IMG/VR virus record: IMGVR_UViG_3300032050_000004
Location: 124,001 to 188,000 of that record
Length of the DNA: 64,000 nucleotides
Direction: 5' to 3' (one strand)
Of this stretch, positions 1-64,000 are shown piece after piece. Under the pieces are notes generated by a model. That model did no database searches. It saw only the letters and a list, made by a program, of their open reading frames with translations, and was not told where the DNA came from. How positions within the stretch are numbered: the first letter of the stretch is position 1; each line of letters opens with the position of its first letter. Position numbers and translations under genes: made by a program.

Positions 1-1653
1 GTTTTGCCAACTATCACCAACCTGATCTACGAAATCAACTCTAGCATCTTTATCATTTGGATTGATTTTTCTTCTTCTCATATATGATATTAAAAATGCA
101 GGCTCAATTCCGGATGTTGTTTGTGTCATAATTGAAACTGATCCAGTAGGAGCAATAGTCAATAGTGCAATATTTCTTCTTCCATATTTCATCATATCAG
201 AATATAATTCGATATCCTCATCTTTTATTCTGTTTATAAAAGGATTATTTCCTTCTCTTATAACTTCATAAATTGGAAATGCACCACGTTCTTTTGCCAT
301 ATTAACAGATGAACGATAAGCTGAAAGTTTCAATTGTTTGTGAACTTCCTCGGTTACATCATTCGCTGTATCAGTTCCATAAGTAATTCCTAAAGCAGCA
401 ACCATATCACCTTCTGCAGTAACACCAAGACCGGTTCTTCTTCCTTTGATACATTTGTTTTTAATATTTGTCCAAAGATTTTTTTCTGTTAATTTCAAAA
501 ATTCATCTTCTGGATCAGTATCAATTTTTTCAAGAATTTTGTCAACTTTTTCAATTTCAAGATCAATTAGATCATCCATTAATCGTTGAGCAATTACAGC
601 ATGTTTTTTGAATAAATCCCAATTGAAATAAGCTCCTGATGTGAAAGGATTTTCTACATAAGAATATAAATTCAAACATAATAATCTACATGAATCATCT
701 GCACAAAGAGTAATTTCACCACAAGGATTTGTTGAGATTGTTTTAAATCCTAGGTCAGCATAACAATCAGGTATAGATTCTCTGATGATTGTATCCCAGA
801 ATAAAATTCCCGGCTCTGCTCTTTGCCAAGCATTATGAACGATTTTTTTCCAAAGATTTGTAGCATTAATTTCCTTAGTGAAAGTTGGATTTTCACTATC
901 AACTGGAAATTTAGCTGTGAATGGAGTTTCTGATAAAGCTGAATCCATAAATGAATCACTAATTCTTACTGACACGTTTGCTCCAGTTACTTTTGTTGGA
1001 TCCATTTTAGCATCAATAAAATCTTCTGCATCAGGATGAACAACAGAAAATGATTCCATTAAAGCACCTCTTCTTCCATCTTGTGCCACTTCTCTCGTTG
1101 AATTTGAAAATCTTTCCATATAGGGAACAACACCAGTACTTGTTAAAGCACTATTTTTTACAGATGTTCCTTTAGGTCTTATGAAAGATAAATCCAAACC
1201 AACCCCAGCTCTTCTTTTTTGTAATTGAACCAATTCTTGGTCTAATTTCAGAATACCACCATAAGAATCACCTTCGCCCGGATTACCAATAACAAAACAG
1301 TTAGAAATTGATACATATTGAAAATTATTACCAATTCCTGCCATTGGACTTCCTTGTGGCACTATATATTTAAATCTTTTGATAAGGTCAAAAATTTCCT
1401 CTTCAGATAATGGGTTTGGATATTTTTCCTCGATCCTAGCAAATTCTTTTGCAATTCGCTTATGCATATCATCTGGAGTCATTTCATAAATGTTTCCAGC
1501 ACTATCTTTTAATGCATATTTGTTAATCCAAACTTGAGCAGCTAATTCATCGCCCTCAAAGTACTCTAAACAAGCTTTAAACACTTGATCTCTCGAAAAT
1601 ATCTGTAGATTTTCTTCTTTTTTTGTTTGTTTTTTTTCTTTTTGTAATTCCAT
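1..1653 (-). CDS. nrdJ: Class II (adenosylcobalamin-dependent) ribonucleotide reductase, 3' end runs off the window
   Basis: Not in the ORF track; translated by hand from ATG at 1653 (MELQKEKKQ...), open to base 1. Contains VWINKYALKD, SNCFVIG, TNPCGEITLC, GRRTGLG and TIAPTGSVS motifs typical of Bacteroidota-type NrdJ. Confidence 0.93.
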   Translation of the reverse strand, partial: MELQKEKKQTKKEENLQIFSRDQVFKACLEYFEGDELAAQVWINKYALKDSAGNIYEMTPDDMHKRIAKEFARIEEKYPNPLSEEEIFDLIKRFKYIVPQGSPMAGIGNNFQYVSISNCFVIGNPGEGDSYGGILKLDQELVQLQKRRAGVGLDLSFIRPKGTSVKNSALTSTGVVPYMERFSNSTREVAQDGRRGALMESFSVVHPDAEDFIDAKMDPTKVTGANVSVRISDSFMDSALSETPFTAKFPVDSENPTFTKEINATNLWKKIVHNAWQRAEPGILFWDTIIRESIPDCYADLGFKTISTNPCGEITLCADDSCRLLCLNLYSYVENPFTSGAYFNWDLFKKHAVIAQRLMDDLIDLEIEKVDKILEKIDTDPEDEFLKLTEKNLWTNIKNKCIKGRRTGLGVTAEGDMVAALGITYGTDTANDVTEEVHKQLKLSAYRSSVNMAKERGAFPIYEVIREGNNPFINRIKDEDIELYSDMMKYGRRNIALLTIAPTGSVSIMTQTTSGIEPAFLISYMRRRKINPNDKDARVDFVDQVGDSWQN

Positions 1654-1864
1654 AATTTGATATTTTTTTAAATTTTTTTTTCTTCACTAGAGATAAAAAA
1701 AACACCATTTTTTTTATGATGTTTTTATTTAATTTATTGATAATTAATACTTTATTTATATTGCTAAGAACAAAAAAAGTAATTTTTTTCTTTTACATAA
1801 ATAATAAAAAATTAGAAAAAAATATAAAAAAATAGAAACTTTTTTCTTGCTGAAAATGAGTTGG

Positions 1865-3280
1865 TTAGTTCTCTTCAAAATCCTCTCCGGAAAGTTGAGA
1901 GTCTATACTTTGAATTACTTTTTGTTCAATCATTTGAGCGTGATTGGCTATACCTTCTAATCCATAAGAAGGATTATTAGAGTTATCAATAGCTATAAAC
2001 ACTTTAGAAGTATCAAATAAAAGAGGTAATTCAAAACCATCATTTCCATTTCTGTTTTTGAGAACTATTAATTGAGCTTTTTTCTCTCTTTTATTTTCAT
2101 CTGTTCTAGCTAAACCCAAAATCACATCTGCGGTTTGAGCTTTTCCTAAACTTTCAGAAATGACACTTAAATCGAATCTTGCTGAATTAATTGCAGTTCT
2201 TCCTGCTTGAGATGCAGTCCAAATAGGAATATTCAATTCCATAGATAAAGCTCTTAGTGTTTCATATATCTGAGTAAGACTGTGTCTTTTTTCAACATAA
2301 GTTGAAGTTGGTTTCATTATATCTGCATAATCAACAAAAATTTCATCTGGAATAAAATTCTCTCTTTCAAGAGTTTTGATATGGTTTCTAATAGTATTAA
2401 CTGTTGCTGATCCAGTTGGGAATTCTTTTATAATAAGATTTCCGCCAACTTGCCTTATTTCTTCTAATCTCTCTCTAATAGCATCCGGATTATCTAAGAT
2501 ATTTTTCAAATTAATATCTGTTAAACAAGCATCAAATCTATTTCCAATAACCCTTTCAGCCAACTCTAAACTATAATAAACTACCTTTTTTCCTAATTGA
2601 ATTGCAGTTGATGCGAATTTTACCAACATCATTGATTTACCCCCTCCAGTAGGTGATAAAACTACACCCAACTCGCCACCGGATAAACCTCCTCCAATTT
2701 GTTCATCTAATCTATCTAAACATGGAACAGGTTTTCTAAATTGTCTAATTAATCTTTTTTCTAAATCTTCTAAATAGTTATGACCACTGTCTTTTATTTC
2801 CCCAAGCTTAATTGAATCTGTGATTATTTTTTGGATATGCTCATAATCACCTTTTTCCCAACTTTCTGCAGCTTCTAATAATCCTTTTTTCAATGATTGT
2901 TTTCTACAAAAATCTATTGAAATATCTTTTACATATTGTTTATCTGTGACATTTAATTCTTTTAACAAATGTAAAAGATCAATAAGCTTTTCTTTTACAA
3001 TTAAATCTGATTCTTTTTCATTTATCAGATTATTTATTGTATCATACTCAGGAATTAAATTATATTTTGTGTAGTACTCAATTATATAAGTGAGTATTAT
3101 TTTTGTGAAAATAGAGTCAAAATATTCTGGTTTTAGAATTTCTAATATTTGCTCTGAAAACCTTTCATCTTCAATAATTAATTTTATTAATCTGGTTTGG
3201 AATTTATCATCTAAAAGGACATTGTTATCTTTTATATTTATTATAGTTGATTTTATTTCGTTTGAATTATTAATTTCCAT
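1865..3280 (-). CDS. DnaB/T4 gp41-like replicative helicase
   Basis: Walker A SPTGGGKS, YYSLEL, Walker B IFVDYAD, WTASQ, and KNRNG arginine finger. Confidence 0.93.
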   Translation of the reverse strand: MEINNSNEIKSTIINIKDNNVLLDDKFQTRLIKLIIEDERFSEQILEILKPEYFDSIFTKIILTYIIEYYTKYNLIPEYDTINNLINEKESDLIVKEKLIDLLHLLKELNVTDKQYVKDISIDFCRKQSLKKGLLEAAESWEKGDYEHIQKIITDSIKLGEIKDSGHNYLEDLEKRLIRQFRKPVPCLDRLDEQIGGGLSGGELGVVLSPTGGGKSMMLVKFASTAIQLGKKVVYYSLELAERVIGNRFDACLTDINLKNILDNPDAIRERLEEIRQVGGNLIIKEFPTGSATVNTIRNHIKTLERENFIPDEIFVDYADIMKPTSTYVEKRHSLTQIYETLRALSMELNIPIWTASQAGRTAINSARFDLSVISESLGKAQTADVILGLARTDENKREKKAQLIVLKNRNGNDGFELPLLFDTSKVFIAIDNSNNPSYGLEGIANHAQMIEQKVIQSIDSQLSGEDFEEN

Positions 3281-3298
3281 TAGACAAAAATATATTTT

Positions 3299-3586
3299 TT
3301 ATTTATCTTTTTCAAAGTTACTCCACAAATTATTTATTTGATCGTTCTTAAATTTTTCTTGTATTTCTTTTTCTTTTTCACTATAAACTTCTAATACTTT
3401 TTTCTTGAGATCACTCATCAAAAAATATGTTCTTGTTTCTAATAATGTTTCATGATGAAATTTATCTGCTGGAAAATCAATTTCTTCTATGACTGTTCCA
3501 TTTAAACTTAATGATAAGGTGAAATAATTTCTAGTTCCAGCCTCTTTCAGTTTATTTAATATTTCTTTTTCGTTGTTAGATTCCAT
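3299..3586 (-). CDS. Hypothetical protein in replication operon
   Basis: 95-aa ORF tightly packed between the exonuclease and helicase genes. Confidence 0.7.
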   Translation of the reverse strand: MESNNEKEILNKLKEAGTRNYFTLSLSLNGTVIEEIDFPADKFHHETLLETRTYFLMSDLKKKVLEVYSEKEKEIQEKFKNDQINNLWSNFEKDK

Positions 3587-3591
3587 GATTA

Positions 3592-4623
3592 TTAACCATT
3601 TAAAACTTTTTTACTATATTCTTTTTCTTTGGTAACTAATCTATAAAATGGTTTAAAAAAAGTATCCATATCATTATTGAAAACATGTTTACTATATCCA
3701 TCTTTTATCATCATCTTCATTGCATTTGTTACACTACGATCATTAAAATTATCATTAGTATAAATTACACAGTTTCTCAACTCTTCTAATTCATCTACAG
3801 ATTTTTCCGTTAAAAAAGGCTCATTTAAATCCATTAATTTTTTATTTCTTTCAAATATTCTTCTTGAACCTATTATTTTTTCTAATGTTTTTAATTTTTT
3901 TTCTTTGTATAATTCAACTGCTTCAGAAATAATTTTATCAATATCATATTCCTCATCAACAAACTTTGGAAAAAATTTAATAATTGTTTTCAAGCCAACT
4001 CCATCAATTCCATTTATGTTATCTGATTCATCTCCTTCAAAACACTTTAACATTAAAGAATTTTTATAACAAAAGCCAAAAATATCTTTAAAATTATTTA
4101 ACGTAATAAGTTTTTTATCAGATGGCCTTAGTACAGATACCTTTTCGTTTATTAATTGATAATAATCTTTATCTGAACTAAAAATGATGACTTGTTCATT
4201 TTCTTCTAAATTATGAACATATCCTGCAATTAAATCGTCAGCTTCTATATAATCAATCTCTAATTGACGTATGAATAATTCTTCTAAATAATTTTTAACT
4301 TTTATCTTCTGGTTAAGAATACTATATTTTTTTTGTTCTTCATATTTTACAATATTATCGCTCATATGTTGAGAACTGTGTAACCAAGATTTATCCCGCT
4401 TACCTTTGTAAGCAGGATAAATCTCTTTTCTTTGTTTACCAGAAGCTTCTCCATCCCACATAACAATTACTCTATCTGGAAAAACATAATTTACAACTGA
4501 ACGTAGACTATCAATAAACCCAAAAGAGCCACCACAATGTTCCCCTTTCAAGGAAAACATTTCGTTTAATTTCATGAAATTTCTTTTGAGATTCCAATCT
4601 CCGTCAATAATTAAAGTTTTCAT
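3592..4623 (-). CDS. 5'-3' exonuclease / flap endonuclease (T4 RNase H or PolA N-terminal type)
   Basis: IIDGD, RKEIYPAYKGKR, EADDLIA, SSDKDYYQL, and GDESDNINGIDGVGLKT (H3TH) motifs. Confidence 0.93.
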   Translation of the reverse strand: MKTLIIDGDWNLKRNFMKLNEMFSLKGEHCGGSFGFIDSLRSVVNYVFPDRVIVMWDGEASGKQRKEIYPAYKGKRDKSWLHSSQHMSDNIVKYEEQKKYSILNQKIKVKNYLEELFIRQLEIDYIEADDLIAGYVHNLEENEQVIIFSSDKDYYQLINEKVSVLRPSDKKLITLNNFKDIFGFCYKNSLMLKCFEGDESDNINGIDGVGLKTIIKFFPKFVDEEYDIDKIISEAVELYKEKKLKTLEKIIGSRRIFERNKKLMDLNEPFLTEKSVDELEELRNCVIYTNDNFNDRSVTNAMKMMIKDGYSKHVFNNDMDTFFKPFYRLVTKEKEYSKKVLNG

Positions 4624-4626
4624 CTA

Positions 4627-5721
4627 CTATTCTTCCGCAGTAACAGAATCCCAGAATTTATCAAAATTTAAATCCCAGCCATCTTTGTGTTGTTTCTTAT
4701 ATTCATCAATAGCCTTTTTATCATCCATGATGAAACCGTGATCAGTACAAACAATTTTACCTTTTGAAGTTACATTTGTTATGTGATTTTTATCAACCAC
4801 TAAAGCTGATTTAATTGCAAAACCAACTTCGTTACCATCTTTTATTGCTGTAACTTTTGATGATCTTGACATTACACCACCCATTCTAAATGCAAGTGTT
4901 GCTGCAAGATAAATTCCATCACCACCACTATGAACTAATGAAGGTTGAGATTGGCCCGGGGCACTTTGAGGATAAGCACCACAAACAAAGAATGCAGTAG
5001 CATTGTAAGGGAAATCTTGTTTTTGTGTTGCTGTAATTCTATGCCAAATATATCTGTGAATTTTTTCACGTAACAATTTAGCAGTTTCCATCATTGCACG
5101 TCCTTTACCTTCTTTATTTGCTAAGAATTCAGCCCTTGAAGGTGTGGATCCGATACTATCCCAAAGAAATACTATGTCCTGAGGCAATTCTCCACTTTCT
5201 TGAAAATCGAGAATTTCATTCATGAAATCTAAACCTTCTTCAATATACATAATACCATCTTTTAGGATACAATTATCTAAATCTAATCCCATAGTAGCTG
5301 CTCGTTCTTTTGAAAATTTATTTTCTGTAATTACAAGAACTGGAATAATTCCATTTTGTTGAGCACTTACAGCCAATTCAACTAACATAGTTGTTTTACC
5401 AACATCACTTCGTCCAAATACCATCGAAATGTGTCCTTCTGGAATTCCGGGAAGATGTGTTGTCTCCTGAAATGCTGGTGACATTGGAATCCATGAAACC
5501 GGTTTTTTTGGTACCTCTTCGTGTTTGATGTTTTTCTTAAAATCAGATAAAGAAAATTGTTTTTTTTCCTTGACTAAAATTTTCTTTTTTGGTTTTTCAG
5601 ATGATTTTCCAGAATCAAATTTTGCCTCTAATTCTTCTTGTGACATTTCTTCAATGTCTGCACCCTCTAGTGCTTCAGTATCGATATTATCAATATCTTC
5701 GGTTGTTTTCTTTTTTGCCAT
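4627..5721 (-). CDS. RecA/UvsX-like recombinase
   Basis: Walker A GRSDVGKT, TENKFS, Walker B FLWDSIG, and C-terminal VDKNHI; context next to helicase and exonuclease. Confidence 0.85.
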   Translation of the reverse strand: MAKKKTTEDIDNIDTEALEGADIEEMSQEELEAKFDSGKSSEKPKKKILVKEKKQFSLSDFKKNIKHEEVPKKPVSWIPMSPAFQETTHLPGIPEGHISMVFGRSDVGKTTMLVELAVSAQQNGIIPVLVITENKFSKERAATMGLDLDNCILKDGIMYIEEGLDFMNEILDFQESGELPQDIVFLWDSIGSTPSRAEFLANKEGKGRAMMETAKLLREKIHRYIWHRITATQKQDFPYNATAFFVCGAYPQSAPGQSQPSLVHSGGDGIYLAATLAFRMGGVMSRSSKVTAIKDGNEVGFAIKSALVVDKNHITNVTSKGKIVCTDHGFIMDDKKAIDEYKKQHKDGWDLNFDKFWDSVTAEE

Positions 5722-5736
5722 TTCTTTTATTTAATT

Positions 5737-6093
5737 TTAATTTCCAAAAAATATATTTTCTTCTTCATCTAAATATTTATCTTTTACAGTATCATATTCT
5801 TTTAGTTCTTCGATTATGTTTTCGCAATATTCTGAATCTACAGCAGCCATATCATAAACATTATCCTTAATGTATTCCTTCATTTCTTCTAAAGTCATAC
5901 CTTCCAATTCAGGATGAGTTTCTGCACTGATCATTATTGGGCCTTTTGACATATAGTGAACATAACTTTCTTCAAGCCATACTTCTACAACAGGATTTTC
6001 TTCCTTTTTTGTAGCTTTTACTTTTAAAGTAGTTTTATTCTCTGTTTTTTTCGCAGTTTTCTTTGCGGGAGTTTTTTTATCTTTTGTAGCCAT
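5737..6093 (-). CDS. Hypothetical protein with Lys-rich N-terminus and acidic C-terminus
   Basis: 118-aa ORF in operon context. Confidence 0.7.
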   Translation of the reverse strand: MATKDKKTPAKKTAKKTENKTTLKVKATKKEENPVVEVWLEESYVHYMSKGPIMISAETHPELEGMTLEEMKEYIKDNVYDMAAVDSEYCENIIEELKEYDTVKDKYLDEEENIFFGN

Positions 6094-6109
6094 TTTATAA
6101 AATTTTATA

Positions 6110-6436
6110 TTATTCGCTTATTTCTGGATTATAAGGTTTCCAGTCATATTTTTTGGTTTCTTTATCTCTACGTAAATAAAAAGTATTAGGATCTTCCTGT
6201 GTTTGACCAAATACTAAACTAGCCTTGCATTTATAACATTTGATTTCAAGGTATTTATATTTATTTTGAGCTAATCTTGCGTTTAAGTGAATATTATCAC
6301 TTTCACAAACTCCGCACTCTTCAATATCACCGAAAGATAATTTTTGAGCTTCCATTTGACATTCATAAGGATTTTTACCTTCCACCATGAAAGTAACAAC
6401 CTCTTTTCCAATTTTTTTCTTAACTACTAATTGCAT
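6110..6436 (-). CDS. Hypothetical zinc-ribbon protein
   Basis: CGVC and CYKC pairs in 108 aa. Confidence 0.7.
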   Translation of the reverse strand: MQLVVKKKIGKEVVTFMVEGKNPYECQMEAQKLSFGDIEECGVCESDNIHLNARLAQNKYKYLEIKCYKCKASLVFGQTQEDPNTFYLRRDKETKKYDWKPYNPEISE

Positions 6437-6491
6437 TTATTATATTTTTTAAAAGTTTAGATAATAAAAATACTATAAAAAAATTAGAAAA

Positions 6492-8111
6492 TCAATTTAT
6501 ATATTCAATTTCTTCTTCTGTATTTTGTTCAGTACATTCCATAAGATTTTTACCAATTTTCAAATCTACCTCAAAAAAATATTTTCCATTTTTTTCTAAT
6601 ATATTCTTTATATTCTCTAATAGTTCCTGCTCATCCGGATGTATATCAAATATGAAAGAATCATATACTTGATACATAAAATTAGATTTTCTGTCCTTTA
6701 ACAATTCTCTGATCTTAAATAACTTATCCACAACAATATCTGCAGCAATTGATTGTACATAATTATTATAGACCGCCCATTCTTTATTAGGATATATTAT
6801 TGTATTATAAGGGTTTATTATATAACCGCTTTTTTTAAATGAATCTGATATTTTTTTTGAATTTTGAATTATAGGATCTAAAAATTTCTTTATTTTATCA
6901 ATTAATTTTATACTTAATTTATTTTCTAAAAGAATCGATTTTAACTTATCGTTTCCGACACCGTATATTATAGCGTGATTAATTTGTTTACCTATTTTCC
7001 TCTCTTTTAAAGAAATTTCATCTTTAGAAAATATAATTTTTGATGTTTCAATATGCAAATCACTATTCTTTAATTTATCTATAAAAACCTCATCTTTAGT
7101 TAAATAAACGGATAGTTTAGTCTCAAAAGATATAAAATCAAATAAAACTATTTTACCATTTTTAAACTCAGAAATTATTTGATACCTGATTTCACTGTTT
7201 TTGGGAAGTAATTGTGGATTGAATTTTTTATCTGCACAATTTATTCTCCCAGTTATTGTTCTTTTGTTAGAGTATTTTAAAATTAATCTTTTATTTCCCT
7301 CAAAATTAATGTGTCTGCTAGATAACCAATCAGTTATAAAATCTTTTTTAAATAATCTTGAAAGGATATTTTGATTGTCTATTATAGAACAATTTAAAAT
7401 ATCATAGAATTTACTCATTAAAAAAACAAAATACTTTTCATTTAATGGATAAGGTGAAAATTTATGTAGACTGGTTTCAGTAATTGTAAAATTGTTACAG
7501 ATCCAACATATGTTTTCAAGAGTTATAAATTCTTTATTATCTTCAATTTTAAATGATTTTAAATTATCATAATTAAAAAATATTAATCTATATTTTTTTG
7601 AAATTGAATCGATAAAATTATTAGAACTTTCAAAAATGTAATCTATTGATGATAAATTGATTCCATAAAAACCCAAATCATTATAAACATAAATTACATT
7701 TTTTGAGAAAAAACAAAAATTAAGATTTTGGGAAAATATTTTATCTTGATGATTTGAAACATTGCCATCTATTATACAATCAAAATTTCTATAGTTTACA
7801 GGCAAATATTCTTCTAGAGATTTGATAATAAATTTTTTTATATCTTTTTCAGTCGTACCCTTCTCTTCATTATCTGAGAAAGTCCAAAATAAATTTTTTC
7901 TTATCTTTTTTTTTGATATTTTAATTCCTGAAAAATTATTTTTAATAAAATCCCACCCTATTATTAAAGTTGGTATTTGAAAATCTTCTTCAATGTTTAA
8001 ATCTTTATAAGAAAATATTCCAACACAATAATTATCAAATTCTAAAGAATATGAATTTATATTAGATTCAGATGTAAAAATTTGACAAAAATTTGTTTTT
8101 ATAATTTTCAT
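6492..8111 (-). CDS. Truncated, divergent family A DNA polymerase-like protein
   Basis: C-terminal half carries TITGRIN..NPQLLP, motif A FDFISFETKL, motif B RKIGKQINHAIIYG, NNYVQSIAADI, and motif C QVYDSFIFD. Confidence 0.82.
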   Translation of the reverse strand: MKIIKTNFCQIFTSESNINSYSLEFDNYCVGIFSYKDLNIEEDFQIPTLIIGWDFIKNNFSGIKISKKKIRKNLFWTFSDNEEKGTTEKDIKKFIIKSLEEYLPVNYRNFDCIIDGNVSNHQDKIFSQNLNFCFFSKNVIYVYNDLGFYGINLSSIDYIFESSNNFIDSISKKYRLIFFNYDNLKSFKIEDNKEFITLENICWICNNFTITETSLHKFSPYPLNEKYFVFLMSKFYDILNCSIIDNQNILSRLFKKDFITDWLSSRHINFEGNKRLILKYSNKRTITGRINCADKKFNPQLLPKNSEIRYQIISEFKNGKIVLFDFISFETKLSVYLTKDEVFIDKLKNSDLHIETSKIIFSKDEISLKERKIGKQINHAIIYGVGNDKLKSILLENKLSIKLIDKIKKFLDPIIQNSKKISDSFKKSGYIINPYNTIIYPNKEWAVYNNYVQSIAADIVVDKLFKIRELLKDRKSNFMYQVYDSFIFDIHPDEQELLENIKNILEKNGKYFFEVDLKIGKNLMECTEQNTEEEIEYIN

Positions 8112-8116
8112 TACTA

Positions 8117-8124
8117 CAAATATA
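8117..8124 (-). promoter_or_regulatory. Bacteroidota primary-sigma -7 element (TATATTTG)
   Basis: Exact TAnnTTTG match ending 5 nt before the polA-like ATG. Confidence 0.55.
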
Positions 8125-8154
8125 ATAAAAATTATAAAATTATAAAAGGATGAA

Positions 8155-11100
8155 TTAACCTGTCATACCTAATTTTTTCAACATTGCAATTAATTTAGGA
8201 GTTGGTGGCGGGTCAACGTGACTTGCACCCTTAGATGCAGCGTGGGCAAAAATTCCAAATTCAGTATATTCTATTTTATTTGCTTTCACATTACTTCCAG
8301 CAGCCGGTTTTGAATTCCAGCCCCATACATAATATGGATTTTTTCCTTGTATTGCAGCTTTCATTTTTGGATATCTTCCTAAAATTTCAGTACAAAGGTT
8401 GTAAGTAGCAGTTATTTGTGCATCAGTAAATTCCATGAATTCACTGTATCCACAATATTTGTAATCTAATGTGCAGTAACCCGGATTAGGCGTACCACCA
8501 TAACTAGCTTTTCCAACTGGTGCTACAGCATCATTTGAATATACGACTCTTTGTTCAGGCCCTGCCGGACCTTTACTTTTTACTCCAAAATGAGCACAAA
8601 TTTCAATACCTATACCATGTGCATTCCAATTATTACCATGAACCGATCTTATATCTTCTGGTATACCTGTTACTCTAGCTCCAGTCCAATCCACAGCATA
8701 GTGAATACCACCTTGATTGAATTCTTTATCACATGCACCTACACCATCACAAGTTCTTTGAGCACAACCAGTATAGCCCCAGCCATCAGTAATATGTAAA
8801 GTTATAGATCTTACTTCTCGTTTTTTAAATTGTCTTTCTTTACCTGTATGGATTGCAATTTTATTTTTTCCTCTTGTTACAACTGTACATTCATTAGACG
8901 TTCCCTGATTAATCCTATCCCCATCATTGCTTGCAGAAATATCTGTGTTTGTTGAAGAAATTTGTGGAGCACCTTGTGGATATAGTGCATTTAATAATCC
9001 ATATACTCTAGTTCTATAACTTGAAACGTATTCTCCATCTATACCAGCTGCACCATTAATTGTTAAACCAACTTTATTAATAGCTTTAATCAATTCCTCC
9101 TTTGAAGAATCAAGTGCTGGCATATATTGATATCTATTTTTTCCTGAATGAATATTTATAGCTTGACCTAATAAAATTTGTGAACTAAATAGTTCGTCCC
9201 AATCAGCATTTGTACTTCTAGTCAATATTATTTCTTTGTTTCCATTATAAGGAGCTGCTTGCCAAATTCCTTTATATTTTTTTACAATTGTATCATTTCC
9301 AGTATAACTTAAAACCCAAGTAAGTATTTTTTCATAATTGCTTCTCCAAGTGGTTTGAATTAAACCACGACCACTAAATTTATAAAAATCTGATTCATTT
9401 ATAAATGTTGCAGGAGTTGTTCTTGCTGCTTCTTTAATATTACTTGGAAACAAACTTTTTGGAAAACTTGTTCCTTTCCATGATGGGTCATTTGAATTTT
9501 TAGTATTTTTATCATTTCCTAAAGGCTTATTTGCATGAGCTGATATAAAATTAGCATCACTAAACAAATCTCCAGAAGTTTTATTATAATCTCTATTATA
9601 TTTATAAGCATATGCAATACCCGGATTTGTACCGTTATCAAGTGAATTCATGCCTTCTCTCACACTTGAAAACTTACCACCTGTCTCGCCATATATTATA
9701 CAAAATAAACATACAAATTCAAGAAAATTTATACCTCCAGTACCATATTCGGACCAAGTAACAGGTATAATTGTTTCCCAACACTTATTCCAATTTGCAG
9801 AATCAACTTTTCCTCTATTGTACATTGATGCTTTTCCGACAACTTCTGCATTTACCCAAGTTACAAAATCAGTATACTTATTGCTAGTATATGTTTTTAT
9901 TACAGCGTTAATTTCAGCAGGATTCCTAAGTTTTACATCTTTTAATTTTTTCAAAAGTTCTATATTTAATCCTTCTCCGAAATTTCCTCCTCCACTACCA
10001 CCATCTCCACCACCTCCGAATGGAGTGATTGTTCTTACGCTTCTTTTAGTGATAGGCATAATTAATGCAAAATTTCCCCCATTTCCAATTTTCATTTTCA
10101 TGGCTGAAATTTCTGTTTCCATATTATTAGGAGTTAATTTATGCTGAACTTCTAAAACCCAATATAGACCAGTAAAAATAGGTAAACCATCAATAGCTAG
10201 ATTCATGGTTGGAAAAATTTGAGCATTACCAAGAATATCTAAGCTTATTTTATAACTTCTTCCTTGCATTACAGCTAACATTGAACAATCGAACCCTTTC
10301 TTTTTATTTTGATTTTGATTGTTAACAATATCACTAGTAGCTTGTAAACTTTCAGATGTAACTTTATTATCGTCGGTGCCAGCTTTTACTGATTTAAGAA
10401 AAACATTATTAGGACTACCAAATTGAAAGGCTATTATATCTGTTTTTAAATTGTCTAAAGTTTTTAGAAAATTTTTATCTGGATAAATAGGACTATTATC
10501 ATTTTTGGTCAATCTATTTTCAGGTGTTGGTGCCCAAATAATTGAAAGTGCATTTCTACCTACTGCATTGCTATAATCTATATTTGGCTGGGGTTTAAAT
10601 AAATCTTTTAAATCACTGGTAAAACCTGCTGGTATAGGTTGTAATAAAAAGTTATTTAACTGACATATGTTTTGCATCATATTCAGCGTAGAAGTAGAAG
10701 TGTTATTTTCCAATAAGGGATCTGTATTAATAATAGCATCCCTTATATCCACTGCCGGATTATCTATAACAAGTGGATAATTGAAATTTAAATAGAATGC
10801 AGATGTACCATCAGTACTTCTGTATTTTTTCTCCAACACTGTCCTTAAATTAACGTCAGTTCCATCTGGTAATGCATCACTATTTTCTGTAGTAGCTAAA
10901 GAAATCCAAGCTTGACAAATATGGTGAAACTGTGTATATACTGCATTTATTTGTCCATCATCTCGTGAGTACGGCTCAACGGCACCGACGGTCACAATTT
11001 CTGTAGGAGTTTCACCTCTCGAAACAGCATCTTTATTTTCTGCCTCTTGTTTATCTTTTAATCTTTTTTCTTGTTCTTCTTCAGTTCCGGAAGTTAAGTT

Positions 11101-13374
11101 CAAGATTTTACTACAATAAAACCATAGATTGCTCCTAACTGTTTCATTTTTTAGACTTGTAACATAATCTGCTGGTGATGATAATTGTGTTTGTGAAACT
11201 AACCTTACTAAATAATCCTCTTTTTGTGCTTGTTCGTATCCAGAAATGGTTTGACCAGTTATTACTGGTAAAATTAAACTATCCAATGATTTATAAGTTG
11301 GCGTGGGAGCATTCACCATTTCCGCATAATTGATAAATACTCCGTATTTTGCTTCAGTTGGTGGATTATATTCTACTTTAAAAAATTGAAAATTCGGATT
11401 TTTTACTTTCTGAGGCATTTGTGTATCAGAAGATGGATCTCCATTTAATTGATCCACATCTAAAGGTGCATTTTTATTTCTAATATATGCAACAATTTCT
11501 GCTTTACCACCCTTATTTAAACATGAGTTTGCACCTGCAGCTTTGCTAGTCAATTTAGCTAATACATCTTTTGGATTATGATACATGACTCCATTCTGAA
11601 ACATGGAAACACAAACTAAACTTTTTGGATCTGAATTCAAAAATATTTCCTTATTTGTGGATGCTAAATCCATTTTTTCAAAATAACTAGCAAAATAATC
11701 TTGATAAGTTAAATTTGGATTATTTTTTGTTTTATCTGTAAATTCCTTTGTAAGTTCTCCTTTGCTATTAAAAATTTGTTTTACTTCCTCTGCAAATGTT
11801 TTTAAAGTTGTTCTGTCAGTTCCTTTTAATTTAAGGACTGCGTCAGAAAAATTTTCATATTCAGCATCTGTTAAGTTTGTTTGAGCTACTGCTAATGTAT
11901 TGAAAGCGTATCCGCAAGATGCTAAGCCTGCCCTTTGTATTAGATTGGTTATTATCTTATCAACACTTTGTCCCAAATATGGATTATTTTTTACGTGTTC
12001 AGCATTCGTTAATCTTTTTGCAATTTTTTCTCCTTCTATTGCAGGTTGGTCAGTAATTGCATTATTTTGATCAGATGCTTCTTGAATTATTGTTTCTGCT
12101 TGTTGTACACCTTCATATAAAGCTTGACAAAAATCTTCAACTTTTTTCAATTCTATTGGTGCCTGTGACCAAGGTTTTTGCTCACCAAATGCAGAAGTTT
12201 GCCCTAAATTATTTTCTTCAATTAAAGGATAATAATTTCCAAAAATTTCGTTGTTTGTAGGTCTTGATGTGTCTGCGTTATAGCCACTAATTCCACCCTC
12301 TAAAATATATCCCAGTATATAAGCACAATCACCAGCGAGTCTGGTCATCACATTATAGATCGTTTGAGTATCAATTAAAATATCTTCAACACTACTGTAA
12401 CCTTGAGCACTTGAGGCTTTGGTTATAGCATTTAAATTTGAAGTTATAATTGTTTTTGCATCTTCTATTTGTTTTTTTCCTTTGTCCGATTGTGTAAAAG
12501 CACTTAATGATGGTATGGTTGATTTAAACTCTATAGTAGTTGGAGAATTTATACTTGCAAGTATAGAATTACCTATTACTTCTAGTGATGAGTCAATTAT
12601 TGTATAATCTTTACCCTTAGGATCTTTTGTGTTAATATTAAATGTGACACCAGTAAATCCAGCAGAAGTCAAAGACTCGTCAGGACTTATTGAATCAAAT
12701 TTAAGTGTCCCCTGATTATAACTAGTTGCTATTGAAGTTGGGTCTCCAGCTAAAATAGTCAAAGTATCTCTTTGTAATTTGTATTTATCTTCTACTTGCT
12801 GTATTTTTTGTTTTATTTCAATTCCATTTTTTGCTATCTCTATGATAGAAGAATTTCCTTCAGAACCTTCAGTATTCTCTCCAAATTTATCTTTCAATTT
12901 TGCTACTGCAAAAAGATATTGATAAGGTATATCTCCAAAAAACCCAAATACATTAGGAATAAATTCGGCTTTTATTTCATAACTACCATCAGAAGATTGA
13001 TAAGTAGTCTTAACAGATTTTACTTGCAATAAAAAATTTACTGGTTTACCAACATAACCTTTTATGTATAAATTAAATTTTGGATATGGTAATTGGAATA
13101 AAATATCAAATTTGAATCTTTCATCTCTGCTATAAACCAAGTTACCATATAAATCTTTAAATGTAATATTTACAACTGGTTGTAAATTTGGTTTTATATC
13201 TATATCTAAACTAGTGATTCCAAATCCTAAATTTTCAGTAAATGCTTGAATTATATAAGTGTTTTTACCTGAAAAATCTTTTTTACCACCGCCAATAGGT
13301 GTAGCTTCAAGATAAAAATCTAGAGTAAGGTCTTGAGGTCTAATATCACTATCAACTGGTACTACTAAAGGCAT
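8155..13374 (-). CDS. Baseplate hub / tail-associated lysin with GH19-like lysozyme and Amidase_2 domains
   Basis: Hub-like region ending SLDILGNAQIFP..GLYWVLEVQHKLTP, then a Gly linker. GH19-like YGETGG..E and FSGRGLIQTTWRSNY follow, then amidase TLHITD/GIHYAVD/GIGIEI/FTDAQ/FAHA/HVDP. Confidence 0.8.
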   Translation of the reverse strand: MPLVVPVDSDIRPQDLTLDFYLEATPIGGGKKDFSGKNTYIIQAFTENLGFGITSLDIDIKPNLQPVVNITFKDLYGNLVYSRDERFKFDILFQLPYPKFNLYIKGYVGKPVNFLLQVKSVKTTYQSSDGSYEIKAEFIPNVFGFFGDIPYQYLFAVAKLKDKFGENTEGSEGNSSIIEIAKNGIEIKQKIQQVEDKYKLQRDTLTILAGDPTSIATSYNQGTLKFDSISPDESLTSAGFTGVTFNINTKDPKGKDYTIIDSSLEVIGNSILASINSPTTIEFKSTIPSLSAFTQSDKGKKQIEDAKTIITSNLNAITKASSAQGYSSVEDILIDTQTIYNVMTRLAGDCAYILGYILEGGISGYNADTSRPTNNEIFGNYYPLIEENNLGQTSAFGEQKPWSQAPIELKKVEDFCQALYEGVQQAETIIQEASDQNNAITDQPAIEGEKIAKRLTNAEHVKNNPYLGQSVDKIITNLIQRAGLASCGYAFNTLAVAQTNLTDAEYENFSDAVLKLKGTDRTTLKTFAEEVKQIFNSKGELTKEFTDKTKNNPNLTYQDYFASYFEKMDLASTNKEIFLNSDPKSLVCVSMFQNGVMYHNPKDVLAKLTSKAAGANSCLNKGGKAEIVAYIRNKNAPLDVDQLNGDPSSDTQMPQKVKNPNFQFFKVEYNPPTEAKYGVFINYAEMVNAPTPTYKSLDSLILPVITGQTISGYEQAQKEDYLVRLVSQTQLSSPADYVTSLKNETVRSNLWFYCSKILNLTSGTEEEQEKRLKDKQEAENKDAVSRGETPTEIVTVGAVEPYSRDDGQINAVYTQFHHICQAWISLATTENSDALPDGTDVNLRTVLEKKYRSTDGTSAFYLNFNYPLVIDNPAVDIRDAIINTDPLLENNTSTSTLNMMQNICQLNNFLLQPIPAGFTSDLKDLFKPQPNIDYSNAVGRNALSIIWAPTPENRLTKNDNSPIYPDKNFLKTLDNLKTDIIAFQFGSPNNVFLKSVKAGTDDNKVTSESLQATSDIVNNQNQNKKKGFDCSMLAVMQGRSYKISLDILGNAQIFPTMNLAIDGLPIFTGLYWVLEVQHKLTPNNMETEISAMKMKIGNGGNFALIMPITKRSVRTITPFGGGGDGGSGGGNFGEGLNIELLKKLKDVKLRNPAEINAVIKTYTSNKYTDFVTWVNAEVVGKASMYNRGKVDSANWNKCWETIIPVTWSEYGTGGINFLEFVCLFCIIYGETGGKFSSVREGMNSLDNGTNPGIAYAYKYNRDYNKTSGDLFSDANFISAHANKPLGNDKNTKNSNDPSWKGTSFPKSLFPSNIKEAARTTPATFINESDFYKFSGRGLIQTTWRSNYEKILTWVLSYTGNDTIVKKYKGIWQAAPYNGNKEIILTRSTNADWDELFSSQILLGQAINIHSGKNRYQYMPALDSSKEELIKAINKVGLTINGAAGIDGEYVSSYRTRVYGLLNALYPQGAPQISSTNTDISASNDGDRINQGTSNECTVVTRGKNKIAIHTGKERQFKKREVRSITLHITDGWGYTGCAQRTCDGVGACDKEFNQGGIHYAVDWTGARVTGIPEDIRSVHGNNWNAHGIGIEICAHFGVKSKGPAGPEQRVVYSNDAVAPVGKASYGGTPNPGYCTLDYKYCGYSEFMEFTDAQITATYNLCTEILGRYPKMKAAIQGKNPYYVWGWNSKPAAGSNVKANKIEYTEFGIFAHAASKGASHVDPPPTPKLIAMLKKLGMTG

Positions 13375-13375
13375 A

Positions 13376-13678
13376 TTATGAATTTCTATTTGCTAATACT
13401 TTATTATTGAATTCTGTGATTACTTCACTTAATGGATTTGGAACTCTTATTACTGCACCATTCGGAATATCAAACTCCATATAATAATTTGGATTAGCTA
13501 ATAATATAATCCAATAAAGAGTATCATCACCATACGCTTCTGATGCTATCCTATCTAATCTAGTCTTATTTGAATTATAAGTTACATATATATCAGTTGT
13601 TCTTTTACTAATTAATATTTTAGGAAAAGATTTCATTTCTCCGTTAAATGCAAGTTGTGAGTATCTTGAGAAAGCCAT
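13376..13678 (-). CDS. LysM-like baseplate wedge protein (gp53 / tail X-like)
   Basis: RLDRIASEAYGDDTLYWIILLANP...IPNGAVIRVP pattern. Confidence 0.8.
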   Translation of the reverse strand: MAFSRYSQLAFNGEMKSFPKILISKRTTDIYVTYNSNKTRLDRIASEAYGDDTLYWIILLANPNYYMEFDIPNGAVIRVPNPLSEVITEFNNKVLANRNS

Positions 13679-13714
13679 TTTTCTAAATTAAATTATGTTT
13701 TTTTAAAATAAATA

Positions 13715-16700
13715 TTATGCAACATTTTCAGTTAGTAGAGGATTTGCTGCTTGATCTAGGTTTTGTGTTATTAGTATATTGTTAGTAGTTGGTGCATTTG
13801 GAGTTACGTCAGAATCTGCTTTTTTAACCTCACCAGTTGCTATATCTTGATCAGGTGTATCATTTAATATTCCAAAGAATCCAGTTTCATCACTTGCCAA
13901 TGGAGGTGCCAAGCTTGGATTGATACTCGCACCATATTTACCAAGCAATTTAAAGCTGAGAGTTACTGAAACCATTAAAGGTTGCACACCATCAGTTACC
14001 AAACCATTTTCTTCTCCAAAACCATCTAACGTCCAACTATTTTCTTTATAATCATAATCTACACTATCAAAAATCACATAGTGATCAACCCAATCTCCTA
14101 ATCTCATTTTACATACTGGGGGATTAGTGAAATTAAATCCTGTTTTTTCTGATGATGATTTGGAAGGTTTAGTCAATTTTTCTAAAAATTTCATTCTGTT
14201 TCTGAAATCAACTTTTGATCCCGAAAAGAATGCTGGTTGAAATAATAAATCTTTTTTCATTCCAGCCAATCTTTGAGTTGTATCTGAAAGAATACTCACT
14301 ACATCACCGTATTGTCCATCAGGAACTCTAGCTGTGTCTAATAAGTTTTTATATACGTTATCAAAACCTTTTCTTTGTTCTGAATATGGATTAGTAGTTG
14401 GTCTAAAAGATTTATCTAAATCATCTATTTTTTGTTGTAGAGATAATTGTTGTTTAATTAAATCATTTTTTTTCTGTTGTAAATCACTAATATCTTGATT
14501 TACTTGATTTGTTTGATTAATTTCTGCAGTAACAACATTAATTTGTTCATCAATATTAATTAATTGTTGTTTTGTGGCTGCAAGTTCAGCATCTACTTGA
14601 TCTTGAGTTCCCAATCCGCTTACTGGTTCATCAAAAACCATAGTATCAGTAAAGTTTTTATCAAATGTTTCTACATATGTTCTGAAATTTTCCCAGTCAA
14701 CTCCCATGTCTACAGTTTGAGCATAATCTGTGAGAACAACAAAAGAAATTGTACCAGATCTGTCACCCTTTGAATAGGTATATAATGACTCAGGTCTTCC
14801 AAGGAATGTATGTTCTGTCCAAGTTGCTTTTGAGTTATGTGAAAACTTTTCTATGTATGGCGGGAAATACATAACTCTATCATTAGCGGTATCCGGTATA
14901 GCCAAGTTTTCAATTGAGAAAATTAAATTTTTAGTAGACGCAGGCCCAGTATAAGGATTTACTATAGTGTATCTTTGTTTTGCTCTTAGTGGAGCACCAA
15001 AATTATCATAACCAATAATGAATTCTTTGTTTGATTGAGATAAATAGTTTTGATTTAATAATGAGTTTTCTCCATTTCTAATAGTGTTTATTATGTTGTG
15101 AACACCTCTTTTTCTTTTTCTAAAATCCACTTCCAATTGTTGTGTTGGAAGTGTTTGTGCCATCATTGAAATATCTGTACCTAATTCATCTGCAGGTGTT
15201 CCTGCTAAACCAATCAAAGGTTTAAGAATTAATTCAGGAGAATTGGAAAGATACAATCCATTATTTGCTACTATTACTTCTATGGGAACAGAGTTTGTTG
15301 CCTCTTTTCTCCCTTTAACCATATTGGCAAAATAATTAGGTATATATGGTGTAGGCGAAAGACCATTCAGTACATAAAATGCATTCCCAATATCACCCCA
15401 TCTTCTTCCCTGAAGACCCATAACATTCATTTCAAGTTGTCTTTGCTGAGCAAAGAAAACCCAATCTCCGTTACCTCTTAAATTTTGATTAAATGCAGGA
15501 CCTAACAAATTCCAATGTGGAAAATCAGTATCAGGGCTATCTAATGTTGCTATAAATTGATTCTTTAGCTTATTAAGTGCTCTAATTATTGCTCCGTTAA
15601 TATCAAGATTTGATACTCCTAAGAAAACGCTGGTCCCTCCAATAAACACATTTGTGCCCAAGGGACTTCCATCCGGATCCGGATTATTTTTTGCTAGTAA
15701 ACTTAATCTGTATGGTTCAGCTTCTTCATCAAGATTTACAAATTGAGGTTGATTACTTGCTAATAAATTATTTCTTTCTTGATCAGCGATTCCTTCTATA
15801 TCAATTATTGTAGCTTGATTGTTTGCTAATAAATTTGCTCTTTGAGGAGCAGCTACTGTATCAAGGTCAATAAATTGAGCAACATTAAATGCTAATAAAT
15901 TTTGTCTTTCAGATTGAGCAACTTGATCAAGATCTATTAATGTTGGTATATTGAATGATAATAAATCTAATCTCTCGACTGCAGCTAATGAATCCAAATC
16001 AATTATACTTGGAACATTGCTGGAAAGCATATTAGTTCTTATGGGTGTTGCTACACTATCTAGATCAATAAACTGTGGTTGATTAAATGCTAATAAATTA
16101 TTTCTTGAACTTATAGCATTAGTATCTAAATCAATAGTTGATGGTTGATTTTTTGAAAGTAAATTATTTCTTTGACTAATAGCTTCGGCATCTAAATCAA
16201 CAAATTGTGGTTGATTAAATGCTAATAAATTAGTTCTTAAACCTTGTGCTTCTGCATCTAAATCAACTAATAAATTTGATACATTTTTAGCTAATAATAA
16301 TAATCTTTCTTGTTGTGCTTGAGAATCTAAATCAATTAGCAAATCAGACGTATTATTTGCTAAAAGACCATATCTTATTGATGTAGCTAAGCTATCTAAA
16401 TCAATGGTTGTTTCTAAATTTTTAGAGAGTTGATCACTTCTGTTTCCGGCTGCTATTTGATCAAGGTCAAATAATCTTTCTACATTAGCATTTAATAACG
16501 ATGTTCTTATTGGAAGAGCTGTTGCATCTAAATCAATTTGTAAAATTCTAGAATTCGCTGCCTCATATTGTTTTCTTATTGGCTCTGCAACTGCATCCAA
16601 ACTTCCAAAAACCGGAATATTGAATGCTAATAAATTTGCTCTTAATGGCACCGCAACCTGATCAAGATCTTGAACTCTTATTGTTTTATTTTTAGCTAAA

Positions 16701-19700
16701 ATATCATCTCTGTTTTCAGCAGCAATTGCATCAAGATTTATTATCTTAATATTTTTATTGCTATTGAGTGCATTTTGTCTTGGCTCGACAGAGATCTGAT
16801 CTAAATCAATAAATTGCGGTTGATTGAAACTTAATAATGTTGTTCGAGATTGTGTTGCTAATCTCTCGATATCAATAATATTTTCAACATTTTTCTGTAA
16901 AATATCTGAACGATTTGCAGCAGCTATTGCATCTAAATTTATGATAGCAATTTCTGCATTTTTCGCTAATAAATCTTTTCTGTAAGGTGCAGCTTCTTTG
17001 TCTAAATCAGGAAATTGAGGTTGATTTTTTTCAGTTAATAATTTTCTTAAAATTTCCGCTTCTGCGTCTAGATTTATGCTAGATGCTATGTTTTTACTTA
17101 AAATGTTATTTCTTTGAACAGTTGCAGTAGCATCTAAATCAATTTGCTTAGTATCATTTTTAGCTAACGTATTAGTTCTAATAGGTAAAGCAATCGTATC
17201 AAGATCAATAAATTGATTTTGGTTGAATGATAATAAACTATTTCTTAAAGGTTCTGCATTAGCATCAAGATCAAATAATGTAATTTCGTTTTTACTTAAT
17301 AAATTCTTTCTTTCCGAACTAGCTAAAATATCTAAATCAATTAAACCATAAACATTTTTAGTAACTAGATTATTTCTAATTTCATTTGCAAGTCTATCTA
17401 GATCTATTACTTTAGTTTCGTTCTTTGATAAAAGTATACTTCTTTCTTGAGAAGCTAAATTATCTAGGTTTATTATTTCATAAACATTTCTTGTAAGTAA
17501 TGTGTTTCTTATCGATAGAGCTAAAGCATCTAAATCAAATTCTTTTATTTGATTTTTTTGAATTAGATCTTCTCTTTGACGTATAGCCAAAGTATCTAAA
17601 TCTATAAATTGAGCTTTATTAAAAGCTAATAATTTATTTCTTAATTTATTTGTATCCTTTTCTAGGTCGACTGGTAAAATTTCATTGAACTTCAATAAAG
17701 ATGTTCTATTAATAGTTGCCAGCTCATCCAGATCAAAAAGTTTATCTAAATTTTTTGATATTAATCTATTTCTGATTTCTGTAGCCTCTGCATCTAAATC
17801 AAATAATTTAAATACATTACTACTTAAAAGCAATTTTCTGTATTGTTCAGAAATTAAATCTAAATTTATTCTTGTTTCAACATTTTTTGATAATAAATCA
17901 TCTCTTTCTTGAGCTGAAATTTTATCAAGATCGATACTTTTACTTTCGTTTTTACTTAATGTTAAAGTTCTGATTTGTAATCCTAACTTATCCAAATCTA
18001 TAGGGGTATCAGAATTAGATGCAAGTAATTTATTTCTAATATCTTTTGCTTCAGCATCTAAATCAAAATATGTTATTTGATTTTTACTAACTAAATTTCT
18101 TCTAATATCTAATGCTAAGGCATCTAGATTGAATAGTTCTTCTACATTTTTATTAAGAAGAGAATTTCTAATGACACCAGCTTGTTCATCAAGTAAACCA
18201 TTTGCTTCAGTATATTTGTTTTTACTGATAAGGTTTTCTCTTTGAACATTTGATATTTTTTCAATATCAATTAAAGCATCGATGTTTTTAGAAATTAATC
18301 TATTTCTGACAGTCAGTGCTTCAAATTCAATATCTATTATTTTACCTTTGTTTTTACTTAATAGATTAGTTCTTGTAATCTCTATCAATTCATCCGTACC
18401 CACAGATGTATATCCGGGATCATTAGATTTTAAAAGGTTTTGTCTATATAAATTTGCAAGTTTATCTAAATCATTTAAAGAAGGTACATTTTTACTTTTT
18501 AATTCTTCTCTGAATTGTGAAGCATAAAGGTCTAGATCTAAACTTGCATATGATATGTTTTTTGAAAGAGAATTGGTTCTTGCTTTTAATGAAATTAAAT
18601 CTAAATTAGCTTCTACTACATCGTTCTTAGCTAATAAATTTCTTCTAATCTCTAAAGCATTAGTGTCTAATGTAGTATCAATTATTTTATTGATATCATA
18701 ATTTTTAGTTAGAAGATTAGTTCTGGTTATTCTAGCAATTGTTTCCAGTTCTTCCGAAAAATCTTCTTTATTTTTAGCTAAAAGATTTTTTCTCGGATTT
18801 AAAGCAATTTCCTCAAGAATTCTATTAAAAGTATCGTCATAATTATTTTTACCCAATAATTGTTCACGATAAGGAATAGCTGCTAAATCTAAATCAATTA
18901 ATTTTTTAAGATTTCTAGTGATAAGTCTTATTCTTTCTGGTGATGCAACTTCATCAAGACTAATATCTCCGAAATTCTGATTTTTAGAGAGTAATGGCAA
19001 TCTTATTTTACTGGATAATTCATCTAATTCACCGTTTGCTTCAGTATAATAATTTTTACTTAATAAATTAGATCTCTGATTTATAGATAAAATATCTATG
19101 TTAATTAAATTACTTACGTTTTTAGCAATTAGACTATTTCTAAGAGGTATTGCTTCCTCATCAATATCTTTATATACTGATTGATTTTTGGCTAGTAATT
19201 CTTTTCTATAGTTTTCTACTTCACTTTCTAAATTTATAGAATTTAAATTCTGATTTGTATTTAAAAGATTTAATCTCTGGATTTTTGCTTGTTCATCAAG
19301 ATCTATTAATTGATTTTGATTTCTTGCAAGTAAATTTTTTCTTAATATTTCAACCTCTTCAAAATTAGATACAATATCTACAAATTGATTATATTTTAAA
19401 ATATTATTTCTTTGTATTTCTCCTAATTTATCTAAATCAATTTCTTTATTTTGATTCTTACTCAATAAATTAAATCTTTGATTTATTGATAAATCATCTA
19501 TTCCAATTAAATTACTTACATTTTTTGAAATAAGCCTATTTCTACTAGATATGGCTTCTTCATCAAGATCAACAGTTTTAGTTTGATTTTTACTTAATAA
19601 ACTTGATCTTATTAGATCACTATTAACATCATTATCCGAAATAATTTCATTTTTACTAAGAAGAGCATTCCTATTATTTTCAGCAAGTTTATCTAAATCA

Positions 19701-21460
19701 AATAATTTTATATTATTTTTATTTATTAGAGATGTCCTTATCTTTTCAGATACTTCATCTATAGAAAATGCATCAATTTGGTTTTTATTTAACGACGCAT
19801 TTCTAAAATCTTTAGCGATACTATCAAGGTCAATTAAATCATTTTGATTTCTTGCTAATAATGATTTTCTTGTATTATCAAAATTTTTATCTGCAGAATC
19901 TATAACTTGATTTTTTGCTACAAGAGTAGTTCTAATTCTATTAGCAATTAATTCTAAATCCTCTCTATTTAAATTTTCGTTTTTAGCTAATAAGTTTAAT
20001 CTTTGAATTATTGAAGATTCGTCAAGTAAGTTGTTTACACCTCCCTCAAAAGTGTTTTTTGAAAGAAGATTGTTCCTAATTTCACTAGCCAATCCTTCTA
20101 TATCAAAAACATTCTTAAGATTTTTACTCAAAATTCTGAGTCTTTCTTTAATAGCAGTTTCTTCTAAAATGTTTCGTTCGGAATTTTCATTTTTAGCCAG
20201 AGTGCTATTTCTTATTATTGCAGAAATATTATCTAATTCACCATTTGCTTCTGTATAGTCATTTCTCTTTAATAAATTTGATCTTTGATTTATAGATAAC
20301 AAATCAATGTTTATTAAATTAGATAAATTCTTGGAAATTAATTTATTTCTTAAGGTTTCTGATTCCTGATCTAGATCCTTAGGGTTGGTTTGATTTTTTG
20401 CTAATAAATTTTTTCTTATCTCTTCCTGATCGGCTAATTCATTCGAAACGTTTTTTGAAATTTGATTGAATTTAAGCTGATAATCTCTATTTTCTTTAGA
20501 TAGTTCATCTAAATCTGTAACTTTATTTTCATTTTTACTAAGTAATGAAAGTCTGTAATTATTATAATCATTACTATTATCTATACTTTCATCATAATAA
20601 TTTTTATTTAGAGTATTATTTCTTATTTCTGAAGCAAGAAGATCAAGATTTATTTCTTCAAAATTATTTTTTGCTAGAAGAAATTGCCTTACTACTGAGA
20701 AATCATTATTTTTTACATTATCAATAATTTGATTTTTTGAAAGCAGACTACTTCTAATTTCTTCGGATGACTTATCAATATCAAAAGAGTTGAAATTACT
20801 ATTTTTTGCTAATAAATTATTTCTTTGAACTTCTGAACTAGAATCTAATATCTGATTAGTTCCTTCGTAATTATTTTTATTTAACAGAGCATTTCGATAA
20901 TTTTCTGCCGCCTTTTCAACATCAGCAATATCAGTCAAATTTCTACTTAATAAATTAAATCTTGTAACATTAGCATATCTTTCTATGCTATCTGGATTGA
21001 CAATTTCATTTTTTGGTAGCAAATTCCTTCTTGCAGCTGCTCCGGTTCTATCTAATTTACCATAAAGCTGAGATTCATTTTTAGCTAAAAGTGATAATCT
21101 GGTCTTTTCAGATAATTCTTCTAGATCTTTATCAGTATTTAATAATATATTTTTTGAAATAAGGGTTTCTCTAATTTCTTTAGAAATTTTATCTGGATCA
21201 ATTATATTATCAACATTTTTTGATAGTAAAACAGACCTTAAATATTGAGAATTTTCATCTAAATTGGCCGAAATAGTTTGATTTCTTGCAAGATTATCCT
21301 TTCTTATCTTGTAAGCGTCGTATAAATTCTTGGGATTAGGTACATTTTTACTTATCAGTATTTGCCTTACTGAATCTGTATAATTACCAAAAAACTCCTC
21401 AAATTTGACCCTTTGTCTATATTCTTCTTCAGACTCAAAAGGAAAATTCTCAATCATCAA
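13715..21460 (-). CDS. Giant repeat protein with C-terminal tube-initiator/baseplate-like (gp48/gp54-like) domain
   Basis: About 1900 aa of 22-25 aa repeats. C-terminal domain has YFPPYIEKFSHNSKATW..FLGRPESLYTYSKGDRSGTISF and PPVCKMRLGDW. Sits between the tape measure and LysM wedge genes. Confidence 0.65.
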   Translation of the reverse strand: MMIENFPFESEEEYRQRVKFEEFFGNYTDSVRQILISKNVPNPKNLYDAYKIRKDNLARNQTISANLDENSQYLRSVLLSKNVDNIIDPDKISKEIRETLISKNILLNTDKDLEELSEKTRLSLLAKNESQLYGKLDRTGAAARRNLLPKNEIVNPDSIERYANVTRFNLLSRNLTDIADVEKAAENYRNALLNKNNYEGTNQILDSSSEVQRNNLLAKNSNFNSFDIDKSSEEIRSSLLSKNQIIDNVKNNDFSVVRQFLLAKNNFEEINLDLLASEIRNNTLNKNYYDESIDNSNDYNNYRLSLLSKNENKVTDLDELSKENRDYQLKFNQISKNVSNELADQEEIRKNLLAKNQTNPKDLDQESETLRNKLISKNLSNLINIDLLSINQRSNLLKRNDYTEANGELDNISAIIRNSTLAKNENSERNILEETAIKERLRILSKNLKNVFDIEGLASEIRNNLLSKNTFEGGVNNLLDESSIIQRLNLLAKNENLNREDLELIANRIRTTLVAKNQVIDSADKNFDNTRKSLLARNQNDLIDLDSIAKDFRNASLNKNQIDAFSIDEVSEKIRTSLINKNNIKLFDLDKLAENNRNALLSKNEIISDNDVNSDLIRSSLLSKNQTKTVDLDEEAISSRNRLISKNVSNLIGIDDLSINQRFNLLSKNQNKEIDLDKLGEIQRNNILKYNQFVDIVSNFEEVEILRKNLLARNQNQLIDLDEQAKIQRLNLLNTNQNLNSINLESEVENYRKELLAKNQSVYKDIDEEAIPLRNSLIAKNVSNLINIDILSINQRSNLLSKNYYTEANGELDELSSKIRLPLLSKNQNFGDISLDEVASPERIRLITRNLKKLIDLDLAAIPYREQLLGKNNYDDTFNRILEEIALNPRKNLLAKNKEDFSEELETIARITRTNLLTKNYDINKIIDTTLDTNALEIRRNLLAKNDVVEANLDLISLKARTNSLSKNISYASLDLDLYASQFREELKSKNVPSLNDLDKLANLYRQNLLKSNDPGYTSVGTDELIEITRTNLLSKNKGKIIDIEFEALTVRNRLISKNIDALIDIEKISNVQRENLISKNKYTEANGLLDEQAGVIRNSLLNKNVEELFNLDALALDIRRNLVSKNQITYFDLDAEAKDIRNKLLASNSDTPIDLDKLGLQIRTLTLSKNESKSIDLDKISAQERDDLLSKNVETRINLDLISEQYRKLLLSSNVFKLFDLDAEATEIRNRLISKNLDKLFDLDELATINRTSLLKFNEILPVDLEKDTNKLRNKLLAFNKAQFIDLDTLAIRQREDLIQKNQIKEFDLDALALSIRNTLLTRNVYEIINLDNLASQERSILLSKNETKVIDLDRLANEIRNNLVTKNVYGLIDLDILASSERKNLLSKNEITLFDLDANAEPLRNSLLSFNQNQFIDLDTIALPIRTNTLAKNDTKQIDLDATATVQRNNILSKNIASSINLDAEAEILRKLLTEKNQPQFPDLDKEAAPYRKDLLAKNAEIAIINLDAIAAANRSDILQKNVENIIDIERLATQSRTTLLSFNQPQFIDLDQISVEPRQNALNSNKNIKIINLDAIAAENRDDILAKNKTIRVQDLDQVAVPLRANLLAFNIPVFGSLDAVAEPIRKQYEAANSRILQIDLDATALPIRTSLLNANVERLFDLDQIAAGNRSDQLSKNLETTIDLDSLATSIRYGLLANNTSDLLIDLDSQAQQERLLLLAKNVSNLLVDLDAEAQGLRTNLLAFNQPQFVDLDAEAISQRNNLLSKNQPSTIDLDTNAISSRNNLLAFNQPQFIDLDSVATPIRTNMLSSNVPSIIDLDSLAAVERLDLLSFNIPTLIDLDQVAQSERQNLLAFNVAQFIDLDTVAAPQRANLLANNQATIIDIEGIADQERNNLLASNQPQFVNLDEEAEPYRLSLLAKNNPDPDGSPLGTNVFIGGTSVFLGVSNLDINGAIIRALNKLKNQFIATLDSPDTDFPHWNLLGPAFNQNLRGNGDWVFFAQQRQLEMNVMGLQGRRWGDIGNAFYVLNGLSPTPYIPNYFANMVKGRKEATNSVPIEVIVANNGLYLSNSPELILKPLIGLAGTPADELGTDISMMAQTLPTQQLEVDFRKRKRGVHNIINTIRNGENSLLNQNYLSQSNKEFIIGYDNFGAPLRAKQRYTIVNPYTGPASTKNLIFSIENLAIPDTANDRVMYFPPYIEKFSHNSKATWTEHTFLGRPESLYTYSKGDRSGTISFVVLTDYAQTVDMGVDWENFRTYVETFDKNFTDTMVFDEPVSGLGTQDQVDAELAATKQQLINIDEQINVVTAEINQTNQVNQDISDLQQKKNDLIKQQLSLQQKIDDLDKSFRPTTNPYSEQRKGFDNVYKNLLDTARVPDGQYGDVVSILSDTTQRLAGMKKDLLFQPAFFSGSKVDFRNRMKFLEKLTKPSKSSSEKTGFNFTNPPVCKMRLGDWVDHYVIFDSVDYDYKENSWTLDGFGEENGLVTDGVQPLMVSVTLSFKLLGKYGASINPSLAPPLASDETGFFGILNDTPDQDIATGEVKKADSDVTPNAPTTNNILITQNLDQAANPLLTENVA
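15690..21350 (-). repeat. Protein-level tandem repeat, consensus IDLDxxAxxxRxxLLxxN, roughly 80 copies
   Basis: For example IDLDSVATPIRTNMLSSNVPSI / IDLDSLAAVERLDLLSFNIPTL / IDLDQVAQSERQNLLAFNVAQF (22-aa period). Copy number estimated from span divided by period. Confidence 0.9.
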
Positions 21461-21514
21461 TTATAGTTTATCAATAAATATAAACTATAAAAAAAAACTC
21501 AATAAATAAATATT

Positions 21515-24500
21515 TTAAGTTCTATTATAATTAGCCTCGACAATTATCTGCTGCAACTGTCTTCCGTTCAATTTCAAGTCTATTTGTATAGGTTTTATCT
21601 GAACAACTTGTGTTCCAGCAGTCTCTCTACCTCCTGCTACTGCACCCTCTCTTCTTGTGGTTGTTAAATCTGTTCCTAAGGCTGCAGCTGCTTTTGCTCT
21701 CTGTATTAAACTTATTTCATTATTACCCCCCGGTTTTGGAGCAGTAGCTACAGTTTTTAGTCTATCTTTTTCTTTGTTGTAATCAGCCATAGATTTGGTT
21801 GAAATTCCAAAGCTTGAAGAAACATTATTTAGAGATCTTCCTAATACATTCAAGCTAGATGCCATTGAAATTATACCTGAAGAAGCAGTCAAACCTCTGG
21901 TTCCAAATGATATTAACGTAGATGTTAATCCACTAATAGTTGGAAGGGCACTTGCGAATAAAGGCCAAGGAACTAATGAAAAAGATGTAAATCCACTTGT
22001 AGCTGATTTTAAACTCTTTCCTAAAATCATTAATGCAAATCCTGCAGCAATTAATTGAGGTGCTACTATTCCTATCATAGAAAACCTCATAATTGGTGCA
22101 ATTAAAGAATTAATTATAGGAACTTGAGCTAAAATACCATCAATTTTTAAATTAGCTATTGATGCTAACGATCTGAATATTCTTGTGACTCCGAGAACTG
22201 AGAAAATTGCTGGAATAATAAATGGTATCATCATAGACCATCTAACCAATCCAGAAATCATAGTACTCGCTGTAGCACTTAATAGACTAGCAAGTGTAAT
22301 CAATGGTACAGGAGATAGAGTAACTATACCTAATAAAATTCTGCTTAATTTTCTAACCCCTATAGCACTTACAATTGCCGGACCTGTAAAAAATGCAACT
22401 GCAGAAAATTTGATCAAACCTTTTATCAATCTACCAGATGTTGCAGTAAGAACTGTACCTAAACTTAATAAATTTTTGAAAAATATTGTTTGTATTTGAT
22501 TTATATTTTTTGTTAAACTTACAAGGCCTTTTGCAGTCAAAATTGCGGGTGCAACAAAAGGTGTAATTGATGAAAATTTGACTATTGCTTTTAACAAAGG
22601 AATACTTCTAAAACCTAGAACTGTTGACAATTGTAATAAATTTTTATTAAAAATTGTCTGTATTTGATTTATTACTTGTGTAAGAGTTACTAAACCTCTA
22701 GCAGCAGATATTGCTGGTGTTGTAACTGCTCTAATTCCTGCAAATTTAAATAGTGCTTTACCTAATTTCCAACTTGTAGAACTTGTAACACTAGCTAATT
22801 TATTTAGATTTTTTGCAACAATAGGTTGAATTTGATTTATAATCTTACTAAGTTGAACTAATCTGTTTGCAGATGTAATCGCTGGACTAACAAGTGCTCT
22901 TATTCCTAAAAATTTAACTAGACCTTTTACTATAGCACCGGAGGTATTATTTAAAACTGTTCCCAATTGCTGCATATTTTTTAATGGAACAAAAACAACT
23001 TGACTTAAAAATTTACTTATTGGAACTAAACCTCTTGCAGCTGATATAGCAGGTATTACAAATGGCATACCGGAGCTGAGTTTTTTAATTCCAACTACAA
23101 TTGAAGAAGATGTTGTTGCTAATACAAAGCCTATATTGAACATTTTAGCAAAATTAAGAGGAACTGTTCCTCTTAATAATCTTGTAATAAATACCAAAGA
23201 CTTTGCAGCAACAATTGCAAGTCCAGCATAATAACCAGCTCTACTGAAAGTTATGAACCCTCTGCTCAAATTAGGAGAAGCATAATATAAAGTATCACCT
23301 ATATTGATTAATTTTTTAGAATTAATATGTAGGGCATTTTTTAAACTATTTGTTACTGATACTATGCCTTTTGCTGCAAAAATAGCACCGATGACACTAG
23401 AACCCATTTTAGCAAATGTTTTAAAACCCGCAGTCAAAACTGGAGAAATAAATGCTAATGAAAATGCTATGTTGCTTAATTTTTTTGTATCTATTGGAAC
23501 AACCTGAGAAAGTTGCTTTGTAATAAATTTAACTCCTTCGGCTACTGCAATTGCTGGTAAAATTGGAACTGATGAAGCTGCAAACTTTGTTAAACCCCAA
23601 AAAAGTTTTCCAGAAGTTTTAGATAAAGTAGAGGCTAAATTTATCAAACTCGAAGCGTTTATCGCAGGCATAGATGATAAATTTCTGGAAATACTGTTGA
23701 TACCTTTGGCAACAACTACTGCAGGACCAATTACAGTTGTAATACCAGCAAATTTCCCTAAACCTTTAGTCAATTTCCAAGCAGTACTACTTAAAGTTGT
23801 TGCTAATTGTTTTAATGCACTTTGACTTACTACAGGTAAATTTGATAGTGTTTTTGTGATTTTCAATAAACTATTAGCAGCTTTTACAGCTCTATTTGCA
23901 AGAAATCCAGCTGCTGATAATTTTAGTAGACCTTTTGATATTGGTCCCATGGTCGAAGTCATCACACTAGCTATGTTCAATAATTTTCCCGCATTTATCG
24001 GAAGTGTCATTAATAATATAAATGTTACTCTTCTTAGACCGGAAGCTGCTTGTGCAGCTTTATTTGCAACAGATGCTGCATTACTTAATTTAGATAGACC
24101 TTTAGCAATTGGTTCGGAAGTATTTGATAAAATATATGCAAGAGTCAAAAATCTTGTTGGGGATAAAAATGGTACACCTCTCAAAAATGTTGCTGTTTTA
24201 AAAATATTAAGAGCAGCGTTGGATGCAAGTTTTGCAAATGGTGCTGTTAATCCAATTTTCTTTAATCCATTAGACAGAGGTCCAGACATCGTAGCCAAAG
24301 TAACTGCAGTAGTAATTAATTTTATTGGATTCAACATTGGAATTCCTGCAAGATATTTAGTAGCTTTTAAAATAAACAATGATGACATTGAGGCTAACAT
24401 TGCTACTGATGTCAGTAAAGATATTTTGAATAAACCTTTGGCCAAGGGAGTAGACATTGCTGATAACGTTAACGCAGTTGTCAATAATTTTACTGGACTC

Positions 24501-27500
24501 AAAAGTGGTATTTGATTTAATAGTCTAACAGTTTTTAGAATAAAAATTGAAGATATTGATGATAATGCAGCAACGGGACTTAATAATGCTATTTTTTTGA
24601 GTCCCATTGATAATGGTGTAGAAATTATAGAAAGAGTTATAGCGTTTGTAATTAAAATTCCGGGATTTAATACTGGGACTCTAGATAAAATATTTGTAAT
24701 TAATAAAATAGATTTAGCAGCTATCAATGCTGGTACAGCAAAAAATCCTATAAATCCTAATTTTTTCATACCTTTCGAAAATGCTTGAGCCGAAAGAGAA
24801 ATTGCAACTCCAGTCATCACCAACTTTACTGGATCTAGAGGAGTAACATTAGCAAGAAATTTAGTTATTATTGAAATAGATTTAGCTGCAATCATAGCGG
24901 GTATTGCTAAGAAACCAATGAATCCTAATTTTTTTAATCCTTTTGAAAATGCAGAAGAAGATAAACTCAAAGCATTAGCTGTATTTATCAAAATTGCCAT
25001 GTTCAATGGAGTAATTTTAGATAAAGAACTAGTTATACTAACCAAAGATCTAGCAGCATAAATTGCAGGTATTGCAAACACTCCTAATAACCCTAATTTA
25101 AATAAACTTTTTCCAAATTTACCAGATACGGTATTTAGTATTGAAGCGGTTGTTATTAAAATTGCAGCATTTAAAGGTGTGACTTTAGCAAGTGTTTTAG
25201 TTACTGTCAATATTCCAAACGCTGCTAATATTGCAAATGGAGTAAAAACGGAAAGTGCTCCGAGCTTGATTAAGCTTTTTGTAAAAGGCCAAGCAATTTT
25301 TGATAATACTGAAGATGTGACTATCAAAAATGCAGGATTCAACATTGGAACTGCCTTCAACATTTTTGTTACTCCTAAAATACCCGCAGCAGCTACTAAA
25401 GCTAATGGAGTAAATGCTGCTAATGGTTGTAATTTTAAAAATGCTTTTGTAAATGGCCAAACAACTTTAGAAACTGTTCCTGCAGTTGTAGTTAATGTTT
25501 TTGCATTAAGTGTAGGCACAGCTTTTAACATTTTTGTTACACCTAAAATTCCCAATGTTGCTAGTAACGCTAAAGGAGTAAGAACTGAAACTAATCCTAA
25601 TTTTAACATTGCTTTTGCAAACTTACCGGAAGTAGAAGCCATCGTTGAAGCTGTCATTCCCAAGTTTTTTGGGTTTAATACTGGTACATTATTTAATAAT
25701 CTAGAAATTAAATTTATTCCAGCTGCTGATACAACGCCTAAAACAACAAATGGACTAACCAAACCTAACTTTATAAGTCCAAAAATAAAAGATGCAGAAA
25801 CTGCTGCCAATGATTGACCAAATGCTTGCATTTTTTTAAGGTCAACAATTTTTACATCTGCTAACATTCTACTTATTAAATTAATTGCTCCAGCTGAAAC
25901 AATTGCTAGAACAGTGAAAGGACTTACTAAGCCTAATTTTATCAACCCTTTGATCATAGCAGAACCAACCTTGCCCATACTGTCACCAAAGTTTTGCATT
26001 TTTGCGAGATCAATTATTTTAATTCTTGATAATGCTTGTGAAATTATATTTATACTTACAGCAGAAGCCATAGCTAATACTGCAAATGGTGAAACCAAAG
26101 CCAATTTAACTAACCCTTTTATCATTGACATTGATATTAAAGCAAGACTTTGACCAAATTGACTTACTTTTTTCACATCAACAGCAGAAATATTTTTTAA
26201 TGCTACGGCAACAACCATCAAAGCACCAGCTGAAACCATTGCCAGTGCAGCAGGACCAGCTACCAAACCAAGTTTAGTAAGTCCCCAAGCAATAGAGCCC
26301 ATTGAATCTCCTATCTGAGAAATAATTTTTGGATTCACACCTTTTGCTGCACCTAATCCACGTAGAAAATATCCAAATGCAATCATTGCCGGAGCAGCAA
26401 TTAAACCTGCAGCTCCAAAAATTAATAATGCAGGAGAAATTATAACTAAAGCTGCTGCTAAAGCAATTAACCCAGCTGCACCTTTAAAAGTGGCTCCTAT
26501 ATTTTTACCCATAGATATAATAGCTGGAACCAATATAGAAAATCCTTTTGCTGCTAAATAAACTGAAGCTCCAAGCATTAACATAGCAGCACCTAGAGCT
26601 AACAACGGTATTGCAGCAATAGAACTTGCAGTAGCAAGAATATAAACCATAGCAACAAAACCACCCATAACTATTGCAATTGCACCTAATGCTGCTCCTG
26701 CATTTTTAGCATTATTGAATGAATTAACTAAAGTTGCGAAACCTGTTGCAGCAAATTGAATTCCTTTCCCAATTAATAGCATTGCGATTCCCAAGGCAAC
26801 AAAAGCTGCAGCTAAAGATAAAATTTGAGCAGGATTTATTTTTGAAAACTGTTGCAACATTGTTGGAGGCGTTTTCATTCCTTTCATTTTTCCGCCGATG
26901 TCTGGGGTTTGTGTAGTTACCTTACTTGCTAATGTTTCTGTAGCTTTTTTACTTGCACCACCACCAACACCAGCAAAGGCAGATTTTATTTGTGATCCTA
27001 AACCAGACAACATTTTTAGAGGTGAAGTAATTCCTCTAAATAAAATACCTGCAAATTTTGCCATTGCTGAAGGCCCAAACGTTAACATAAGGATACCACC
27101 TAACAAAGCCATTGCTTTAACCCATTTACCAGTTTCAGCTCCAAATACTTTATCAATAACATTGCCCACTCTAACGAAAATTGCTCTCAATTTATCAAGG
27201 GCATGTTTCAACATTTCTAAATAAGGTTGAAACATTGTGAATGTGGCTAATACCTCGTTAGCTAAATTATTTAATTTTTCTTCTAAGGCTTGTCTGCTCT
27301 TCGCAGCTTTCTCCATATTTTCAGCATCTGATTTTGATTTATTCATCATTGCTTGAATACTTCCCTTAGAAACATTTTTTAGATCTTGCATTCCCTCCAA
27401 CCCTTCAAATTTCCACTTGCCACCTTGTTTCACAGCTTTAGAAAGTAAAAAATCTTTTTCGTCATCACTCAATGCATTAAACACACCGGGTGGAATTGCC

Positions 27501-29032
27501 GCTTTTTTCGCAGCATCTGATAATCTTGAATTTATTCTATTTGTTACAGATTCTACATCTTCTCCTGATGCTTCAGCAATTTTTTGAATTTTCTGTCTAT
27601 CGATCATAGACAGTTGCAACTTACCATCCTTATTTAACTTTCCAATATCGGAAGTCATTTGGGTCATAAGCTTATCCATAGCTTCTGGACCATCTTGAGC
27701 AGCTTTCATTAAATCCATAAATGAAACCTGTGCTGCAGCACCACCAAGCAAACTCAAATCAGCTGATGCTTCAAGAGCTGCATTGATATCTAAAAATTTA
27801 TCTGAAGCATCTAATAATTTATTAATATCAGTGCCCATTTTTTCGGCTTTTGCTGCCATTCTAGCAAGTGATTCTTCACCAGCTTTGAATCCCATTCTAG
27901 CAAATCTTGGAAAAACATCTTGGAATTTTTTAGCTACAGCCGTTACATTAACTCCAAACCTTGTTGATGCTTTAGAAATATCTACAAAAGCTTTTCTTGC
28001 TTTTTCAGCATTAGCCCCATAAAACATCATTTGACCAGTCAATTGACCGACATTTTCTAATGCTATACCAGTTGCGTCTGACACTGCAGCAACTTGTTTT
28101 GCAGTAGCAGCTAAATTTTGAACGTTTGTTGATTTAGCGTATTCACCAATATTTTTTACTAATGTAAAAGCTTTTTCATTGTCTAAACCGAATTGGGCCC
28201 CATACTTTACAAGTTCAGACATTGAACTTGATGCTTTAGAAAAACCAGCAGTTGGAATCTGGAACTCTCTTTTTATATTAGATAATTTTTTATCAAAATC
28301 CATAAGATTTTGAATTATCTTACCAAACCCAATATAATTTAAAATATTGTCACCAATTTGTCTGAACAAATTGTTCCAATTCATTATAACTTTAGTTGTT
28401 TTTTGTGCTGCCGGTTCAAAGGATTCTAATTGTTGCCTAAATCTATTTGTTCCTTTATCTCCATCTCCTCCGGGTTTGAAATAATCTTTCATTCCCTGAA
28501 ATCCTTTTTTATCTCCTAGAAAATCACGGAGCCTCTTCATCCCTTCGTCTCCAAATTTCTTATAGAAAGTTGCAATATCTCCAGTCTTGAAAGCTTTTTG
28601 CATTTCATTACCCATTTCTGGGAATGATGCTTTAAAATCACTTATTAATGAATTTAAATTTATTTGAGCTTGTATATCTTTCGGATCTGGTAAAGCATTT
28701 CTAAAAGCTGAATTGAATTCTTCGCCAATACTAGCAGCAATTTCTGGAGCTGTAGCTTCAAGATCATCAAACATCGTAGCAATATCTCTTTTCGCTTGCT
28801 CGACTTCTACTTCAATTGTATCAAATGCCTGACTTAAACGCAGACCAAAGGCTTCTCCAACTTCATCCAAACCTCTGTTGAAATCCTCCATGGAAGCTTG
28901 AGTGTCTCTTGTACTTTTTTGAACTTTTCTTTGCTCACGTTCAAGACTTCTCAAAAGCTTTGCTTGTTCTTCTGTTAATGTACCAGCAGCTTTTAATTCT
29001 TTAATTAATTGTTTGACTTGATTAGCGTCCAT
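21515..29032 (-). CDS. Tail tape measure protein (probable)
   Basis: 2505 aa, helical Ala/Lys-rich N-terminus, hydrophobic repeats, typical C-terminal IQIDLKLNGRQL; lies upstream of the baseplate genes. Confidence 0.8.
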   Translation of the reverse strand: MDANQVKQLIKELKAAGTLTEEQAKLLRSLEREQRKVQKSTRDTQASMEDFNRGLDEVGEAFGLRLSQAFDTIEVEVEQAKRDIATMFDDLEATAPEIAASIGEEFNSAFRNALPDPKDIQAQINLNSLISDFKASFPEMGNEMQKAFKTGDIATFYKKFGDEGMKRLRDFLGDKKGFQGMKDYFKPGGDGDKGTNRFRQQLESFEPAAQKTTKVIMNWNNLFRQIGDNILNYIGFGKIIQNLMDFDKKLSNIKREFQIPTAGFSKASSSMSELVKYGAQFGLDNEKAFTLVKNIGEYAKSTNVQNLAATAKQVAAVSDATGIALENVGQLTGQMMFYGANAEKARKAFVDISKASTRFGVNVTAVAKKFQDVFPRFARMGFKAGEESLARMAAKAEKMGTDINKLLDASDKFLDINAALEASADLSLLGGAAAQVSFMDLMKAAQDGPEAMDKLMTQMTSDIGKLNKDGKLQLSMIDRQKIQKIAEASGEDVESVTNRINSRLSDAAKKAAIPPGVFNALSDDEKDFLLSKAVKQGGKWKFEGLEGMQDLKNVSKGSIQAMMNKSKSDAENMEKAAKSRQALEEKLNNLANEVLATFTMFQPYLEMLKHALDKLRAIFVRVGNVIDKVFGAETGKWVKAMALLGGILMLTFGPSAMAKFAGILFRGITSPLKMLSGLGSQIKSAFAGVGGGASKKATETLASKVTTQTPDIGGKMKGMKTPPTMLQQFSKINPAQILSLAAAFVALGIAMLLIGKGIQFAATGFATLVNSFNNAKNAGAALGAIAIVMGGFVAMVYILATASSIAAIPLLALGAAMLMLGASVYLAAKGFSILVPAIISMGKNIGATFKGAAGLIALAAALVIISPALLIFGAAGLIAAPAMIAFGYFLRGLGAAKGVNPKIISQIGDSMGSIAWGLTKLGLVAGPAALAMVSAGALMVVAVALKNISAVDVKKVSQFGQSLALISMSMIKGLVKLALVSPFAVLAMASAVSINIISQALSRIKIIDLAKMQNFGDSMGKVGSAMIKGLIKLGLVSPFTVLAIVSAGAINLISRMLADVKIVDLKKMQAFGQSLAAVSASFIFGLIKLGLVSPFVVLGVVSAAGINLISRLLNNVPVLNPKNLGMTASTMASTSGKFAKAMLKLGLVSVLTPLALLATLGILGVTKMLKAVPTLNAKTLTTTAGTVSKVVWPFTKAFLKLQPLAAFTPLALVAAAGILGVTKMLKAVPMLNPAFLIVTSSVLSKIAWPFTKSLIKLGALSVFTPFAILAAFGILTVTKTLAKVTPLNAAILITTASILNTVSGKFGKSLFKLGLLGVFAIPAIYAARSLVSITSSLSKITPLNMAILINTANALSLSSSAFSKGLKKLGFIGFLAIPAMIAAKSISIITKFLANVTPLDPVKLVMTGVAISLSAQAFSKGMKKLGFIGFFAVPALIAAKSILLITNILSRVPVLNPGILITNAITLSIISTPLSMGLKKIALLSPVAALSSISSIFILKTVRLLNQIPLLSPVKLLTTALTLSAMSTPLAKGLFKISLLTSVAMLASMSSLFILKATKYLAGIPMLNPIKLITTAVTLATMSGPLSNGLKKIGLTAPFAKLASNAALNIFKTATFLRGVPFLSPTRFLTLAYILSNTSEPIAKGLSKLSNAASVANKAAQAASGLRRVTFILLMTLPINAGKLLNIASVMTSTMGPISKGLLKLSAAGFLANRAVKAANSLLKITKTLSNLPVVSQSALKQLATTLSSTAWKLTKGLGKFAGITTVIGPAVVVAKGINSISRNLSSMPAINASSLINLASTLSKTSGKLFWGLTKFAASSVPILPAIAVAEGVKFITKQLSQVVPIDTKKLSNIAFSLAFISPVLTAGFKTFAKMGSSVIGAIFAAKGIVSVTNSLKNALHINSKKLINIGDTLYYASPNLSRGFITFSRAGYYAGLAIVAAKSLVFITRLLRGTVPLNFAKMFNIGFVLATTSSSIVVGIKKLSSGMPFVIPAISAARGLVPISKFLSQVVFVPLKNMQQLGTVLNNTSGAIVKGLVKFLGIRALVSPAITSANRLVQLSKIINQIQPIVAKNLNKLASVTSSTSWKLGKALFKFAGIRAVTTPAISAARGLVTLTQVINQIQTIFNKNLLQLSTVLGFRSIPLLKAIVKFSSITPFVAPAILTAKGLVSLTKNINQIQTIFFKNLLSLGTVLTATSGRLIKGLIKFSAVAFFTGPAIVSAIGVRKLSRILLGIVTLSPVPLITLASLLSATASTMISGLVRWSMMIPFIIPAIFSVLGVTRIFRSLASIANLKIDGILAQVPIINSLIAPIMRFSMIGIVAPQLIAAGFALMILGKSLKSATSGFTSFSLVPWPLFASALPTISGLTSTLISFGTRGLTASSGIISMASSLNVLGRSLNNVSSSFGISTKSMADYNKEKDRLKTVATAPKPGGNNEISLIQRAKAAAALGTDLTTTRREGAVAGGRETAGTQVVQIKPIQIDLKLNGRQLQQIIVEANYNRT
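22100..26300 (-). repeat. 56-aa hydrophobic/basic repeat inside the tape measure, roughly 25 copies
   Basis: KLGLVSPFTVLAIVSAGAINLISRMLADVKIVDLKKMQAFGQSLAAVSASFIFGLI counted as 56 aa; neighbouring units align without gaps. Confidence 0.85.
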
Positions 29033-29069
29033 TGAAAATAAATATAGCTCAAAATAAATATTAATGAAT

Positions 29070-29093
29070 AAAAAAACCCCTTGAATAAGGGGT
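29070..29093 (-). terminator. Rho-independent terminator
   Basis: ACCCCTT/AAGGGGT stem followed by a T-run on the minus strand. Confidence 0.65.
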
Positions 29094-29112
29094 GTGAAAA
29101 ATATTATAAAAT

Positions 29113-29142
29113 AAAAAAACCTCTAGTTGTTACTAGAGGTTT
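29113..29142 (-). terminator. Rho-independent terminator
   Basis: AAACCTCTAGT/ACTAGAGGTTT stem with a T-run, 20 nt after the stop of 29163..29723. Confidence 0.7.
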
Positions 29143-29162
29143 CCTACTTAAAAAAATAATTA

Positions 29163-29723
29163 TTATTTTATTTTAGCTCCACGCATAAAATCGATTAATT
29201 CTTTTGCAGGTTTTTTACATTCGTAATCTAATCTTTCAATTGCTCTTTTAGTGTTTGGATATTTAGATAGTTCCCTTACAGAACCCTCTGTCAAACCTCC
29301 AGTTTGTGCAAAGAATTTAGCCTTTTCCGTATTTGATAATGTTCTCATATGTTGATCACGAACTCTGAACCACCAAGTCAGTCCCGGATATTGTTTTTCG
29401 AAAGAATCATCTCTTGTGTTGATTACTTTTATTGAGCCGTCGTCGATACCTTCTCTAATTTGACGATTCAATTCAAAATCCAGAGGTCCATTTATAGAGT
29501 GTGCTCCACCGAACTGTAATATTCCAATTATAAATTGTACCAAACAGAACAATCCAAGAAATAATGGCAAATCTTCTTCTCCCAAGAAATAAGATTGATA
29601 TTTAAATAGAATATAGGAATAAAGACACATTCTAATAAATCCTACACCTCTGCTTTCTTCTCTTGGCCAACCTATGAAATTAGACCAAGCCCAAATGAAT
29701 ATTGATGCTATTGCGTTTCCCAT
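29163..29723 (-). CDS. Hypothetical membrane protein
   Basis: Two or three hydrophobic N-terminal segments; 186 aa. Confidence 0.7.
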   Translation of the reverse strand: MGNAIASIFIWAWSNFIGWPREESRGVGFIRMCLYSYILFKYQSYFLGEEDLPLFLGLFCLVQFIIGILQFGGAHSINGPLDFELNRQIREGIDDGSIKVINTRDDSFEKQYPGLTWWFRVRDQHMRTLSNTEKAKFFAQTGGLTEGSVRELSKYPNTKRAIERLDYECKKPAKELIDFMRGAKIK

Positions 29724-29734
29724 GACTTTTTTTT

Positions 29735-29766
29735 AATTTAAACGTAAAAATATAAAAAAAGTTACA
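29735..29766 (-). promoter_or_regulatory. Putative ECF-sigma-type promoter TGTAAC-N16-CGTTTA
   Basis: A bipartite motif shared with 60468..60500; matches the ECF -35 AAC / -10 CGT pattern. Confidence 0.5.
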
Positions 29767-29785
29767 AGGTGTAAAAAGCTGATTT

Positions 29786-30886
29786 TCAGCGTTTTTTCTT
29801 AAATTTGGGTAGTTTTTCTTTCTCTGGCTCATTTTTATTCCCAGAAATAGCGTTTTTATACGCCTCCCAAAAGTTATTTATTTTAGAGTTAATTATTTTA
29901 AACTCTTTGGTCAATTCTTGGATGTCAGACATTATTTCATCCACATTCTCGTTATTATCTATTTGAGATTTAATTCTATAAATTTCATTAGATGTTATAT
30001 AAGAAGAACTTCCCATTCCCCTATTAACTTGAAAATTCAATAAATAATTTTTTATTTTAAGTATATCAGTAAAAAGATTCTTTAATTTTTCATTTTCAGA
30101 TTCTCTAACTATTCTATTCATTTGATTAAAATCTTCCAAACTTAATTTTAAATCGAAATTATTTTTAGTTTCTTTTATTAAATCCTGCAATTTGAGAAAT
30201 TTATCAGATATTTCTGATTTAGATGGTAATGGTTTAAGTCTGTTAAGTGCTTGTGAACCTGATATTTTTCCTTGAAATTTTCCCGTTATCCAATTACCAT
30301 CAAAATTTATAGATTGTCTGGATTTATTTGCCTGTAATTTACCGGATATTTTTTCTGCCACATAAGAAGCAGAAGAATCCAAAAGCCATGAAATGCCATA
30401 AACATCTTCCTCTAAATCATAACATACAAAATCTCTAACATTTATTTTTCTGTAAGCTCCCATTCCAACACCATTTACAGTATTTTCAATATAGAGTTCA
30501 GAATAATTTTTAATTATTTTATCCTGATCAATCATAATTCCTCCATTAGGAATTATTTGAATTCTTGGTTTTCTATAAGAGGTTTTTTTCTGTTTGCTAT
30601 CCTGTTTATCCTTTTTTTGAACGGGGGCATAATCCTTTCCACAAGTATCTGGATTCAATAAATAACCAGCCTTATATTTTTCAATATTTGCTTGATAAGA
30701 AAGATCCCTTTGTGTTTGTATTTGTTTTTTTTCACTTGATGATAAGTTGATAGGTTTACCTGTCCTTGAAACACGAGCTTGATAATCATTACCATCATTG
30801 GATGAGGAAAAGAATTTAGCTATTTTGCCAAATATCTCATCCATTCTTTTATCATGATCTCTATGTGAATTAATTGGATCTTTCAT
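29786..30886 (-). CDS. Hypothetical protein
   Basis: 366-aa ORF preceded by the TATTTAT motif. Confidence 0.7.
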   Translation of the reverse strand: MKDPINSHRDHDKRMDEIFGKIAKFFSSSNDGNDYQARVSRTGKPINLSSSEKKQIQTQRDLSYQANIEKYKAGYLLNPDTCGKDYAPVQKKDKQDSKQKKTSYRKPRIQIIPNGGIMIDQDKIIKNYSELYIENTVNGVGMGAYRKINVRDFVCYDLEEDVYGISWLLDSSASYVAEKISGKLQANKSRQSINFDGNWITGKFQGKISGSQALNRLKPLPSKSEISDKFLKLQDLIKETKNNFDLKLSLEDFNQMNRIVRESENEKLKNLFTDILKIKNYLLNFQVNRGMGSSSYITSNEIYRIKSQIDNNENVDEIMSDIQELTKEFKIINSKINNFWEAYKNAISGNKNEPEKEKLPKFKKKR

Positions 30887-30912
30887 GGTATTTTACTAAA
30901 ATAAATATAAAT

Positions 30913-30949
30913 AAAAAAAAAGACTAGATCGAAATCTAGCCTTTTTTTT
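30913..30949 (-). terminator. Rho-independent terminator, possibly bidirectional
   Basis: Minus strand reads AGGCTAGAT-TTCG-ATCTAGTCT then T8; A/T runs on both sides. Confidence 0.75.
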
Positions 30950-30969
30950 GCAGTCTCAGAAGCCTTTTT

Positions 30970-31155
30970 TTATTCTGGCTTTTCAGCCTTCATATTGTCA
31001 GAAATTTCTTTTCTTGTGTCTTTAACAAATTTTCCAATTTCTTGTAATACTTTTCTCGCTCTACGTCCAGCAACTTTTTTACCCTTATCTTCAAAGGAAG
31101 TCATTTCTGTGTTGAATTGCTCTACGAGCTGCATCAATTGTTCTCTTGAGTTCAT
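30970..31155 (-). CDS. Histone H1-like Hc1-family small DNA-binding protein
   Basis: KGKKVAGRRARKVLQEIGKFVKDTRKE resembles the GNKAAGTRARKxxLExxKxxKExRK pattern of Bacteroidota/Chlamydia Hc1-like proteins. Confidence 0.75.
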   Translation of the reverse strand: MNSREQLMQLVEQFNTEMTSFEDKGKKVAGRRARKVLQEIGKFVKDTRKEISDNMKAEKPE

Positions 31156-31182
31156 TTTTTTATGATTTTTATGTTTAACAAA

Positions 31183-31557
31183 TTAAATACTTTTTACTAA
31201 TATTTCCAAATTTTTCTCAGCTTTTTGGATTAAATTATTTCGAATTTCTAATTCAATAATATCATTTTTTTCACTAAAATTTTGACTTAATTCAATAAAT
31301 TCATCATCTGTGATTTCATAAGATGCAAATTCAATATAATTTCCTACAATAATACTTATTTTAGGTTTTTCTCCTTGCAATTTGAATATTTGGATATTAC
31401 ATAGAATTGGCTCTGCTAAAAAAGATGGTAATTGAATGCTGTAAGAACTAATTAATGGTGTCTCAGATACATCATGAGATACATCCGGGTTCATATTTTG
31501 AACCGAAACCTCCCAAAGTTTAATTAAGGTTTCTTTATTGAAATCTATTTTTTCCAT
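31183..31557 (-). CDS. Hypothetical protein
   Basis: 124-aa ORF. Confidence 0.65.
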   Translation of the reverse strand: MEKIDFNKETLIKLWEVSVQNMNPDVSHDVSETPLISSYSIQLPSFLAEPILCNIQIFKLQGEKPKISIIVGNYIEFASYEITDDEFIELSQNFSEKNDIIELEIRNNLIQKAEKNLEILVKSI

Positions 31558-31612
31558 TTTTTAATATATTTTTATAAAAATAAACAATTTTATATCAAAA
31601 AACAATATTTAA

Positions 31613-32566
31613 TTAACTTCTTCTAGCTTTGTCAGCTGCAGATTGTTCTGCTTGATTTCTTTTTTCAATTTCTTCTGAAATTCTTTGTAATGACCACCTT
31701 CTCTCAACCGTAGACATGTTGTAAATATCTTCTCTATTTACACCTTTCCCATAGTACCAAATTAAAAAAACTTCCTCCCACAAGTTTGATTTATAAGAAG
31801 GATCAAGTGTAAAAATTGTATCATTTATGTATAAATAAGTAGAATACTCTTCGTTACAATTATTGCATTTTATTGGTATATTACTATCAATTCCCGGCTC
31901 AACCATTTCCATATACTCTCTCAAATCAGTTGAATCTCTAATAGGAAATTTCTTTATAATTTTCGATATATATATCTTATCAGTAATTCCATTTATACTG
32001 TGTATTTGATTTTGAAATTTTAAGGTAACACTTGAATTATATTTTTTATTATCTTTTTTCTCTTTTTCTATCGAGACATTTATGCTTTTTTCATGTTTTA
32101 CTCTCAAAGGTTCAAATTTGATTATTACTTTTTCGCCATTTAATTTCATTTTAGGCATTTCAAAAGTAAATAAACCATCTTCATCGGGCTTTTCTGTTAT
32201 TTCCTTTGCTCCTAAACTTGATAATTCAAATTTAGTTTCACCAGTAATTTTGCAACTTGGACATTCTGTAATTATCGGAAAATTATCACCATAAGATGTA
32301 GATCTTAAATATAGTAAAATTGATTGTTTGTCACCAACCAATAAATCATTTATATCAAATTCCTTATTTATAATTACAGAATTTAAAACTAAATCTAAAC
32401 CATATCCATTTTCCATTAAGGAAGGTTGGGTCAATACATTCTCTTCCCTTGCGGTTATATATTTTACATACAACACCGAGGTTTTTGAAGAATAAAAAAG
32501 TCCCATACTAGGCAAGGTAATTGCGTCGAATGGGACATCTATGTTTTGTATAAAGTTAAAATTCAC
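31613..32566 (-). CDS. T4 gp26-like baseplate hub assembly protein with C-terminal extension
   Basis: LPSMGLFY, TAREENVLT, LLVGDKQSILLYLRSTSYG, CPSC and CNNC, plus an extra ~60-aa tail; GTG start. Confidence 0.75.
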   Translation of the reverse strand: MNFNFIQNIDVPFDAITLPSMGLFYSSKTSVLYVKYITAREENVLTQPSLMENGYGLDLVLNSVIINKEFDINDLLVGDKQSILLYLRSTSYGDNFPIITECPSCKITGETKFELSSLGAKEITEKPDEDGLFTFEMPKMKLNGEKVIIKFEPLRVKHEKSINVSIEKEKKDNKKYNSSVTLKFQNQIHSINGITDKIYISKIIKKFPIRDSTDLREYMEMVEPGIDSNIPIKCNNCNEEYSTYLYINDTIFTLDPSYKSNLWEEVFLIWYYGKGVNREDIYNMSTVERRWSLQRISEEIEKRNQAEQSAADKARRS

Positions 32567-32583
32567 ATAGTTTTTTTTAATAA

Positions 32584-33462
32584 TTAAATTTTGGCATTAG
32601 GCCAGAATAATTTTGGTGTAATAGGAATGTCACCATCAAAATTATGACTACAATTTGTACATGTGTAATTTGTTTCGAGTTTCAACCCCGGTTCAACTTC
32701 AGCTACATACTCTCTCAAAAATAAACTATCGATAGCAGGCATATTTGAAATTGCTTTTTTAATTTGAAGTTTATCTCTATTTCCATTTACTTCCATAATC
32801 TGTAATAAAAATCTTTCAGTTAAGAGGTTGGAATATACAACTCCCTTTTTACCCTTCTTGTTTTTTCCAGAAAGTTGAGAAAGATAATTTTCATCTTTAC
32901 CATTCAATAATCTGAATTTTACTTTCCATTTAGATTTGGGAAGATCAACAAAAAATTCTCCATTACTATCTGGCATAGACTCTAATGGTTTTGGTTCTAT
33001 TTCAGAAATTTTTACGATTGTAGAAAAATCTTCACTACAATCAGGACAGTTGATTTTTACTTCATAATCATCACCATAACCTTCTTTTCTCAAATACATC
33101 AATACTGCATTTCTATCGCCAACAACCATATCATCAGCATTCAATGAATTATCAATAATTGCATTATCTAAAAGAACATCTAATACTTTTCCGTTTCTAA
33201 TTAGATCAGGAGAGGTAAGAATATTTTCATCCTCAGCTGTCAAATGTTTAATTTTTACTACAGATTGTTTATTTCTGTAGAAAACACCTTTTGATGGTAA
33301 TTGCACTGTGTCTGTTATTACTGGAAATTCATCATCTACAATTTGATTTAACATGTATTCTGGAATTTCTGCATTGTTCATTGCAGCAGCAGCAACATTT
33401 ACTTTTTCTTGATCAACAGGTCTTTTCTGACCAAGGTTAATGACGTTATCTTGTTCGCTCAT
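32584..33462 (-). CDS. T4 gp26-like baseplate hub assembly protein
   Basis: LPSKGVFY, LTAEDENILTS, VGDRNAVLMYLRKEGYG, CPDC and CTNC, ends LFWP. Confidence 0.8.
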   Translation of the reverse strand: MSEQDNVINLGQKRPVDQEKVNVAAAAMNNAEIPEYMLNQIVDDEFPVITDTVQLPSKGVFYRNKQSVVKIKHLTAEDENILTSPDLIRNGKVLDVLLDNAIIDNSLNADDMVVGDRNAVLMYLRKEGYGDDYEVKINCPDCSEDFSTIVKISEIEPKPLESMPDSNGEFFVDLPKSKWKVKFRLLNGKDENYLSQLSGKNKKGKKGVVYSNLLTERFLLQIMEVNGNRDKLQIKKAISNMPAIDSLFLREYVAEVEPGLKLETNYTCTNCSHNFDGDIPITPKLFWPNAKI

Positions 33463-33539
33463 AATTTATTTTTGTTTATAACTATATTTCAAAAAAAATA
33501 TATGATAAAAATTAAATAATAAACGAAAAATGTAAATTA

Positions 33540-33983
33540 TTAATTTATTTTTTTTAAAATTTCTGATTTTATAAAATCGGGATTATCATAAATATCATGT
33601 TCCCAAAATCTCAAAATTTCATAGCCCAAACCTTTAGCTATTATATCTTTATCTTTGTCGTTTCTTTTAGATCTTTTTTGTATTTCATTTAGTTCAGAAT
33701 ATTCTTTTCCAAACCCATGCCAATAATCACCATCAACTTCTATTAAAAGATTAGCTTTAGGTACAAAATAATCAAATATTTTATCTTTTATAATTTTTTG
33801 ACTGAAATGATATATATCCATTTCATTCAATATCTCACCTAAACGAATTTCGGGACCAGTGGGGTTCCAATACATTTTTTTTGCTTGTTTCTCCACATAG
33901 TTTTTTTTCTGAGTTGGAGTTTTTGGAATCTTTAATTTTTTTTTCTCCTGTTTTAACAACCAGTTTATTTTGGATTTTGACAT
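33540..33983 (-). CDS. Vsr/DUF559-like PD-(D/E)xK endonuclease
   Basis: TGPE, FDYF, IEVDGDYWHG, and GYEILRFWE motifs. Confidence 0.85.
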   Translation of the reverse strand: MSKSKINWLLKQEKKKLKIPKTPTQKKNYVEKQAKKMYWNPTGPEIRLGEILNEMDIYHFSQKIIKDKIFDYFVPKANLLIEVDGDYWHGFGKEYSELNEIQKRSKRNDKDKDIIAKGLGYEILRFWEHDIYDNPDFIKSEILKKIN

Positions 33984-33994
33984 ATTTTCTTTTT

Positions 33995-34024
33995 AAAAAA
34001 ACCCACTCTTTTTTAAGGAGTGGG
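33995..34024 (-). terminator. Rho-independent terminator
   Basis: CCCACTCCT/AAGAGTGGG stem then T7 on the minus strand, after 34065..34823. Confidence 0.7.
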
Positions 34025-34064
34025 CTCAATCTAACAACTAAAAATCAACTAAAACTATGAACAA

Positions 34065-34823
34065 TTATTTTTTACCTTTAGAAGGTGATGTTGTTACAGG
34101 TGCGTGATTTGGTAATATATGATGACGACGTGTTCCAGAAACTCTTATTGAAGGGTGGGGTAACATTCTTTCTTCGTCTATCTCTTTTTTATTTTTTTTA
34201 TTAATTATAGCTTTTTGCAATTCATCTGGAAGTTCTGATTGTTTACCTTTAAGGGCAGGATCTTCATCGTATTTATCTGAAAATTCTAATTCTTCTTCTA
34301 AATCTTCATCAACTTCATCTAATGTTTTTGACACAGGTGAATGATATGGTAAATTTTCTTTATTTCTTCCCGGAGTTCTTGTTTTGTCAGGAAATGCTAA
34401 CATTCTCTCTTCCATATTAGCCCCTTTAGCACAACAATCATCACACCAAGTTTTTGCTTCATCTTCTGTGTCAAAATATTTATTATCGTCTACCTCACTA
34501 TTTTTGAAAACAATTGCTAAAAATTTATCAGAAGCATTTATTCCATCTCTTGGAGAGATTATTTTACTATCATATGAATCCATATCTTCCATATCAAAAT
34601 TCTCATCTTGATCTTCGGCTAATTTCTTTGCTTGGGCTGTAGCTATAGCGTAAGTTTTTGGAGTTTTTCCATACTTAGACTTAAGAGCTTTTACCAATTC
34701 TTCTTTCTTTTCTTCTTCGGCAGGTGTCAGGGGCCTTTCCTGAATATATCCGTCTCCGGGCATTTCAGACATAATTTTCCTAACTTCTTCTTTAATTAAG
34801 GATCTGATATCAATTTTTGCCAT
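34065..34823 (-). CDS. Putative head-internal modular protein
   Basis: N-terminal IRSLIKEEVRKIMSE tag, multiple [LIM]xE sites, and duplicated ERML..P..R..G.....LP.H.PV modules. Confidence 0.6.
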   Translation of the reverse strand: MAKIDIRSLIKEEVRKIMSEMPGDGYIQERPLTPAEEEKKEELVKALKSKYGKTPKTYAIATAQAKKLAEDQDENFDMEDMDSYDSKIISPRDGINASDKFLAIVFKNSEVDDNKYFDTEDEAKTWCDDCCAKGANMEERMLAFPDKTRTPGRNKENLPYHSPVSKTLDEVDEDLEEELEFSDKYDEDPALKGKQSELPDELQKAIINKKNKKEIDEERMLPHPSIRVSGTRRHHILPNHAPVTTSPSKGKK

Positions 34824-34858
34824 TATATTATCTTATTTAATAATAAATAGCAAGAAAA

Positions 34859-35185
34859 TTATTCTATTATATTAAGATTTTTTATACCTTCTTTTTTGAA
34901 AGATTTCATGTTTACATTTTTCGGATTCAATCCTTTTGACTCCAAAAATTCATTTAAAGTCATAAAAATGTCAGAATAATACTCTTTTATGCAGTTTTCA
35001 TAAGCAAGAAGTTGTTCTTGAGATAAACCCTCTGGATTAATCTCATAACCAGAAAGGTATTTTACATCATTTTTATTAAAGTCTTTGTAAGAATTAAAAC
35101 TTTCTTTTAAAAATGACGGATTAATAATAAGTCTTTCTGATTTTGATCCGTCTTCTTTTAGATATTCAAATTTAGCTTTTTTCAT
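34859..35185 (-). CDS. Hypothetical protein
   Basis: 108-aa ORF. Confidence 0.65.
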   Translation of the reverse strand: MKKAKFEYLKEDGSKSERLIINPSFLKESFNSYKDFNKNDVKYLSGYEINPEGLSQEQLLAYENCIKEYYSDIFMTLNEFLESKGLNPKNVNMKSFKKEGIKNLNIIE

Positions 35186-35256
35186 ATTACTATAATTTTC
35201 ATAGATAAAAGTAAAAATTTTTTATAATATTTACTAATAAACAAAACAAAAACATT

Positions 35257-35472
35257 ATGGATACTTTAACAACAACAGTAGCAGACAGCATTTCGACAGC
35301 AGTAACAAACAATGTTCCTAGTTTCGGAATTTTTGAGCAATTAGCCAATTACGGTGCCTTAGGATTAGCAGCTTTAGCTTTAGGAGCAGTATGTTGGATA
35401 TTCATCAAAAGACATTTAGATGAAAAAGACAGATTGCAGAGAAAATTAGATGAAATGGATAAGAACAAATGA
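35257..35472 (+). CDS. Small single-TM holin-like protein (paralogue 1)
   Basis: One TM segment plus charged coiled tail; shares PSFGIFExLxxYGALG with the next ORF. Confidence 0.55.
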   Translation: MDTLTTTVADSISTAVTNNVPSFGIFEQLANYGALGLAALALGAVCWIFIKRHLDEKDRLQRKLDEMDKNK

Positions 35473-35765
35473 TTTTATTACAAGCTTCACCAGTACCATC
35501 TTTCGGAATATTTGAAACCCTTACCCAATATGGGGCTTTGGGTGTTATTACATTAGGTTTAGGAGCTGCTCTATGGTTTTTGTTGAAAAGACAAATAGCT
35601 TCAGAAGATAGATTAAAATCTCAAGTTGAGGATTTACAAAAAGAATTAAATAATTACGTCAAAAATGATGCTGTAAATATGAAAAATTCTGTAGATAATA
35701 ATACTAGAGCACTTCAAGATCTAAAAGATATTATTCTTCAATCTTCAATAAAACAGAAAAGATAA
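35469..35765 (+). CDS. Small single-TM holin-like protein (paralogue 2)
   Basis: One TM segment plus coiled coil, BhlA-like layout; overlaps the previous stop. Confidence 0.55.
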   Translation: MILLQASPVPSFGIFETLTQYGALGVITLGLGAALWFLLKRQIASEDRLKSQVEDLQKELNNYVKNDAVNMKNSVDNNTRALQDLKDIILQSSIKQKR

Positions 35766-36139
35766 TGAGTAAATCAAATAAAATTTTATATTCAGTTCTA
35801 GGAAGTGTAGTTATCCTTGTTGTATTAAATATTTTATTTGCCGGAACAGGACACGTTAAAGTTGTAGAGTCAAATGTTACTTTGACTGAATCAAACAATA
35901 AATTAACACAAGAAAACCAAAAGTTGACAACCGAAAATCAAGAATTGAAAGTTATGACCGATTCGTTGATTGTAGCAGGAGATTCACTGAAAAATGAAGT
36001 TTCAACTTTAGAAAATAAAGTAGATAACTATGAAACTCAAATTGAACAGGTTGATAACAATAATAGGGCTAATGATAATTTTTCTAAGCCCTATAAAATC
36101 GTTGTGCCAATCACAGAAATATCCGATAGTACGAATTAG
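35765..36139 (+). CDS. Membrane-anchored coiled-coil protein (i-spanin-like layout)
   Basis: N-terminal TM segment followed by a heptad coiled coil. Confidence 0.45.
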   Translation: MSKSNKILYSVLGSVVILVVLNILFAGTGHVKVVESNVTLTESNNKLTQENQKLTTENQELKVMTDSLIVAGDSLKNEVSTLENKVDNYETQIEQVDNNNRANDNFSKPYKIVVPITEISDSTN

Positions 36140-36551
36140 TGGCAAGGATACTGTTGTTGTAATGACAGTAAAACAAGCCGATGCAATCAATTTAAGATTG
36201 CAAAAAATGCAATCACAATTAGATAGTTTAAAGAAAGTTGTAGAAGAAAAGGATTTGGCTTTAAAAAGCAATAAATCATGTGATTCTTTAGAAACAAAAT
36301 TTCAAGATATGTCTCACGGACCAACTTTTATTTATAATTATAAAAATGATATATATACTTTAGATTTAAGTTTATATAAGATTAAATTAAATAATCTTGG
36401 TAGGGTTAAACTTAAAAAAATGACCAGATGGGAGATTGGGAGATATTTTGAACTTTTAAATGGTAACTCTAATAATACAATTGATTGGAAGGAGACATTC
36501 AGAGATTATAATTTACCCTTGATAGAAGACAATAAATTGCTACAATTCTAA
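36030..36551 (+). CDS. Exported coiled-coil protein overlapping the previous gene
   Basis: Hydrophobic leader with Cys (KSLC, weak lipobox); overlaps the upstream ORF by up to 110 nt. Confidence 0.5.
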   Translation: MKLKLNRLITIIGLMIIFLSPIKSLCQSQKYPIVRISGKDTVVVMTVKQADAINLRLQKMQSQLDSLKKVVEEKDLALKSNKSCDSLETKFQDMSHGPTFIYNYKNDIYTLDLSLYKIKLNNLGRVKLKKMTRWEIGRYFELLNGNSNNTIDWKETFRDYNLPLIEDNKLLQF

Positions 36552-36556
36552 AATTT

Positions 36557-37963
36557 ATGAAAAATTTTATTTTTTTAGTTTTTTTATTTACATTATTATT
36601 TAATTCTTTATTTGGTCAAATACCTACAAGATTAATAGTAAATCCGGGTTTTGAACAACCTTCATTAGGTTGTACCAATTGTTATAACTTATTTCCAGTA
36701 GCTAGTGTTCCCGGTTGGAAAACTACAGATCCAACTGCTGTAATAGAAATTTGGGGTACTGGTTTTCAAAGCAAAACTTCACGTTCAGGAATTCAATTTG
36801 CTGAAATAAATGCGAACAATTCAGCTTTTTTATATCAAGAGTTATGTTTAGCTCCCAATGAAGTTGTTAATTATTCTATTTGGTATTTGAAAAGGACTAC
36901 AAATACAGAACAGATGAGAGCACAATTGACTGAATTAAATAATACTGTTATATCTCAATCTGTAGTTTATACAGCAACAAATAGTTGGGTTAATTATACG
37001 GGCACTTTGACAAATAATGGTACAGGAGGTTTAAAAAGAATAGGTTTTGTTGCTGTTACTGGTGGATCTACAGGTAACTTGATTGATGATATTACTATAT
37101 CATTAAAACCAATAATTAGTCTAAAAAACTTTACGCCTTCTAGACAAAATGAAGGTGTTCAAACAAATTTAATTTTAATTGTAAATGGTACATTGACATC
37201 TCCGGCAACAATTAATTTAAATTTAACGGGTACTGCCACTTATCCAAATGATTTTACAATAGGTAATCCTAGCAGAGGGACAATTTCAATTAATTCAGGA
37301 AATATAACTTTAAATCTGCCATCTGGAGATTATAATCCAAATTTAAACTCTGGAACCAATCTAGGTGAAATATCAATTCCGATAACAGGGTTGACAGATG
37401 GAATCAATGAACCAAGTGAAACAATTACATATACTCTTTCATCTGTATCAGGAGGTGGAATCAACTTTCCACTTGTTGCTGGTCTAAATGGTATAGGAGC
37501 AAATTGTTCAACATATATAGGCTCTGTCACGGATACAATAAATAATTTTTCACCACTACCAATACAATTACTTTATTTCTTGGGATTTGTGAAAAATGAA
37601 AAGGTTGAACTTAACTGGAAAACTGCTAGTGAAATAAATAATGATTATTTTACTGTTTATGAATCTAACAATTTAAATGATTTAAATGAATTAATTAGGA
37701 TAGATGGTGCAGGAAATTCAAATTTTCCTAGAGAATATTCCTGTGTTGATTTAACTCCATCAAAATATTATAAATTATGTCAAACAGATTATGATGGTAA
37801 ATATGAATGTTTCGATTGGATTTCAGTTAATTTAAATAGTAAGGAAGACCCAATATATAGAATTTATGATGTTTTCGGAAGAGAAACCAGCTTGGATCAC
37901 GAAGGAGTAATAATCATAGTGGATGAGAGAGGAAAAGCACAAAAAATTTTAATTAAAAAATAA
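36557..37963 (+). CDS. Secreted protein resembling Bacteroidota T9SS cargo
   Basis: Sec signal peptide, NPGFEQP beta-sandwich start, PLPIQLLYF..VELNWKTASEINNDYF module, and C-terminal IYDVFGRE...KILIKK. Confidence 0.7.
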   Translation: MKNFIFLVFLFTLLFNSLFGQIPTRLIVNPGFEQPSLGCTNCYNLFPVASVPGWKTTDPTAVIEIWGTGFQSKTSRSGIQFAEINANNSAFLYQELCLAPNEVVNYSIWYLKRTTNTEQMRAQLTELNNTVISQSVVYTATNSWVNYTGTLTNNGTGGLKRIGFVAVTGGSTGNLIDDITISLKPIISLKNFTPSRQNEGVQTNLILIVNGTLTSPATINLNLTGTATYPNDFTIGNPSRGTISINSGNITLNLPSGDYNPNLNSGTNLGEISIPITGLTDGINEPSETITYTLSSVSGGGINFPLVAGLNGIGANCSTYIGSVTDTINNFSPLPIQLLYFLGFVKNEKVELNWKTASEINNDYFTVYESNNLNDLNELIRIDGAGNSNFPREYSCVDLTPSKYYKLCQTDYDGKYECFDWISVNLNSKEDPIYRIYDVFGRETSLDHEGVIIIVDERGKAQKILIKK

Positions 37964-37979
37964 AAAAAATAATTATTTA

Positions 37980-38501
37980 TTGTTAGATAAATTAAATATA
38001 GTGAAAGATAATCATTTAATGTGTGGTTTTGAATCAATTAAGGATTTGGTAAAAAGTGCTTTTGGATTAGACCATATTTATACAAACACAGTAATCGCTT
38101 CAATAGGAGCTATATCAACATTTATAACATCATATATATATGATGATGCTCAAGCAATTTATGTATTACTCGGGTTTATAGCTTTTGATTCTTTGACAGG
38201 AATTTTAAAAGCTTTTAAACAAAATATATTTTCTTCAGCCAAATTACCCAGAATATTAGTTATTATGGTATTGTATGTTTCTTTGTTGAGTTTGGGTTGG
38301 AATTTGGCAAAAGTTGACGATATATTTAGTTGGTTACCGGGAACACTTTATTTTGGTTTTATTAGCACACTTGTAATTTCTATCATAGAAAACCTTCATG
38401 CTTTAAATGTAATTTCTGATGAAATATATAATCACATGAAGAAAAAAATGAAATTAGTCCAAGAAATATTTTTTGGGAAAGGTAAGTCAAGAAACGATTA
38501 A
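37980..38501 (+). CDS. Phage holin (toxin secretion/phage lysis holin-like)
   Basis: Three or four TM segments, FDSLTGILKA..FSSAKL, ISIIENL, and a basic C-terminus. Confidence 0.75.
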   Translation: MLDKLNIVKDNHLMCGFESIKDLVKSAFGLDHIYTNTVIASIGAISTFITSYIYDDAQAIYVLLGFIAFDSLTGILKAFKQNIFSSAKLPRILVIMVLYVSLLSLGWNLAKVDDIFSWLPGTLYFGFISTLVISIIENLHALNVISDEIYNHMKKKMKLVQEIFFGKGKSRND

Positions 38502-41500
38502 ACAATTATTTTTCTGAATGGGGCAGAATTAGTGAAATTCAAGAACCCTTTTTTATTTTTAAAGAACTTTGTTACATAAAAACAATTTGTCTCTAAAATC
38601 AATCTCATCCTTTCATATAGATCATTGTTCATGGTAACCTTTTTGGTTGCAGCACCATCAGAAATTGTCAAAACATAATAATTTGATCCATCCCATTGAG
38701 CAGTTTTTTTCTCAATATGATTTATCATAAAATAATAAAATTTATTTGTATCCTCAAAATTCAAGGCTGAATCTATATTTAGACCAGTTGCTTTCATGAA
38801 TTGTTCTTTTACACTCGCTATTTTATTTAATAAATTTAAATCTAATGAACAAATTTCTAGAAACTGATCATATCTAATCTGATCTGTAGTCTTTTCAAAA
38901 TCTTTATTTTTAAATTTTCTTTCAGCAACCGTCAAAACTGTATCGACATCGTTTGTGAACATATCTAATTGGTTGCTTTGCTTATATTTTATCTGTTTCA
39001 TTTCTATGAGTTCTTCTCTAGAATTTGACCAATCATCAAACAAACCAGCTTTCAAACATGATTCAAAATTTGTTTTATTGAATTTAGACCATTTTGTTGA
39101 GAAAAACATTTCTTTATCCATTAATTCGACTCTGTTATTCTTTAATTCTTTGAAAGCTATTTCTCCCATACCATTTATTGAAGAATAACCCATAGCAATA
39201 ATTTTATCTTCAATAATCGTCCAATCCCAGTTTGATTTTCTATTAGGAGGAACAATTTTTATTCCTTTCGACATTGCAGATAAAAGTGCTGAATTTAACC
39301 ATGCTTTATTTTTTTCATCATCATTACCAGTTTTTGGATGATTTAGAAGAGCACAATAAAATTCAGTTGGATAATAATGTTTTAAAAATAATGTTTGTGC
39401 TGCAACATAGCTATAACTCAAACTGTGACTCAAATTAAATGAATAGCCAAGATATTTAATTAACCAAGATTCAATTTTTTCAACGTCTTCTACAGACAAG
39501 CCTTTTGCAATCGCACCATCGATGAATTTTTTCCACAAATCCTTATAGGATTTGTAATTTTTATTATTTTCTTCATCATTTGATAACTCTTTTCCCTCTA
39601 ATTTTTTTGATATTATCTTACCTGCACCATCCATTGCCTTACGCAAATTATCCCCTTCACCTAAACTCATTCCTCCTATTTGATTAGCAATAAACATCAA
39701 TTGTTCTTGATATATTAAAACTCCATTTGTTTTTTCTAACAGTGGAGCTAATATACTATGGGCATAAGTTCTTTTTTCAGGCTCAAATTTATTTTTAATA
39801 AATTCTTCATGAGCCTTAATTCCCATCGGTCCGGGACGATACAATGCGTTTGCTGCTACTAATTCGTCAAAATTTTCGCATTTCATAGATTTTAACATTG
39901 CATTCATACCTTCAGACTCAAACTGAAAAATACCTTGATTAAAACCTAATCTCAATTCATCATACAGATTTTTATCTTCTAAATTAACATAATCTACTTC
40001 TAATTGGACCTTATCACCTATTTCATCTCCATGTCTTTCTCTTATATATTTTATGCAATCTTTTATAACGTTTAATGTTTCTAATTTTAAACGATCAAGT
40101 TTTAATATACCAATAGAAGAAAGGTCTTTTGCATTTCCTGATTCTTGGAAACCAGAAACTATTTGACCTTTGCAAATATTAACTGGCATACTCTCCCAAA
40201 TTGGGCCCGGTGTTATTACAATTCCAGCAGCATGTTTTCCAAGATTTCTTAATTGACCTTGTAATTTTAATGTATTATCAATAACCTCTTTATTGTGTGG
40301 ATCTAAAATCCACTTCCTTACCCTATCGCTACACATAGGATCATTTGGCCAATGTATTAACCATTCCTCAAGCGAAGAATCCCATTTTGTTGGCATTTCC
40401 TTAGTGACGGCAAAAATATCACTTTCGAATCCAGTGTCTTGACCTAGAGCTCTAGCAACATCTTTTATACAACCTTTTTCATTGAAGGTTCCAAACGTAA
40501 TTACTGGAACTACACGTTCTTTTCCATATTTTCCATAAAGAAAATTTAATGTCTTTTCATCTGTGCCAGCTTCAAAATCTGTATCAATATCCGGCATAGA
40601 TTTTCTCTCTGGATTTAAGAATCTTTCAAAATATAAATCAAATCTTACAGGATCAATTTTTGTAATATCTAAACACCATGATAATAAGCTTCCGGCAGCG
40701 GAACCACGTCCCGGACCTGTTGCTATATCATTATCTTTACAAAATCTAATTAGCTCCCAAACGACCAAAAAATAATCAAGTACTTTTTTATCTTCAATAA
40801 CTTTTAACTCATAATCTAGACGGTCATAATAAATTTTTTCTTTTTCGTAATCAATTTTTACAACACCCGTCTTTTCGTAATCCTTTAATTTTTGTTTTAA
40901 TTTAGCTTTAGATAGTTTTTGAATTATTTCTATTGTGTTATCTGTTTTAAAATATTTTATAACATCAGGTGTAGGTTCATATTTAGGGTACTTATCATCG
41001 GTCATTTCAAATTCAAAATTGCATTTTTCAGCGACCTTCAAAGTATTATCTAAACAAAAGTCTACATAGTGTTCAGGATAATTAAAACCTAAACGTTTAT
41101 TCATTTCGTGAAAATTCTCGAAATTTGTATAATATAATTCTCTTGCTTGTAATGAAAACGCTCTTCCTACTGGTTGACTTTGGTTTATTGCAATTAAAAT
41201 ATCCTGTAATCTATTATCTTCCGGCATAGCATAATGAACGTCCCCAGTTAAAATTGGTTGTAAATCATGCTTTTTAATCATTTTTAAAATGAATTTATTA
41301 TAGATTTTTTGTTCTTCAATTTCATTAAATTGAAGTTCTGCATAAAAATCATCACCAAATTCTCTTTTAAATAATAAAATTCTTTCTTCAGCTTCTTTTT
41401 CTTTACCCTCAGATATCAATCTGGCAAATTTTGATGCCATACAGGAGGATGTAACAATTAATCCTTTTTTATTTTCAATTAACCACTCAGTAGTAATTCT

Positions 41501-41908
41501 TCCTTTATAATAATATCCTTCAGTAAATGATCTATAAATTAATTTATTTAAATTTACATACCCTTCCTGATTTTTTATAATAATAGATTGATGAGTATTT
41601 TTGGCTGAATTATCAATACTTTCAGCTTCTTCTTTCGGTATATTTTTATCTAAATTATCATTTAAATAAGCTTCCATACCGAGAATAGGTTTTATTCCAG
41701 CAGATTTACACTTTTGAAAATGTGTCAACCAACCAGAAGCATTACCATGGTCCAATATTGTGATTGCTGGATGATTAAATTCTTTAGCTAATTTTACGTA
41801 ATTAGCTGATTTTGAAGCTCCATCTAAAGTTGAAAAATCAGTGTGTAAATGTAAATGCACCATCGGACGGTGCTTGCATCTTGGATTATTACAACTGCAA
41901 TTTGGCAT
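38498..41908 (-). CDS. dnaE: DNA polymerase III alpha subunit (family C)
   Basis: PHP domain HLHLHTDFSTLDG, GPGRGSAAGSL, FERFLNPER.SMPDIDTDF, KHAAGIVI, LKLDRL, and YRPGPM. Confidence 0.96.
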   Translation of the reverse strand: MPNCSCNNPRCKHRPMVHLHLHTDFSTLDGASKSANYVKLAKEFNHPAITILDHGNASGWLTHFQKCKSAGIKPILGMEAYLNDNLDKNIPKEEAESIDNSAKNTHQSIIIKNQEGYVNLNKLIYRSFTEGYYYKGRITTEWLIENKKGLIVTSSCMASKFARLISEGKEKEAEERILLFKREFGDDFYAELQFNEIEEQKIYNKFILKMIKKHDLQPILTGDVHYAMPEDNRLQDILIAINQSQPVGRAFSLQARELYYTNFENFHEMNKRLGFNYPEHYVDFCLDNTLKVAEKCNFEFEMTDDKYPKYEPTPDVIKYFKTDNTIEIIQKLSKAKLKQKLKDYEKTGVVKIDYEKEKIYYDRLDYELKVIEDKKVLDYFLVVWELIRFCKDNDIATGPGRGSAAGSLLSWCLDITKIDPVRFDLYFERFLNPERKSMPDIDTDFEAGTDEKTLNFLYGKYGKERVVPVITFGTFNEKGCIKDVARALGQDTGFESDIFAVTKEMPTKWDSSLEEWLIHWPNDPMCSDRVRKWILDPHNKEVIDNTLKLQGQLRNLGKHAAGIVITPGPIWESMPVNICKGQIVSGFQESGNAKDLSSIGILKLDRLKLETLNVIKDCIKYIRERHGDEIGDKVQLEVDYVNLEDKNLYDELRLGFNQGIFQFESEGMNAMLKSMKCENFDELVAANALYRPGPMGIKAHEEFIKNKFEPEKRTYAHSILAPLLEKTNGVLIYQEQLMFIANQIGGMSLGEGDNLRKAMDGAGKIISKKLEGKELSNDEENNKNYKSYKDLWKKFIDGAIAKGLSVEDVEKIESWLIKYLGYSFNLSHSLSYSYVAAQTLFLKHYYPTEFYCALLNHPKTGNDDEKNKAWLNSALLSAMSKGIKIVPPNRKSNWDWTIIEDKIIAMGYSSINGMGEIAFKELKNNRVELMDKEMFFSTKWSKFNKTNFESCLKAGLFDDWSNSREELIEMKQIKYKQSNQLDMFTNDVDTVLTVAERKFKNKDFEKTTDQIRYDQFLEICSLDLNLLNKIASVKEQFMKATGLNIDSALNFEDTNKFYYFMINHIEKKTAQWDGSNYYVLTISDGAATKKVTMNNDLYERMRLILETNCFYVTKFFKNKKGFLNFTNSAPFRKIIV

Positions 41909-41935
41909 AATTATATTTAAATATCAATGGACTTT

Positions 41936-41943
41936 CAAAGATA
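41936..41943 (-). promoter_or_regulatory. Bacteroidota primary-sigma -7 element (TATCTTTG)
   Basis: Exact TAnnTTTG match 27 nt upstream of the dnaE ATG. Confidence 0.55.
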
Positions 41944-42005
41944 CAATAAAATTATAATTTTTTCTATTTTTTTAAAATAAAAATATTTATTATAAAACTA
42001 TTTTA

Positions 42006-43703
42006 ATGCCAATTCCCCCAAATAAAATAAAATACAGCACTTCTCAAGTAAATAATGCAGTTAAGGCTAAAAATTTTGCACTGGGAATTAATTCTCTTGC
42101 AGCATACGGTCCAACTAGCTCAACAGGTTTTTGGAATGGCATAACTCCAAAAGCTAGTGGATATACTATTTATGTTAATAAAATTTCTCAAGGACCATCA
42201 ATATTTTGTCCGGGAAATGATTTAGAATTTATTACACTGACAAATTATATATCAGGAATTAATCATACAACATTTAGCCAAGCTGCAGCTTGGTATGTTG
42301 GACAATCAGATATAATATGTGTCAATAAAGATTATCCAGACATAGTAACAAACGGATTAAGATTAATGGTTGATTCTAATTTTTTACCCTCATACTGTGG
42401 AAGCGGAACAACTTGGACTGATTTAAGTTATAGTGGATTCAATGTTACTTTATTAAACTCTCCAACATATGTTTTATCAGGTAGAAGTTCATATATAAAT
42501 TTTGCTTCTTCAAGTAGTAATTATGCAACTTTTAATGATTTAGGTAATTTAAATAATTTTACAGTTGAAGTTTGGGCTAAACAAAATTCTACTCCTGTTT
42601 CAAATGCTTATCCTACATTTATAACTAATACTTTTCCCGGACCTTCAGGAAATTATGTAAATTATGCTATAGGATATTTAAATGCTCCTTGGGATGGTAA
42701 AATATATGGAGGATTTTTTAATGGATCTTGGCAATTACCATCAGCTGGCTTTACACCCACAACAGACCAATGGTATCATTATTCAGTAACCTATAATGGC
42801 TCACAATTATTTTTTTATGTTGATGGTAAATATTATTCTTCCGCATCAACTTTGACAACCGCCCTATCTTCTGGTGCCGGTGGTAGATTAATGAGAAGAT
42901 GGGATACTACAGATTATATTGATGGTAATTTGTTAAATTCTAAAATTTATAATAGATCTTTAAATTCAACAGAAATTCTACAGAACTATAATGCTCATGC
43001 AGTTCCAGTTGGAGTTGAAACTAATGGATTAATTCTTAATCTAGATGCAGGTAATGTTTTATCTTACCCTCAAATCGGAACATTATGGAAAAGCACAGTT
43101 TCATCTGTTCAGAATAATGGTACTTTGACAAATGGGCCAACATTTAATTTATCTAATGGTGGAAGCATTGTATTTGATGGTGCAAATGATTATGTTTCAT
43201 TACCAGCAAACTTTTTCAACCACGATGCGGGAACACCTTTTAGTGTATCTATTTGGTTTAAAACAACTACAGCTGGAGGAACTTTATTTGGACAACAAAA
43301 TACAACAAACCCTTCTTCTGCCTCGGGTTATGTTCCTGCTATCTATATTAATTCTTCTGGAAAAATAGTTACATCTTGTTTTTGGGGTGGATCAGTATCA
43401 AATTCAACAACTTCAGTTACTTCTGTTAATGATGGTAATTGGCATAATATTGTTGTAACATTCGCATCAACATCACATAAAACATATTTAGATAATAATT
43501 TGATTGGTACTATTTCTAAAACACAAAATAATTATTCAGCGACTTATTATTATTTTTTAGGAGCAGGCTATAGTGCAGCTTGGACAGGTGCTAATGGTTT
43601 TTATTTCAATGGAAATATAGCTTATGCTTCATTTTATAATACTGAATTAACATCAACACAAGTTAATCAAAATTATCAATCACTAAATTATAGATTTATA
43701 TAA
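42006..43703 (+). CDS. Tandem LamG/concanavalin-A-like domain virion protein
   Basis: Two copies of the NGL.L.LDA...SY..GT.W / FTVEVW / WYHYSVTY / YNR.L..TEI.QNY domain. Confidence 0.85.
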   Translation: MPIPPNKIKYSTSQVNNAVKAKNFALGINSLAAYGPTSSTGFWNGITPKASGYTIYVNKISQGPSIFCPGNDLEFITLTNYISGINHTTFSQAAAWYVGQSDIICVNKDYPDIVTNGLRLMVDSNFLPSYCGSGTTWTDLSYSGFNVTLLNSPTYVLSGRSSYINFASSSSNYATFNDLGNLNNFTVEVWAKQNSTPVSNAYPTFITNTFPGPSGNYVNYAIGYLNAPWDGKIYGGFFNGSWQLPSAGFTPTTDQWYHYSVTYNGSQLFFYVDGKYYSSASTLTTALSSGAGGRLMRRWDTTDYIDGNLLNSKIYNRSLNSTEILQNYNAHAVPVGVETNGLILNLDAGNVLSYPQIGTLWKSTVSSVQNNGTLTNGPTFNLSNGGSIVFDGANDYVSLPANFFNHDAGTPFSVSIWFKTTTAGGTLFGQQNTTNPSSASGYVPAIYINSSGKIVTSCFWGGSVSNSTTSVTSVNDGNWHNIVVTFASTSHKTYLDNNLIGTISKTQNNYSATYYYFLGAGYSAAWTGANGFYFNGNIAYASFYNTELTSTQVNQNYQSLNYRFI

Positions 43704-43957
43704 TGGAAAATAGAAATTATTTAATAATAAATGTTTCAGAGTTAAATAAGATTGATTTTGAACAAATTTGTGAAAATTCAATAGATACATTAAGATATAG
43801 TTCTGATGGTTCTAAAACTTTTATAAAATGGGAAAATAATCAAGAACCTGATTTTATATCTGCATTAATAACAAAAGAAGGCCCTTATAATCAGATACAG
43901 ATTTTGGAAATACTTTCATCAGATGAATGGATTTCAAAACAAGGAACAATGAATTAA
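43703..43957 (+). CDS. Small hypothetical protein coupled to the LamG gene
   Basis: 84 aa; start overlaps the previous stop (TAATG). Confidence 0.7.
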   Translation: MENRNYLIINVSELNKIDFEQICENSIDTLRYSSDGSKTFIKWENNQEPDFISALITKEGPYNQIQILEILSSDEWISKQGTMN

Positions 43958-44010
43958 AATTTCCTTTTTTAGTATTATTTCTATATTTATTTTAAAGTTT
44001 TACAACTAAT

Positions 44011-47000
44011 ATGTCAGATATTTCAAATCAACTTATTAAAGATTCATTTAATTATGTATTACAATCTGATTTGGATACTGGTATTGTTTATAGAATTGGT
44101 GGTGACATTCCAGAAAACCCTCAATTTACATCAGGACTGACGGTTTCAAATGGTTTTAAATTCGAAGATTCCCCACAAGATGGTTATTTTCTTAAATCTG
44201 ATGCTTTCGGAAATGCTTCTTGGGCATTAGTAACAGGATCAGGTACTTCTGGATCAGCTGGTTCGTCAGGAAGAAACGGAAGTTCAGGCTCATCAGGAAG
44301 TTCTGGAATAAATGGTAGTTCAGGTTCTTCGGGCATAAATGGTAGCTCTGGTTCGTCTGGAACGTCTGGTACAAATGGAAGTTCCGGGAGTCGAGGTTCT
44401 AGCGGTAGTTCTGGTTCTTCTGGCTCATCTGGAACATCAGGTATCAATGGTCTTGATGGTTCTAATAGCTTAAGATGGTTTTATAGAACTGATCTAGAAG
44501 CTCCAAATAACCCCGGAAACCAAAATTTTATACTAAATGAAGTCAAGTTTAGTACTGTAACTAGAATTAGCATAAGTACACTAGATATAAACTCGAATGA
44601 TTCATATGATTGGTTAGAGACTATTGATGTTTTAAAAAGGGTTACAGGAAACTTAGTTTATTTTAAAATTACGAATGTCACAAATCCATCAAATTATGGA
44701 TTATACACAATTGCTGGCTCTACAGATCATGGAACTTATTTTGATTTTGATCTTACTTTAATAAATAGCGATTTAAGTACCATACAAGGAGAACAATTCT
44801 CTATATCATATGTATTTAATGGATTAAATGGTACTTCAGGAACTTCGGGGGAATCTGGAAGTTCTGGATCTTCTGGTGTATCAGGAACTGATGGTTCAGC
44901 TGGAACTTCTGGTACTTCTGGTACTTCTGGCAACAACGGAAATGATGGAACATCTGGTTCATCAGGAATAAATGGTAGCTCTGGAATAAACGGAAGTTCT
45001 GGTATAAATGGTAGTTCTGGAGTTAATGGTAGTTCAGGTTCATCAGGAGGAGCAGGATTAAGTGGAAGTTCTGGATCATCTGGTGCAAACGGAAGTTCTG
45101 GTTCATCAGGTATTTCTGGAGAATCTGGTTCATCTGGTAGTTCTGGTACATCAGGATCATCTGGTACAGGTTTTACTGCCATTCAAAGTCCTGCTAATTA
45201 TAGAGTATTAGTATCTGATAACACAACAGATACTGCAATTGCTCAATCTGGACTTACATATGATGGTCAACAATTATATATTTCTGGCAATACATTTATT
45301 ACAGGCACAATTTCAGCTACAACTTTTTATAGTTTAGTAGGTGATATAGAAAATTATGTCACAGTTGGTCTCAGTGGTAGTAATGTAGATTTTAATTCAA
45401 TAAAATTAGCAGTCGATAGTATTACTGGAGCAACTGAAGATAATCCATGGGAAGTTAGAGTTTATCCGGGCTTGTACTACGAAGATCCAATTATTATGAA
45501 ATCTTGGATCACAGTAAGAGGAAGCAATAGTACTGCAACAATTGTAGAAGCAAGTAATTCTGCGAATACAGTTTTTTTCATGGCAGATCAATCTATGATT
45601 TCAGACATGCAAATTCAAGGTTCTACTGCTTCTGGAACATCTGCTATCATATATTCTTCTTCGACCACTCCACAATTAAATGCAATTTCATATGTAGAAA
45701 ACGTCAGATTCGGCGAAAACTACACACACGCTAAAACAGTCGGTACTGGTGGTGGAAATTGCATAATGCAATGTTCTAATGTAAAATATGGTGGTTATCC
45801 TTTTACTATCGGCTTTGTAGTAACAAATGACGGTACTGGTATTGGCAGAATGCAACTAAGAAACGTCACTTCAACTAATGGTGGTGTAACTACTACAACA
45901 GGATTGATTTTTGCAAAAGCTGATGCACCAAGCTGTGCTTTTATTGTTAATGGTTGTTTATTAACAAAAGCTGTCGGTGCTGCAGCTGGTACCGGTTTCT
46001 GGGTTGAAAATGGAGCTTCTTTAAGATTGACTGCTGTAAATTTCCAAAGATGGGCTACAGCTATTTATGCTCCTAATACAGGATCATCCCCTAGTATATA
46101 TGGAAGTGCTTTAAATTTTGAAAATAACACAAAGGATATAATTGTAGAACATCCTTCAGCAACTGGACATATAGATGGAGCTGATACATTTTTAAAAACC
46201 GAAATACCAATTAATGCTCCTTTATACGAAGTTAATCAAGACCCAAAAAGAATTATAGTTGCAAAAAAAGGAGGAGATTTTTCATCTATTAAATCTGCTG
46301 TAGATTGGATTACAGGAAGTTCTAGCAGTAATAGGTTTGTGGTTTCTGTCGGTCCGGGTGAGTTTTTTGAAAATGAAATTGATCTTACATCTAAACCTTA
46401 TGTCAGTATTGTAGGTAGCAACATACAAACCACACAAATTTTTCCTAATTCTACTTCACAGCATATTATAAAATTAGGAATAAATAATGAAATATCTTTT
46501 TTAAGTTTATCAGGTGCTGGTTCTAGTTATTCTGCTATATATGTTGACGATATAGGGGATTTTGCACAAGCTCACAAAATTTCTGTTTACGATTGTGATA
46601 TAGGTGTATGGGTAAAATCTTCCACCCAAGACACAAAATTCTATGGTGAATACATGGATTTTAATGGAGATTTTACCTATGGAGTTCGTGTAGATGCGAC
46701 AAATTCATTTTCGGCATTAGCCAATATGGAAAACTATTATCTTTTTCCAACCTATGATAATGTGATTGGTAATAGTGCAGATGGTTTAGGTGCAAGACTT
46801 AATTTATACACAGGTGAATTTGAAGGTGCTCAATTGACTGGTTCTACAGCAATAAAACTTTCAGATCAAGCTGAACTTGAAGCTGGCAATTTAGATATTC
46901 AAGATTGGAATAAGTCGTTTGAAATTCCTAATTCCGGTGGTGGTCCAGTTGCTAGGATTGTAGGTTCAATGATTCACAATTCTATCACCTACGATATTGA

Positions 47001-48276
47001 AATTCTAAACCCTGCTGCATCCTTTAGATATCAAGGTATATCTGATCATACTAAAATATATAATGTAAGCAATAATGTGTTTTGGAATTTTCTTGATGAT
47101 GTAGATGGGGAAAATGATATTACAAGAAAAATATCAGTTACATTTTCAGATGGAACACATACGGATGCTTCAACATTAATTTTTCAAAGTAGTTCAATGG
47201 GCCTTCTAAACGGAGGTACAATTACAATAGTTAGTGGTTTAACAATAAACACCACATCAGGGTTTGGATATGTAGCAGATCAAATTGATAATAGTATTAT
47301 AAAAAGATATGATTGGAATAATAATCAAATAACATTGTCTGCAAATACAAATAATTATATTTATATTTCCAATAATGGTTCTTTAGTCGCTAATTCTGGA
47401 TTACCTGATCCATTCTATAGTATAATAATGGGTAGAGTTGTTACAAATTCAACAGGCATTGAATTAATTGATCAATCACCATATAATGCACAACATACAG
47501 CAAATTTATTATCTTCATTTAACAGGCAAGCACTTGGCCCAGTATTTTCAACTGGTTCAATTGTAACTACTGGAACTACAGCATTTACATTGGATGTTAG
47601 TACAGGAAACTATTGGTTATCAGAAAATAATTTTTTACCTACAGGTGGAACATCAATAAATTTTACTCAGTATTGGAATAATGGATCAGGATTCACAACA
47701 AGTGCTACAACATATGTTAATAGTAGTCAATTCAATCCAAATCAAAATTCACTATCTTCTCTTACAAGCTCTTATTACACAAAACATACTTTGTATGTAG
47801 TTGGCGATGGAATAAATGAAGAATATTTTTTAGTTCTTGGTCAAAACGAGTATGCTACTTTAATTGAAACAGAAGACGCACCTTTACCTATACCTCCCGA
47901 TTTTTTTACAGATGGTGTAGTTTCTATAGCATCAATTTATATTAAAGATGGTGAATCAGGAATTGTTCAAATTGAAGATATAAGACCTGTAATTGGTTTT
48001 AAATCCAGTGGTGTAAATGCCACATCAGTTCATGGAAATCTTTTAGGTCTTACATCAGATGATCATCAACAATACATTTTAGTTGATGGTGGTAGGCAGA
48101 TGACAGGAGATCTTGGAATTGGTGGCTTTGATATATATAATATAAATCAAATAACTTCTACTGGCATTACAACAAACACACTTAATGTAGCTAATTTATC
48201 TAATGATGAATCTCTAACGAGATATGTTGTTGTAGATGTTTCTGGAAACACATTTTATAAAAACGAAGGTCAGTAA
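44011..48276 (+). CDS. Tail fibre/spike with collagen-like G-S-S repeats and two pectin-lyase-like regions
   Basis: Two (G-X-S)n blocks; duplicated DFxSIKxAVDxITG....xVxVxPGxxxE beta-helix caps. Confidence 0.75.
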   Translation: MSDISNQLIKDSFNYVLQSDLDTGIVYRIGGDIPENPQFTSGLTVSNGFKFEDSPQDGYFLKSDAFGNASWALVTGSGTSGSAGSSGRNGSSGSSGSSGINGSSGSSGINGSSGSSGTSGTNGSSGSRGSSGSSGSSGSSGTSGINGLDGSNSLRWFYRTDLEAPNNPGNQNFILNEVKFSTVTRISISTLDINSNDSYDWLETIDVLKRVTGNLVYFKITNVTNPSNYGLYTIAGSTDHGTYFDFDLTLINSDLSTIQGEQFSISYVFNGLNGTSGTSGESGSSGSSGVSGTDGSAGTSGTSGTSGNNGNDGTSGSSGINGSSGINGSSGINGSSGVNGSSGSSGGAGLSGSSGSSGANGSSGSSGISGESGSSGSSGTSGSSGTGFTAIQSPANYRVLVSDNTTDTAIAQSGLTYDGQQLYISGNTFITGTISATTFYSLVGDIENYVTVGLSGSNVDFNSIKLAVDSITGATEDNPWEVRVYPGLYYEDPIIMKSWITVRGSNSTATIVEASNSANTVFFMADQSMISDMQIQGSTASGTSAIIYSSSTTPQLNAISYVENVRFGENYTHAKTVGTGGGNCIMQCSNVKYGGYPFTIGFVVTNDGTGIGRMQLRNVTSTNGGVTTTTGLIFAKADAPSCAFIVNGCLLTKAVGAAAGTGFWVENGASLRLTAVNFQRWATAIYAPNTGSSPSIYGSALNFENNTKDIIVEHPSATGHIDGADTFLKTEIPINAPLYEVNQDPKRIIVAKKGGDFSSIKSAVDWITGSSSSNRFVVSVGPGEFFENEIDLTSKPYVSIVGSNIQTTQIFPNSTSQHIIKLGINNEISFLSLSGAGSSYSAIYVDDIGDFAQAHKISVYDCDIGVWVKSSTQDTKFYGEYMDFNGDFTYGVRVDATNSFSALANMENYYLFPTYDNVIGNSADGLGARLNLYTGEFEGAQLTGSTAIKLSDQAELEAGNLDIQDWNKSFEIPNSGGGPVARIVGSMIHNSITYDIEILNPAASFRYQGISDHTKIYNVSNNVFWNFLDDVDGENDITRKISVTFSDGTHTDASTLIFQSSSMGLLNGGTITIVSGLTINTTSGFGYVADQIDNSIIKRYDWNNNQITLSANTNNYIYISNNGSLVANSGLPDPFYSIIMGRVVTNSTGIELIDQSPYNAQHTANLLSSFNRQALGPVFSTGSIVTTGTTAFTLDVSTGNYWLSENNFLPTGGTSINFTQYWNNGSGFTTSATTYVNSSQFNPNQNSLSSLTSSYYTKHTLYVVGDGINEEYFLVLGQNEYATLIETEDAPLPIPPDFFTDGVVSIASIYIKDGESGIVQIEDIRPVIGFKSSGVNATSVHGNLLGLTSDDHQQYILVDGGRQMTGDLGIGGFDIYNINQITSTGITTNTLNVANLSNDESLTRYVVVDVSGNTFYKNEGQ

Positions 48277-48924
48277 GGTGTATCTGGTTCTTCAGGTAGT
48301 TCGGGAAGTTCTGGTCAAAGTGGTAGCTCAGGTTCTTCTGGTAGTTCTGGATTTGATGGTAGTTCTGGATCTTCTGGTATATCTGGAAGTTCTGGAAGTT
48401 CTGGCGAAAGTGGTAGCTCTGGAACTTCAGGGTTTTCAGGTTCATCTGGTTCTTCTGGTGAATCAGGTAGTTCAGGATCATCTGGTCAATCTGGAAGTTC
48501 AGGTTCATCAGGATCTTCAGGAGCAGCAGGAACTTCAGGTAGTTCCGGAACAAGTTCAACCAATATAGATACTTTAAGCTTTACAGTAGACACTGGTGGT
48601 GCAGCAACAATAAGTTCAGGACTTAAATCTTTCGTCTATTTACCTTATAGCGGTACAATTCTGTCTTGGACTATATTATCAAACAATTCAGGAAGTACCG
48701 AAATTGATATTTATAAAACAGATTATGCAAATTATCCACCTACATCAGGAGATACTATAATAAATTCAGGTTACCCAAATTTGAACAACAATATAAAAAA
48801 TCAAAGTTCGAATTTATCCGGATGGAATTCAACAACATTCAATGAAGATGAAATTCTTGGTTTTTATGTAGTTTCAGCACAAACTTTAACAAGAGTACAA
48901 TTAATTTTAAAAATTCAAAAATAA
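48277..48924 (+). other. In-frame continuation (215 codons, no ATG) of the fibre gene beyond a single TAA
   Basis: GGT CAG TAA GGT GTA TCT GGT TCT TCA...; about 30 G-X-X triplets then a globular domain, ending 1 nt before the next ATG. Confidence 0.85.
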
Positions 48925-48925
48925 A

Positions 48926-51304
48926 ATGGCAAAAGTAGCAGTAGAACATATTTTTACAGGATCGACCACAGGTATAACAACCTACAATTCTGATTATACA
49001 ATGATAGGTTCATTGTACAAACAATTTACAGGAGCAACCGCTCAAGATAATTACATAAGTCTATTGCCAACAAGTATGGTAAATATAACTGATGTAGCAG
49101 GTTCCACATATGCATATCCATATGTTCACAAATGGTCGGATAATATATTCTGGGTTTTTATGGCAACCACAGTTACTGCAGCCGCAACGAGACAATTCGG
49201 TTTATTTGAATATGACCTAAATGCCAACACAACAACTTGGAAAGGTTTTATAACATTGCAAGGAACACAACTTGGCGGTAGTAAAACCGTAAGAGGGTTT
49301 AGGACTTATGTCTATGAAACAACAGGCGGAACAGTATCGGCAACCACATCTTCAACCATAACAGGGTCAGGAACAGCTTTTCAAACTGACAGGATTGCTG
49401 TCGGTGCAAGAATTGGATTCGGTTCAACCGACCCAACTCAAATATCCACTTGGTATGAAATTACAGCAATTGCCTCAGACACAAGTTTAACCATAGGCAA
49501 TACTGTTACAGTATCCGCAGGCTCATCTTATGTCATAGAGGAAATCAGGCTTTATTTTTTACAAACAAATGCAACTATAAACAATGGTGGATTATATATA
49601 ATAAAGGGTCTAAATTATTCAACATTCGCACTAGGTGGAAACAATATAACTGAATCAACAACAACAGACAACATAAGGGCTTCATATCTATTGAAAGATT
49701 TTACACCTTCTACCGTAACTATATCTCAAGCTTCTCCGGGTGTTGTTACATTAGTTAGTCACGGATTGAGGCTGAATGATGCCGTTTTTTTTACAACCAC
49801 AGGTGCCCTCCCAACGGGATTTGTTGCGAACACTACATATTATGTGACTTCAACTTCATTGGCTGCAAATACTTTTACGCTTTCTGCAACGATAAATGGA
49901 GCACCTATTAATACAAGTACCGCAGGTTCCGGTGTCCATACTTTGCATTCAGCCATGAGTGTTTTAGGTGGTGGAATAGGTATGGATGAACCTGTAAGTG
50001 CAACAGAACATAATGTTTATTTATTGAATTCAGAAGTAACAAACACAACCGCCAGACTTGTAAAATACAACGTTAAAGCTTCATTGACTCCAGCAAGTGC
50101 CAATGGAGCAACTGGGGCATTGTCATTGAGAACTACTCCGCTATTAGTTACAGGTACAATTTCACTATTGAACAACGGTAGGATAGTGGCAGTTCAACAT
50201 GGATCCGCTTCAGGTATAAAAAGTTTTTATTTTGCAACCACAACGAGAATTTACAGATGTACGGAATCAACAATTTTAGACAACTCTTCATCGTTTCTGA
50301 GTGATCAAATGATTGAGATTCCACCCGGAGGTCTTGCAAACGCCGCCTATAATTTATTGTCATCAATGGCTTCGGTTGATTATTCATCTACATTGGACAG
50401 GCTTTTGATTACCACGACTACACAAAGGTTTGGGGTTTACGCAGCTCAATACAACACAAGCGGAACACTTCCTTTTGACAAGATATTTGCCGCTAACTTA
50501 AACCGATACAAATTGGGTTATACACCTGTAGGTACCGTTGACGGATTATTCCCACAAGCGACTTTGACACTTTGGAGTGAAGCAGGCTTGTTTTTTGCCG
50601 CACCTGTAACAACCACCTCGGGTTTAAATTGGCTTTTGATTTTCCCCGGGGGTGGTGATGGGTATTTTGCCACATATTCGAATGAAAGGGTAATTACACC
50701 AAAAATGGCAACTCCTAATGCTTCGAAACTTTATCGTGCATATGTTGAAAACTCGGATTATTTGGGAACTTATCAATTGGGCTTCCCGCCTGACCCATTC
50801 AGGATTTTTTTCAGAACTGCAGGTATAGACGATAACACTGGTTCATGGACCGAAGTTCCTGAAAGCGGTGATTTGAGTTCGTTCTCGCCATCTACACACA
50901 TACAGTTCATGCTGGAACTTGACACCTTGGGTGAAGCATGTGCCCCTACAAGGATATATGCTGTCACTTGCCTGTATGACGATTCTTCAACAGATGTGCA
51001 TTATCAACCATCAATAAAATATTCAGATTACGTTAATAAGAGATTTGCTTGGTGGTTTGCGTTAGCTTGGGGTTCAACTGTTCCAACTTTAAGAGTCAGG
51101 CTATACGATGCAGTGACCAACAATTTACTGGTTGATGACAACACCGGTTCTCCAACAGGAACTTTTGAAAAATCAACTGATGGCGGTTCTACTTGGAGTT
51201 CATATGACAATACGGACCGAGCAAATACTACAACATATATAAGATATACACCTGCTTCTCTAGGTGACAATATCAAAGTTAAATTCATTCTAACACAAAA
51301 TTAA
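48926..51304 (+). CDS. Thr/Ser/Gly-rich virion structural or fibre protein
   Basis: 792 aa, beta-rich, with a SPGVVT..HGL..D.V.FTTTGALPTG insert typical of fibre modules. Confidence 0.65.
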   Translation: MAKVAVEHIFTGSTTGITTYNSDYTMIGSLYKQFTGATAQDNYISLLPTSMVNITDVAGSTYAYPYVHKWSDNIFWVFMATTVTAAATRQFGLFEYDLNANTTTWKGFITLQGTQLGGSKTVRGFRTYVYETTGGTVSATTSSTITGSGTAFQTDRIAVGARIGFGSTDPTQISTWYEITAIASDTSLTIGNTVTVSAGSSYVIEEIRLYFLQTNATINNGGLYIIKGLNYSTFALGGNNITESTTTDNIRASYLLKDFTPSTVTISQASPGVVTLVSHGLRLNDAVFFTTTGALPTGFVANTTYYVTSTSLAANTFTLSATINGAPINTSTAGSGVHTLHSAMSVLGGGIGMDEPVSATEHNVYLLNSEVTNTTARLVKYNVKASLTPASANGATGALSLRTTPLLVTGTISLLNNGRIVAVQHGSASGIKSFYFATTTRIYRCTESTILDNSSSFLSDQMIEIPPGGLANAAYNLLSSMASVDYSSTLDRLLITTTTQRFGVYAAQYNTSGTLPFDKIFAANLNRYKLGYTPVGTVDGLFPQATLTLWSEAGLFFAAPVTTTSGLNWLLIFPGGGDGYFATYSNERVITPKMATPNASKLYRAYVENSDYLGTYQLGFPPDPFRIFFRTAGIDDNTGSWTEVPESGDLSSFSPSTHIQFMLELDTLGEACAPTRIYAVTCLYDDSSTDVHYQPSIKYSDYVNKRFAWWFALAWGSTVPTLRVRLYDAVTNNLLVDDNTGSPTGTFEKSTDGGSTWSSYDNTDRANTTTYIRYTPASLGDNIKVKFILTQN

Positions 51305-51306
51305 AA

Positions 51307-51462
51307 ATGGCACTTGAAGATATTCTGGTTATGGAGGGGGACATAGCTGAACCAATAGAGGAAATAGGTCCCGGAACCCTAAATCAACCATTAGATCAGT
51401 TAACTGATGTAATGACGTTGAATGAACTCACTTTAGTTCTAGAGGCGAGTTTTTCCAGTTAA
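51307..51462 (+). CDS. Small acidic protein (51 aa), below the ORF-track cutoff
   Basis: MALEDILVMEGDIAEPIEEIGPG...SFSS*; starts 2 nt after the previous stop and fills the gap. Confidence 0.6.
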   Translation: MALEDILVMEGDIAEPIEEIGPGTLNQPLDQLTDVMTLNELTLVLEASFSS

Positions 51463-51465
51463 ATT

Positions 51466-51939
51466 TTATCCTTTTCTTAAAAGCTTGGATAGTTGATCTT
51501 TTGTTAAGAAAATCTCATCATCTGCAGATTTTTCATCTAAAAATTTATTCTCAATTATCCTGTTTTTTATTGGTTCTTCTTTTTGAGGAGCCACATTTAC
51601 TTTGAGTTTGGTTTTTTCTTCCTCTACTTGTTCTTTTACAATTACTTGAACATTTTTGGAAGCTTTAACAATAAAATCTGATGACCAAGGTTCAAAATAT
51701 ACATCATCAGCTATAACTTCGAGTCTCATTTTTCCTGAATTATTTTCAGATAAGAAGTTTTTTGTTTTTGGTATAGTAATTTCACAATTTCCCTCATCAT
51801 CGATCTTTCCGTTGAACATATAATTTATATCATTGCATTCGATAATAATTCTTGCTTTAGACTTTGAAAGAGATGTCCCATCAACTTCTATATTACAAGA
51901 AAATTTATTTGGTTTATCTGTATATAATTTATAGCTCAT
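51466..51939 (-). CDS. Hypothetical protein
   Basis: 157 aa; translationally coupled to the upstream ORF. Confidence 0.7.
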   Translation of the reverse strand: MSYKLYTDKPNKFSCNIEVDGTSLSKSKARIIIECNDINYMFNGKIDDEGNCEITIPKTKNFLSENNSGKMRLEVIADDVYFEPWSSDFIVKASKNVQVIVKEQVEEEKTKLKVNVAPQKEEPIKNRIIENKFLDEKSADDEIFLTKDQLSKLLRKG

Positions 51940-52265
51940 TACAAATTGATTTTTATTGAAATTATTTTGTTTTCAGTTTTAAGTAGATCTAGATTACTAA
52001 CGTTAATATTTATATCGGTATTTTTTATTTTAGTCAATTTATTTTCAAATTCCTCTTCTTCTGTTTTTAATCTTGTTATTAATTTAATTAATATTTGTTT
52101 TTCATCATCGGTTAATTCCTGTTTTTTGTTCTTATCTCTATAAAAGGCTTTTTTTTGTTGATTAGATGAAATTAATTTTTGTATTACACAAAATTCTTTC
52201 CAAGTTAAAGAAGCATTTTCCCAAGAATATATAGCGTCTTCCCAGCTGTAACATATTGAAGCCAT
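51939..52265 (-). CDS. Hypothetical protein with W-x6-W-x6-W N-terminal repeat
   Basis: YSWEDAIYSWENASLTWKE; TATTTAT upstream. Confidence 0.65.
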   Translation of the reverse strand: MASICYSWEDAIYSWENASLTWKEFCVIQKLISSNQQKKAFYRDKNKKQELTDDEKQILIKLITRLKTEEEEFENKLTKIKNTDININVSNLDLLKTENKIISIKINL

Positions 52266-52343
52266 ACAAATATTTCTTATAATAAATAGTAATAAAATTC
52301 ATTTTTTTTTACTATTTATTATTAAATTTTAAAAAATAAAAAA

Positions 52344-52769
52344 ATGAAAATATCTAAATCTGATTTGGAACAATTAATTAAAGAAGAAGCCATCAAAATG
52401 TTCCAAATTCAAAAACTTGAAGAAGCACAAAACAAAATTAATAATGAACTTCAATTAATTTCTGAGGGCAAAAAGAAAATGTCAGACGAAGAATTGAACG
52501 AACTTATAGCAGGTTTAAAAAGTGTTTTTGGTGCTGGGGCTAAAAAAGCTGGAGAAGCAATTGCCGGGGCTGGCGAAAAAGCAAAAGAATTAGGTGGTAA
52601 AATAGCATCTAAATATAAAGAAGGTGAGCAGACAGCAAAAATTGCTAAAATGGAAAAGCAAAGAGATGAAATAGTTGTTAAAATAAAACAATTAGCTGAT
52701 CAATATAAACAATTGACTGGTAAAAGATATTCTATGATTGGACAGAAAATTTCTCCAGTTGTAGCTTAA
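52344..52769 (+). CDS. Putative head-internal protein
   Basis: N-terminal KISKSDLEQLIKEE tag with LEE/ISE/LNE sites; has its own promoter motif and terminator. Confidence 0.6.
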   Translation: MKISKSDLEQLIKEEAIKMFQIQKLEEAQNKINNELQLISEGKKKMSDEELNELIAGLKSVFGAGAKKAGEAIAGAGEKAKELGGKIASKYKEGEQTAKIAKMEKQRDEIVVKIKQLADQYKQLTGKRYSMIGQKISPVVA

Positions 52770-52789
52770 TTTATATTAATCATATTTAG

Positions 52790-52823
52790 AAAGGAGATTA
52801 TTCAAACTAATCTCCTTTTTTTT
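52790..52823 (+). terminator. Rho-independent terminator
   Basis: AAGGAGATTA/TAATCTCCTT stem followed by a T-run. Confidence 0.8.
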
Positions 52824-52898
52824 ATTTTATATTTTTTTTGTTTTTAATTAAAAATTTTTTTAATTTTAAAAAATTACAATTAAATATATGTCTAACCT

Positions 52899-53459
52899 AT
52901 GCAAAATATTGATTATGAAGAGATAATTCAGAAACAAACACGACCCGGAAAAAAAATTAAAATAAATAATAAATTAATTGATAATAAAAATATTTCCGTT
53001 GATATTGGTACAGTAGATAATAAAAATTGCCCTAAAACTGTTTATTTAAACATTAGTTTTTGGGTAGATATAAAAAATAGAGAAAATAAGGATTTCGATG
53101 AAGATTTCGATAGAAATATTTCAAAAGAATTTTCAAAACATTTGAAAAGAATTTACAAAAGTGATCTATATGATTTTCTTACAGATAATAGATTTTTCCC
53201 TTTTTATTATGAAAATATTTACTCTTTTGATTTTCCAGAAAATTTAAATTATAATAATAAAAAGAGCTTTGTTAGTATAGAAATTCATTTACACACAATT
53301 AATAATAATATCTATTCTAAAAACTTAAGTGATTATTATACTTTGAAGAATGATATAAAAAATGACTTTTTCTACGAATTAATAACTATAGCTAACATAG
53401 TTGGTAATAGTGACTTATTAAGAGAAAAAGAAAATTTCTATATTTCTAAAAAGAAATAA
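52899..53459 (+). CDS. Hypothetical protein
   Basis: 186-aa ORF upstream of the prohead protease. Confidence 0.7.
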   Translation: MQNIDYEEIIQKQTRPGKKIKINNKLIDNKNISVDIGTVDNKNCPKTVYLNISFWVDIKNRENKDFDEDFDRNISKEFSKHLKRIYKSDLYDFLTDNRFFPFYYENIYSFDFPENLNYNNKKSFVSIEIHLHTINNNIYSKNLSDYYTLKNDIKNDFFYELITIANIVGNSDLLREKENFYISKKK

Positions 53460-53509
53460 AATAATTATTGTTTTTTTTGATCTATTTATTGGTAATTAAC
53501 AAATTATCA

Positions 53510-54163
53510 ATGAATAATCTCGATAATAAATATATTATTTCTGAATTTTTGGCAATCGATCCAGATGTACAGAAAATAAATGAGGCTATTGCTAAAAATG
53601 AGCCTATAATCGTTCCATGTATTTTACAAAAAGCCAACACTCTGAACAGAAATGGTAGAGTTTATCCATTCGATATTTTAAAAAGAGAGGTAGATAAATA
53701 TCAGCAATTAGTAAAAGAGAGAAGTGCAATGGGTGAGTTGGATCACCCGGATTCTGCTGTTATTTCCCTAGCAAATGTATCTCACATTGTAACAGAAATG
53801 TCATGGAAAGGTGAGGTTTTATATGGAAAAATTCAGATCGCAGATACACCTGCAGGCGACACTGTGAAAGGTCTTTTAAAAAGTGGTATCAAATTAGGTA
53901 TTTCATCTCGTGGTGTAGGTTCTGTAAAGAAAAACAGAGAAGATCAAGATGTTGTTCAGGAAGATTTTGAATTAATTGGTTTTGATATTGTTTCATCACC
54001 TTCAACACCCGGAGCTTATTTATTTAAGGAATCTAAGCAGTGGGGTATGAAAAAATTAATTGATTCTGATACTAAATTAATTAAGACAGATGAGGTTAAA
54101 AATAAAATTAAAAACCTAAAAAATAGTTTGAGTAATTTATCTAAAGATAGTTTCTGGAACTAA
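53510..54163 (+). CDS. Prohead core protease (T4 gp21-like)
   Basis: NRNGRVYP, GELDHP, VSH, GISSRGVGS, and FDIVSSPSTPGA. ATG 53510 preferred over TTG 53468 because the promoter motif lies between them. Confidence 0.95.
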   Translation: MNNLDNKYIISEFLAIDPDVQKINEAIAKNEPIIVPCILQKANTLNRNGRVYPFDILKREVDKYQQLVKERSAMGELDHPDSAVISLANVSHIVTEMSWKGEVLYGKIQIADTPAGDTVKGLLKSGIKLGISSRGVGSVKKNREDQDVVQEDFELIGFDIVSSPSTPGAYLFKESKQWGMKKLIDSDTKLIKTDEVKNKIKNLKNSLSNLSKDSFWN

Positions 54164-54257
54164 TAATTAAAAAAATAAATTGAAAAAAATAAAAAAAATA
54201 TAATTTATAAATTTTTTTTCTATTTATAACAAAATATCTATTATTTAAATAAATAAT

Positions 54258-55769
54258 ATGTTAAATAAAAACATCATAAAAGATGCATTAGCTGATGCTA
54301 AAGAAATAGAGAAGTTTGCTATTGAGCAAGCTAAAAAGTCTTTAGAAGAAGCATTGATGCCTCAAATAGAAAAGGCTATTCAAGAAAGCCTACAAGAAAA
54401 TAAATCAGAACAATTTATTTCTGAAGAATCGGAAGTTAATAATATTAATGAAAATATTATAACATCTGAAAATTTAATTTCTGAAAATACAAATTCAAAA
54501 AATATACAAGAAATGTACAACGAAAAAGAAGAAACAAACGAAGAATTATATGAGGTTGAAGGTCTTTTTGAAGATGAAACTGCCCAAGAACCTGCTGAGG
54601 CTTCGTTAGAGTCTAAACTCGATGCTATGGCTGCAAAGCTTGATACATTAATAGCAGCTGCTCAAGGTAGCGAAGAAACTTCTGCCGAAGGTGAAGTTGA
54701 AGTTGTAGACGATGAAGCTGCTGCTCCCGCAGAAGCTCCTGCTGCTGCTCCAGCTGAAGCACCAGCTCCTGCAGAAGCTCCGGCTCCTGCTGCACCAGCA
54801 CCAGCACCTGCTGAACAACCTACCGTTACAGAAGATACTATGTTCGAAATCGAAATGGAAGAAGATATGGAAGAAGGTCTTTTTGAAATGGAAGAAGATA
54901 TGGAAGAGGGTGATAAAGTTTATGAAATAAATGTTGAGGAAGATATGGAAGAAGAAGGTTGGAATAAAGTTGAAGAAGATATGGAAGAAGGTATGTATGA
55001 AATCAATTTAGAAGAAGATATGGAAGAAGAAGGTATGTATGAAATTGAAATGGAAGAAGATATGGAAGAAGGAGAAGAAGGTGTTGATCCGAAAACAGGA
55101 TTACCACTTCCTCCAAAAGAATTTGGTGGAATTAAAGGTGGAATGTTTGGAGAAGACATGGAAGAAGGAATGTTTGAAATTGAAATGGAAGAAGACATGG
55201 AAGAAAATACCATGCAAAATTTAGTAAATACACATAGAGCAAAAGAAAGAGGTAAAAGACAACCGGGATATGTTTCTCCTGCATCTGTAGCTTCAATCAA
55301 TGAATCTAAGAAAATAAAAGCTCAATATGAGTCTAAAGTAGACGAGCTTATAAAGGAAAACGCTAGTTTGAAAAACGTGATCAAAAATTACAAGTCGAAT
55401 TTGAAAGAATTTGAAAATTCATTTGTAGAATTAAAATCACAACTTAATGAAATGCAGATTTTCAATGGAAAATTAGCTTATGCAAATAAGCTTTTGACCA
55501 AAGGAGGATTGACAAATGACGAGAAAATTAGAATAGCTGAGGAATTTGATAAGTGTGCAACTGTTGAAGATGCAAAAAAACTTTACAACAAAATCATCAG
55601 TGAAAACACCTTCTCTTCAAAAAACAATTCTACGGATAAATTGAAATCTGTAAAGCCAAGCACGGCTGTTCAAAATCTTTCTGAAAATAAAACTGAAAAG
55701 TTATTTGAAAGTGAAGAGAGAAGAAGAATGAGAATGCTCGCTGGTATCGTAAAACCAATAAATGAATAA
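54258..55769 (+). CDS. Prohead scaffold/core protein (gp22-like)
   Basis: Lies between protease and capsid genes; very acidic, coiled-coil C-terminus, ends RMRMLAGI. Confidence 0.8.
   Translation: MLNKNIIKDALADAKEIEKFAIEQAKKSLEEALMPQIEKAIQESLQENKSEQFISEESEVNNINENIITSENLISENTNSKNIQEMYNEKEETNEELYEVEGLFEDETAQEPAEASLESKLDAMAAKLDTLIAAAQGSEETSAEGEVEVVDDEAAAPAEAPAAAPAEAPAPAEAPAPAAPAPAPAEQPTVTEDTMFEIEMEEDMEEGLFEMEEDMEEGDKVYEINVEEDMEEEGWNKVEEDMEEGMYEINLEEDMEEEGMYEIEMEEDMEEGEEGVDPKTGLPLPPKEFGGIKGGMFGEDMEEGMFEIEMEEDMEENTMQNLVNTHRAKERGKRQPGYVSPASVASINESKKIKAQYESKVDELIKENASLKNVIKNYKSNLKEFENSFVELKSQLNEMQIFNGKLAYANKLLTKGGLTNDEKIRIAEEFDKCATVEDAKKLYNKIISENTFSSKNNSTDKLKSVKPSTAVQNLSENKTEKLFESEERRRMRMLAGIVKPINE
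54715..55206 (+). repeat. APAEAPA tract followed by about 9 copies of (xEIxx)EEDMEEG
   Basis: Recurrent GAAGAAGA(T/C)ATGGAAGAAGG at the DNA level. Confidence 0.85.
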
Positions 55770-55785
55770 AAAAAAATAACGAAAA

Positions 55786-57405
55786 ATGTCTGAATTATTA
55801 AACAGCGGACAAGTTGGTATGACCGTATTACGCAACTTGTCTGAACAAAGAAAACAAATCGTTAAGAACTGGGAAAACTCAGGTCTTCTCGAAGGTATTG
55901 CCGGTCAAAAAAAAGCTAACATCGCTCAATTGTTAGAGAACCAAGCATCTCACATGCTTAATGAGGTAACTCTAGATAGTTCTGCAGGTCGTTTCGACAC
56001 TGTTGCATTTCCGATGGTAAGACGTATCTTCTCAAGATTACTTGCTTCTGAAATCGTATCAGTTCAACCTCTTGCTTTACCTTCTGGTTTGTTATTCTAT
56101 ATGGACGCTCAAGTATCTTCTGATAAAGTAGCTCCTTATTCTATAGCAAATTCTGGTGGTGGTTCTGGTCCTACATTCCCTAACAAATCTGCTTACGAGC
56201 GTTTCTATGACAATCGTGGATATGATGCATCTTGGGGTGCTGCAACTCAGCGTGTAGGTTCTGCAATCAGCATCGGTTCTGGTTCTACTACAACTGGTTT
56301 GATTGCTACGGCTGTAACATTAAGCTCTAATTTTGATGTAACTCTTAATCAGTCTTACACTTCTTTAGTACTTTCTGCTAATACAGCTATTGCTTACAAC
56401 GGTGTGGCTTTATTTGCTGCAGGTCAAACAGGTGTTACATTCTACTCTAATTTACAGACTTATGGTGCTGAATTAGTACAGAGTAACACTCCGGGTAACG
56501 TGAACAACATCTATAACATTGTTATCGATTTACGTCCTGCTCCAACTTCTACTGCTGCTTATTCATGGGTACAATCTGGATTAACTGCAGGTGTTGGTGG
56601 TGTAGGTGCTGGTATCATCCTTACTCCGATGTTCTACACTTACAACACGATTGAGGCTAGTCCAAACATGTCTGAATTAACTCTTCGTTTCTCTTCTGTA
56701 ACTGTAAACTCAATTACAAGAAAAATGAGAGCACATTGGACACCTGAATTAGCTCAAGATTTAGAAGCATACCACTCAATTGATGCTGAGGCTGAATTGA
56801 CAGCTTTATTGTCAGAAGAAGTTGCTGCTGAAATCGATCGTGAAATCATCCGTGATCTTGTTATCGGTGCTATGTTCGAAGCTCGTTGGGATTACCAAGG
56901 CTTACGTGACAACGTAAACTTCTTCGGTACTCAGAAAGACTGGAACCAAACTCTTATCACTCGTATCAACGAAATTTCTGCCCAGATCCACAAAGCTACC
57001 CTTCGTGGTGGTGCTAACTGGGTTATCTGTTCTGCAGAAGCTGGTGCGATCTTCGATGATCTTGAGTACTTCCATGTAGATTCTTCTGCATCACCTGAGA
57101 CTGAAAAGTATAACTTAGGTATGGAAAAAATCGGTAACTTAGGTAACCGTTATGTAGTGTACAAAGATCCTTACATGCCTGCTAACATCGTGTTGGTTGG
57201 ACACAAAGGTAATACCTTCCTTGAGGCTGGTTACGTGTACGCTCCTTACATTCCTCTTCAATTAACTCAGACGATCTACGATCCGAATGACTTTACACCT
57301 CGTAAAGGTATCATGACTCGTTATGCGAAGAAGATGATCAACAACCGTTTCTATGGTGTGATCTACCTTGACAATCTTAACACTTATACTCAGGTATATA
57401 GCTAA
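55786..57405 (+). CDS. Major capsid protein (T4 gp23-like)
   Basis: AQLLENQ, VSVQPLALPSGLLFY, WTPELAQDL.AYHSIDAEAEL, EIDREII, YAPYIPL, and PRKGIMTRY; strong high-expression codon bias (CGT, AAC, ATC, TTC). Confidence 0.97.
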   Translation: MSELLNSGQVGMTVLRNLSEQRKQIVKNWENSGLLEGIAGQKKANIAQLLENQASHMLNEVTLDSSAGRFDTVAFPMVRRIFSRLLASEIVSVQPLALPSGLLFYMDAQVSSDKVAPYSIANSGGGSGPTFPNKSAYERFYDNRGYDASWGAATQRVGSAISIGSGSTTTGLIATAVTLSSNFDVTLNQSYTSLVLSANTAIAYNGVALFAAGQTGVTFYSNLQTYGAELVQSNTPGNVNNIYNIVIDLRPAPTSTAAYSWVQSGLTAGVGGVGAGIILTPMFYTYNTIEASPNMSELTLRFSSVTVNSITRKMRAHWTPELAQDLEAYHSIDAEAELTALLSEEVAAEIDREIIRDLVIGAMFEARWDYQGLRDNVNFFGTQKDWNQTLITRINEISAQIHKATLRGGANWVICSAEAGAIFDDLEYFHVDSSASPETEKYNLGMEKIGNLGNRYVVYKDPYMPANIVLVGHKGNTFLEAGYVYAPYIPLQLTQTIYDPNDFTPRKGIMTRYAKKMINNRFYGVIYLDNLNTYTQVYS

Positions 57406-57426
57406 TCTTAAGATTGGTAATAATAG

Positions 57427-57460
57427 AAAAGGGCGAGATTATTCTCGCCTTTTTCTTTTT
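57427..57460 (+). terminator. Rho-independent terminator after the capsid gene
   Basis: AAAAGGGCGAGA/TCTCGCCTTTTT stem and T-run. Confidence 0.85.
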
Positions 57461-57475
57461 ATTTAATATTTATAT

Positions 57476-58228
57476 ATGATGGCTTCGAATAATTTAAATA
57501 AAACAATAAAGTATTTAAAAAATAAGAAAAAAATACTTTTTTTAACCACATCGAATAGATGGGTGGACAGTCAAGAAATACCTAAATCAAGTCAATTAGC
57601 AAATCATATTGCTGAAAAAGTAGGTATGGATAAAGTAACTATTATCGATATCACAAAATTAAAGATTTATCCTTGTGAGGGAAATGTATCTAGTGTTACA
57701 GGGAATGGTTGTGGAGCAAAAGATTCAGCTTTGAAAGATGAAAAAAAGAATCCTAGTGGCAATCATAGATGTTGGGCAAGTATTAATAATCCTGATGATG
57801 AATTATGGAAAGTTTCTAAAAATCTTTTTGAGTCAGATGTAGTTGTTTTTTTCTCTTCCTCAAGGTGGGGTCAAACAAATGCTTATTATCAAAAATTAAT
57901 TGAAAGACTTACTTGGATAGAAAATATTCACGCTGCTTTTGAAGAAAAGAATTTAGTTGAAAATATTGAAGCTGGTTTTATAACTGTAGGTCATAATTGG
58001 AGAGCAAAAGAGATTATAGAAGTTCAAAAAGATGTTTTAAAATTTTTTGGCTTTAAAACACCAAATGAACTTTTTTGGGGTTATCAATATACAATGGATG
58101 CTAATGATGAAACAGCCGAGTCTTACAGAAAAACTATTCCAGCTTTCGAAAAATTATATGGTTTTATTCTTAATAAAACTGCCATACACGAAATAAAATT
58201 ATCTATAAAGAAATTACTAAAATTTTAA
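57476..58228 (+). CDS. Flavodoxin-like NADPH-dependent FMN reductase / iron-sulfur flavoprotein family
   Basis: LFLTTSNR, IYPCEGNVS..C..CW Cys cluster, SDVVVFFSSSRWG, and QKLIERL. Confidence 0.75.
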   Translation: MMASNNLNKTIKYLKNKKKILFLTTSNRWVDSQEIPKSSQLANHIAEKVGMDKVTIIDITKLKIYPCEGNVSSVTGNGCGAKDSALKDEKKNPSGNHRCWASINNPDDELWKVSKNLFESDVVVFFSSSRWGQTNAYYQKLIERLTWIENIHAAFEEKNLVENIEAGFITVGHNWRAKEIIEVQKDVLKFFGFKTPNELFWGYQYTMDANDETAESYRKTIPAFEKLYGFILNKTAIHEIKLSIKKLLKF

Positions 58229-58233
58229 TTGCA

Positions 58234-59235
58234 ATGGACAGAATTAATTTAAAGGAATTAGATTTTTTAATTAAAAATCATTTAGACCAACTAAATGAAG
58301 CTTTAATTGCTGGTGAAAATATTGATTCTGGGGATTTTATCGTAAAAAACTCAGAAAAAGATAAATTAACTGGTGAATTATCTAATGATCTTAAATACCT
58401 TTTTAAAATAACAGAATTTACAAAGTCTGGAAAAGCTTTAGTTATTAAACCGGATCAATTACAGAAATGGAGAAATTCAACTAATGTGGATAGATCTTTA
58501 ATGTCTAAAGAAGTAAATCTTAATGATTATGATGTTGTAAATGTAGAAGATGAATATTTAAATTTTCCAGAATCATTACTAGATGAAGGAAAGGTAAAAT
58601 CTTCCAAAACTAAATCAGGAAGAAAAGTACCCGGAAAATATCTTACAAAAGATAAAGCTGCAATGAAAGGTGAAATTGAAAGAGTTTCTAAATTAAAATC
58701 TGATGACCCTTCTGCATATGGAAAATGGGAAGCAGATTATAAAGCAAGAAATACAAAATCAGGCAAACCTCATAAAACAAAAAAAAGTGCTGCTACTATA
58801 GCTTATGAGAAAAAGTTTGGTAAAAAAAATGAAAACATAGATATGAAAAACGAATTAATAACTGAAGATATTGACAAAGCTTTGGCAAATAAAGCAAAAG
58901 CATCAGGAATCTCTAAGTCTATTTTAAAAAGAGTATATTCGAAAGGAGCAGCTGCTTGGAAAAGTGGACATCGTCCCGGTGTTTCTCAACAACAATGGGC
59001 TATGGGTCGCGTAAATTCATTTATCACTGGAAGTGGTGGTGCAAGAAAAGCTGATGCAGACCTTTGGGCAAAAGCCAAAAAATCCAAGAAAAGAAAAAAT
59101 GAGAATCTTGAAGAGGAATTGTTAAGAAGAAAAATACGAGAAATTATAAGCGAAGAATATTTCACCAAAGAAGAATTGGATGAATTATATCCTATGTTAG
59201 TAGGTGAGGACGAAATTAATAATGAAGAGGAATAA
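58234..59235 (+). CDS. Putative head-associated protein with DUF5824-like domain
   Basis: ALANKAKASGIS..ILKRVYSKGAAAWKSGHRPG..QQQWAMGRVNSF; tag-like helices at both ends. Confidence 0.6.
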   Translation: MDRINLKELDFLIKNHLDQLNEALIAGENIDSGDFIVKNSEKDKLTGELSNDLKYLFKITEFTKSGKALVIKPDQLQKWRNSTNVDRSLMSKEVNLNDYDVVNVEDEYLNFPESLLDEGKVKSSKTKSGRKVPGKYLTKDKAAMKGEIERVSKLKSDDPSAYGKWEADYKARNTKSGKPHKTKKSAATIAYEKKFGKKNENIDMKNELITEDIDKALANKAKASGISKSILKRVYSKGAAAWKSGHRPGVSQQQWAMGRVNSFITGSGGARKADADLWAKAKKSKKRKNENLEEELLRRKIREIISEEYFTKEELDELYPMLVGEDEINNEEE

Positions 59236-59271
59236 TAAAATATTCTTTATTATTATTACGATATTCTCTTA

Positions 59272-59634
59272 TTAAATTGGTACTCCAATTTTTCTAAATG
59301 ACTCTACAAAATCTTCTGAAAGTTCTATCTCAATATCGTTTATGACCTGATTTAACCAAAATTCAATACTTTCTTTAATTGTATTTTTTATCTCAGAAAG
59401 TATTATGTTATCAGTTTTTGATAAATTATTCCAAGGTATTGAACCATATGGTGTTATTACATAAACGTCAGAATAATCTCCAACTAAAGAGCTAGGATAT
59501 GTTCCACCATGTAATCTACCTTCTCCTGTAGATCCCTCCATTGCATCCCTAGCTATTCGAGCGAATATAGCAGATAATAATTCTATTTTCTTTTTTTCAG
59601 AAATATCTGATTTTTTAAATCTATTTTTTTTCAT
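59272..59634 (-). CDS. Hypothetical protein
   Basis: 120-aa ORF. Confidence 0.65.
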   Translation of the reverse strand: MKKNRFKKSDISEKKKIELLSAIFARIARDAMEGSTGEGRLHGGTYPSSLVGDYSDVYVITPYGSIPWNNLSKTDNIILSEIKNTIKESIEFWLNQVINDIEIELSEDFVESFRKIGVPI

Positions 59635-59644
59635 AATAAATAAA

Positions 59645-60040
59645 TTATTTAATTGCTAGACACATTGTTAAACCTTCTCTTTTTACTGAAACAAATAAAT
59701 TTTTATTTATTCCATTGACACTAGTCAACACAAGTCCTGTTGCTAGTATTGTCATGACTCCACCAATACCGTATATAGTAGTGTTATTCATATAATACTC
59801 GTGTTTTACAGCTTGTTGACCTATAACAAGACCACCTACCAATAATCCAGTATACATCATCGTTTTAGCGAAACGATTATTCTTTTTTTCTTTATACCTT
59901 CCTGACTTATATTCATCTTCATAAAGCTGAAGTGAATTCAAATCATTTTTACTTAGGTTATAAGTAGACATCAAATCTTGTGCTCTCGTTTCTGACTTTG
60001 TAATAACAATAATCAGTAGAATAAATAATATCTTTTTCAT
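59645..60040 (-). CDS. Exported/membrane hypothetical protein
   Basis: Signal peptide (..TRA/QD) plus two Gly-rich hydrophobic segments. Confidence 0.65.
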   Translation of the reverse strand: MKKILFILLIIVITKSETRAQDLMSTYNLSKNDLNSLQLYEDEYKSGRYKEKKNNRFAKTMMYTGLLVGGLVIGQQAVKHEYYMNNTTIYGIGGVMTILATGLVLTSVNGINKNLFVSVKREGLTMCLAIK

Positions 60041-60046
60041 GATATG

Positions 60047-60457
60047 TTATTTTACAATTTTTAAATTATCAAGAACTATTTTTGCAGAATCATTTTCAAC
60101 TACAGTCTTCATACGAACAACCTTATTTGTTGCCATAATATTAGCATTGTATGAAAGGATATAATACTTACCATCCGTAGTCTTATTTATAATTTTTATT
60201 TTATATCCAAAATCACAGTTCTGGTAGTAATCTAAAATATTATCTTTTCCATATTTTTTAATAGATTCCTGAGAAGTAAATTTTAACATTTCATCATACC
60301 TACCAAGTCTGTATAATGTCTGGAAAAACTGTCCAAAATTAGTTCCCATCATAAATGAGGGGTTGGAAAATGGTTTATTAGAATCAACTGAACTTTGAGC
60401 GTTTGTTTGAGTCGATCCGACAAAAATTATGAACAATATAATAATAGTGCGTTTCAT
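60047..60457 (-). CDS. Exported hypothetical protein
   Basis: Sec signal ending TNA/Q, consistent with Bacteroidota Gln at +1. Confidence 0.7.
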   Translation of the reverse strand: MKRTIIILFIIFVGSTQTNAQSSVDSNKPFSNPSFMMGTNFGQFFQTLYRLGRYDEMLKFTSQESIKKYGKDNILDYYQNCDFGYKIKIINKTTDGKYYILSYNANIMATNKVVRMKTVVENDSAKIVLDNLKIVK

Positions 60458-60467
60458 CGTTTTTTCT

Positions 60468-60500
60468 AATTTAAACGCACTTTTTAAACGGAAAGTTACA
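60468..60500 (-). promoter_or_regulatory. Putative ECF-sigma-type promoter TGTAAC-N17-CGTTTA
   Basis: Second copy of the motif at 29735..29766, about 10 nt before the ATG at 60457. Confidence 0.5.
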
Positions 60501-60537
60501 TATTTTTATGTATTTTATTGATTATCAATAAGTTACA

Positions 60538-60729
60538 CTATTCTTCATTTTTAAAAAATTCCCTAATTAATAGAAAAATAAGACCAAAAATTGCAATAAT
60601 ATTAATAGAAGCTATTAAATAAAGGATCCATTTATAAGTAAAAATTAAGTATAGGAAAAGAAACATCAAAAATATAGCAAATATATAACTTGCTAATTGG
60701 GCAATTTTGTCCTCTAAGAGCATTTTCAT
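60538..60729 (-). CDS. Small two-TM membrane protein
   Basis: 63 aa, two hydrophobic helices; overlaps the upstream stop. Confidence 0.55.
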   Translation of the reverse strand: MKMLLEDKIAQLASYIFAIFLMFLFLYLIFTYKWILYLIASINIIAIFGLIFLLIREFFKNEE

Positions 60730-61514
60730 TTAAACTGGAATTGAACTATCTTCAAATCTACGAAAGAATCCCGATTTTTCAAATTTTGTCTAATTTCTAT
60801 TCCACCAATATTCATATTAAATTTCTTACTATTGAATACTATCGGCTCTAAACCAGCTTTTGCAACAATTCCACCGTTGATTAAATCATAGTTTGCTCCA
60901 ACATAAGGTTTATAATTAAACTCCCATTTTTTCGCTTTACCCGGTAAAACATAAGTCAAAGATTTATTAATTTTTAAACTATCTCCGGTTGTTCTATTAT
61001 AGGCAGTAACAAAGACTTGAACTTTAGTATTATCTTTTGGATCAGGATTAGCTTGTACAGTGGTTAATTCTATTTCCTGTGGAACAACAATTAAAAGCGA
61101 TGAATCACCGTTCAAAGGTACAACCTTAGCAGTTTTAGTGATAATCCCATCCTGATTCAAAAATAAAGCACTATCACCCTCGATAACAAAACTACTTTTA
61201 GTTATAGTAGTTGTAGAGTTCTCTATTTTAAGGTTTTTCATTTCACCCCTAACAGCTTGGGGAATCATGTTCTTAATATCATTAAATTGTTTATTTAATG
61301 CAGTATTAAATACTTTATCAAATAGTCCCGGTTGAGCAACTACCTGTACCTCAGATTTTGCACTAACACTATCAGATAATGTTTTAAATTGATTATCTAC
61401 ATCGCTATTCAAATTAGTAACTTGATCTTGCATTTTTGACATTTTCCAATTAAAGAAAAATACCACTCCAGCCATCAATAGCCCAAAAAATACATAGTCT
61501 TTTATTTTGCTCAT
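60726..61514 (-). CDS. Membrane-anchored hypothetical protein with beta-rich C-terminus
   Basis: N-terminal TM segment, short coiled coil, then amphipathic beta strands ending QFQFK. Confidence 0.65.
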   Translation of the reverse strand: MSKIKDYVFFGLLMAGVVFFFNWKMSKMQDQVTNLNSDVDNQFKTLSDSVSAKSEVQVVAQPGLFDKVFNTALNKQFNDIKNMIPQAVRGEMKNLKIENSTTTITKSSFVIEGDSALFLNQDGIITKTAKVVPLNGDSSLLIVVPQEIELTTVQANPDPKDNTKVQVFVTAYNRTTGDSLKINKSLTYVLPGKAKKWEFNYKPYVGANYDLINGGIVAKAGLEPIVFNSKKFNMNIGGIEIRQNLKNRDSFVDLKIVQFQFK

Positions 61515-61587
61515 TTTATTAAATTATATACTAATAAATAATTTGTTTTTTTAATTTTAATAAATTATAGATTATTTATATTTAACC

Positions 61588-62760
61588 ATGGAAATAAGAG
61601 AATTAATAAAAAAAGTAATTAAAGAGTCTTTTTTAACAGAAAATGAAGTTAAAAGAATAGATTTTAGCTACCCTTTACCTGATGATTTAAATAAATTGAA
61701 GAATTATTTCGATGAGAATAATTTTGAACTTTTTGTAGTAGGTGGAGCCGTGCGTGATATGATCTTAGGTAAGGAACCTAAAGACATAGATTTAGTATCT
61801 GATGCTACTCCTGATGACGTAAAAAGGATTTTACCAGATGAATATAGAATAATTCCCAAAGGAGAAGCTTTTGGTATCCTTCAAATAATTACTCCAGAAG
61901 GTGGTGATTACGAGATTGCTCGTTATCGTGAGGATATTGGAAAAAAAGATGGAAGAAGACCAGATTCGGTCAAATTTTCTACTATTGATTCAGATGCTTT
62001 AAGAAGGGATTTAACAATTAATGCTCTATATTACGATATAAATAAAAATCAAATTATAGATTTTGTTAATGGTTATGAAGATATTCTCAAAAGAAATATT
62101 AAAACTGTTGGTAAAGCAGAAGATAGATTTGAAGAGGATCGATTAAGAATATTGAGAGCATTTAGATTTGCAGCTAGATTTAATTCAAACTTAGATCAGG
62201 ATATAATAGAGGCTTTAAGAAAAAATAATTCTCTAAAAGGGGTATCTGAAGAGAGAATTAGAGATGAATTCCTTAAAGGTATAAAAAGTGCTCAATCTGT
62301 TGTAAAATTCCTTACCGATTTAGAAAATTATGGATTACTAAAACAAATTTTAGATGATTTGAATTATAGTCAATCTGAATTCGTAGAATCAAAAGATTAT
62401 ATCGTGTTATTGGCTAATTTACTTAAAAATAATCCAGTTCATAAAATTCAAACTATTCTTAATAATCTTAAATATACAACTGATGAAATAAGAAAAATTA
62501 TTTTCCTTGTTTTGTTTTTAAATTTCGATCCTGAATCTGTATATAATTTTAAAGTAAAAGAAAATGTTTCGAAAATATCTCCAGAAGAATTAAAGGAATT
62601 TGCCAGAATAAATTCTATAAATTCAAATATGGTAGATAAATTCATAGATTTTAAATTATCTGTTTCAGGGGATGAACTTTTACAGAAGGGATTCAAGGGA
62701 GCATCATTAGGAAAAGAAAAAGAAAGATTAGAGACTGTTAACTTCCTTGATACTCTTTAG
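61588..62760 (+). CDS. cca: Class II tRNA nucleotidyltransferase (CCA-adding enzyme)
   Basis: VGGAVRD..LGKEPKDIDL, DGRRPDSV loop, RRDLTINAL, and EDRLRILRAFRF; no HD domain and no obvious poly(A) polymerase signature. Confidence 0.88.
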   Translation: MEIRELIKKVIKESFLTENEVKRIDFSYPLPDDLNKLKNYFDENNFELFVVGGAVRDMILGKEPKDIDLVSDATPDDVKRILPDEYRIIPKGEAFGILQIITPEGGDYEIARYREDIGKKDGRRPDSVKFSTIDSDALRRDLTINALYYDINKNQIIDFVNGYEDILKRNIKTVGKAEDRFEEDRLRILRAFRFAARFNSNLDQDIIEALRKNNSLKGVSEERIRDEFLKGIKSAQSVVKFLTDLENYGLLKQILDDLNYSQSEFVESKDYIVLLANLLKNNPVHKIQTILNNLKYTTDEIRKIIFLVLFLNFDPESVYNFKVKENVSKISPEELKEFARINSINSNMVDKFIDFKLSVSGDELLQKGFKGASLGKEKERLETVNFLDTL

Positions 62761-62781
62761 TTTTTTCGACTATTTATTTAC

Positions 62782-63798
62782 ATGAAAAAGGATAAAATTC
62801 CCGGAGGCAAAGCAAAAGGCAAATCTTTAAAAGATATTGCGATTATGCACTGTAAATCTGATTCAAAAAACAAATCAGATGAAAGAAAAATTGAAAAAAT
62901 GTTAGACCATTTAAAGTTGGAATTAAAAAAAGGGATTAAAACTGAATTGGAACATACAACCAGTGAAGAATTTGCCAAAGAAATAGCTATGGATCATTTA
63001 TATGAAGATCCAAAATATTATACAAAACTTTTAAAAATTGAAGAAATGAAAAAAACAAAAAAAATAAACATCAACGATATATCTGAAATGGTTAAGAAAG
63101 CTCTTAATGAAGAATTTGTTGGTGGTGTAAATTATGATAATGTTTTAGCAACTGAACTAAAAGAAAAAGTTGGTGATTTAAGCAAATTAACTCCTTATGT
63201 TTTAGAACTAGGTAATGAAATTCAATCAGATTCATCTGGTAAAATTCATGTTTATGATGAGGGAAAAAAAGTTAAGATATTCAACAATATTGATGACTTT
63301 TTAAAAGGTATCAAATACGGTCCTGTTAGAATTACCGAAGAAGATTCTTCAATGCCACATAAAGATCATGAAGCTATGATGGCAAAAGGAGAAATCAGAG
63401 ATATGGTTAAAAATGCAAAAGAAGTTTATAAAATGATTCAACCCGGTGATGAACTTCCCGGATGGATTTCTGCTTATATTACTTTAGCTTCAGATTATAT
63501 GCATAGCATCGCTGAATACATGACTGAAAAACATAGTGGTGGTGAAGAACTAACTGAAGATACAGAAGATGCACCAAAGAAATTAACAATGGATCAATTT
63601 TGTGAATGGTTAGGTTTGCCAACAGATAAAGTTCAATTAGGAATTGAAATTGCAAAGGTTTCAGACCCGGATGGAGCATACACTCACTTACAGGATATGG
63701 GTGAAGATGAAGCAGCGGAAGCAATAGAAGCCATATATTTTGAACATGGTTCTCTTAAAGAAGCAATTGCTGCTTGTAAAGAAGATTTAGGCATTTAA
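62782..63798 (+). CDS. Putative head-associated modular protein (DUF5661-like N-terminal module)
   Basis: GIKTELEHT....AKEIAMDHLYEDPKYYTKL module, then further modules separated by IEE/LNEE/ITEE/LTE. Confidence 0.6.
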   Translation: MKKDKIPGGKAKGKSLKDIAIMHCKSDSKNKSDERKIEKMLDHLKLELKKGIKTELEHTTSEEFAKEIAMDHLYEDPKYYTKLLKIEEMKKTKKININDISEMVKKALNEEFVGGVNYDNVLATELKEKVGDLSKLTPYVLELGNEIQSDSSGKIHVYDEGKKVKIFNNIDDFLKGIKYGPVRITEEDSSMPHKDHEAMMAKGEIRDMVKNAKEVYKMIQPGDELPGWISAYITLASDYMHSIAEYMTEKHSGGEELTEDTEDAPKKLTMDQFCEWLGLPTDKVQLGIEIAKVSDPDGAYTHLQDMGEDEAAEAIEAIYFEHGSLKEAIAACKEDLGI

Positions 63799-63818
63799 AT
63801 AAATTTATTTTTTTACAT

Positions 63819-63852
63819 AACCATAGTTTTTTATTAAACTATGGTTTTTTTT
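63819..63852 (+). terminator. Rho-independent terminator
   Basis: AACCATAGTTT/AAACTATGGTT stem and T-run. Confidence 0.75.
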
Positions 63853-63875
63853 ATTTAAATAATATCTTTATATTA

Positions 63876-64000
63876 ATGAAAAAGGACATAATTATTTTTC
63901 ACCACAGTTATTTAGTAAATAATTGGTTAGAAATTATGAGTGAACAACTAGACCTTTTAAAGAAAAGCGAACTTTATGAAAATGCTCAACAAATACATTT
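63876..64000 (+). CDS. Start of a hypothetical protein running off the window
   Basis: MKKDIIIFHHSYLVNNWLEIMSEQLDLLKKSELYENAQQIH..., open to the end; TATCTTTA 5 nt upstream. Confidence 0.6.
   Translation, partial: MKKDIIIFHHSYLVNNWLEIMSEQLDLLKKSELYENAQQIH

Follow-up and report, generated by a model that had tools for sequence, protein, structure and literature searches.

Tail-tube initiators of contractile systems, such as T4 gp48/gp54, Afp7/Pvc7, the initiators of P1 and A-1(L) and phiKZ gp88, share a tube-type beta-sandwich fold, and in T4 the genes 48 and 54 are found directly after the tape measure gene, in the order 26-51-27-28-29-48-54. T4 gp48 has only a 26-residue N-terminal anchor loop, which runs outward between gp53 and the first sheath layer and not into the lumen, together with a helix-turn-helix in contact with the tape measure protein (TMP) (preprint 10.64898/2026.03.06.709160). 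Tail length in phages and related injection systems is explained by a single ruler, the tape measure (T4 gp29, lambda gpH), while the tail assembly chaperones lambda gpG/gpGT are encoded by small overlapping genes upstream of the TMP that are joined by a programmed frameshift. The locus described here, from an uncultivated T4-like jumbo myophage, encodes a tube-initiator-like protein that is 7–8 times longer than these initiators and whose N-terminal 1,935 residues form a periodic arm without counterpart among them. The length of this arm follows that of the neighbouring presumed TMP across relatives, which points to a second, previously undescribed length-matched component of long phage tails.

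The repeat array and its gene

The DNA analysed (the window) is a stretch of 64,000 nucleotides, positions 124,001 to 188,000 of the IMG/VR record IMGVR_UViG_3300032050_000004, and the features of interest are, in window coordinates:

13715..21457 (-), gene for the repeat-bearing tube-initiator-like protein, 2580 aa from the ATG (the P0001 numbering of the ORF includes one extra leading residue from the TTG at 21458-21460)
21398..21457 (-), N-terminal head (residues 2-21), which together with the first unit (FxxxxxxxVRxxLISKN) is conserved across the repeat subfamily
15641..21397 (-), acidic and hydrophilic array of about 87 units of about 22 aa (residues 22-1940)
18197..20314 (-), stretch holding three higher-order YTEANG blocks (nt about 20240-20314, 19031-19105 and 18197-18271), an old segmental duplication inside the array
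14936..15640 (-), junction with a conserved GGTSVFLGVS beta-hairpin and a poorly predicted linker region (residues 1941-2175)
14666..14935 (-), predicted tube-fold half A (residues about 2176-2265; conserved MYFPPYI...FLGRPE..YTY...ISF.VLTD)
14405..14605 (-), predicted long helical hairpin inserted into the tube fold (residues about 2286-2352), variable among relatives
13889..14221 (-), predicted tube-fold half B (residues about 2414-2524; conserved FQPAFFSG.KVDF...TRP...PPVC..LGDW...VQPM)
21515..29032 (-), upstream 2505-aa presumed TMP
13376..13678 (-), downstream 100-aa gp53-like baseplate wedge protein (PF11246, E 1.6e-5; phrog_7145, E 5.5e-12)
8155..13374 (-), 1739-aa protein with a C-terminal Amidase_2 domain, by position the hub/spike-associated cell-wall hydrolase (the T4 gp5 slot)
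31613..33462 (-), two adjacent T4 gp26-like baseplate hub genes (PF12322) that mark the hub module

One ORF spans 13715-21460 (-), but the listed TTG is immediately followed by an ATG and the 76%-identical ortholog L085 (related loci are here numbered with the prefix L) starts with MIENF, so the real start is the ATG at 21457. A search for the anchor R-x2-[L]-[L]-x1-2-N revealed 83 in-phase anchors with spacings of 22 (50 times), 23 (16), 24 (7) and a few of 21–27, while two spacings of 44/45 hide one unit each. A looser chain, [RK]-x6-N, gave 86 anchors and 87 units between residues 32 and 1960, and the number of units is accordingly given as 85–87, with the consensus I-D-L-D-x-x-A-x-x-x-R-x-x-L-L-x-K-N. 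The identity at lag 22 is 0.256 against 0.085 +/- 0.006 in shuffled sequences (z about 27). Among the 50 units of exactly 22 aa, which were chosen by the R/N anchor, the frequencies are D2 66%, L3 72%, D4 78% (+14% E), A7 68%, L14 86% and L15 76%, and R and N are present in 86 of the 87 units. Units 1-46 are irregular (21–27 aa) while units 47-83 are almost all 22–23 aa, in agreement with the original prediction, which had noted more irregular units at the N-terminus. The three YTEANG blocks are likewise real and lie at residues about 383-407, 786-810 and 1064-1088, with the best higher-order self-match at lag 403 aa (64% identity over 88 aa). At the DNA level only one weak 66-bp array (16058-16271, 3.2 copies) was seen, so the array is old and diverged.

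Modelling with AlphaFold2 predicts a 14-residue amphipathic helix followed by an 8-residue linker in each unit (pLDDT 87) but no tertiary fold (pTM 0.25), and the one short helix per unit proposed in the original prediction was thereby supported. An LRR-like solenoid was rejected since the model shows no beta-strand and no packing. No Pfam or PHROG repeat family was found at E <= 10, there was no PDB sequence hit, no Foldseek match in PDB or the AFDB clusters reached a probability above 0.03, and an ESM Atlas feature search on the array gave no usable hit. The repeat, described as unfamiliar in the original prediction, hence remains without a match in these collections.

Predicted tube fold and gene context

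Following the array is a 640-aa C-terminal domain, for which the AlphaFold2 model shows a core with pLDDT above 90 that adopts a split tail-tube beta-sandwich. The top Foldseek hits are initiators of contractile injection systems and phages at probability 1.0, and VIA-align gave Z 9.1–10.8 over 141–155 residues to P1 9ay5_G, Pvc 6j0n_b, Afp7 6rao_G and A-1(L) 8kea_R, and Z 8.8 to T4 5iv5_BE. Plain tube proteins score only slightly lower (8.9), so the fold alone does not separate an initiator from a tube protein. The predicted helical hairpin is inserted into the tube fold where T4 gp48 has its TMP-contacting helix-turn-helix. Searches with the whole protein, the array and the C-terminal domain against Pfam, PHROGs, NCBIfam and PDB sequences gave only coiled-coil noise from the helical insertion, and PF11091 (T4_tail_cap) was not found in the genome, although the controls of that search also failed to hit anywhere. 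Alignment of the family profile with T4 gp48 and gp54 using hhalign gave probabilities below 1%, and the N-terminus of T4 gp48 shows no likeness to the unit. The tube-initiator-like nature of the domain, as put forward in the original prediction, is therefore supported at the level of fold and synteny only.

When analysing the gene order it was found to be gp26-like x2, 366-aa, 186-aa, TMP, the repeat gene, gp53-like and hydrolase, placing the gene directly after the presumed tape measure within the hub module. The same order is conserved in relatives, which carry M23, VanY or lysozyme domains in the slot of the hydrolase. Two sheath genes and a gp19-like tube gene lie in the same genome, showing a contractile tail.

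The upstream 2505-aa protein is called a tape measure from synteny (the gp29 slot), size and architecture only, having an N-terminal coiled coil, a conserved central domain, 27.6 copies of a 56-aa hydrophobic repeat (residues 841-2384) and a conserved C-terminal end. Comparison with T4 gp29 by BLASTP, relaxed Pfam scans of orthologs and a profile search against PDB gave only weak signals, and the support from sequence families is one sub-threshold PhageMin_Tail hit in one ortholog.

Array length and tape measure length in related loci

To address the proposal in the original prediction of a second ruler, the length of the array was compared with the length of the adjacent TMP across relatives, where the upstream ORFs are all homologs of the TMP of the window. 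This revealed a strong correlation, with r 0.967 and slope 0.95 over 25 loci and r 0.988 over 23 loci. Independent contrasts gave slope 0.94 and r 0.985, and every contrast with a TMP difference of 40 aa or more has the same sign, although the large contrasts that drive the correlation are few. Long pairs (TMP/array, aa) occur in two clades, one holding the window (2505/1934) and L002 (1488/1063) and the other L164 (1808/1560), sister to L014 (1064/643), and expansions thus occurred in at least two clades. The TMP and the arm grew by different repeats, 56 aa against 22 aa. The ratio of array to TMP is, however, not constant (0.61–0.86) and L164 lies about 190 aa above the regression line. As controls, the length of the TMP was compared with that of the C-terminal domain (r -0.07) and of the downstream hydrolase protein (r 0.03), neither showing a correlation. 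The TMPs of L085 and of the 1616-aa relative (L089/L166), the latter intended as a blind test of the regression, are cut by the contig end.

Comparison with L085 showed zero indels over 1934 array codons despite dN 0.17 and dS 1.14 (R11 and N18 being 100% conserved), and the last 675 aa of the TMP are also indel-free. The arms carry a net charge of -2.7 to -10.7 per 100 aa with GRAVY -0.5 to -1.2, while the last 60% of the TMPs have GRAVY +0.2 to +0.75. The array resembles tape measure proteins (T4 gp29, lambda gpH) in that its length scales with that of the neighbouring presumed TMP, that it grows by internal tandem duplication and that its length is tightly conserved between close relatives. 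It differs from them in being fused to a predicted tube-fold domain, in being hydrophilic and acidic with helices broken every 22 residues, and in having a separate presumed tape measure encoded next to it, and neither TMP sequence families nor the TMP domain layout were matched.

Possible location and role of the arm

The data suggest, with a probability of roughly 0.5, that six such arms, one per initiator subunit, leave the initiator ring and run the full length of the tail parallel to the tape measure, acting as co-ruler or chaperone. In the most likely picture the acidic, hydrophilic arms coat the unusually hydrophobic tape measure during assembly, giving a soluble rod of fixed length on which the periodically spaced invariant Arg, Asn and Asp residues face the incoming tube subunits, roughly one unit per tube ring. 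The arm would then work as a built-in tail-assembly chaperone and second ruler, stay in the lumen and leave with the tape measure at infection. The analogy to lambda gpG/gpGT is functional only, since the arm is one long chain covalently tied to the initiator instead of many small copies, is encoded by a 7.7-kb gene downstream of the TMP and involves no frameshift. There is no direct evidence of where the arm lies, or that it is in the virion at all, and the lumen is only tentatively preferred over the tube/sheath interface and over a position elsewhere or a role in assembly only, the latter two being equally and less likely. Six arms plus three to six TMP chains are estimated to fill 60–80% of a 40-A lumen, which is tight, and both the outward course of the T4 gp48 N-terminus and the strict periodicity with invariant polar residues speak against this picture, the latter fitting a periodic partner such as tube or sheath rings better than the TMPs of the short-tailed relatives, which have no strong repeats. 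If the arm spans the tail it would give a new principle for building or stabilising very long contractile tails, and the 22-aa units a natural modular handle for engineering the length of tails or injection devices. It is possible, though less likely than not, that tails in this phage group are built on two co-evolving rulers, the arm placing one unit on each tube or sheath layer, and that the length, or the stability, of a tail up to about 0.4 micrometre long is set by a register of discrete units rather than by one continuous helix.

An external strand, in which the arms run up the tube/sheath interface or along the sheath with one unit docked per ring, as a strut or a safety tether against premature contraction of a very long tail, is a doubtful but not negligible alternative. 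It agrees with the position of the T4 gp48 N-terminal loop, with the gp53-like gene being the next gene here, with the single R-x-x-L-L-x-x-N unit that the wider family carries at its extreme N-terminus, as an anchor would, and with the strict period and invariant R, N and D, which argue for an identical repeating binding site. A 14-residue helix plus an 8-residue linker can span about 40 A, one ring, and the slope expected from 22 array residues per about 25.7 TMP residues (T4 calibration) is 0.86, while the largest contrast gives 871/1017 = 0.86. In addition, the arms are acidic while the outer face of the tube in phiKZ is reported to be positively charged (PMC13250141), and the tube protein is unusually conserved (70–83% identity where the initiator domain is about 35%). 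On the other hand there is little free space between tube and sheath in solved contractile tails, the arm would have to survive or release during contraction, and the number of units does not equal the predicted number of rings in all loci (predicted rings minus units about 10, 12, 10 and 0). A complex prediction of three tube-protein copies plus four units gave no answer (score 0.29, mark 0.32, controls not run) and counts neither for nor against binding.

It is unlikely that the roles are swapped or doubled, with the repeat arm as the true ruler and the 2505-aa hydrophobic protein as a length-matched membrane-channel cargo, or with the arm as an assembly-only scaffold that is cleaved off and absent from the virion. 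The lack of a significant tape-measure family hit for the 2505-aa protein, the absence of indels in both proteins between close relatives and the periodicity of 22 = 2 x 11, as repeats in multiples of 11 residues may also occur in tape measures, would allow it, but the 2505-aa protein occupies the gp29 slot with the coiled-coil, central-domain and hydrophobic-C-terminus layout of tape measures, and nothing marks a cleavage site. Least likely is a co-variation without function, reflecting shared ancestry or a general growth of proteins in bigger phages, with the array as a surface fibre or decoration unrelated to tail length. Most loci do fall in one tight cluster (TMP 990–1150 aa) and only four clearly different length classes exist, but within this cluster the rank correlation is still 0.77, the independent contrasts and the expansions in two clades remain, and general size scaling was rejected on the controls.

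The protein belongs to a metagenomic superfamily of 1231 representative clusters (E <= 0.001), one member being UFOVP117_37 of an uncultured Caudovirales phage, to which a tail-spanning arm would give a role. No match was found when the C-terminal domain and two wider-family members were compared by tblastn with 50,697 phage genomes, and PHROG scans of six wider-family members gave nothing useful. The two conserved tube-fold segments and the N-terminal R-x-x-L-L-x-x-N unit are shared within the superfamily, and the part N-terminal of the tube fold is about 0.9 times the TMP length over 83 loci with TMPs of 390–2505 aa (r 0.95). Most members are 1000–1700 aa with a non-repetitive polar N-terminal part, while only a subfamily of about 75 clusters has the 22-aa array, usually of about 30 units, and among everything retrieved only the protein of the window and L085 reach this size.

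Gene order and the repeat array

The virus record, of which bases 124001-188000 form the window, is 222 kb and 87% complete according to CheckV, with a GC content of about 30%. The genome encodes a replication set of DnaB, a RecA-like protein, PolA, a large DNA polymerase and an exonuclease together with two sheath paralogs and a 163-aa gp19-like tube protein, hence the tail is contractile. The two sheath paralogs are adjacent and both pass the Pfam sheath thresholds; two sheath proteins in one tail would be unusual. On the minus strand around the repeat protein the gene order is two T4 gp26-like hub genes (PF12322), ORFs of 124, 366 and 186 aa, a 2505-aa protein, the 2581-aa repeat protein, a 100-aa gp53-like wedge protein, a 1739-aa protein with an Amidase_2 domain and PolA. 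In T4 the order is 26-51-27-28-29(TMP)-48-54 and the repeat protein is therefore located exactly where T4 has its tube initiators. The features with coordinates are as follows (window positions unless stated otherwise).

31613-33462 (-): two tandem gp26-like (PF12322) hub genes, conserved as a pair in relatives, with an HNH/homing endonuclease gene just upstream of them (33540-33983 (-))
21515-29032 (-): the presumed tape measure (2505 aa)
8155-13374 (-): the giant protein after the gp53-like gene, with an Amidase_2 domain
209930-213426 of contig G000:C1 (loci L169-L172, outside the window): the two sheath paralogs, 786 and 879 aa
215739-216227 of contig G000:C1 (L168:1261-1749): the 163-aa tube protein

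Both the ORF and the repeat are real, with the true start being the ATG at 21457. Between residues about 22 and 1940 there are 85-87 in-phase units of about 22 aa, with the consensus I-D-L-D-x-x-A-x-x-x-R-x-x-L-L-[SA]-K-N-x-x-x-[LF], and identity at lag 22 is 0.256 compared to 0.085 in shuffles (z about 27). The N-terminal half is irregular, with units of 21–27 aa, while the units of the C-terminal half are almost uniformly 22–23 aa. Three YTEANG blocks, a higher-order block noted in the original prediction, lie where they had been placed and reflect a duplication at a 403-aa offset. At the DNA level the repeats are nearly erased.

Predicted structure of the C-terminal domain and of the repeat unit

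Searches with the C-terminal domain gave no match to any sequence family. An exhaustive HMMER search revealed 1231 representative clusters, 75 of them at E <= 1e-30, and all relatives share two conserved segments (residues 2193–2254 and 2401–2514 in the numbering of the translated ORF) separated by a variable insertion. AF2, run on an alignment of 107 sequences, gave a confident core with pLDDT above 90, consisting of a beta-sandwich split by a long helical hairpin. When the model was compared with known structures using Foldseek, the best hits were tube initiators of contractile injection systems and phages (7b5h_AK, 7aeb_M, the "baseplate-initiators" 8kea_P/R, 6j0n_b and 6u5b_g), all at probability 1.0, and VIA-align gave Z 9.1–10.8 over 141–155 residues to chains of P1, Pvc, Afp7, Streptomyces CIS and A-1(L), and 8.8 to T4 5iv5_BE. 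Fold and gene position together make tube initiator the best label, though no membership in the T4 families could be found at the sequence level.

To get a better understanding of the repeat, AF2 was also run on eight units with an in-phase alignment of 145 array windows from 47 proteins. This gave pLDDT 87 but pTM 0.25, with every unit predicted as a 14-residue helix (unit positions 3–16) followed by an 8-residue linker, and nothing resembling it was found in PDB or the AFDB clusters. The array does not look like a self-folding solenoid but rather like a string of docking helices. The hydrophobic positions 3, 7, 10, 14 and 15 form one stripe, R11 and N18 are invariant, and the array is acidic and hydrophilic in all relatives.

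Relatives and comparison of array length with the upstream protein

The repeat array defines a subfamily with proteins mostly of 1040–1550 aa and about 30 units, in which variant consensus sequences such as DLExDSxxYRxxxLSxN occur. The much larger remaining family has no array but carries a single R-x-x-L-L-x-x-N unit at its extreme N-terminus, for example ISPxxRDxLLxRNL, and the array therefore looks like an amplification of an ancestral N-terminal motif. No member tested was found in 50,697 cultivated-phage genomes or in PHROGs. The same phage was assembled twice from different samples (loci L004 and L084), the matched C-terminal domain being 100% identical on a 35-kb IMG/VR contig and on the 222-kb contig, while in one relative (L005, 7339-11422) the repeat protein is split into two ORFs (756 + 570 aa), which is a frameshift, a pseudogene or an assembly error.

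The original prediction proposed a comparison of repeat number with tape-measure length, and to address this, loci were recovered from IMG/VR, from metagenomes and by exact look-up. In all of them the order is a TMP homologue, the repeat protein, a roughly 100-aa protein and a large hydrolase protein, and the upstream ORFs are homologues of the 2505-aa protein in the window (E 1e-27 to 1e-91). Some relatives (L003, at 9063-9962, L110 and L016) have an extra gene inserted between the TMP and the repeat protein, a 299-aa DUF723 protein in L003, where a second DUF723 copy lies nearby, and a 362-aa ORF in L110, and these look like mobile endonuclease-type insertions. The giant protein after the gp53-like gene carries a different cell-wall hydrolase domain in each relative, Amidase_2 in the window and Peptidase_M23, VanY or phage lysozyme elsewhere (L003, L164 and L166), which looks like domain swapping in a gp5-like slot.

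When the array was measured from the N-terminus to the conserved junction motif, array length against TMP length gave r = 0.967 and slope 0.95 over 25 loci, and r = 0.988 over the 23 loci used for the controls. The controls showed no scaling, since TMP length gave r -0.07 against the C-terminal domain and r 0.03 against the downstream hydrolase protein.

Table. Examples of TMP length and array length (aa) in the window and in loci of relatives.
Locus; TMP; Array
L088; 990; 643
L003; 1105; 720
L012; 1142; 724
L002; 1488; 1063
L164; 1808; 1560
window; 2505; 1934

A tree of the C-terminal domains places the window and L002 in one clade, while L164 falls in another clade next to a short-armed sister, L014 (1064/643). 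Independent contrasts gave slope 0.94 and r 0.985, and all contrasts with a TMP difference of 40 aa or more agree in sign. The TMP and the arm grew by unrelated repeats, as the TMP of the window has a 56-aa unit and that of L164 a 19/57-aa periodicity while the arm has a unit of 22 or 23 aa. In the window, the presumed tape measure contains 27.6 copies of its 56-aa unit (residues 841–2384), which is strongly hydrophobic and basic, and over the last 60% of the protein GRAVY is +0.75 and net charge is +8.8 per 100 aa, whereas short-tailed relatives have no strong repeat. The motif GP[IL]xxGLxK[IL]S recurs in it and can also be found once in T4 gp29, although this similarity is weak (E 0.03–0.1).

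Measured instead to the start of the tube fold, the N-terminal part is about 0.9 times the TMP length over 83 loci that include the non-repetitive wider family (r 0.95, slope 0.89, intercept 27 aa), a figure that is not corrected for phylogeny. In this wider family (L021-L083 and L123-L163) the part before the tube fold is a polar, N/S/T/G-rich sequence of about 550–830 aa, roughly 0.9 times the length of the upstream ORF, and the length match may therefore predate the repeat array.

The relative L085, with a protein of 2622 aa and 76% identity in array DNA, aligns to the protein of the window with no indel across all 1934 array codons (dN 0.17, dS 1.14), and the indels all lie in the C-terminal domain. 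The last 675 aa of the two TMPs are also free of indels. For a tandem array this is strong evidence of selection on exact length and register.

Possible placement of the repeat arm

The length co-evolution and the strict length conservation of the array, in a protein with a predicted tube-initiator fold and the corresponding gene position, suggest that the arm spans the tail. This is an inference, as is the assignment of the 2505-aa protein as the TMP, which rests on synteny, on the layout of coiled coil, central domain and hydrophobic region and on one sub-threshold PhageMin_Tail hit. In the literature searched, initiators were found with short N-terminal loops or extensions only and no second length-matched tail protein was found; what is new here is thus a putative tube initiator carrying an undescribed repeat arm that appears to behave as a second ruler.

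The arm may be placed in the lumen, where six acidic amphipathic arms would sheathe the very hydrophobic TMP and present periodic polar residues to the tube subunits, a built-in chaperone and co-ruler that fits a residue-for-residue slope near 1. Alternatively it may run outside the tube, as in T4 the N-terminal loop of gp48 runs between gp53 and the first sheath layer (preprint 10.64898/2026.03.06.709160) and a gp53-like gene follows here; one unit per ring predicts a slope of about 0.86, which is what the largest contrast shows. The observed slopes (0.86–0.95) do not separate these two placements and a complex prediction with the tube protein gave no answer.

Among the homologues of the tube protein, one (P0325) is labelled by NCBI as coming from a Candidatus Izemoplasmatales MAG, which may be a host hint or a binning artefact. 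The 163-aa tube protein is 70–83% identical across more than 100 relatives while the initiator domain of the same phages is only about 30–40% identical, and the tube appears to be under exceptionally strong constraint.

What the first reader, a model, noticed from the sequence alone, without database searches (positions are those of the whole stretch)
34065..63798. Shared short tag on unrelated late proteins: a candidate capsid-loading address cleaved by the prohead protease
Seen: at least six otherwise unrelated proteins carry a similar ~20-aa amphipathic helix that ends in, or is flanked by, [LIM]-x-E. They are MAKIDIRSLIKEEVRKIMSE (34823-), MKISKSDLEQLIKEEAIKM..KLEE (52344+), MDRINLKELDFLIKNHLDQLNE and C-terminal LEEELLRRKIREIISEE (58234+), MEIRELIKKVIKESFLTE (61588+), internal KININDISEMVKKALNEE (62782+), and, more weakly, C-terminal IHEIKLSIKKLLKF (57476+). 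Five of these genes have the TATTTAT motif directly upstream; 58234 follows 57476 by 5 nt. Known: T4 gp21 cleaves head proteins after (L/I)-x-E, and T4 internal proteins enter the prohead through a short cleaved targeting peptide. The capsid (MLNE/VT), protease (IISE, KINE) and scaffold here show the same kind of site. Inference: the tag is a portable module, usable at either terminus or internally, that recruits cargo to the scaffold for packaging and injection.
Basis: partly seen in the sequence, partly recalled or inferred. Interest (0 to 1): 0.88.

Follow-up and report, generated by a model that had tools for sequence, protein, structure and literature searches.

The report
Shared capsid-address tag on phage proteins
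A roughly 22-residue N-terminal peptide (consensus MKITKSQLKQIIKEEL..L.E) sits on thousands of unrelated proteins of uncultured T4-like ("Far-T4") phages, next to their head-assembly genes, and is most likely an address label that loads proteins into the capsid and is then cut off by the head protease.

Summary

**In the window**
- Two N-terminal tags are significant: 52344 (canonical) and 34065.
- The N-terminal helices of 61588 (CCA-adding enzyme) and 58234 (DUF5824) are diverged versions, supported by their homologues.
- The internal copy in 62782 is supported by collinear stand-alone homologues that start with the tag.
- The C-terminal "tags" of 57476 and 58234 score no better than chance.

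**Outside the window**
- A profile search found 11,319 protein clusters.
- Only 15 stretches matched in 596 Gb of genomes, all on MAG contigs.
- Cargo is hyperdiverse, often small, and often in tandem arrays.
- 48 of the 120 loci carry a T4-type portal, protease or major capsid gene within a few kb, on the same strand as the tagged genes.
- In 62% of tags an unconstrained hydrophobic-x-Glu (phi-x-E) triplet ends at residue 21 or 22. The commonest triplets are LNE and LSE, the same as the inferred capsid maturation site (MLNE|V).

**Verdict**
The best reading is an analogue of the T4 capsid-targeting sequence, not a homologue of it. Packaging, cleavage and injection are all inferred; none was shown. 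This is a new variant of a known kind. Interest is about 0.7.

The parts
52344..52424 (+). Canonical tag MKISKSDLEQLIKEEAIKMFQIQKLEE at the N-terminus of a 141-aa protein (52344-52769) that lies 1.1 kb upstream of the prohead protease gene.
   Evidence: Scores 20.3 bits with the independent IMG/VR tag HMM, against a shuffled maximum of 4.9. It matches the DNA pattern used. A sense TATTTAT lies 24 nt upstream.
34764..34823 (-). Tag variant MAKIDIRSLIKEEVRKIMSE|MPG at the N-terminus of a 252-aa acidic, probably disordered protein (34065-34823) next to the baseplate genes.
   Evidence: Scores 9.6 bits with the HMM and 15.5 bits with the relatives' matrix. Most full-length family members (P0121-P0153) keep an N-terminal tag variant ending in phi-x-E followed by M/V-P-G/D/E. 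TATTTAT lies 19 nt upstream.
61588..61641 (+). Diverged tag-like helix MEIRELIKKVIKESFLTE|N on a CCA-adding tRNA nucleotidyltransferase (61588-62760).
   Evidence: Pfam PolyA_pol starts at residue 48. The matrix gives 11.6 bits; the strict HMM is negative. The extension is conserved down to 46% identity. Tagless variants start exactly after it, and some homologues carry it internally after an extra domain. The AF2 model shows helix 2-16 at low confidence, residues 12-18 below pLDDT 50, and a confident core from about residue 21. PDB homologues and the listed cultured-phage homologues mostly align only from residue 26-49 onward; three Brevundimonas phages align from residue 6.
58234..58299 (+). 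Probable diverged tag MDRINLKELDFLIKNHLDQLNE|A on a DUF5824 protein (58234-59235), which follows 57476-58228 by 5 nt and is probably co-transcribed with it.
   Evidence: LNE sits at residues 20-22, the modal position and triplet of canonical tags. The segment is conserved in L002. A DUF5824 homologue in L166 starts with the canonical MKITKGQLRNIIRE. The tag models do not detect it (1.6 bits).
63061..63114 (+). Internal tag copy KININDISEMVKKALNEE in 62782-63798, which reads as DUF5661 domain + tag + linker + a conserved C-terminal domain.
   Evidence: Residues 94-275 are collinear with stand-alone 176-201-aa proteins (L036, L072, L132). Their N-terminal tags align with this segment. The score alone (12.2 bits) is at chance level for internal positions. 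Phage immuto has a DUF5661 protein with an N-terminal tag.
59107..59157 (+). C-terminal tag-like segment LEEELLRRKIREIISEE of 58234-59235. Unproven.
   Evidence: Scores 10.9 bits, which is chance level. It is in register with the N-terminal variant KRLREILSEEI. In the L002 orthologue about 170 more residues follow it.
53510..54163 (+). Prohead protease of the T4 gp21 / Peptidase_S77 type. The probable start is the ATG at 53510.
   Evidence: Pfam PF03420 at 8e-30 and phrog_207 at 2e-54. It is 35% identical to T4 gp21. TATTTAT lies 20 nt upstream of the ATG.
54258..55769 (+). Scaffold-like protein (503 aa) between the protease and capsid genes. Its C-terminal motif RMRMLAGI lies at 55725-55748.
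   Evidence: It sits where T4 gene 22 sits. It has the highest [LIM]-x-E density in the window, 36 sites or 7.2 per 100 aa against a mean of 1.47. The C-terminal R-M-K-x-L-A-G-I motif is present in most scaffolds examined in this clade, including immuto and Mel-JY01; the two most distant relatives, L015 and L017, lack it.
55786..57405 (+). Major capsid protein of the gp23 type. The inferred maturation site MLNE|V is at residues 57-60 (55954-55965).
   Evidence: Pfam Gp23 at 1e-72. In the alignment, T4 gp23 FLTE|A aligns with MLNE|V here; the site is MLNE in relatives down to 49% identity and MLSE in L017.
52313..52319 (+). One example of the late-promoter-like TATTTAT motif. Others: 34843-34849 (-), 53483-53489, 54221-54227, 57467-57473, 61573-61579, 62771-62777.
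   Evidence: A sense copy lies within 45 nt upstream of 17 of 48 genes, about 1 expected. All 17 are structural or late-like. None is a replication gene.

Best explanation
The peptide is a capsid-targeting, prohead-core address tag of the Far-T4 phage clade. It is functionally analogous to the T4 capsid-targeting sequence (CTS).

The tag is an amphipathic helix of about 22 residues: M-K-I-T-K-x-Q-L-K-Q-I-I-K-E-E-L-x-x-phi-L-x-E, followed by a disordered linker.

**Proposed steps, all inferred.**
1. Tagged proteins are made late.
2. The helix docks them into the scaffold core while the prohead assembles.
3. The gp21-type protease cuts after I-K-E and/or after the terminal L-x-E, the same type of site as the capsid propeptide.
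4. The free cargo stays in the head and enters the host with the DNA, or is degraded if it is only a core component.

**Shown here.**
- The tag exists and is overwhelmingly N-terminal.
- It is carried by more than 100 unrelated cargo families.
- It is conserved at the protein level.
- It is confined to phage-like contigs.
- It is genomically linked to the portal and protease genes.
- It ends in a positionally fixed phi-x-E.
For: **Reality and scale.**
In 166 of them there is no in-frame ATG upstream.
- The loci have 30-55% GC.
- Residues the pattern did not constrain are also conserved: Q7 62%, K/R9 85%, and a hydrophobic residue at position 16.
- Synonymous codons vary freely at the conserved residues.
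- The profile search found 11,319 clusters at E<=1e-3 among 1.84 billion representatives.

**Portability.** After the tag is removed, 165 proteins fall into 141 BLAST clusters. Tag carriers near the window fall into at least 9 unrelated families.

**Link to head assembly.**
- 48 of 120 tag loci have a T4-type portal (43), protease (22-23) or major capsid gene (3) within the fetched few kb, on the same strand.
- The tagged gene often lies directly between portal and protease, the position of T4 genes 67 and 68.
- One tagged protein, L010_709, also carries the scaffold's C-terminal RMKxLAGI motif.

**Cleavage-site logic.**
- 62% of tags have phi-x-E ending at residue 21 or 22, against about 2% per position further downstream.
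- The top triplets are LNE and LSE, the same as the inferred capsid site MLNE|V or MLSE|A.
- The scaffold has the highest site density in the window.

**Evidence in the window.** Tagged genes share the TATTTAT motif with structural genes, and no replication gene is tagged. The CCA enzyme's tag is modelled as a detached helix on a flexible link.

**Phage specificity.** Only 15 stretches matched in 596 Gb of genomes. All are MAG contigs, and some carry a portal gene or homologues of the window's phage genes.

**Precedent.** T4 CTS biology, as described in PMC9958956 and PMC5694885.
Against: - No virion proteomics exists for any tag-bearing phage, so packaging, cleavage and injection are all untested.
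- The tag has no sequence similarity to the T4 CTS.
- It does not resemble the scaffold N-terminus.
- [LIM]-x-E is common in these proteomes.
- Most tagged genes on long contigs are not next to head genes. IMG/VR's selection of short contigs favours hallmark genes, which inflates the 40% figure. On my own tally from the tables, among contigs of at least 50 kb with at least 5 kb fetched, it is 6 of 15 against about 8% expected.
- Some cargo, such as the CCA-adding enzyme and polynucleotide kinase, has no obvious need to be delivered.
- In the CCA family the helix also occurs internally after extra domains, so there it might be part of the enzyme.
- Inside the window alone, the similarity is not above chance.
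Confidence: 0.6

Rival explanations
1. The tag is an assembly helix of accessory scaffold or core proteins (functional analogues of T4 gp67 and gp68). These proteins build the prohead core and are degraded and expelled. In this reading they are not delivered cargo, and nothing is injected.
For: - Many tagged genes are small (median 105 aa), acidic or disordered, and sit between portal and protease, like T4 genes 67 and 68.
- L010_709 combines the tag with the scaffold's C-terminal motif.
- T4 gp67 contains the string IDLIKEEKI.
Against: - The cargo includes folded enzymes: the CCA-adding enzyme, a kinase and a GNAT acetyltransferase.
- 141 of 165 cargos are unrelated to one another, which suits effectors under diversifying selection better than structural parts.
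- There is no homology to gp67 or gp68.
Confidence: 0.2
2. The helix docks proteins to some other phage or host machine unrelated to the capsid, for example a chaperone, a protease adaptor, a ribosome or tRNA-repair complex, or a replication compartment.
For: - In L028 the tag sits on a CCA enzyme and a polynucleotide kinase, inside a tRNA and translation gene cluster with no head genes nearby.
- Most tags on long contigs are not adjacent to head genes (my tally from the tables).
- The helix is retained internally in CCA fusion proteins.
Against: - It does not explain the several-fold enrichment next to portal and protease genes on the same strand.
- It does not explain the fixed L-x-E at the tag end, which matches the capsid maturation site.
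- It does not explain the co-occurrence with the scaffold C-terminal motif.
Confidence: 0.12
3. The similarity is a by-product of composition. AT-rich genomes give Lys/Ile/Glu/Leu-rich amphipathic helices and A-rich 5' coding ends, so the similarity is chance or selection at the mRNA level.
For: - The pairwise test within the window is not significant.
- Internal matrix hits occur at the chance rate.
- The 57476 C-terminus and the 58234 C-terminal segment are not distinguishable from chance.
Against: - Canonical tags occur in loci of up to 55% GC, with free synonymous variation.
- The chance expectation for the DNA pattern is far below one match per collection (my estimate from its degeneracy), yet more than 186 matches were found.
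- The HMM scores for 52344 and 34065 exceed every shuffle.
Confidence: 0.03

Closest known systems
T4 capsid-targeting sequence (CTS) of internal proteins IPI, IPII, IPIII and Alt (Mullaney & Black 1996, as reviewed in PMC9958956 and PMC5694885)
   Same: - A short N-terminal peptide shared by otherwise unrelated proteins.
- It ends in hydrophobic-x-Glu.
- The phage has a gp21-type protease and a gp23-type capsid protein.
- The cargo genes are variable.
- In the T4 record, ipII and ipIII both start MKTYQEFIAE|A.
   Different: - No sequence similarity.
- About twice as long (22 aa against 10).
- Two candidate cleavage sites rather than one.
- Used on thousands of cargo families and in tandem arrays and fused multi-tag ORFs.
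- Found in a deep sister clade whose portal is about 32% identical to those of T4-like and cyano-myophages.
- Function untested.
T4 prohead core proteins gp67 and gp68, and the gp23/gp24 propeptides
   Same: - Genes between portal gene 20 and protease gene 21, which is also where many tagged genes lie.
- The gp24 propeptide MAKINELLRE|S is a short N-terminal helix removed at L-x-E.
   Different: - No detectable homology to gp67 or gp68.
- In the window the portal gene is not adjacent, and a 186-aa gene lies between the tagged gene and the protease gene.
Long propeptides of giant phages phiKZ, 201phi2-1 and SPN3US (PMC5694885)
   Same: Head and ejection proteins carry N-terminal propeptides removed by a gp21-like protease at x-x-Glu. 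These are thought to target the proteins into the prohead.
   Different: - Those propeptides are mostly longer than 100 aa.
- They are cut at Ala/Ser/Gly-x-Glu.
- They are not a single conserved sequence shared by many cargos.
Scaffold C-terminal coat-binding peptides (phage P22) and encapsulin cargo-loading peptides
   Same: A short terminal peptide is enough to load cargo into an HK97-fold shell. The second motif seen here, R-M-K-x-L-A-G-I at scaffold C-termini and reused on other proteins, looks like this type.
   Different: The comparison is by analogy and from general knowledge only. There is no homology, and no binding partner was tested.

Membership tests
T4-type capsid-targeting sequence (functional class) | A short N-terminal peptide shared by otherwise unrelated proteins of one phage lineage. 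| tested here: met
   166 of 186 matches have no in-frame ATG upstream. The 165 cargos fall into 141 clusters. There are at least 9 unrelated families near the window.
T4-type capsid-targeting sequence (functional class) | The phage encodes a gp21/S77 prohead protease and a gp23-type capsid protein with a cleaved propeptide. | tested here: met
   Pfam S77 at 8e-30 and Gp23 at 1e-72. The site MLNE|V aligns with T4 FLTE|A. 22-23 of the 120 tag loci show the protease gene nearby. Actual cleavage was not tested.
T4-type capsid-targeting sequence (functional class) | The peptide ends in the protease's (L/I)-x-E site. | tested here: met
   I-K-E is invariant at residues 12-14, but the search pattern imposed it. 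An unconstrained phi-x-E ends at residue 21 or 22 in 62% of tags, against about 2% per position further downstream. The top triplets are LNE and LSE.
T4-type capsid-targeting sequence (functional class) | The peptide is sufficient to target a protein into the prohead core, and gp21 removes it. | not testable with these tools
   This needs virion mass spectrometry and tag-reporter packaging.
T4 CTS sequence family (MKTYQEFIAE) | Sequence similarity to the T4 IP leader. | tested here: not met
   The T4 ipI, ipII and ipIII N-termini score -7.8 to -11.4 bits with the tag matrix.
T4 gp67/gp68 prohead core proteins | Sequence homology to gp67 or gp68. | tested here: not met
   BLASTP E-values are all above 1.
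T4 gp67/gp68 prohead core proteins | Gene position between the portal and protease genes, on the same strand. | tested here: inconclusive
   This holds for at least 14 tag loci. In the window, 52344 lies upstream of the protease gene but is separated from it by 52899-53459, and no portal gene is adjacent.
phiKZ/SPN3US long propeptides | A propeptide longer than 100 aa, cut at A/S/G-x-E. | tested here: not met
   The tag is about 22 aa and the residue two before the Glu is Leu, Ile or Val. The criteria are taken from PMC5694885.
Curated protein families (Pfam-A, PHROGs) | A model that covers the tag. | tested here: not met
   Of 63 tagged proteins, Pfam matched only one GNAT, one FliG_C and one EF-hand domain, and PHROGs matched two unknown families with one member each. 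No family is shared across the set.
RiPP precursor leaders (conserved leader, hypervariable core, tandem genes) | A small core peptide (<60 aa) with modification enzymes nearby. | tested here: not met
   Most cargo is about 50 aa or longer once the tag is removed, up to several hundred residues, and includes folded enzymes. The neighbours are head genes.

The most novel reading that the evidence does not exclude
A single 22-residue address label marks more than 11,000 protein clusters as capsid-loaded, host-injected cargo of the globally abundant Far-T4 phages. The cargo would include ready-made tRNA-repair enzymes (CCA-adding enzyme, polynucleotide kinase) and a large, fast-evolving arsenal of small effectors in tandem arrays and protease-processed polyproteins. 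If so, injected phage proteins could be predicted from sequence alone.
Probability: 0.35. Interest if true: 0.85.

Novelty: new variant of a known kind. Interest (0 to 1): 0.7.

Why it matters
**If the tag works as proposed.**
- It gives a sequence-only way to list the proteins that a large, mostly uncultured phage clade carries in its capsid and delivers into the host.
- In T4 such proteins are counter-defence and takeover factors: IPI blocks GmrSD and Alt modifies RNA polymerase (PMC9958956).
- The tagged set would therefore be a rich, unexplored source of anti-defence candidates.
- Packaged tRNA-repair enzymes would be a new kind of delivered cargo.
- The tag could also serve as a packaging handle for protein delivery, as the T4 CTS has.

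**If the tag does not work as proposed.** The motif is still one of the most widespread uncurated peptide modules in viral metagenomes. No Pfam or PHROG family was shared across the tagged proteins scanned, and a full-text search for the motif strings found no relevant paper.

Tried and rejected
1. **Composition artefact.** Rejected for the canonical tag: loci of 30-55% GC, free synonymous variation, and scores above every shuffle. It remains the best reading for the 57476 C-terminus.
2. **Unbiased N-terminal similarity inside the window.** Not significant. The case rests on external data.
3. **Homology to the T4 CTS, gp67 or gp68.** None found.
4. **The tag mimics the scaffold N-terminus.** Scaffold N-termini score at the null level.
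5. **A DNA-level promoter and leader cassette.** Upstream regions of the IMG/VR tags share no motif beyond Shine-Dalgarno-like sequence, and the codons vary.
6. **RiPP leader.** The cargo is too large, and some of it is enzymatic.
7. **Fetching tag loci with the search for related loci from tag alignments.** A degenerate DNA pattern was used in its place.
8. **tblastn of tags against 50,697 GenBank phage records.** No significant match. Short queries and the low-complexity filter limit this search. Phage immuto does carry a variant.
9. **Literature.** Searches for the motif strings found nothing, and the Far-T4 paper does not mention the motif.
10. **Strict canonical HMM on the CCA family.** Negative, with a maximum of 3.2 bits. 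The CCA helix is linked to the tag only by looser similarity and by context.
11. **Virion proteomics for immuto, Mel-JY01 or RM378.** None found in the held library.

Full report
**What the window is.**

The window is part of a 222-kb IMG/VR contig with about 30% GC. It carries:
- a replication block at 1865-8111: DnaB, FEN, a RecA-like protein and PolA;
- baseplate and tail genes, including two giant ORFs;
- a Pol III alpha gene;
- fibre genes;
- a T4-like head module.

The head module runs as follows:
- a 141-aa gene at 52344;
- a 186-aa gene at 52899;
- a gp21/S77 protease at 53510-54163;
- a 503-aa scaffold-like gene at 54258-55769;
- a gp23-type capsid gene at 55786-57405.

The nearest cultured relatives are distant. 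By capsid protein they are Flavobacterium phage immuto and Microcystis phage Mel-JY01 (43%) and Rhodothermus phage RM378 (35%). This is the uncultured "Far-T4" clade of PMC4360716 (my assignment; that paper uses RM378 as its cultured reference).

**Checking the observation inside the window.**

Their significance is uneven.

- A comparison of all N-termini against each other within the window is not above chance.
- A matrix built only from tags in related contigs gives three N-terminal hits of >=10 bits (52344, 34065, 61588) against 0.16 expected. The 52344 score is partly orthology, because one seed (L010_709) is its likely positional equivalent.
- The same matrix gives three internal hits, which is exactly the chance expectation.
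- An HMM built from 69 canonical tags from unrelated metagenomes gives 20.3 bits for 52344 and 9.6 bits for 34065. The maximum over shuffled proteomes was 4.9.

So two tags are solid. The remaining examples need outside evidence.

**Outside evidence for the weaker examples.**

*CCA enzyme (61588).*
- Its roughly 20-residue N-terminal helix is conserved in homologues down to 46% identity.
- A few homologues lack it and start exactly after it.
- Some have it internally, after an added domain.
- Solved CCA enzymes, and most cultured-phage enzymes listed, align only from residue 26-49 onward.
- An AlphaFold model (mean pLDDT 92) places it as a low-confidence helix. A flexible stretch (residues 12-18, containing FLTE) joins it to a confident core starting near residue 21.

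*DUF5824 protein (58234).*
- It has LNE at residues 20-22.
- A DUF5824 homologue elsewhere starts with the canonical tag.

*62782.*
- Residues 94-275 are collinear with stand-alone proteins of 176-201 aa. Their N-terminal tags align with the internal KININDISEMVKKALNEE.
- This gene therefore looks like a fusion of a DUF5661 module with a tagged gene.
- In phage immuto a DUF5661 protein carries the tag at its own N-terminus.

*The two C-terminal examples.*
- The 58234 C-terminal segment is plausible but at chance level. In the L002 orthologue about 170 more residues follow it.
- The 57476 C-terminus has no support.

**The tag is a large, undescribed module.**

I searched IMG/VR with a degenerate DNA pattern for M-K-I-[ST]-K-x-x-L-x-x-[LIMF]-I-K-E-E.

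The chance expectation is far below one (my estimate from the pattern's degeneracy).
- 166 of the 186 matches have no in-frame ATG upstream.
- The ORFs have a median length of 105 aa.
- The loci span 30-55% GC.
- Positions the pattern did not constrain are also conserved (Q7, K/R9, Q10, hydrophobic 16, 19 and 20). After residue 22 the sequence becomes Gly/Asp/Glu/Ser/Pro-rich.
- Codons vary freely at the conserved residues.
- With the tag removed, 165 proteins fall into 141 clusters.
- Pfam and PHROGs recognise almost none of them, and no family is shared across the set.
- A profile search of 1.84 billion representatives found 11,319 proteins at E<=1e-3. The best-scoring ones hold 2-4 copies spaced about 133 aa apart, and each internal copy still begins with Met.
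- Only 15 stretches matched in 596 Gb of genomes from 185,579 species. All are MAG contigs, and some carry a portal gene or homologues of this window's phage genes.

**Link to head assembly.**

- 48 of the 120 tag loci contain a T4-type portal (43), protease (22-23) or capsid gene (3) within the fetched stretch, on the same strand.
- The tagged gene often lies directly between portal and protease, where T4 has genes 67 and 68. In other loci it lies just after the protease gene.
- IMG/VR's bias towards hallmark genes on short contigs inflates this figure. On my own tally from the tables, contigs of at least 50 kb with at least 5 kb fetched still give 6 of 15 against roughly 8% expected.
- These portals are closest to Mel-JY01 and immuto, the same clade as the window.
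- The scaffold proteins examined in this clade mostly end in R-M-K-x-L-A-G-I; the two most distant relatives do not. The same motif occurs on a protein that also has the canonical N-terminal tag, and at the N-terminus of another family.

**Cleavage logic.**

- Alignment with T4 gp23 puts the capsid maturation site at MLNE|V. It is conserved as MLNE in the closer relatives, MLSE in L017, and IVSE and LISE in immuto and Mel-JY01.
- 62% of tags have a hydrophobic-x-Glu ending at residue 21 or 22, against about 2% per position further on. The commonest triplets are LNE and LSE.
- In the 34065 family, the tag variants of most full-length members end in phi-x-E followed by M/V-P-G/D/E.
- The scaffold-like protein has the highest [LIM]-x-E density in the window, 7.2 per 100 aa against 1.47. 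That is what one expects of a gp22-like substrate.
- In the window, the tagged genes have the TATTTAT motif that also precedes head, fibre and baseplate genes: 17 of 48 genes, about 1 expected. No replication gene has that motif or a tag.

**Interpretation.**

The most economical reading is an analogue of the T4 capsid-targeting sequence. An N-terminal helix docks cargo into the scaffold core and is removed by the gp21-type protease.

The tag is not a sequence relative of the T4 CTS. It is also not a relative of gp67 or gp68, and it does not mimic the scaffold N-terminus.

Packaging, cleavage and injection are inferences. No proteomic data exist for this clade.

The main rivals are:
- the tagged proteins are expendable core components rather than delivered cargo;
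- the helix docks to some non-capsid partner, which would fit the tagged CCA enzyme and kinase in a tRNA-repair cluster.

**Verdict.**

The general idea is the best-supported explanation. The claim of use at either terminus is not supported, while internal use in fusion proteins is. The finding is a new variant of a known kind, at an unexpectedly large scale.

Noticed in passing
window 55725-55748; L010 709-1278, L010 3301-3783, L008 846-1331, L012 2742-3230; L030 13692-14933; L152 16728-17828: A second portable motif, R-M-K-x-L-A-G-I. It sits at the extreme C-terminus of the scaffold proteins examined in this clade, except the two most distant relatives (17 of 23 occurrences are C-terminal). 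It also sits at the C-terminus of a protein with the canonical N-terminal tag, and at the N-terminus (M-I-x-E-S-Y-K-x-R-[IL]-x-x-L-[AS]-G) of a 160-aa family. It may be a coat-binding peptide.
   Followed up: partly
P0163-P0312: Many database proteins hold 2-4 tag copies about 133 aa apart. Each internal copy starts with Met and is usually preceded by Lys, the AAA-ATG context of a start codon. They look like fused tandem tag-cargo genes, or polyproteins.
   Followed up: partly
window 30970-31155 (-): A 61-aa histone H1-like Hc1 protein (Pfam 2.7e-12) is encoded among the baseplate genes. It is a possible DNA-condensing virion protein.
   Followed up: no
window 13715-21457 (-) and 21515-29032 (-): Two adjacent giant ORFs (2580 and 2505 aa) have no Pfam family. 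Both are preceded by TATTTAT. The 2505-aa protein starts MDANQVKQLIKELKAAGT, which resembles the N-terminus of the 95-aa protein at 3299-3586 (score 35) but is not a significant tag hit.
   Followed up: partly
window 6492-8111 (-) and 38498-41908 (-): The same phage region encodes both a family-A DNA polymerase and a bacterial-type Pol III alpha (DnaE with a PHP domain).
   Followed up: no
window 57467-57473, 59636-59642, 61573-61579, 62771-62777: At several genes the late-promoter-like TATTTAT lies only 1-8 nt from the ATG. This would imply leaderless or near-leaderless mRNAs, or a role other than promoter. Where it lies further upstream, a T-run usually precedes it.
   Followed up: partly
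window 34065-34823 (-): The tagged 252-aa protein contains two copies of a short repeat, EERML-[AP]-[FH]-P...LP-x-H-[SA]-PV. It also contains a strongly conserved segment, LTPAEEKKKEELVKALKPKYGKTPKTYAIATAQAKKLAE, that is shared by many metagenomic proteins.
   Followed up: partly
window 52899-53459 (+): A 186-aa protein with no family match lies next to or near the protease gene in most relatives where that side of the locus was captured, but its strand differs among them.
   Followed up: no
L155/L163/L166 (NHDW01000006.1, 305 kb) and L156/L161 (PBIO01000025.1, 101 kb): Contigs with 5-6 tags each are filed in MAGs named Methylococcaceae and Halobacteriovorax. They carry homologues of this phage's genes and are probably phage contigs binned into bacterial MAGs.
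   Followed up: partly
L056 (IMGVR_UViG_GVMAG-S-1030632-100_000001): A contig labelled as a giant-virus MAG carries three canonical tags in tandem. It may be a misassigned phage contig.
   Followed up: no
L030 5697-6698 and 6698-6997 (phage immuto): Two adjacent genes share a different N-terminal motif, M-x-(D)-N-F-[ND]-L-[RK]-x-F-L-x-E-N-K-L-T. It recalls the FLTEN at the end of the CCA enzyme's tag.
   Followed up: no
L028 7001-7402, 10001-11155, 17123-18067, 18487-19611: Another phage lineage clusters RF-1, a CCA enzyme, a polynucleotide kinase, a T4-type RNA ligase 1, ClpP and DnaJ. Only the CCA enzyme and the kinase carry the tag-like N-terminus.
   Followed up: partly
L152 15041-15268 (Mel-JY01): A ribosomal protein bS21 gene lies inside the head module, between the protease and scaffold genes.
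   Followed up: no

What the first reader, a model, noticed from the sequence alone, without database searches (positions are those of the whole stretch)
48241..48926. Fibre gene split by one in-frame TAA, with an intact startless 215-aa continuation
Seen: the 1421-aa ORF ends ...NEGQ-TAA. The same frame continues GVS-GSS-GSS-GSS-GQS... in perfect G-X-X register, then a ~120-aa globular domain, and stops at 48924, 1 nt before the next gene. The continuation has no ATG and no sign of decay. The TAA occupies the third position of a triplet that is GQS elsewhere, so a single TCA>TAA change explains it. Inference: either a recent nonsense variant that drops the terminal module (a possible host-range switch), programmed readthrough giving short and long fibres, or an assembly error. 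TAA is the main stop elsewhere, so this is not code reassignment.
Basis: seen in the sequence. Interest (0 to 1): 0.68.

Follow-up and report, generated by a model that had tools for sequence, protein, structure and literature searches.

The report
Natural nonsense allele truncating phage fibre
A freshwater jumbo phage carries a real one-letter change (TCA to TAA) that cuts the last collagen stalk and tip knob off its long tail-fibre gene, while sister strains in other lakes keep the sense codon. This is an ordinary but well-documented natural truncation, not readthrough, recoding or an assembly error.

Summary
ORF 44011-48276 (1421 aa) ends GGT-CAG-TAA. The same frame stays open for 215 codons (48277-48921): the rest of a 32-triplet G-X-Y run, then a 125-aa domain. 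It ends 1 nt before the next gene, and its first canonical start is codon 169.

- **Not an assembly error.** The exact 1421-aa product is called on at least 24 contigs from JGI and ENA assemblies. All 10 loci fetched and 4 IMG/VR contigs read TAA.
- **A nonsense allele of TCA.** A roughly 99.5%-identical haplotype reads TCA (Ser) at 48275, with linked SNPs, in one JGI contig and in contigs of two sequencing runs. Three relatives at about 64% aa identity have one uninterrupted ORF with AGT (Ser) there and the same downstream gene.
- **Not recoding.** TAA ends 163 of 203 ORFs. The contig has 3 tRNAs and no suppressor. No other gene is split this way.
- **Intactness is expected.** TAA-bearing contigs differ by 0-3 SNPs per 5-15 kb, so the intact continuation reflects youth. 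Long-term dN/dS of the tip domain is 0.20, like the rest of the gene.

The lost module is a collagen stalk plus a jelly-roll knob. [quoted passage not shown] The effect on host range is inferred, not shown.

The parts
44011..48276 (+). Truncated tail-fibre ORF as encoded in this strain (1421 aa plus TAA)
   Evidence: ORF list and translation. PHROG tail-fibre families and Pfam Collagen PF01391. The exact product is called on at least 24 public contigs.
44242..44466 (+). Collagen-like run 1 (25 G-X-Y triplets)
   Evidence: Regex on the translation; PF01391.
44821..45171 (+). Collagen-like run 2 (39 G-X-Y triplets)
45328..47130 (+). Central region with two similar halves, probably tandem right-handed beta-helices (possible glycan-degrading part). 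This is a lead only.
   Evidence: The AF2 model is all-beta, with one short helix at the head of each half, but pLDDT is only 51.9. Weak Foldseek hits are all beta-helix enzymes or tailspikes: GH55, PL6, HK620, CBA120. Atlas feature hit to PF13229 at rank 14. No Pfam or PDB sequence match.
48268..48555 (+). Collagen-like run 3 (32 uninterrupted G-X-Y triplets), broken in its first triplet by the stop
   Evidence: The continuation hits PF01391 at E 5e-16.
48274..48276 (+). The in-frame TAA. It is the nonsense allele of TCA (Ser), with the polymorphic base at 48275 (A here, C in sister strains).
   Evidence: TAA in the window, 4 IMG/VR contigs, 10 JGI/ENA loci and run X14. TCA in runs X16 and X18 and in JGI contig L011. 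AGT (Ser) in relatives L009 and L012.
48277..48921 (+). Startless 215-codon continuation. This is the ancestral 3' end of the fibre gene and is untranslated in this strain.
   Evidence: Translation. First canonical start is at codon 169. It is colinear with the uninterrupted ORFs of L009, P0005 and P0124. It is identical in all 10 TAA loci over 48277-48914.
48547..48921 (+). C-terminal jelly-roll beta-sandwich knob (125 aa), the distal tip of the full-length fibre
   Evidence: AF2 pLDDT 94.5. Z 10.2, rmsd 2.3 over 104 residues to phage 7-7-1 tail fibres chain 9rkv_M, residues 471-581. TM 0.9 to the C-termini of collagen-repeat proteins of uncultured phages. 9058 cluster representatives at E<=1e-3; in nearly all of the 150 listed the domain is at or near the C-terminus. 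phrog_35197 and phrog_10330. No Pfam family.
48922..48924 (+). Ancestral terminal stop of the fibre gene, 1 nt before the next gene's ATG
   Evidence: The spacing is the same in relatives: L009 4375/4377 and L012 4283/4285.
48926..51304 (+). Next gene (792 aa, no family match). It is syntenic in relatives and is a divergent allele in the TCA-bearing strain.
   Evidence: L011 is only about 65-70% identical here, and the X16/X18 contigs leave the window sequence at 48979.
48236..48568 (+). Spurious out-of-frame 110-aa ORF over the collagen repeat. Gene callers used it to fill the uncalled gap.
   Evidence: It is called as a gene in L020-L023 and L027.

Best explanation
The TAA at 48274-48276 is a genuine, naturally circulating nonsense allele that arose by a single C>A change from TCA (Ser). 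It sits in the long collagen-containing tail-fibre gene of an uncultivated freshwater jumbo phage (222-kb contig, 29% GC).

In this strain translation ends at residue 1421. The fibre keeps its N-terminal part, two collagen stalks and the large central, probably beta-helical, region. It lacks the third collagen stalk (about 31 triplets) and the 125-aa jelly-roll knob that forms the distal tip in the full-length protein. The 645-nt remainder is untranslated. It looks intact only because the lineage carrying the stop is very young.

**Shown:** the reality of the stop, the sense codon in sister strains and relatives, the absence of recoding, and the fold of the lost domain.

**Inferred:** that the truncated fibre still assembles and works, and that losing the tip alters adsorption or host range.
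For: 1. **The stop is reproducible.** The exact 1421-aa product is called on at least 24 contigs in JGI and ENA assemblies. All 10 loci fetched read TAA, as do 4 IMG/VR contigs and a contig of run X14.
2. **The sense allele exists.** At 48275, contigs of runs X16 and X18 read C, together with linked SNPs at 47685, 47712, 47724, 47805, 48165, 48279, 48915 and 48918. JGI contig L011 carries the same haplotype, and its gene call P0004 reads straight through as ...NEGQSGVSGSS....
3. **The ancestral state is sense.** Relatives L009, P0005 and P0124/L012 (64% aa identity) have one unbroken ORF with AGT (Ser) at the aligned codon. They share the same C-terminal domain, the same 1-nt spacer and the same 792-aa next gene.
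4. **There is no recoding.** TAA ends 163 of 203 ORFs, TAA-G ends 8 of them, and no other gene has a long startless continuation. The contig has only tRNA-Arg, tRNA-Met and tRNA-Asn.
5. **The allele is young.** TAA-bearing contigs differ from the window by 0-3 mismatches per 5-15 kb, so about 0.1 changes are expected in 645 nt. Long-term dN/dS of the knob is 0.20, against 0.18-0.23 for residues 1001-1399. The haplotype differences downstream of the stop are 3 synonymous changes, 1 Asp>Glu and one in-frame triplet indel.
Against: - There is no protein-level evidence that translation stops here or that the short fibre is functional.
- Only Logan contigs were informative. The one raw-read run had no usable depth, so allele frequencies within a sample are unknown.
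- Many TAA-bearing JGI samples have neighbouring sample numbers and may come from a few lakes or projects. The 24 contigs are therefore independent assemblies, not 24 independent populations.
- The only database contig with the sense codon (L011) has its own 32-nt frameshifting deletion upstream. No fully intact copy of this exact fibre was found; intact copies were seen only in the 64%-identical relatives.
Confidence: 0.86

Rival explanations
1. The stop is leaky or subject to programmed readthrough. Most chains end at 1421 aa, while a fraction reads through and gives a long fibre with stalk and knob, so virions carry both forms.
For: The continuation is in the zero frame, in exact G-X-Y register, and intact. 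The TAA allele is common and is found in runs released from 2017 to 2025, which shows it is at least tolerated.
Against: - The stop is not conserved. Sister strains have TCA and relatives have AGT.
- By general knowledge, TAA is the least leaky bacterial stop. The TAA-G context also ends 8 ordinary genes here.
- There is no suppressor tRNA on the contig.
- The downstream RNA is no more structured than shuffled sequence, z -0.75.
- Intactness is fully explained by the youth of the lineage.
- A trimeric collagen stalk would need three readthrough chains together, by inference.
Confidence: 0.07
2. The 215-codon continuation is expressed as a separate protein, from a non-canonical start or by re-initiation after the stop. 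It would resemble the stand-alone 150-300-aa collagen-plus-knob proteins seen in other phages.
For: Short stand-alone proteins with a collagen run and this knob exist: P0003 (253 aa) and many 140-300-aa representatives. An AAGG/TAAGGTG purine-rich stretch overlaps the stop.
Against: - There is no ATG/GTG/TTG before codon 169.
- The stand-alone proteins have their own Met and an N-terminal segment before the collagen run. Here the run starts two residues before the stop, inside the upstream ORF.
- In sister strains and relatives the segment is simply the end of the fibre ORF.
Confidence: 0.03
3. Sequencing or assembly artefact: the true base at 48275 is C.
For: None found. The site lies next to a low-complexity repeat where assemblers often struggle; many short repeat-derived contigs pile up at 48255-48605.
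Against: - TAA is identical in at least 24 contigs from different samples, two data sources and different assemblers, and in 4 IMG/VR contigs.
- The A/C difference is linked to a haplotype of other SNPs. That is what two real alleles look like, not random error.
Confidence: 0.01

Closest known systems
Lambda PaPa stf frameshift versus Ur-lambda (Hendrix & Duda 1992, as summarised in PMC12617516)
   Same: A single small lesion in a fibre gene removes the distal part of an accessory fibre. The rest of the reading frame is left recognisable downstream, the phage stays viable, and sister strains keep the intact gene.
   Different: In lambda the lesion is a frameshift, seen in a laboratory stock. 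Here it is a nonsense substitution seen in many environmental assemblies, with the sense allele present in other lake samples. No phenotype has been measured here.
Long tail fibre gp015 of Agrobacterium phage 7-7-1 (PDB 9RKV; PMC12796354)
   Same: Both have an N-terminal anchor, a beta-helical middle and a C-terminal jelly-roll domain at the fibre tip. The knob model superposes on residues 471-581 with Z 10.2 and rmsd 2.3 A over 104 residues.
   Different: Sequence identity is only 9%. gp015 has no collagen-like stalks and is 570-590 aa, against 1637 aa here. The similarity is of fold, not of demonstrated family.
Programmed readthrough in phage Qbeta (coat/A1), by general knowledge
   Same: An in-frame stop is followed by an open, functional-looking extension of a virion protein.
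   Different: Qbeta uses a leaky UGA that is a fixed feature of the phage. Here the codon is TAA and is not conserved even among near-identical strains.
Stop-codon recoding in phages (TAG=Q, TGA=W; e.g. PMC9523058)
   Same: An in-frame stop lies in a late structural gene of an uncultivated phage.
   Different: Recoded phages have many in-frame stops of one kind and usually a suppressor tRNA. Here there is a single TAA, TAA is the main terminator, and no suppressor was found.
Collagen-like phage and spore-surface fibres with a C-terminal globular head (PHROG collagen-like tail fibres; Bacillus BclA, by general knowledge)
   Same: G-X-Y repeats are followed directly by a C-terminal beta-sandwich head.
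   Different: The head here is not a detected C1q/TNF family member by sequence. TNF-like 4-1BBL appears only at Z 6.4, within the noise of jelly-roll matches.

Membership tests
Natural truncating allele of a phage fibre gene (lambda PaPa stf type) | The lesion is real and reproducible in independent data | tested here: met
   TAA in at least 24 contigs (JGI and ENA), 4 IMG/VR contigs and a contig of run X14.
Natural truncating allele of a phage fibre gene (lambda PaPa stf type) | Closely related strains carry the uninterrupted codon | tested here: met
   TCA in X16, X18 and L011/P0004, which are about 99.5% identical over 45100-48950. AGT in L009 and L012.
Natural truncating allele of a phage fibre gene (lambda PaPa stf type) | The downstream remainder is colinear with the intact gene's 3' end and has no start of its own | tested here: met
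   Alignment to P0001 runs through to the last residue. First canonical start is at codon 169.
Natural truncating allele of a phage fibre gene (lambda PaPa stf type) | Virions lack the distal part of the fibre and adsorption changes | not testable with these tools
   The phage is uncultivated and no proteomic or imaging data are available.
Programmed stop-codon readthrough | The stop codon is conserved at the site among relatives | tested here: not met
   Sense codons in 3 near-identical sources and 3 distant relatives.
Programmed stop-codon readthrough | A leaky stop or stimulatory context | tested here: not met
   The TAA-G context is also used at 8 ordinary gene ends. Downstream fold z -0.75.
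Programmed stop-codon readthrough | Both short and extended products are made | not testable with these tools
   This needs proteomics or a reporter assay.
Stop-codon reassignment (alternative genetic code) | Many in-frame occurrences of the codon across genes, and the codon rare as a terminator | tested here: not met
   TAA ends 163 of 203 ORFs. Only this locus has a long startless continuation.
Stop-codon reassignment (alternative genetic code) | A suppressor tRNA is encoded | tested here: not met
   ARAGORN finds only Arg(tct), Met(cat) and Asn(gtt) on the 222-kb contig. The contig may be incomplete.
Collagen-like phage tail fibre with a C-terminal knob | G-X-Y collagen-like repeats | tested here: met
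   PF01391 at E 1e-23 and 5e-16. Runs of 25, 39 and 32 triplets.
Collagen-like phage tail fibre with a C-terminal knob | A globular C-terminal domain of the kind found at fibre tips | tested here: met
   pLDDT 94.5 jelly-roll model. Z 10.2 to the 7-7-1 fibre tip. TM 0.9 to the C-termini of phage collagen-repeat proteins. The domain is at or near the C-terminus in nearly all of the 150 listed homologues.
Collagen-like phage tail fibre with a C-terminal knob | Trimeric assembly and presence in the virion | not tested
   No complex prediction was run. phrog_10330 is annotated 'virion structural protein', which is annotation only.

The most novel reading that the evidence does not exclude
The TAA/TCA pair may be a maintained polymorphism rather than a passing defect. 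A one-nucleotide toggle would add or remove the distal stalk-and-knob module of a modular fibre. It would be kept in lake populations by fluctuating host availability and moved between backgrounds by the recombination seen at the gene's edges.

Other truncating variants in the same adsorption gene cluster fit this picture: a 43-nt duplication and a 107-nt deletion at one spot in the upstream lectin-like gene, and a 32-nt deletion in the fibre of the TCA strain. Together they would point to frequent, selected on/off switching of receptor-binding modules in a wild jumbo phage.
Probability: 0.12. Interest if true: 0.6.

Novelty: new member of a known kind. Interest (0 to 1): 0.3.

Why it matters
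For annotation, the 645-nt gap after the fibre gene should be labelled as the untranslated remainder of a truncated gene. The out-of-frame 110-aa ORF that pipelines call there should be dropped.

For biology, this is a clean natural example of a phage receptor-recognition protein shortened by one base change. Both alleles are present in public lake metagenomes, so anyone with the raw time-series reads can follow allele frequencies against host dynamics.

The work also flags a very large, unnamed family of fibre-tip domains: more than 9000 cluster representatives and no Pfam model. The truncation itself is of a familiar kind and overturns nothing.

Tried and rejected
- **INPHARED phage records.** No close relative. 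The only DNA hits were 67%-identical collagen repeats in a 735-kb uncultured phage. DnaE polymerase hits were at most 33% identical.
- **Raw-read run X21.** Only 2 reads were laid, so there is no pileup.
- **Pattern scan of metagenome contigs for either allele.** It returned only the window's own contig, Ga0315906_10000019. The IMG/VR scan returned the same four TAA contigs.
- **The listing of cluster members.** It reported the exact 1421-aa protein as absent, although look-up of encoding contigs found it on 24 contigs. The first result was therefore not used.
- **Paralogues.** There is no second copy of the knob or of the lead-in on the 222-kb contig.
- **Pfam and PDB sequence searches.** Nothing for the knob or for the central and distal regions.
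- **AF2 of the central 601 aa.** With only 4 sequences the pLDDT was 51.9. The beta-helix reading rests on weak, though uniform, Foldseek hits and is offered only as a lead.
- **The protein-atlas search.** It was repeated with a window reference.
- **Other bypass mechanisms.** Frameshifting, hopping and transcriptional slippage were rejected from the sequence. The continuation is in the zero frame, the only nearby homopolymer is A5, and no matching take-off and landing codons flank the stop.
- **BASEL paper (PMC8594841).** Its 'premature stop codon' passage concerns a P2 repressor, not a fibre.
Full report
**Setting**

The window is bases 124001-188000 of a single 222,069-bp metagenomic contig, Ga0315906_10000019. 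The contig is 29% G+C and has three tRNA genes. It has a DnaE-type polymerase next to the fibre region and several very long ORFs. It is therefore an uncultivated jumbo phage. Sequencing-run records place it in freshwater and lake metagenomes released from 2017 to 2025. No close relative exists among deposited phage genomes.

**The observation**

ORF 44011-48276 encodes 1421 aa and ends ...FYKNEGQ-TAA. The same frame continues GVS GSS GSS GSS GQS... A regular-expression scan shows one uninterrupted run of 32 G-X-Y triplets from 48268 to 48555, with the TAA as the third residue of the first triplet.

A 125-aa non-repetitive domain follows. The frame closes with TAA at 48922-48924, and the next gene's ATG is at 48926. 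The first canonical start codon of the continuation is at codon 169 of 215. No other open segment on the whole contig has so long a startless lead. Chance would give 215 stop-free codons with a probability of about 3e-8 at this composition.

**Is the stop real?**

Yes.

- Four IMG/VR contigs from four samples are 99.99-100% identical over 9 kb and carry TAA.
- An exact-sequence look-up finds the 1421-aa product called on at least 24 contigs in JGI and ENA assemblies. The ENA contigs have MEGAHIT-style names.
- All ten loci fetched read TAA and have no difference from the window anywhere in 48277-48914.
- A Logan contig of run X14 also reads TAA.

**What do relatives have?**

Two levels of relatives answer this.

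1. *Near-identical strains.* Contigs of runs X16 and X18 read C at 48275, that is TCA (Ser). They also carry linked SNPs at 47685, 47712, 47724, 47805, 48165, 48279, 48915 and 48918. A JGI contig, L011 from sample 3300057150, carries this same haplotype. Its gene call P0004 runs straight through the site as ...NEGQSGVSGSS....
2. *More distant relatives.* L009, P0005 and P0124/L012 are 64% identical in protein and 71-77% in DNA. Each has one unbroken ORF that ends in the same domain. Each has AGT (Ser) aligned to the TAA, the same 1-nt spacer and the same 792-aa downstream gene.

The ancestral state is therefore a serine codon.

**Recoding and readthrough**

- TAA terminates 163 of 203 long ORFs, and TAA-G terminates eight of them.
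- The other in-frame neighbouring ORF pairs on the contig all have a canonical start within 60 codons of the stop that separates them; only this segment has a long startless lead.
- No suppressor tRNA is present.
- The RNA downstream of the stop is no more structured than shuffled controls, z -0.75.
- The stop is not conserved even among near-identical strains.
- Frameshifting or hopping cannot apply, because the continuation is in the zero frame.

**Why is the remainder intact?**

The lineage is young. TAA-bearing contigs differ from the window by 0-3 mismatches per 5-15 kb. About 0.1 changes are therefore expected in 645 nt, and none is seen.

Over the long term the tip domain has been under the same constraint as the rest of the gene. 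Against L009 and L012 its dN/dS is 0.20, compared with 0.18-0.23 for residues 1001-1399 and 0.10-0.11 for the central region. Between the TAA and TCA haplotypes, the changes downstream of the stop are three synonymous, one Asp>Glu and one in-frame loss of a GSS triplet. Upstream they are 13 synonymous and 2 non-synonymous. With L009 and L012 as outgroups, at most one synonymous change (ATA>ATT at 48915) falls on the TAA branch. 'No sign of decay' therefore says nothing either way about translation of the remainder.

**What is lost?**

The 125-aa domain folds with high confidence (pLDDT 94.5) as a jelly-roll beta-sandwich.

[quoted passage not shown] Next come YomS and the C-terminal domain of XepA, at Z 8.8-8.9.
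- The 7-7-1 paper describes residues 473-587 of long tail fibre gp015 as the C-terminal 'triple jelly roll' of the trimer (PMC12796354).
- Among predicted viral structures it matches, at TM 0.9, the C-termini of 'collagen triple helix repeat' proteins of uncultured tailed phages.
- An exhaustive HMMER search finds 9058 cluster representatives at E<=1e-3 and 4380 at E<=1e-10. In nearly all of the 150 listed hits the domain lies at or near the C-terminus, in proteins of 111-1450 aa.
- Pfam has no model for it. PHROGs 35197 and 10330 cover it.

The truncated product thus lacks a collagen stalk and a distal knob. It keeps the N-terminal region, two collagen runs and a large central region. The central region looks like two tandem right-handed beta-helices, but that rests only on a low-confidence model and weak, if uniform, matches.

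**Population picture**

L011 is a mosaic. It is about 99.5% identical to the window from 45100 to 48950. It is only 65-85% identical in the fibre's 5' end and in the next gene. The X16 and X18 contigs leave the window sequence at 48979 with L011's letters.

One TAA-bearing ENA contig, L024, carries a short patch of the other haplotype at 48915-48950. Recombination around this gene is therefore active, yet the TAA allele is the commoner one in the assemblies examined. It is at least well tolerated.

The share-of-words values of the runs fit this picture. A pure L011-type genome should hold about 0.65-0.7 of the words of 46500-50000. Runs X18 and X19 hold 0.68 and 0.66.

**Verdict**

This is a real, recent, naturally circulating nonsense allele that shortens a modular tail fibre by its distal stalk and knob (confidence about 0.86). 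It is the environmental counterpart of the lambda PaPa stf lesion (PMC12617516).

Functional readthrough (about 0.07), separate expression of the remainder (about 0.03) and artefact (about 0.01) are poorly supported. The host-range consequence is an inference.

Interest is modest. The kind of event is familiar, but the case is unusually well documented, and both alleles can be tracked in public lake data.

Noticed in passing
L011:1957-1975 (aligned to window 45908-45939): The only database contig that carries the sense codon (JGI 3300057150) has a 32-nt deletion inside the same fibre gene. The deletion shifts the frame and splits the gene into 657-aa and 962-aa calls. This is a single, unverified contig. 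If real, the fibre is broken at a different place in the sister haplotype too.
   Followed up: partly
window 43487-43596 (upstream gene 42006-43703, two Laminin_G_3 / ConA-like lectin domains): Two frameshifting structural variants start at the same spot in otherwise identical contigs. L027 (3300008114) has a 43-nt tandem duplication after 43487. L020 (3300008267) has a 107-nt deletion of 43490-43596. This may be a mutational hot spot in a putative adhesin gene. It is unexplained.
   Followed up: partly
window ~45100 and ~48950-48979; L024 (window 48915-48950): There are sharp mosaic boundaries. L011 and the X16/X18 contigs are about 99.5% identical to the window inside 45100-48950 but 65-85% identical outside, including the 792-aa next gene. 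L024 has a short patch of the other haplotype on a TAA background. This points to recent recombination around the fibre gene.
   Followed up: partly
window 48547-48921 and homologues P0125-P0274: The C-terminal knob belongs to a very large family with no Pfam model: 9058 representatives at E<=1e-3. In the listed hits it is nearly always at the end of a protein, and in the examples looked at it follows collagen-like repeats. It is a candidate for a new domain family definition.
   Followed up: partly
G000 C1:221970-222069 (contig 3' end, outside the window): The contig ends inside another GSS/GTS collagen-like repeat. The assembly probably broke at a repeat and the genome may be incomplete. A suppressor tRNA or further fibre genes beyond the end therefore cannot be excluded.
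   Followed up: no
window 48236-48568 (+) and 48200-48559 (-): The collagen repeat also holds stop-free out-of-frame and antisense ORFs of 110 and 119 aa. Several public annotations call the 110-aa one as a gene in place of the true remainder.
   Followed up: yes
window 8155-29032 (-): Three very long ORFs lie in a row (1739, 2581 and 2505 aa). The 2581-aa one is listed from a TTG start. They were not examined.
   Followed up: no
G000 C1:196335-198074 (+), outside the window: This is the only other open segment on the contig with a long startless lead: 80 codons before the first ATG/GTG/TTG in a 579-codon segment. It was not examined.
   Followed up: no

Follow-up and report, generated by a model that had tools for sequence, protein, structure and literature searches.

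The stretch of DNA analysed here, referred to as the window, is 64,000 nucleotides long and covers bases 124001–188000 of a single 222,069-bp contig (29.3% G+C), whose virus record is rated 87% complete. The phage is a T4-like lake phage of 222 kb. Near-identical DNA is present in lake and freshwater metagenomes, and a near-identity search of the phage collection gave no match to the phage DNA; the phage is known from lake metagenomes only. A gene for a putative CCA-adding enzyme (CCA gene) and the gene that follows it form one unit, which displays the following features together with a nearby ligase gene:

61573–61579, forward strand: promoter-like TATTTAT before the CCA gene, separated from the ATG by an 8-nt spacer (ATTTAACC); class (A/C)TATTTAT(T/A)NNNA
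61588–62760, forward strand: CCA ORF of 390 aa, starting MEIRELIKKVIKESFLTE; putative class II tRNA nucleotidyltransferase of the CCA-adding type
61588–61641, forward strand: N-terminal leader ("tag"), residues 1–18, defined by profile and shuffle tests, AlphaFold2, and its absence from cellular homologues
61633–61641, forward strand: junction L16-T17-E18, candidate prohead-protease site, from [LIVM]-x-E conservation and the gp21 motif (PMC9026906)
62771–62777, forward strand: second TATTTAT, 4 nt ahead of the DUF5661 ATG; leaderless mRNA predicted
62782–63798, forward strand: DUF5661 protein of 338 aa (Pfam PF18905), directly downstream of the CCA gene in the same unit
63819–63856, forward strand: terminator-like hairpin with a T run (intrinsic type), closing the CCA–DUF5661 unit
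Genome positions 188562–189602, just outside the window: T4 Rnl1-type RNA ligase, two genes downstream of the CCA gene

The CCA–DUF5661 synteny is kept in a relative (L013), and the DUF5661 protein contains an internal leader-like stretch, ISEMVKKALNEEF. The Rnl1-type ligase is retained within one or two genes of the CCA gene in the relatives that are 85%, 59%, and 58% identical, while its own gene carries neither a leader nor a TATTTAT element. This conserved pairing of the CCA gene with a T4 Rnl1-type ligase is reminiscent of Rnl1/Pnkp tRNA repair in T4, but differs from it in that a search of the 87%-complete genome for an AAA_33-type kinase, the type present in T4 Pnkp, gave no match. The phage has three tRNA genes (Arg-TCT, Met-CAT, and Asn-GTT), none of which encodes CCA.

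The CCA protein contains the PolyA_pol head domain (Pfam PF01743, residues 48–171, E 4e-35) and an RNA-binding domain (PF12627, residues 202–258). In an alignment with 45 relatives, the motif A residues G52, G53, A54, V55, R56, D57, D66, and D68 are invariant or nearly so, and R139, R140, and D141 of motif B as well as E183, D184, and R187 of motif D are invariant. Motif D (EDxxR) provides the nucleotide-selecting residues of class II CCA enzymes. Additionally, an R-R-P segment is present. The AlphaFold2 model has a mean pLDDT of 91, and its superposition by Foldseek over the whole head–neck–body–tail fold yields TM scores of 0.70–0.74 against the solved CCA enzymes 6QY6, 1MIV, and 8CBM, compared with 0.52–0.54 against bacterial poly(A) polymerase (3AQK, 3AQL, and 3AQM). 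Among NCBIfam models, CCA tRNA nucleotidyltransferase scores best (NF009814, 183.9 bits, cut-off 290), followed by PcnB (TIGR01942, 170.4 bits, cut-off 305.65); because neither reaches its cut-off, the sequence scores leave the CCA subfamily unsettled. On the basis of motifs and model, we take the ORF product to be a CCA-adding-type tRNA nucleotidyltransferase, with its exact specificity as a prediction. An earlier reading of the DNA from its sequence only had already named a CCA-type enzyme, and Pfam, the best NCBIfam match, the catalytic motifs, and Foldseek agree with this assignment. The CCA enzymes of other large phages (Caulobacter, Agrobacterium, and Brevundimonas phages, and Lak phages) belong to the same family at 28–37% identity; since most of these alignments begin at about residue 30 of the CCA protein, most of these enzymes lack the leader.

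The leader itself, an amphipathic helix built around the core I7-K-K-V10-I11-K-E13, comprises three L/I-x-E sites, IRE5, IKE13, and LTE18. AlphaFold2 predicts residues 2–15 as helical, with pLDDT values that drop to 45 over residues 11–20 and exceed 90 from residue 21 onwards. In the predicted structure, the leader helix is detached from the enzyme body. The sequence-only reading had placed the start of the nucleotidyltransferase core at about residue 29 with a leader ahead of it, in agreement with the coordinates and the translation, in which PLPDDL occupies residues 29–34. It had further regarded this leader as specific to the phage, and the alignment with cellular enzymes bears this out: 66 cellular homologues from species genomes have 22–31 residues before GGxVRD, compared with 51 in the phage protein, and not one of them carries the leader. 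Moreover, the alignment of solved cellular CCA enzymes to the phage protein starts at residue 26–44. Judged by these alignments, the leader is a phage-specific add-on.

The boundary between leader and core is conserved among relatives. We compiled 119 distinct N-termini of the CCA clade (42–100% identity) from viral contigs and metagenome proteins, 101 of which have a leader of at least eight residues. In 96 of these 101 leader-bearing relatives (95%), [LIVM]-x-E is located exactly at the leader/core boundary. The 17 leaderless relatives begin at this boundary, e.g., with MEKRIIF... or MSEKRIKF.... Therefore, the product of a cut at LTE18 would be colinear with the enzymes that naturally lack a leader.

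The leader is not confined to the CCA enzyme, as the sequence-only reading had implied by calling it the putative head tag. A profile derived from N-termini identifies 25 ORFs with at least 8 bits, compared with 0.2 per proteome after shuffling within each N-terminus. Likewise, the pattern hydrophobic-x-x-hydrophobic-[ILV]-x-E occurs within the first 27 residues of 42 of the 277 ORFs, compared with 11.9 ± 3.3 (maximum 23) in 1000 shuffles, each performed within its own N-terminus, which rules out a composition artefact. In the leave-one-out profile, the CCA leader scores 6.8 bits, a range in which shuffled proteomes give about 0.1 hit. Leader genes share little DNA, with longest common substrings of median 9 nt versus 8 nt in controls, and the candidate explanation of a repeated DNA cassette is thereby ruled out. 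Leader carriers use varied codons at the conserved positions and keep the helical periodicity through conservative replacements. Because there are no common DNA repeats and codons vary, the leader is conserved at the level of the protein. Searches of the leader-bearing proteins against Pfam and PHROGs gave no function for nearly all of them, the exception being one GH108 muramidase.

Two classes of leader can be distinguished, class A, to which the CCA leader belongs, and class B. Besides N-termini, the class-A motif is found at internal or C-terminal positions in three proteins, which counts against a head-loading role. The class-B leader, ...(R/K)(M/L)x(E/K)LAG(I/L)(I/L)xE, occurs in eight proteins. 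Leader carriers and the genes of the head module are arranged in the window as follows:

34065–34823, reverse strand: leader-bearing gene of the late class, 252 aa, starting MAKIDIRSLIKEEV...
52344–52769, forward strand: leader-bearing protein of 141 aa, just upstream of the protease, in a position like that of the T4 core proteins gp67/gp68
53510–54163, forward strand: prohead protease, T4 gp21-type Peptidase_S77 (Pfam PF03420, E 7e-30; phrog_207, E 3e-54), with TATTTAT upstream
54258–55769, forward strand: scaffold (prohead core) protein, assigned by its position between protease and capsid genes and its translation
55786–57405, forward strand: major capsid protein, Gp23 type (Pfam PF07068, E 1e-72)
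58234–59235, forward strand: DUF5824 protein with a class-A motif near its C-terminus (LLRRKIREIISEEYF)

The last 16 residues of the scaffold protein, which ends in ...RRRMRMLAGIVKPINE, hold the class-B motif RRMRMLAGIV. A LAGI-type scaffold end is also present in the orthologue of the 85% relative and in the cultured Flavobacterium phage immuto (...SRWQKLAGIIK). In immuto, whose host is Flavobacterium sp. LMO8 and whose genome has no CCA gene, both leader classes occur on further proteins; proteins 186, 187, 190, and 198 are leader-bearing, and a small leader gene is placed between the portal and protease genes, analogous to the 141-aa gene of our phage. In its motif, the class-B leader is identical to the C-terminal tip of the scaffold. 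For the class-A motif, comparison with the head proteins gave no match, the 2.9 bits on the scaffold N-terminus being non-significant. The N-terminal region of the capsid protein contains L-L-E and L-N-E sites that are conserved among the four orthologues compared. An S77 protease is encoded in all three complete genomes with a leader-bearing CCA enzyme and also in two of the five contigs with a leaderless one; since the latter contigs are all fragments, its presence does not discriminate between leader-bearing and leaderless CCA enzymes.

The second hallmark of the leader genes is their promoter. TATTTAT had been noted 8 nt before the ATG of the CCA gene, and it is located at 61573–61579, at a distance of exactly 8 nt. 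Of the 277 ORFs, 67 have the element at most 35 nt upstream; it is strand-specific, with 30 forward versus 12 reverse-complement copies ahead of codirectional genes. In 58 of 70 cases, the fourth base past the heptamer is an A, the probable start of the transcript; for the CCA gene, the predicted start is the A at 61584, giving a 4-nt 5′ leader. Consistently, a logo of 71 copies shows a single −10-like element and no −35 box, with information at the heptamer, at both flanks, and at the A at +11 only. In eleven genes, TATTTAT is positioned exactly 4 nt before the ATG, a spacing that predicts leaderless mRNAs.

TATTTAT is found upstream of the protease–scaffold–capsid operon, two giant ORFs, and the genes for an endolysin and a virion structural protein. 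Within the first 20 kb, it is found before only one of 47 ORFs, while another promoter, AAACCTTT-N13-(C/A)GTATTG, occurs in 26 copies that all lie between 1.1 and 18.7 kb. The T4 late consensus, TATAAATA, is not enriched in the phage genome, where the motif is (A/C)TATTTAT(T/A). A host sigma-A box was rejected as its identity because of the misfit to TAnnTTTG, which in a simple upstream scan seldom precedes ORFs of this phage. T4 gp55 and Pfam Sigma70_r2 had no match in the 87%-complete genome, in single-sequence searches of low sensitivity; since no gp55-like factor was found, "late" describes the gene content of this class and nothing beyond it. Consequently, of the late-type promoter claimed by the sequence-only reading, the part that stands is the membership in a class shared with head genes and endolysin and distinct from that of the early block, whereas "late" is a term for gene content only. 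In metatranscriptomes of four RNA runs from lakes, contigs reach no part of the CCA gene and span only about 380 nt of a 5.8-kb stretch.

The leader and the promoter are associated. Of the 30 leader genes, 25 have TATTTAT at most 35 nt upstream, compared with 42 of the 247 other genes (Fisher p=4e-13), and the pairing of tag and late promoter is a strong regularity throughout the genome. Upstream of the CCA orthologue, TATTTAT is conserved in the 85% identical relative (L013), and is present at other spacings in the 59% relative (L017) and, as TATTTAC, in the 58% relative (L015). Among viral contigs, TATTTA[TC] accompanies 12 leader-bearing versus 2 leaderless CCA genes. The host-type TAnnTTTG precedes ten leaderless CCA genes and also four leader-bearing ones (up to six, as two variant leaders were scored as leaderless by the pattern). 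All these counts are phylogenetically non-independent. Because some leader-bearing relatives sit behind TAnnTTTG promoters, the coupling of the leader to the late promoter is not strict.

The closest precedent for such a leader is the capsid-targeting sequence (CTS) of T4. T4 gp21 cleaves after L/I-x-E (PMC9026906), and the first ten residues of IPIII suffice for head loading (PMC9026906; PMC3012670). Within the CTS, residues 4 and 7 serve targeting, while residues 8 and 10 serve processing (PMC9026906). IPII and IPIII start with MKTYQEFIAE, whose layout hydrophobic-x-x-hydrophobic-hydrophobic-x-E is that of I7-K-K-V10-I11-K-E13 in the CCA leader. Because the T4 scaffold protein gp22 starts with MLKEQLIAE, the T4 cargo signal also resembles a scaffold terminus. 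Further, the CTS of IPI–III and Alt is likewise a short N-terminal propeptide on otherwise unrelated, fast-evolving cargo proteins, ends in L/I-x-E, and operates alongside an S77 protease of the gp21 type and a capsid protein of the Gp23 type. In contrast to the CTS, the leader is longer (about 15–20 aa), falls into two or more classes, and is known from sequence alone, and its putative cargo includes a tRNA enzyme. No homology between leader and CTS is detectable, as the leader profile gives no score on IPII/IPIII and nothing but negative scores on IPI. Moreover, there are about 30 carriers in this phage compared with a handful in T4. About 30–40 cargo proteins would be a large number for a T4-like head, which counts against a head-loading reading of the leader.

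Other systems provide looser parallels. In the giant phages phiKZ, 201phi2-1, and SPN3US, cleavage after Glu removes propeptides from many proteins inside the head, and enzymes enter the cell together with the DNA (PMC9026906). These phages share a gp21-like protease and, as predicted, propeptide processing with the phage described here, but they use other cleavage motifs, and our phage has a T4-type head module and bears no sign of their lineage. To our knowledge, a common short N-terminal tag has not been described for them. Encapsulins, which are non-viral, direct diverse enzymes into an HK97-fold shell by a short terminal peptide that is not removed by a protease. The likeness to a terminal targeting peptide, with the class-B leader equalling the terminal motif of the scaffold, is an analogy only, as encapsulin cargo peptides differ in sequence, undergo no proteolytic removal, and do not belong to viruses. 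In the literature, we found no virion proteome with a CCA enzyme and nothing usable on related Bacteroidota jumbo phages; the "moraphage" paper mentions neither CCA nor leaders.

Among the mechanisms considered for the leader of the CCA enzyme, capsid targeting followed by proteolytic removal is the best supported, and we give it about an even chance of being correct. The enzyme would be made as a precursor, whose first 18 residues form a detachable amphipathic helix ending in L-T-E, from a gene transcribed together with the head genes by a late-class promoter. Like the T4 CTS, the leader would bind to the assembling scaffold core or shell, and the enzyme would thereby be enclosed in the prohead. 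The S77 gp21-type protease would then cut after L/I-x-E, leaving a mature enzyme that begins approximately where the leaderless relatives begin. At the next infection, the enzyme would exit the head along with the DNA and rebuild or complete the 3′ CCA ends of tRNAs before phage genes are expressed. For the CCA enzyme, we infer binding, packaging, cleavage, ejection, and biological purpose; that tRNA ends are rebuilt on entry is suggested by the class of the enzyme, by the neighbouring ligase, and by what is generally known of defences directed at tRNA.

The main competitor, which we consider rather unlikely, is an ordinary late CCA enzyme that remains unpackaged in the cytoplasm, where it matures the phage tRNAs and keeps tRNA ends intact as the host decays. 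Its leader would have another common job, such as recruitment to the site of assembly or replication, binding of a chaperone or partner, or turnover regulated by the head protease. Such an enzyme would suit a phage whose three tRNA genes encode no CCA, and CCA genes are indeed common in large phages, mostly without a leader, with leaderless and host-promoter versions occurring even within the same CCA clade. However, a cytoplasmic role leaves unexplained why the class-B leader copies the C-terminal tip of the scaffold, why 95% of the relatives have preserved L/I-x-E precisely at the junction, and why the leader genes are equipped with the promoter of the head genes. Additionally, host CCA enzymes would presumably already serve the phage tRNAs.

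It is improbable that the product falls short of a full CCA-adding enzyme and is instead an A-adding or CC-adding enzyme or an RNA-tailing poly(A) polymerase, in which case "tRNA end repair" would name the wrong substrate. The CCA and PcnB models score closely (183.9 versus 170.4 bits), both under their cut-offs, and one catalytic core is common to the whole family, but the full-length fold is nearer to CCA enzymes (TM 0.70–0.74) than to poly(A) polymerase (0.52–0.54), the EDxxR, RRD, and R-R-P segments are all present, and the adjoining ligase is of the T4 Rnl1 type, which repairs tRNA in T4. Very improbable is an origin of the leader as a by-product of constraints on translation start, with short or absent 5′ leaders favouring A/U-rich first codons (Lys, Ile, Glu, Asn, and Arg): eleven late-class genes with TATTTAT exactly 4 nt before the ATG are predicted to give leaderless mRNAs, and the first 27 residues show a slight excess of Lys, Ile, and Leu, but the signal is lost on shuffling within N-termini (42 versus 11.9 ± 3.3), helical periodicity is preserved by conservative replacements despite varied codons, the motif occurs at C-termini as well, and relatives in a GC-richer genome (L015) retain the leader.

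If the enzyme is indeed packaged and injected, the T4 capsid-targeting principle would be put to use with an unusual cargo, and the phage would bring ready-made translation-repair capacity into the cell. The injected effectors known to us serve anti-restriction or RNA polymerase modification. A virion-delivered CCA enzyme would thus be a new kind of injected effector, directed against tRNA-damaging host defences, the list of which is growing. Moreover, the combination of leader, L/I-x-E, and late promoter would become a rule that predicts virion-delivered proteins in uncultured T4-like jumbo phages, and in this genome alone it flags about 30 proteins without an assigned function. Mimicry of the scaffold tip would offer a concrete and testable basis for how a capsid-targeting signal acts, a question that is still unresolved even in T4.

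Tentatively, and with somewhat less than even confidence, we extend capsid targeting to a general cargo-loading system of T4-like jumbo phages of freshwater and marine Bacteroidota. Leaders, some of them copies of the scaffold terminus, would load dozens of fast-evolving proteins, including a CCA-repair enzyme, and the S77 protease would trim them, with leader families that are lineage-specific and vary along with a dedicated late promoter. One independent relative, whose complete genome measures 310 kb, has an N-terminal family of its own, MKI(L/I)ITExQLK..., enriched at 35 carriers compared with 15.6 ± 3.6, and this family is tied to the promoter, too (p=3e-5). A leader in the style of this family is found on the CCA enzyme of a further contig (L065).

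The ...LAG(I/L)... motif that defines the class-B leaders is shared by eight N-terminal leaders and the extreme C-terminus of the scaffold protein, which also carries long acidic repeats of the MEEDMEEG type. This match between scaffold tip and leaders is present in two phages with just 43% identity between their capsid proteins: the phage studied here and the cultured Flavobacterium phage immuto. The class-A motif (hydrophobic-x-x-hydrophobic-(I/L/V)-x-E) also occurs near a C-terminus and internally; thus, its position is not strictly N-terminal.

Window 54258-55769: scaffold protein with C-terminal ...LAG(I/L)...
Immuto locus L018, 18692-19933: scaffold protein with C-terminal ...LAG(I/L)...
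Window 58234-59235: DUF5824 protein, class-A motif near the C-terminus
Window 62782-63798: DUF5661 protein, class-A motif internal
Genome 49713-50594: 293-aa protein, class-A motif at residue 217

In some relatives (viral contigs L050, L084, L085, L087, and L088), the CCA reading frame runs on in the 5' direction and takes in a domain resembling a P-loop kinase or a cytidylyltransferase. These may be fused tRNA-end enzymes, and a leader-like helix stands at the start of several such extended proteins. In the complete 310,542-bp viral contig G004, the gene cluster around the CCA gene (263-285 kb) displays a different N-terminal family, MKI(L/I)ITExQLK..., which suggests that leaders diverge by phage lineage.

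A T4 Rnl1-type RNA ligase is encoded just past the window end (genome 188562-189602, minus strand), and its position beside the CCA gene is kept in the relatives' loci L013, L015, and L017. This ligase gene has neither a leader nor a TATTTAT element. An AAA_33-type kinase was not found in the phage genome, which is 87% complete. The 3' CCA is encoded by none of the three tRNA genes, which form one cluster:

L008 6094-6392 (genome 193094-193392), minus strand: tRNA genes Arg-TCT, Met-CAT, and Asn-GTT

Cell-wall hydrolase domains occur at the end of the 1739-aa giant protein (Amidase_2) and in a leader-bearing GH108 protein, which is distinct from the endolysin (genome 102513-103109) and could be a virion-borne wall hydrolase. 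The two larger giant ORFs gave no Pfam match.

Window 8155-13374, minus strand: giant ORF, 1739 aa
Window 13715-21460, minus strand: giant ORF, 2580 aa, late-class motif
Window 21515-29032, minus strand: giant ORF, 2505 aa, late-class motif
Genome 24756-25886 (L002), minus strand: leader-bearing protein with GH108 muramidase domain

Genome-wide, TATTTAT lies exactly 4 nt 5' of the ATG in 11 late-class genes (e.g., window 62771-62784). As the conserved A 4 nt past the element thereby coincides with the A of the start codon, the late mRNAs of these genes are predicted from sequence to be leaderless.

A second promoter-like element, AAACCTTT-N13-(C/A)GTATTGAT, is present in 26 copies outside the window at genome 1.1-18.7 kb (L001), each directly followed by a small ORF. 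A loose-pattern genome search revealed no clean copy beyond this region, the sole other match, at 142 kb, being a poor fit. Its mismatch to the sigma-A consensus of Bacteroidota raises the question of what polymerase or factor transcribes the phage's first genes; delivery of this component in the virion would be in keeping with a phage that loads many proteins.
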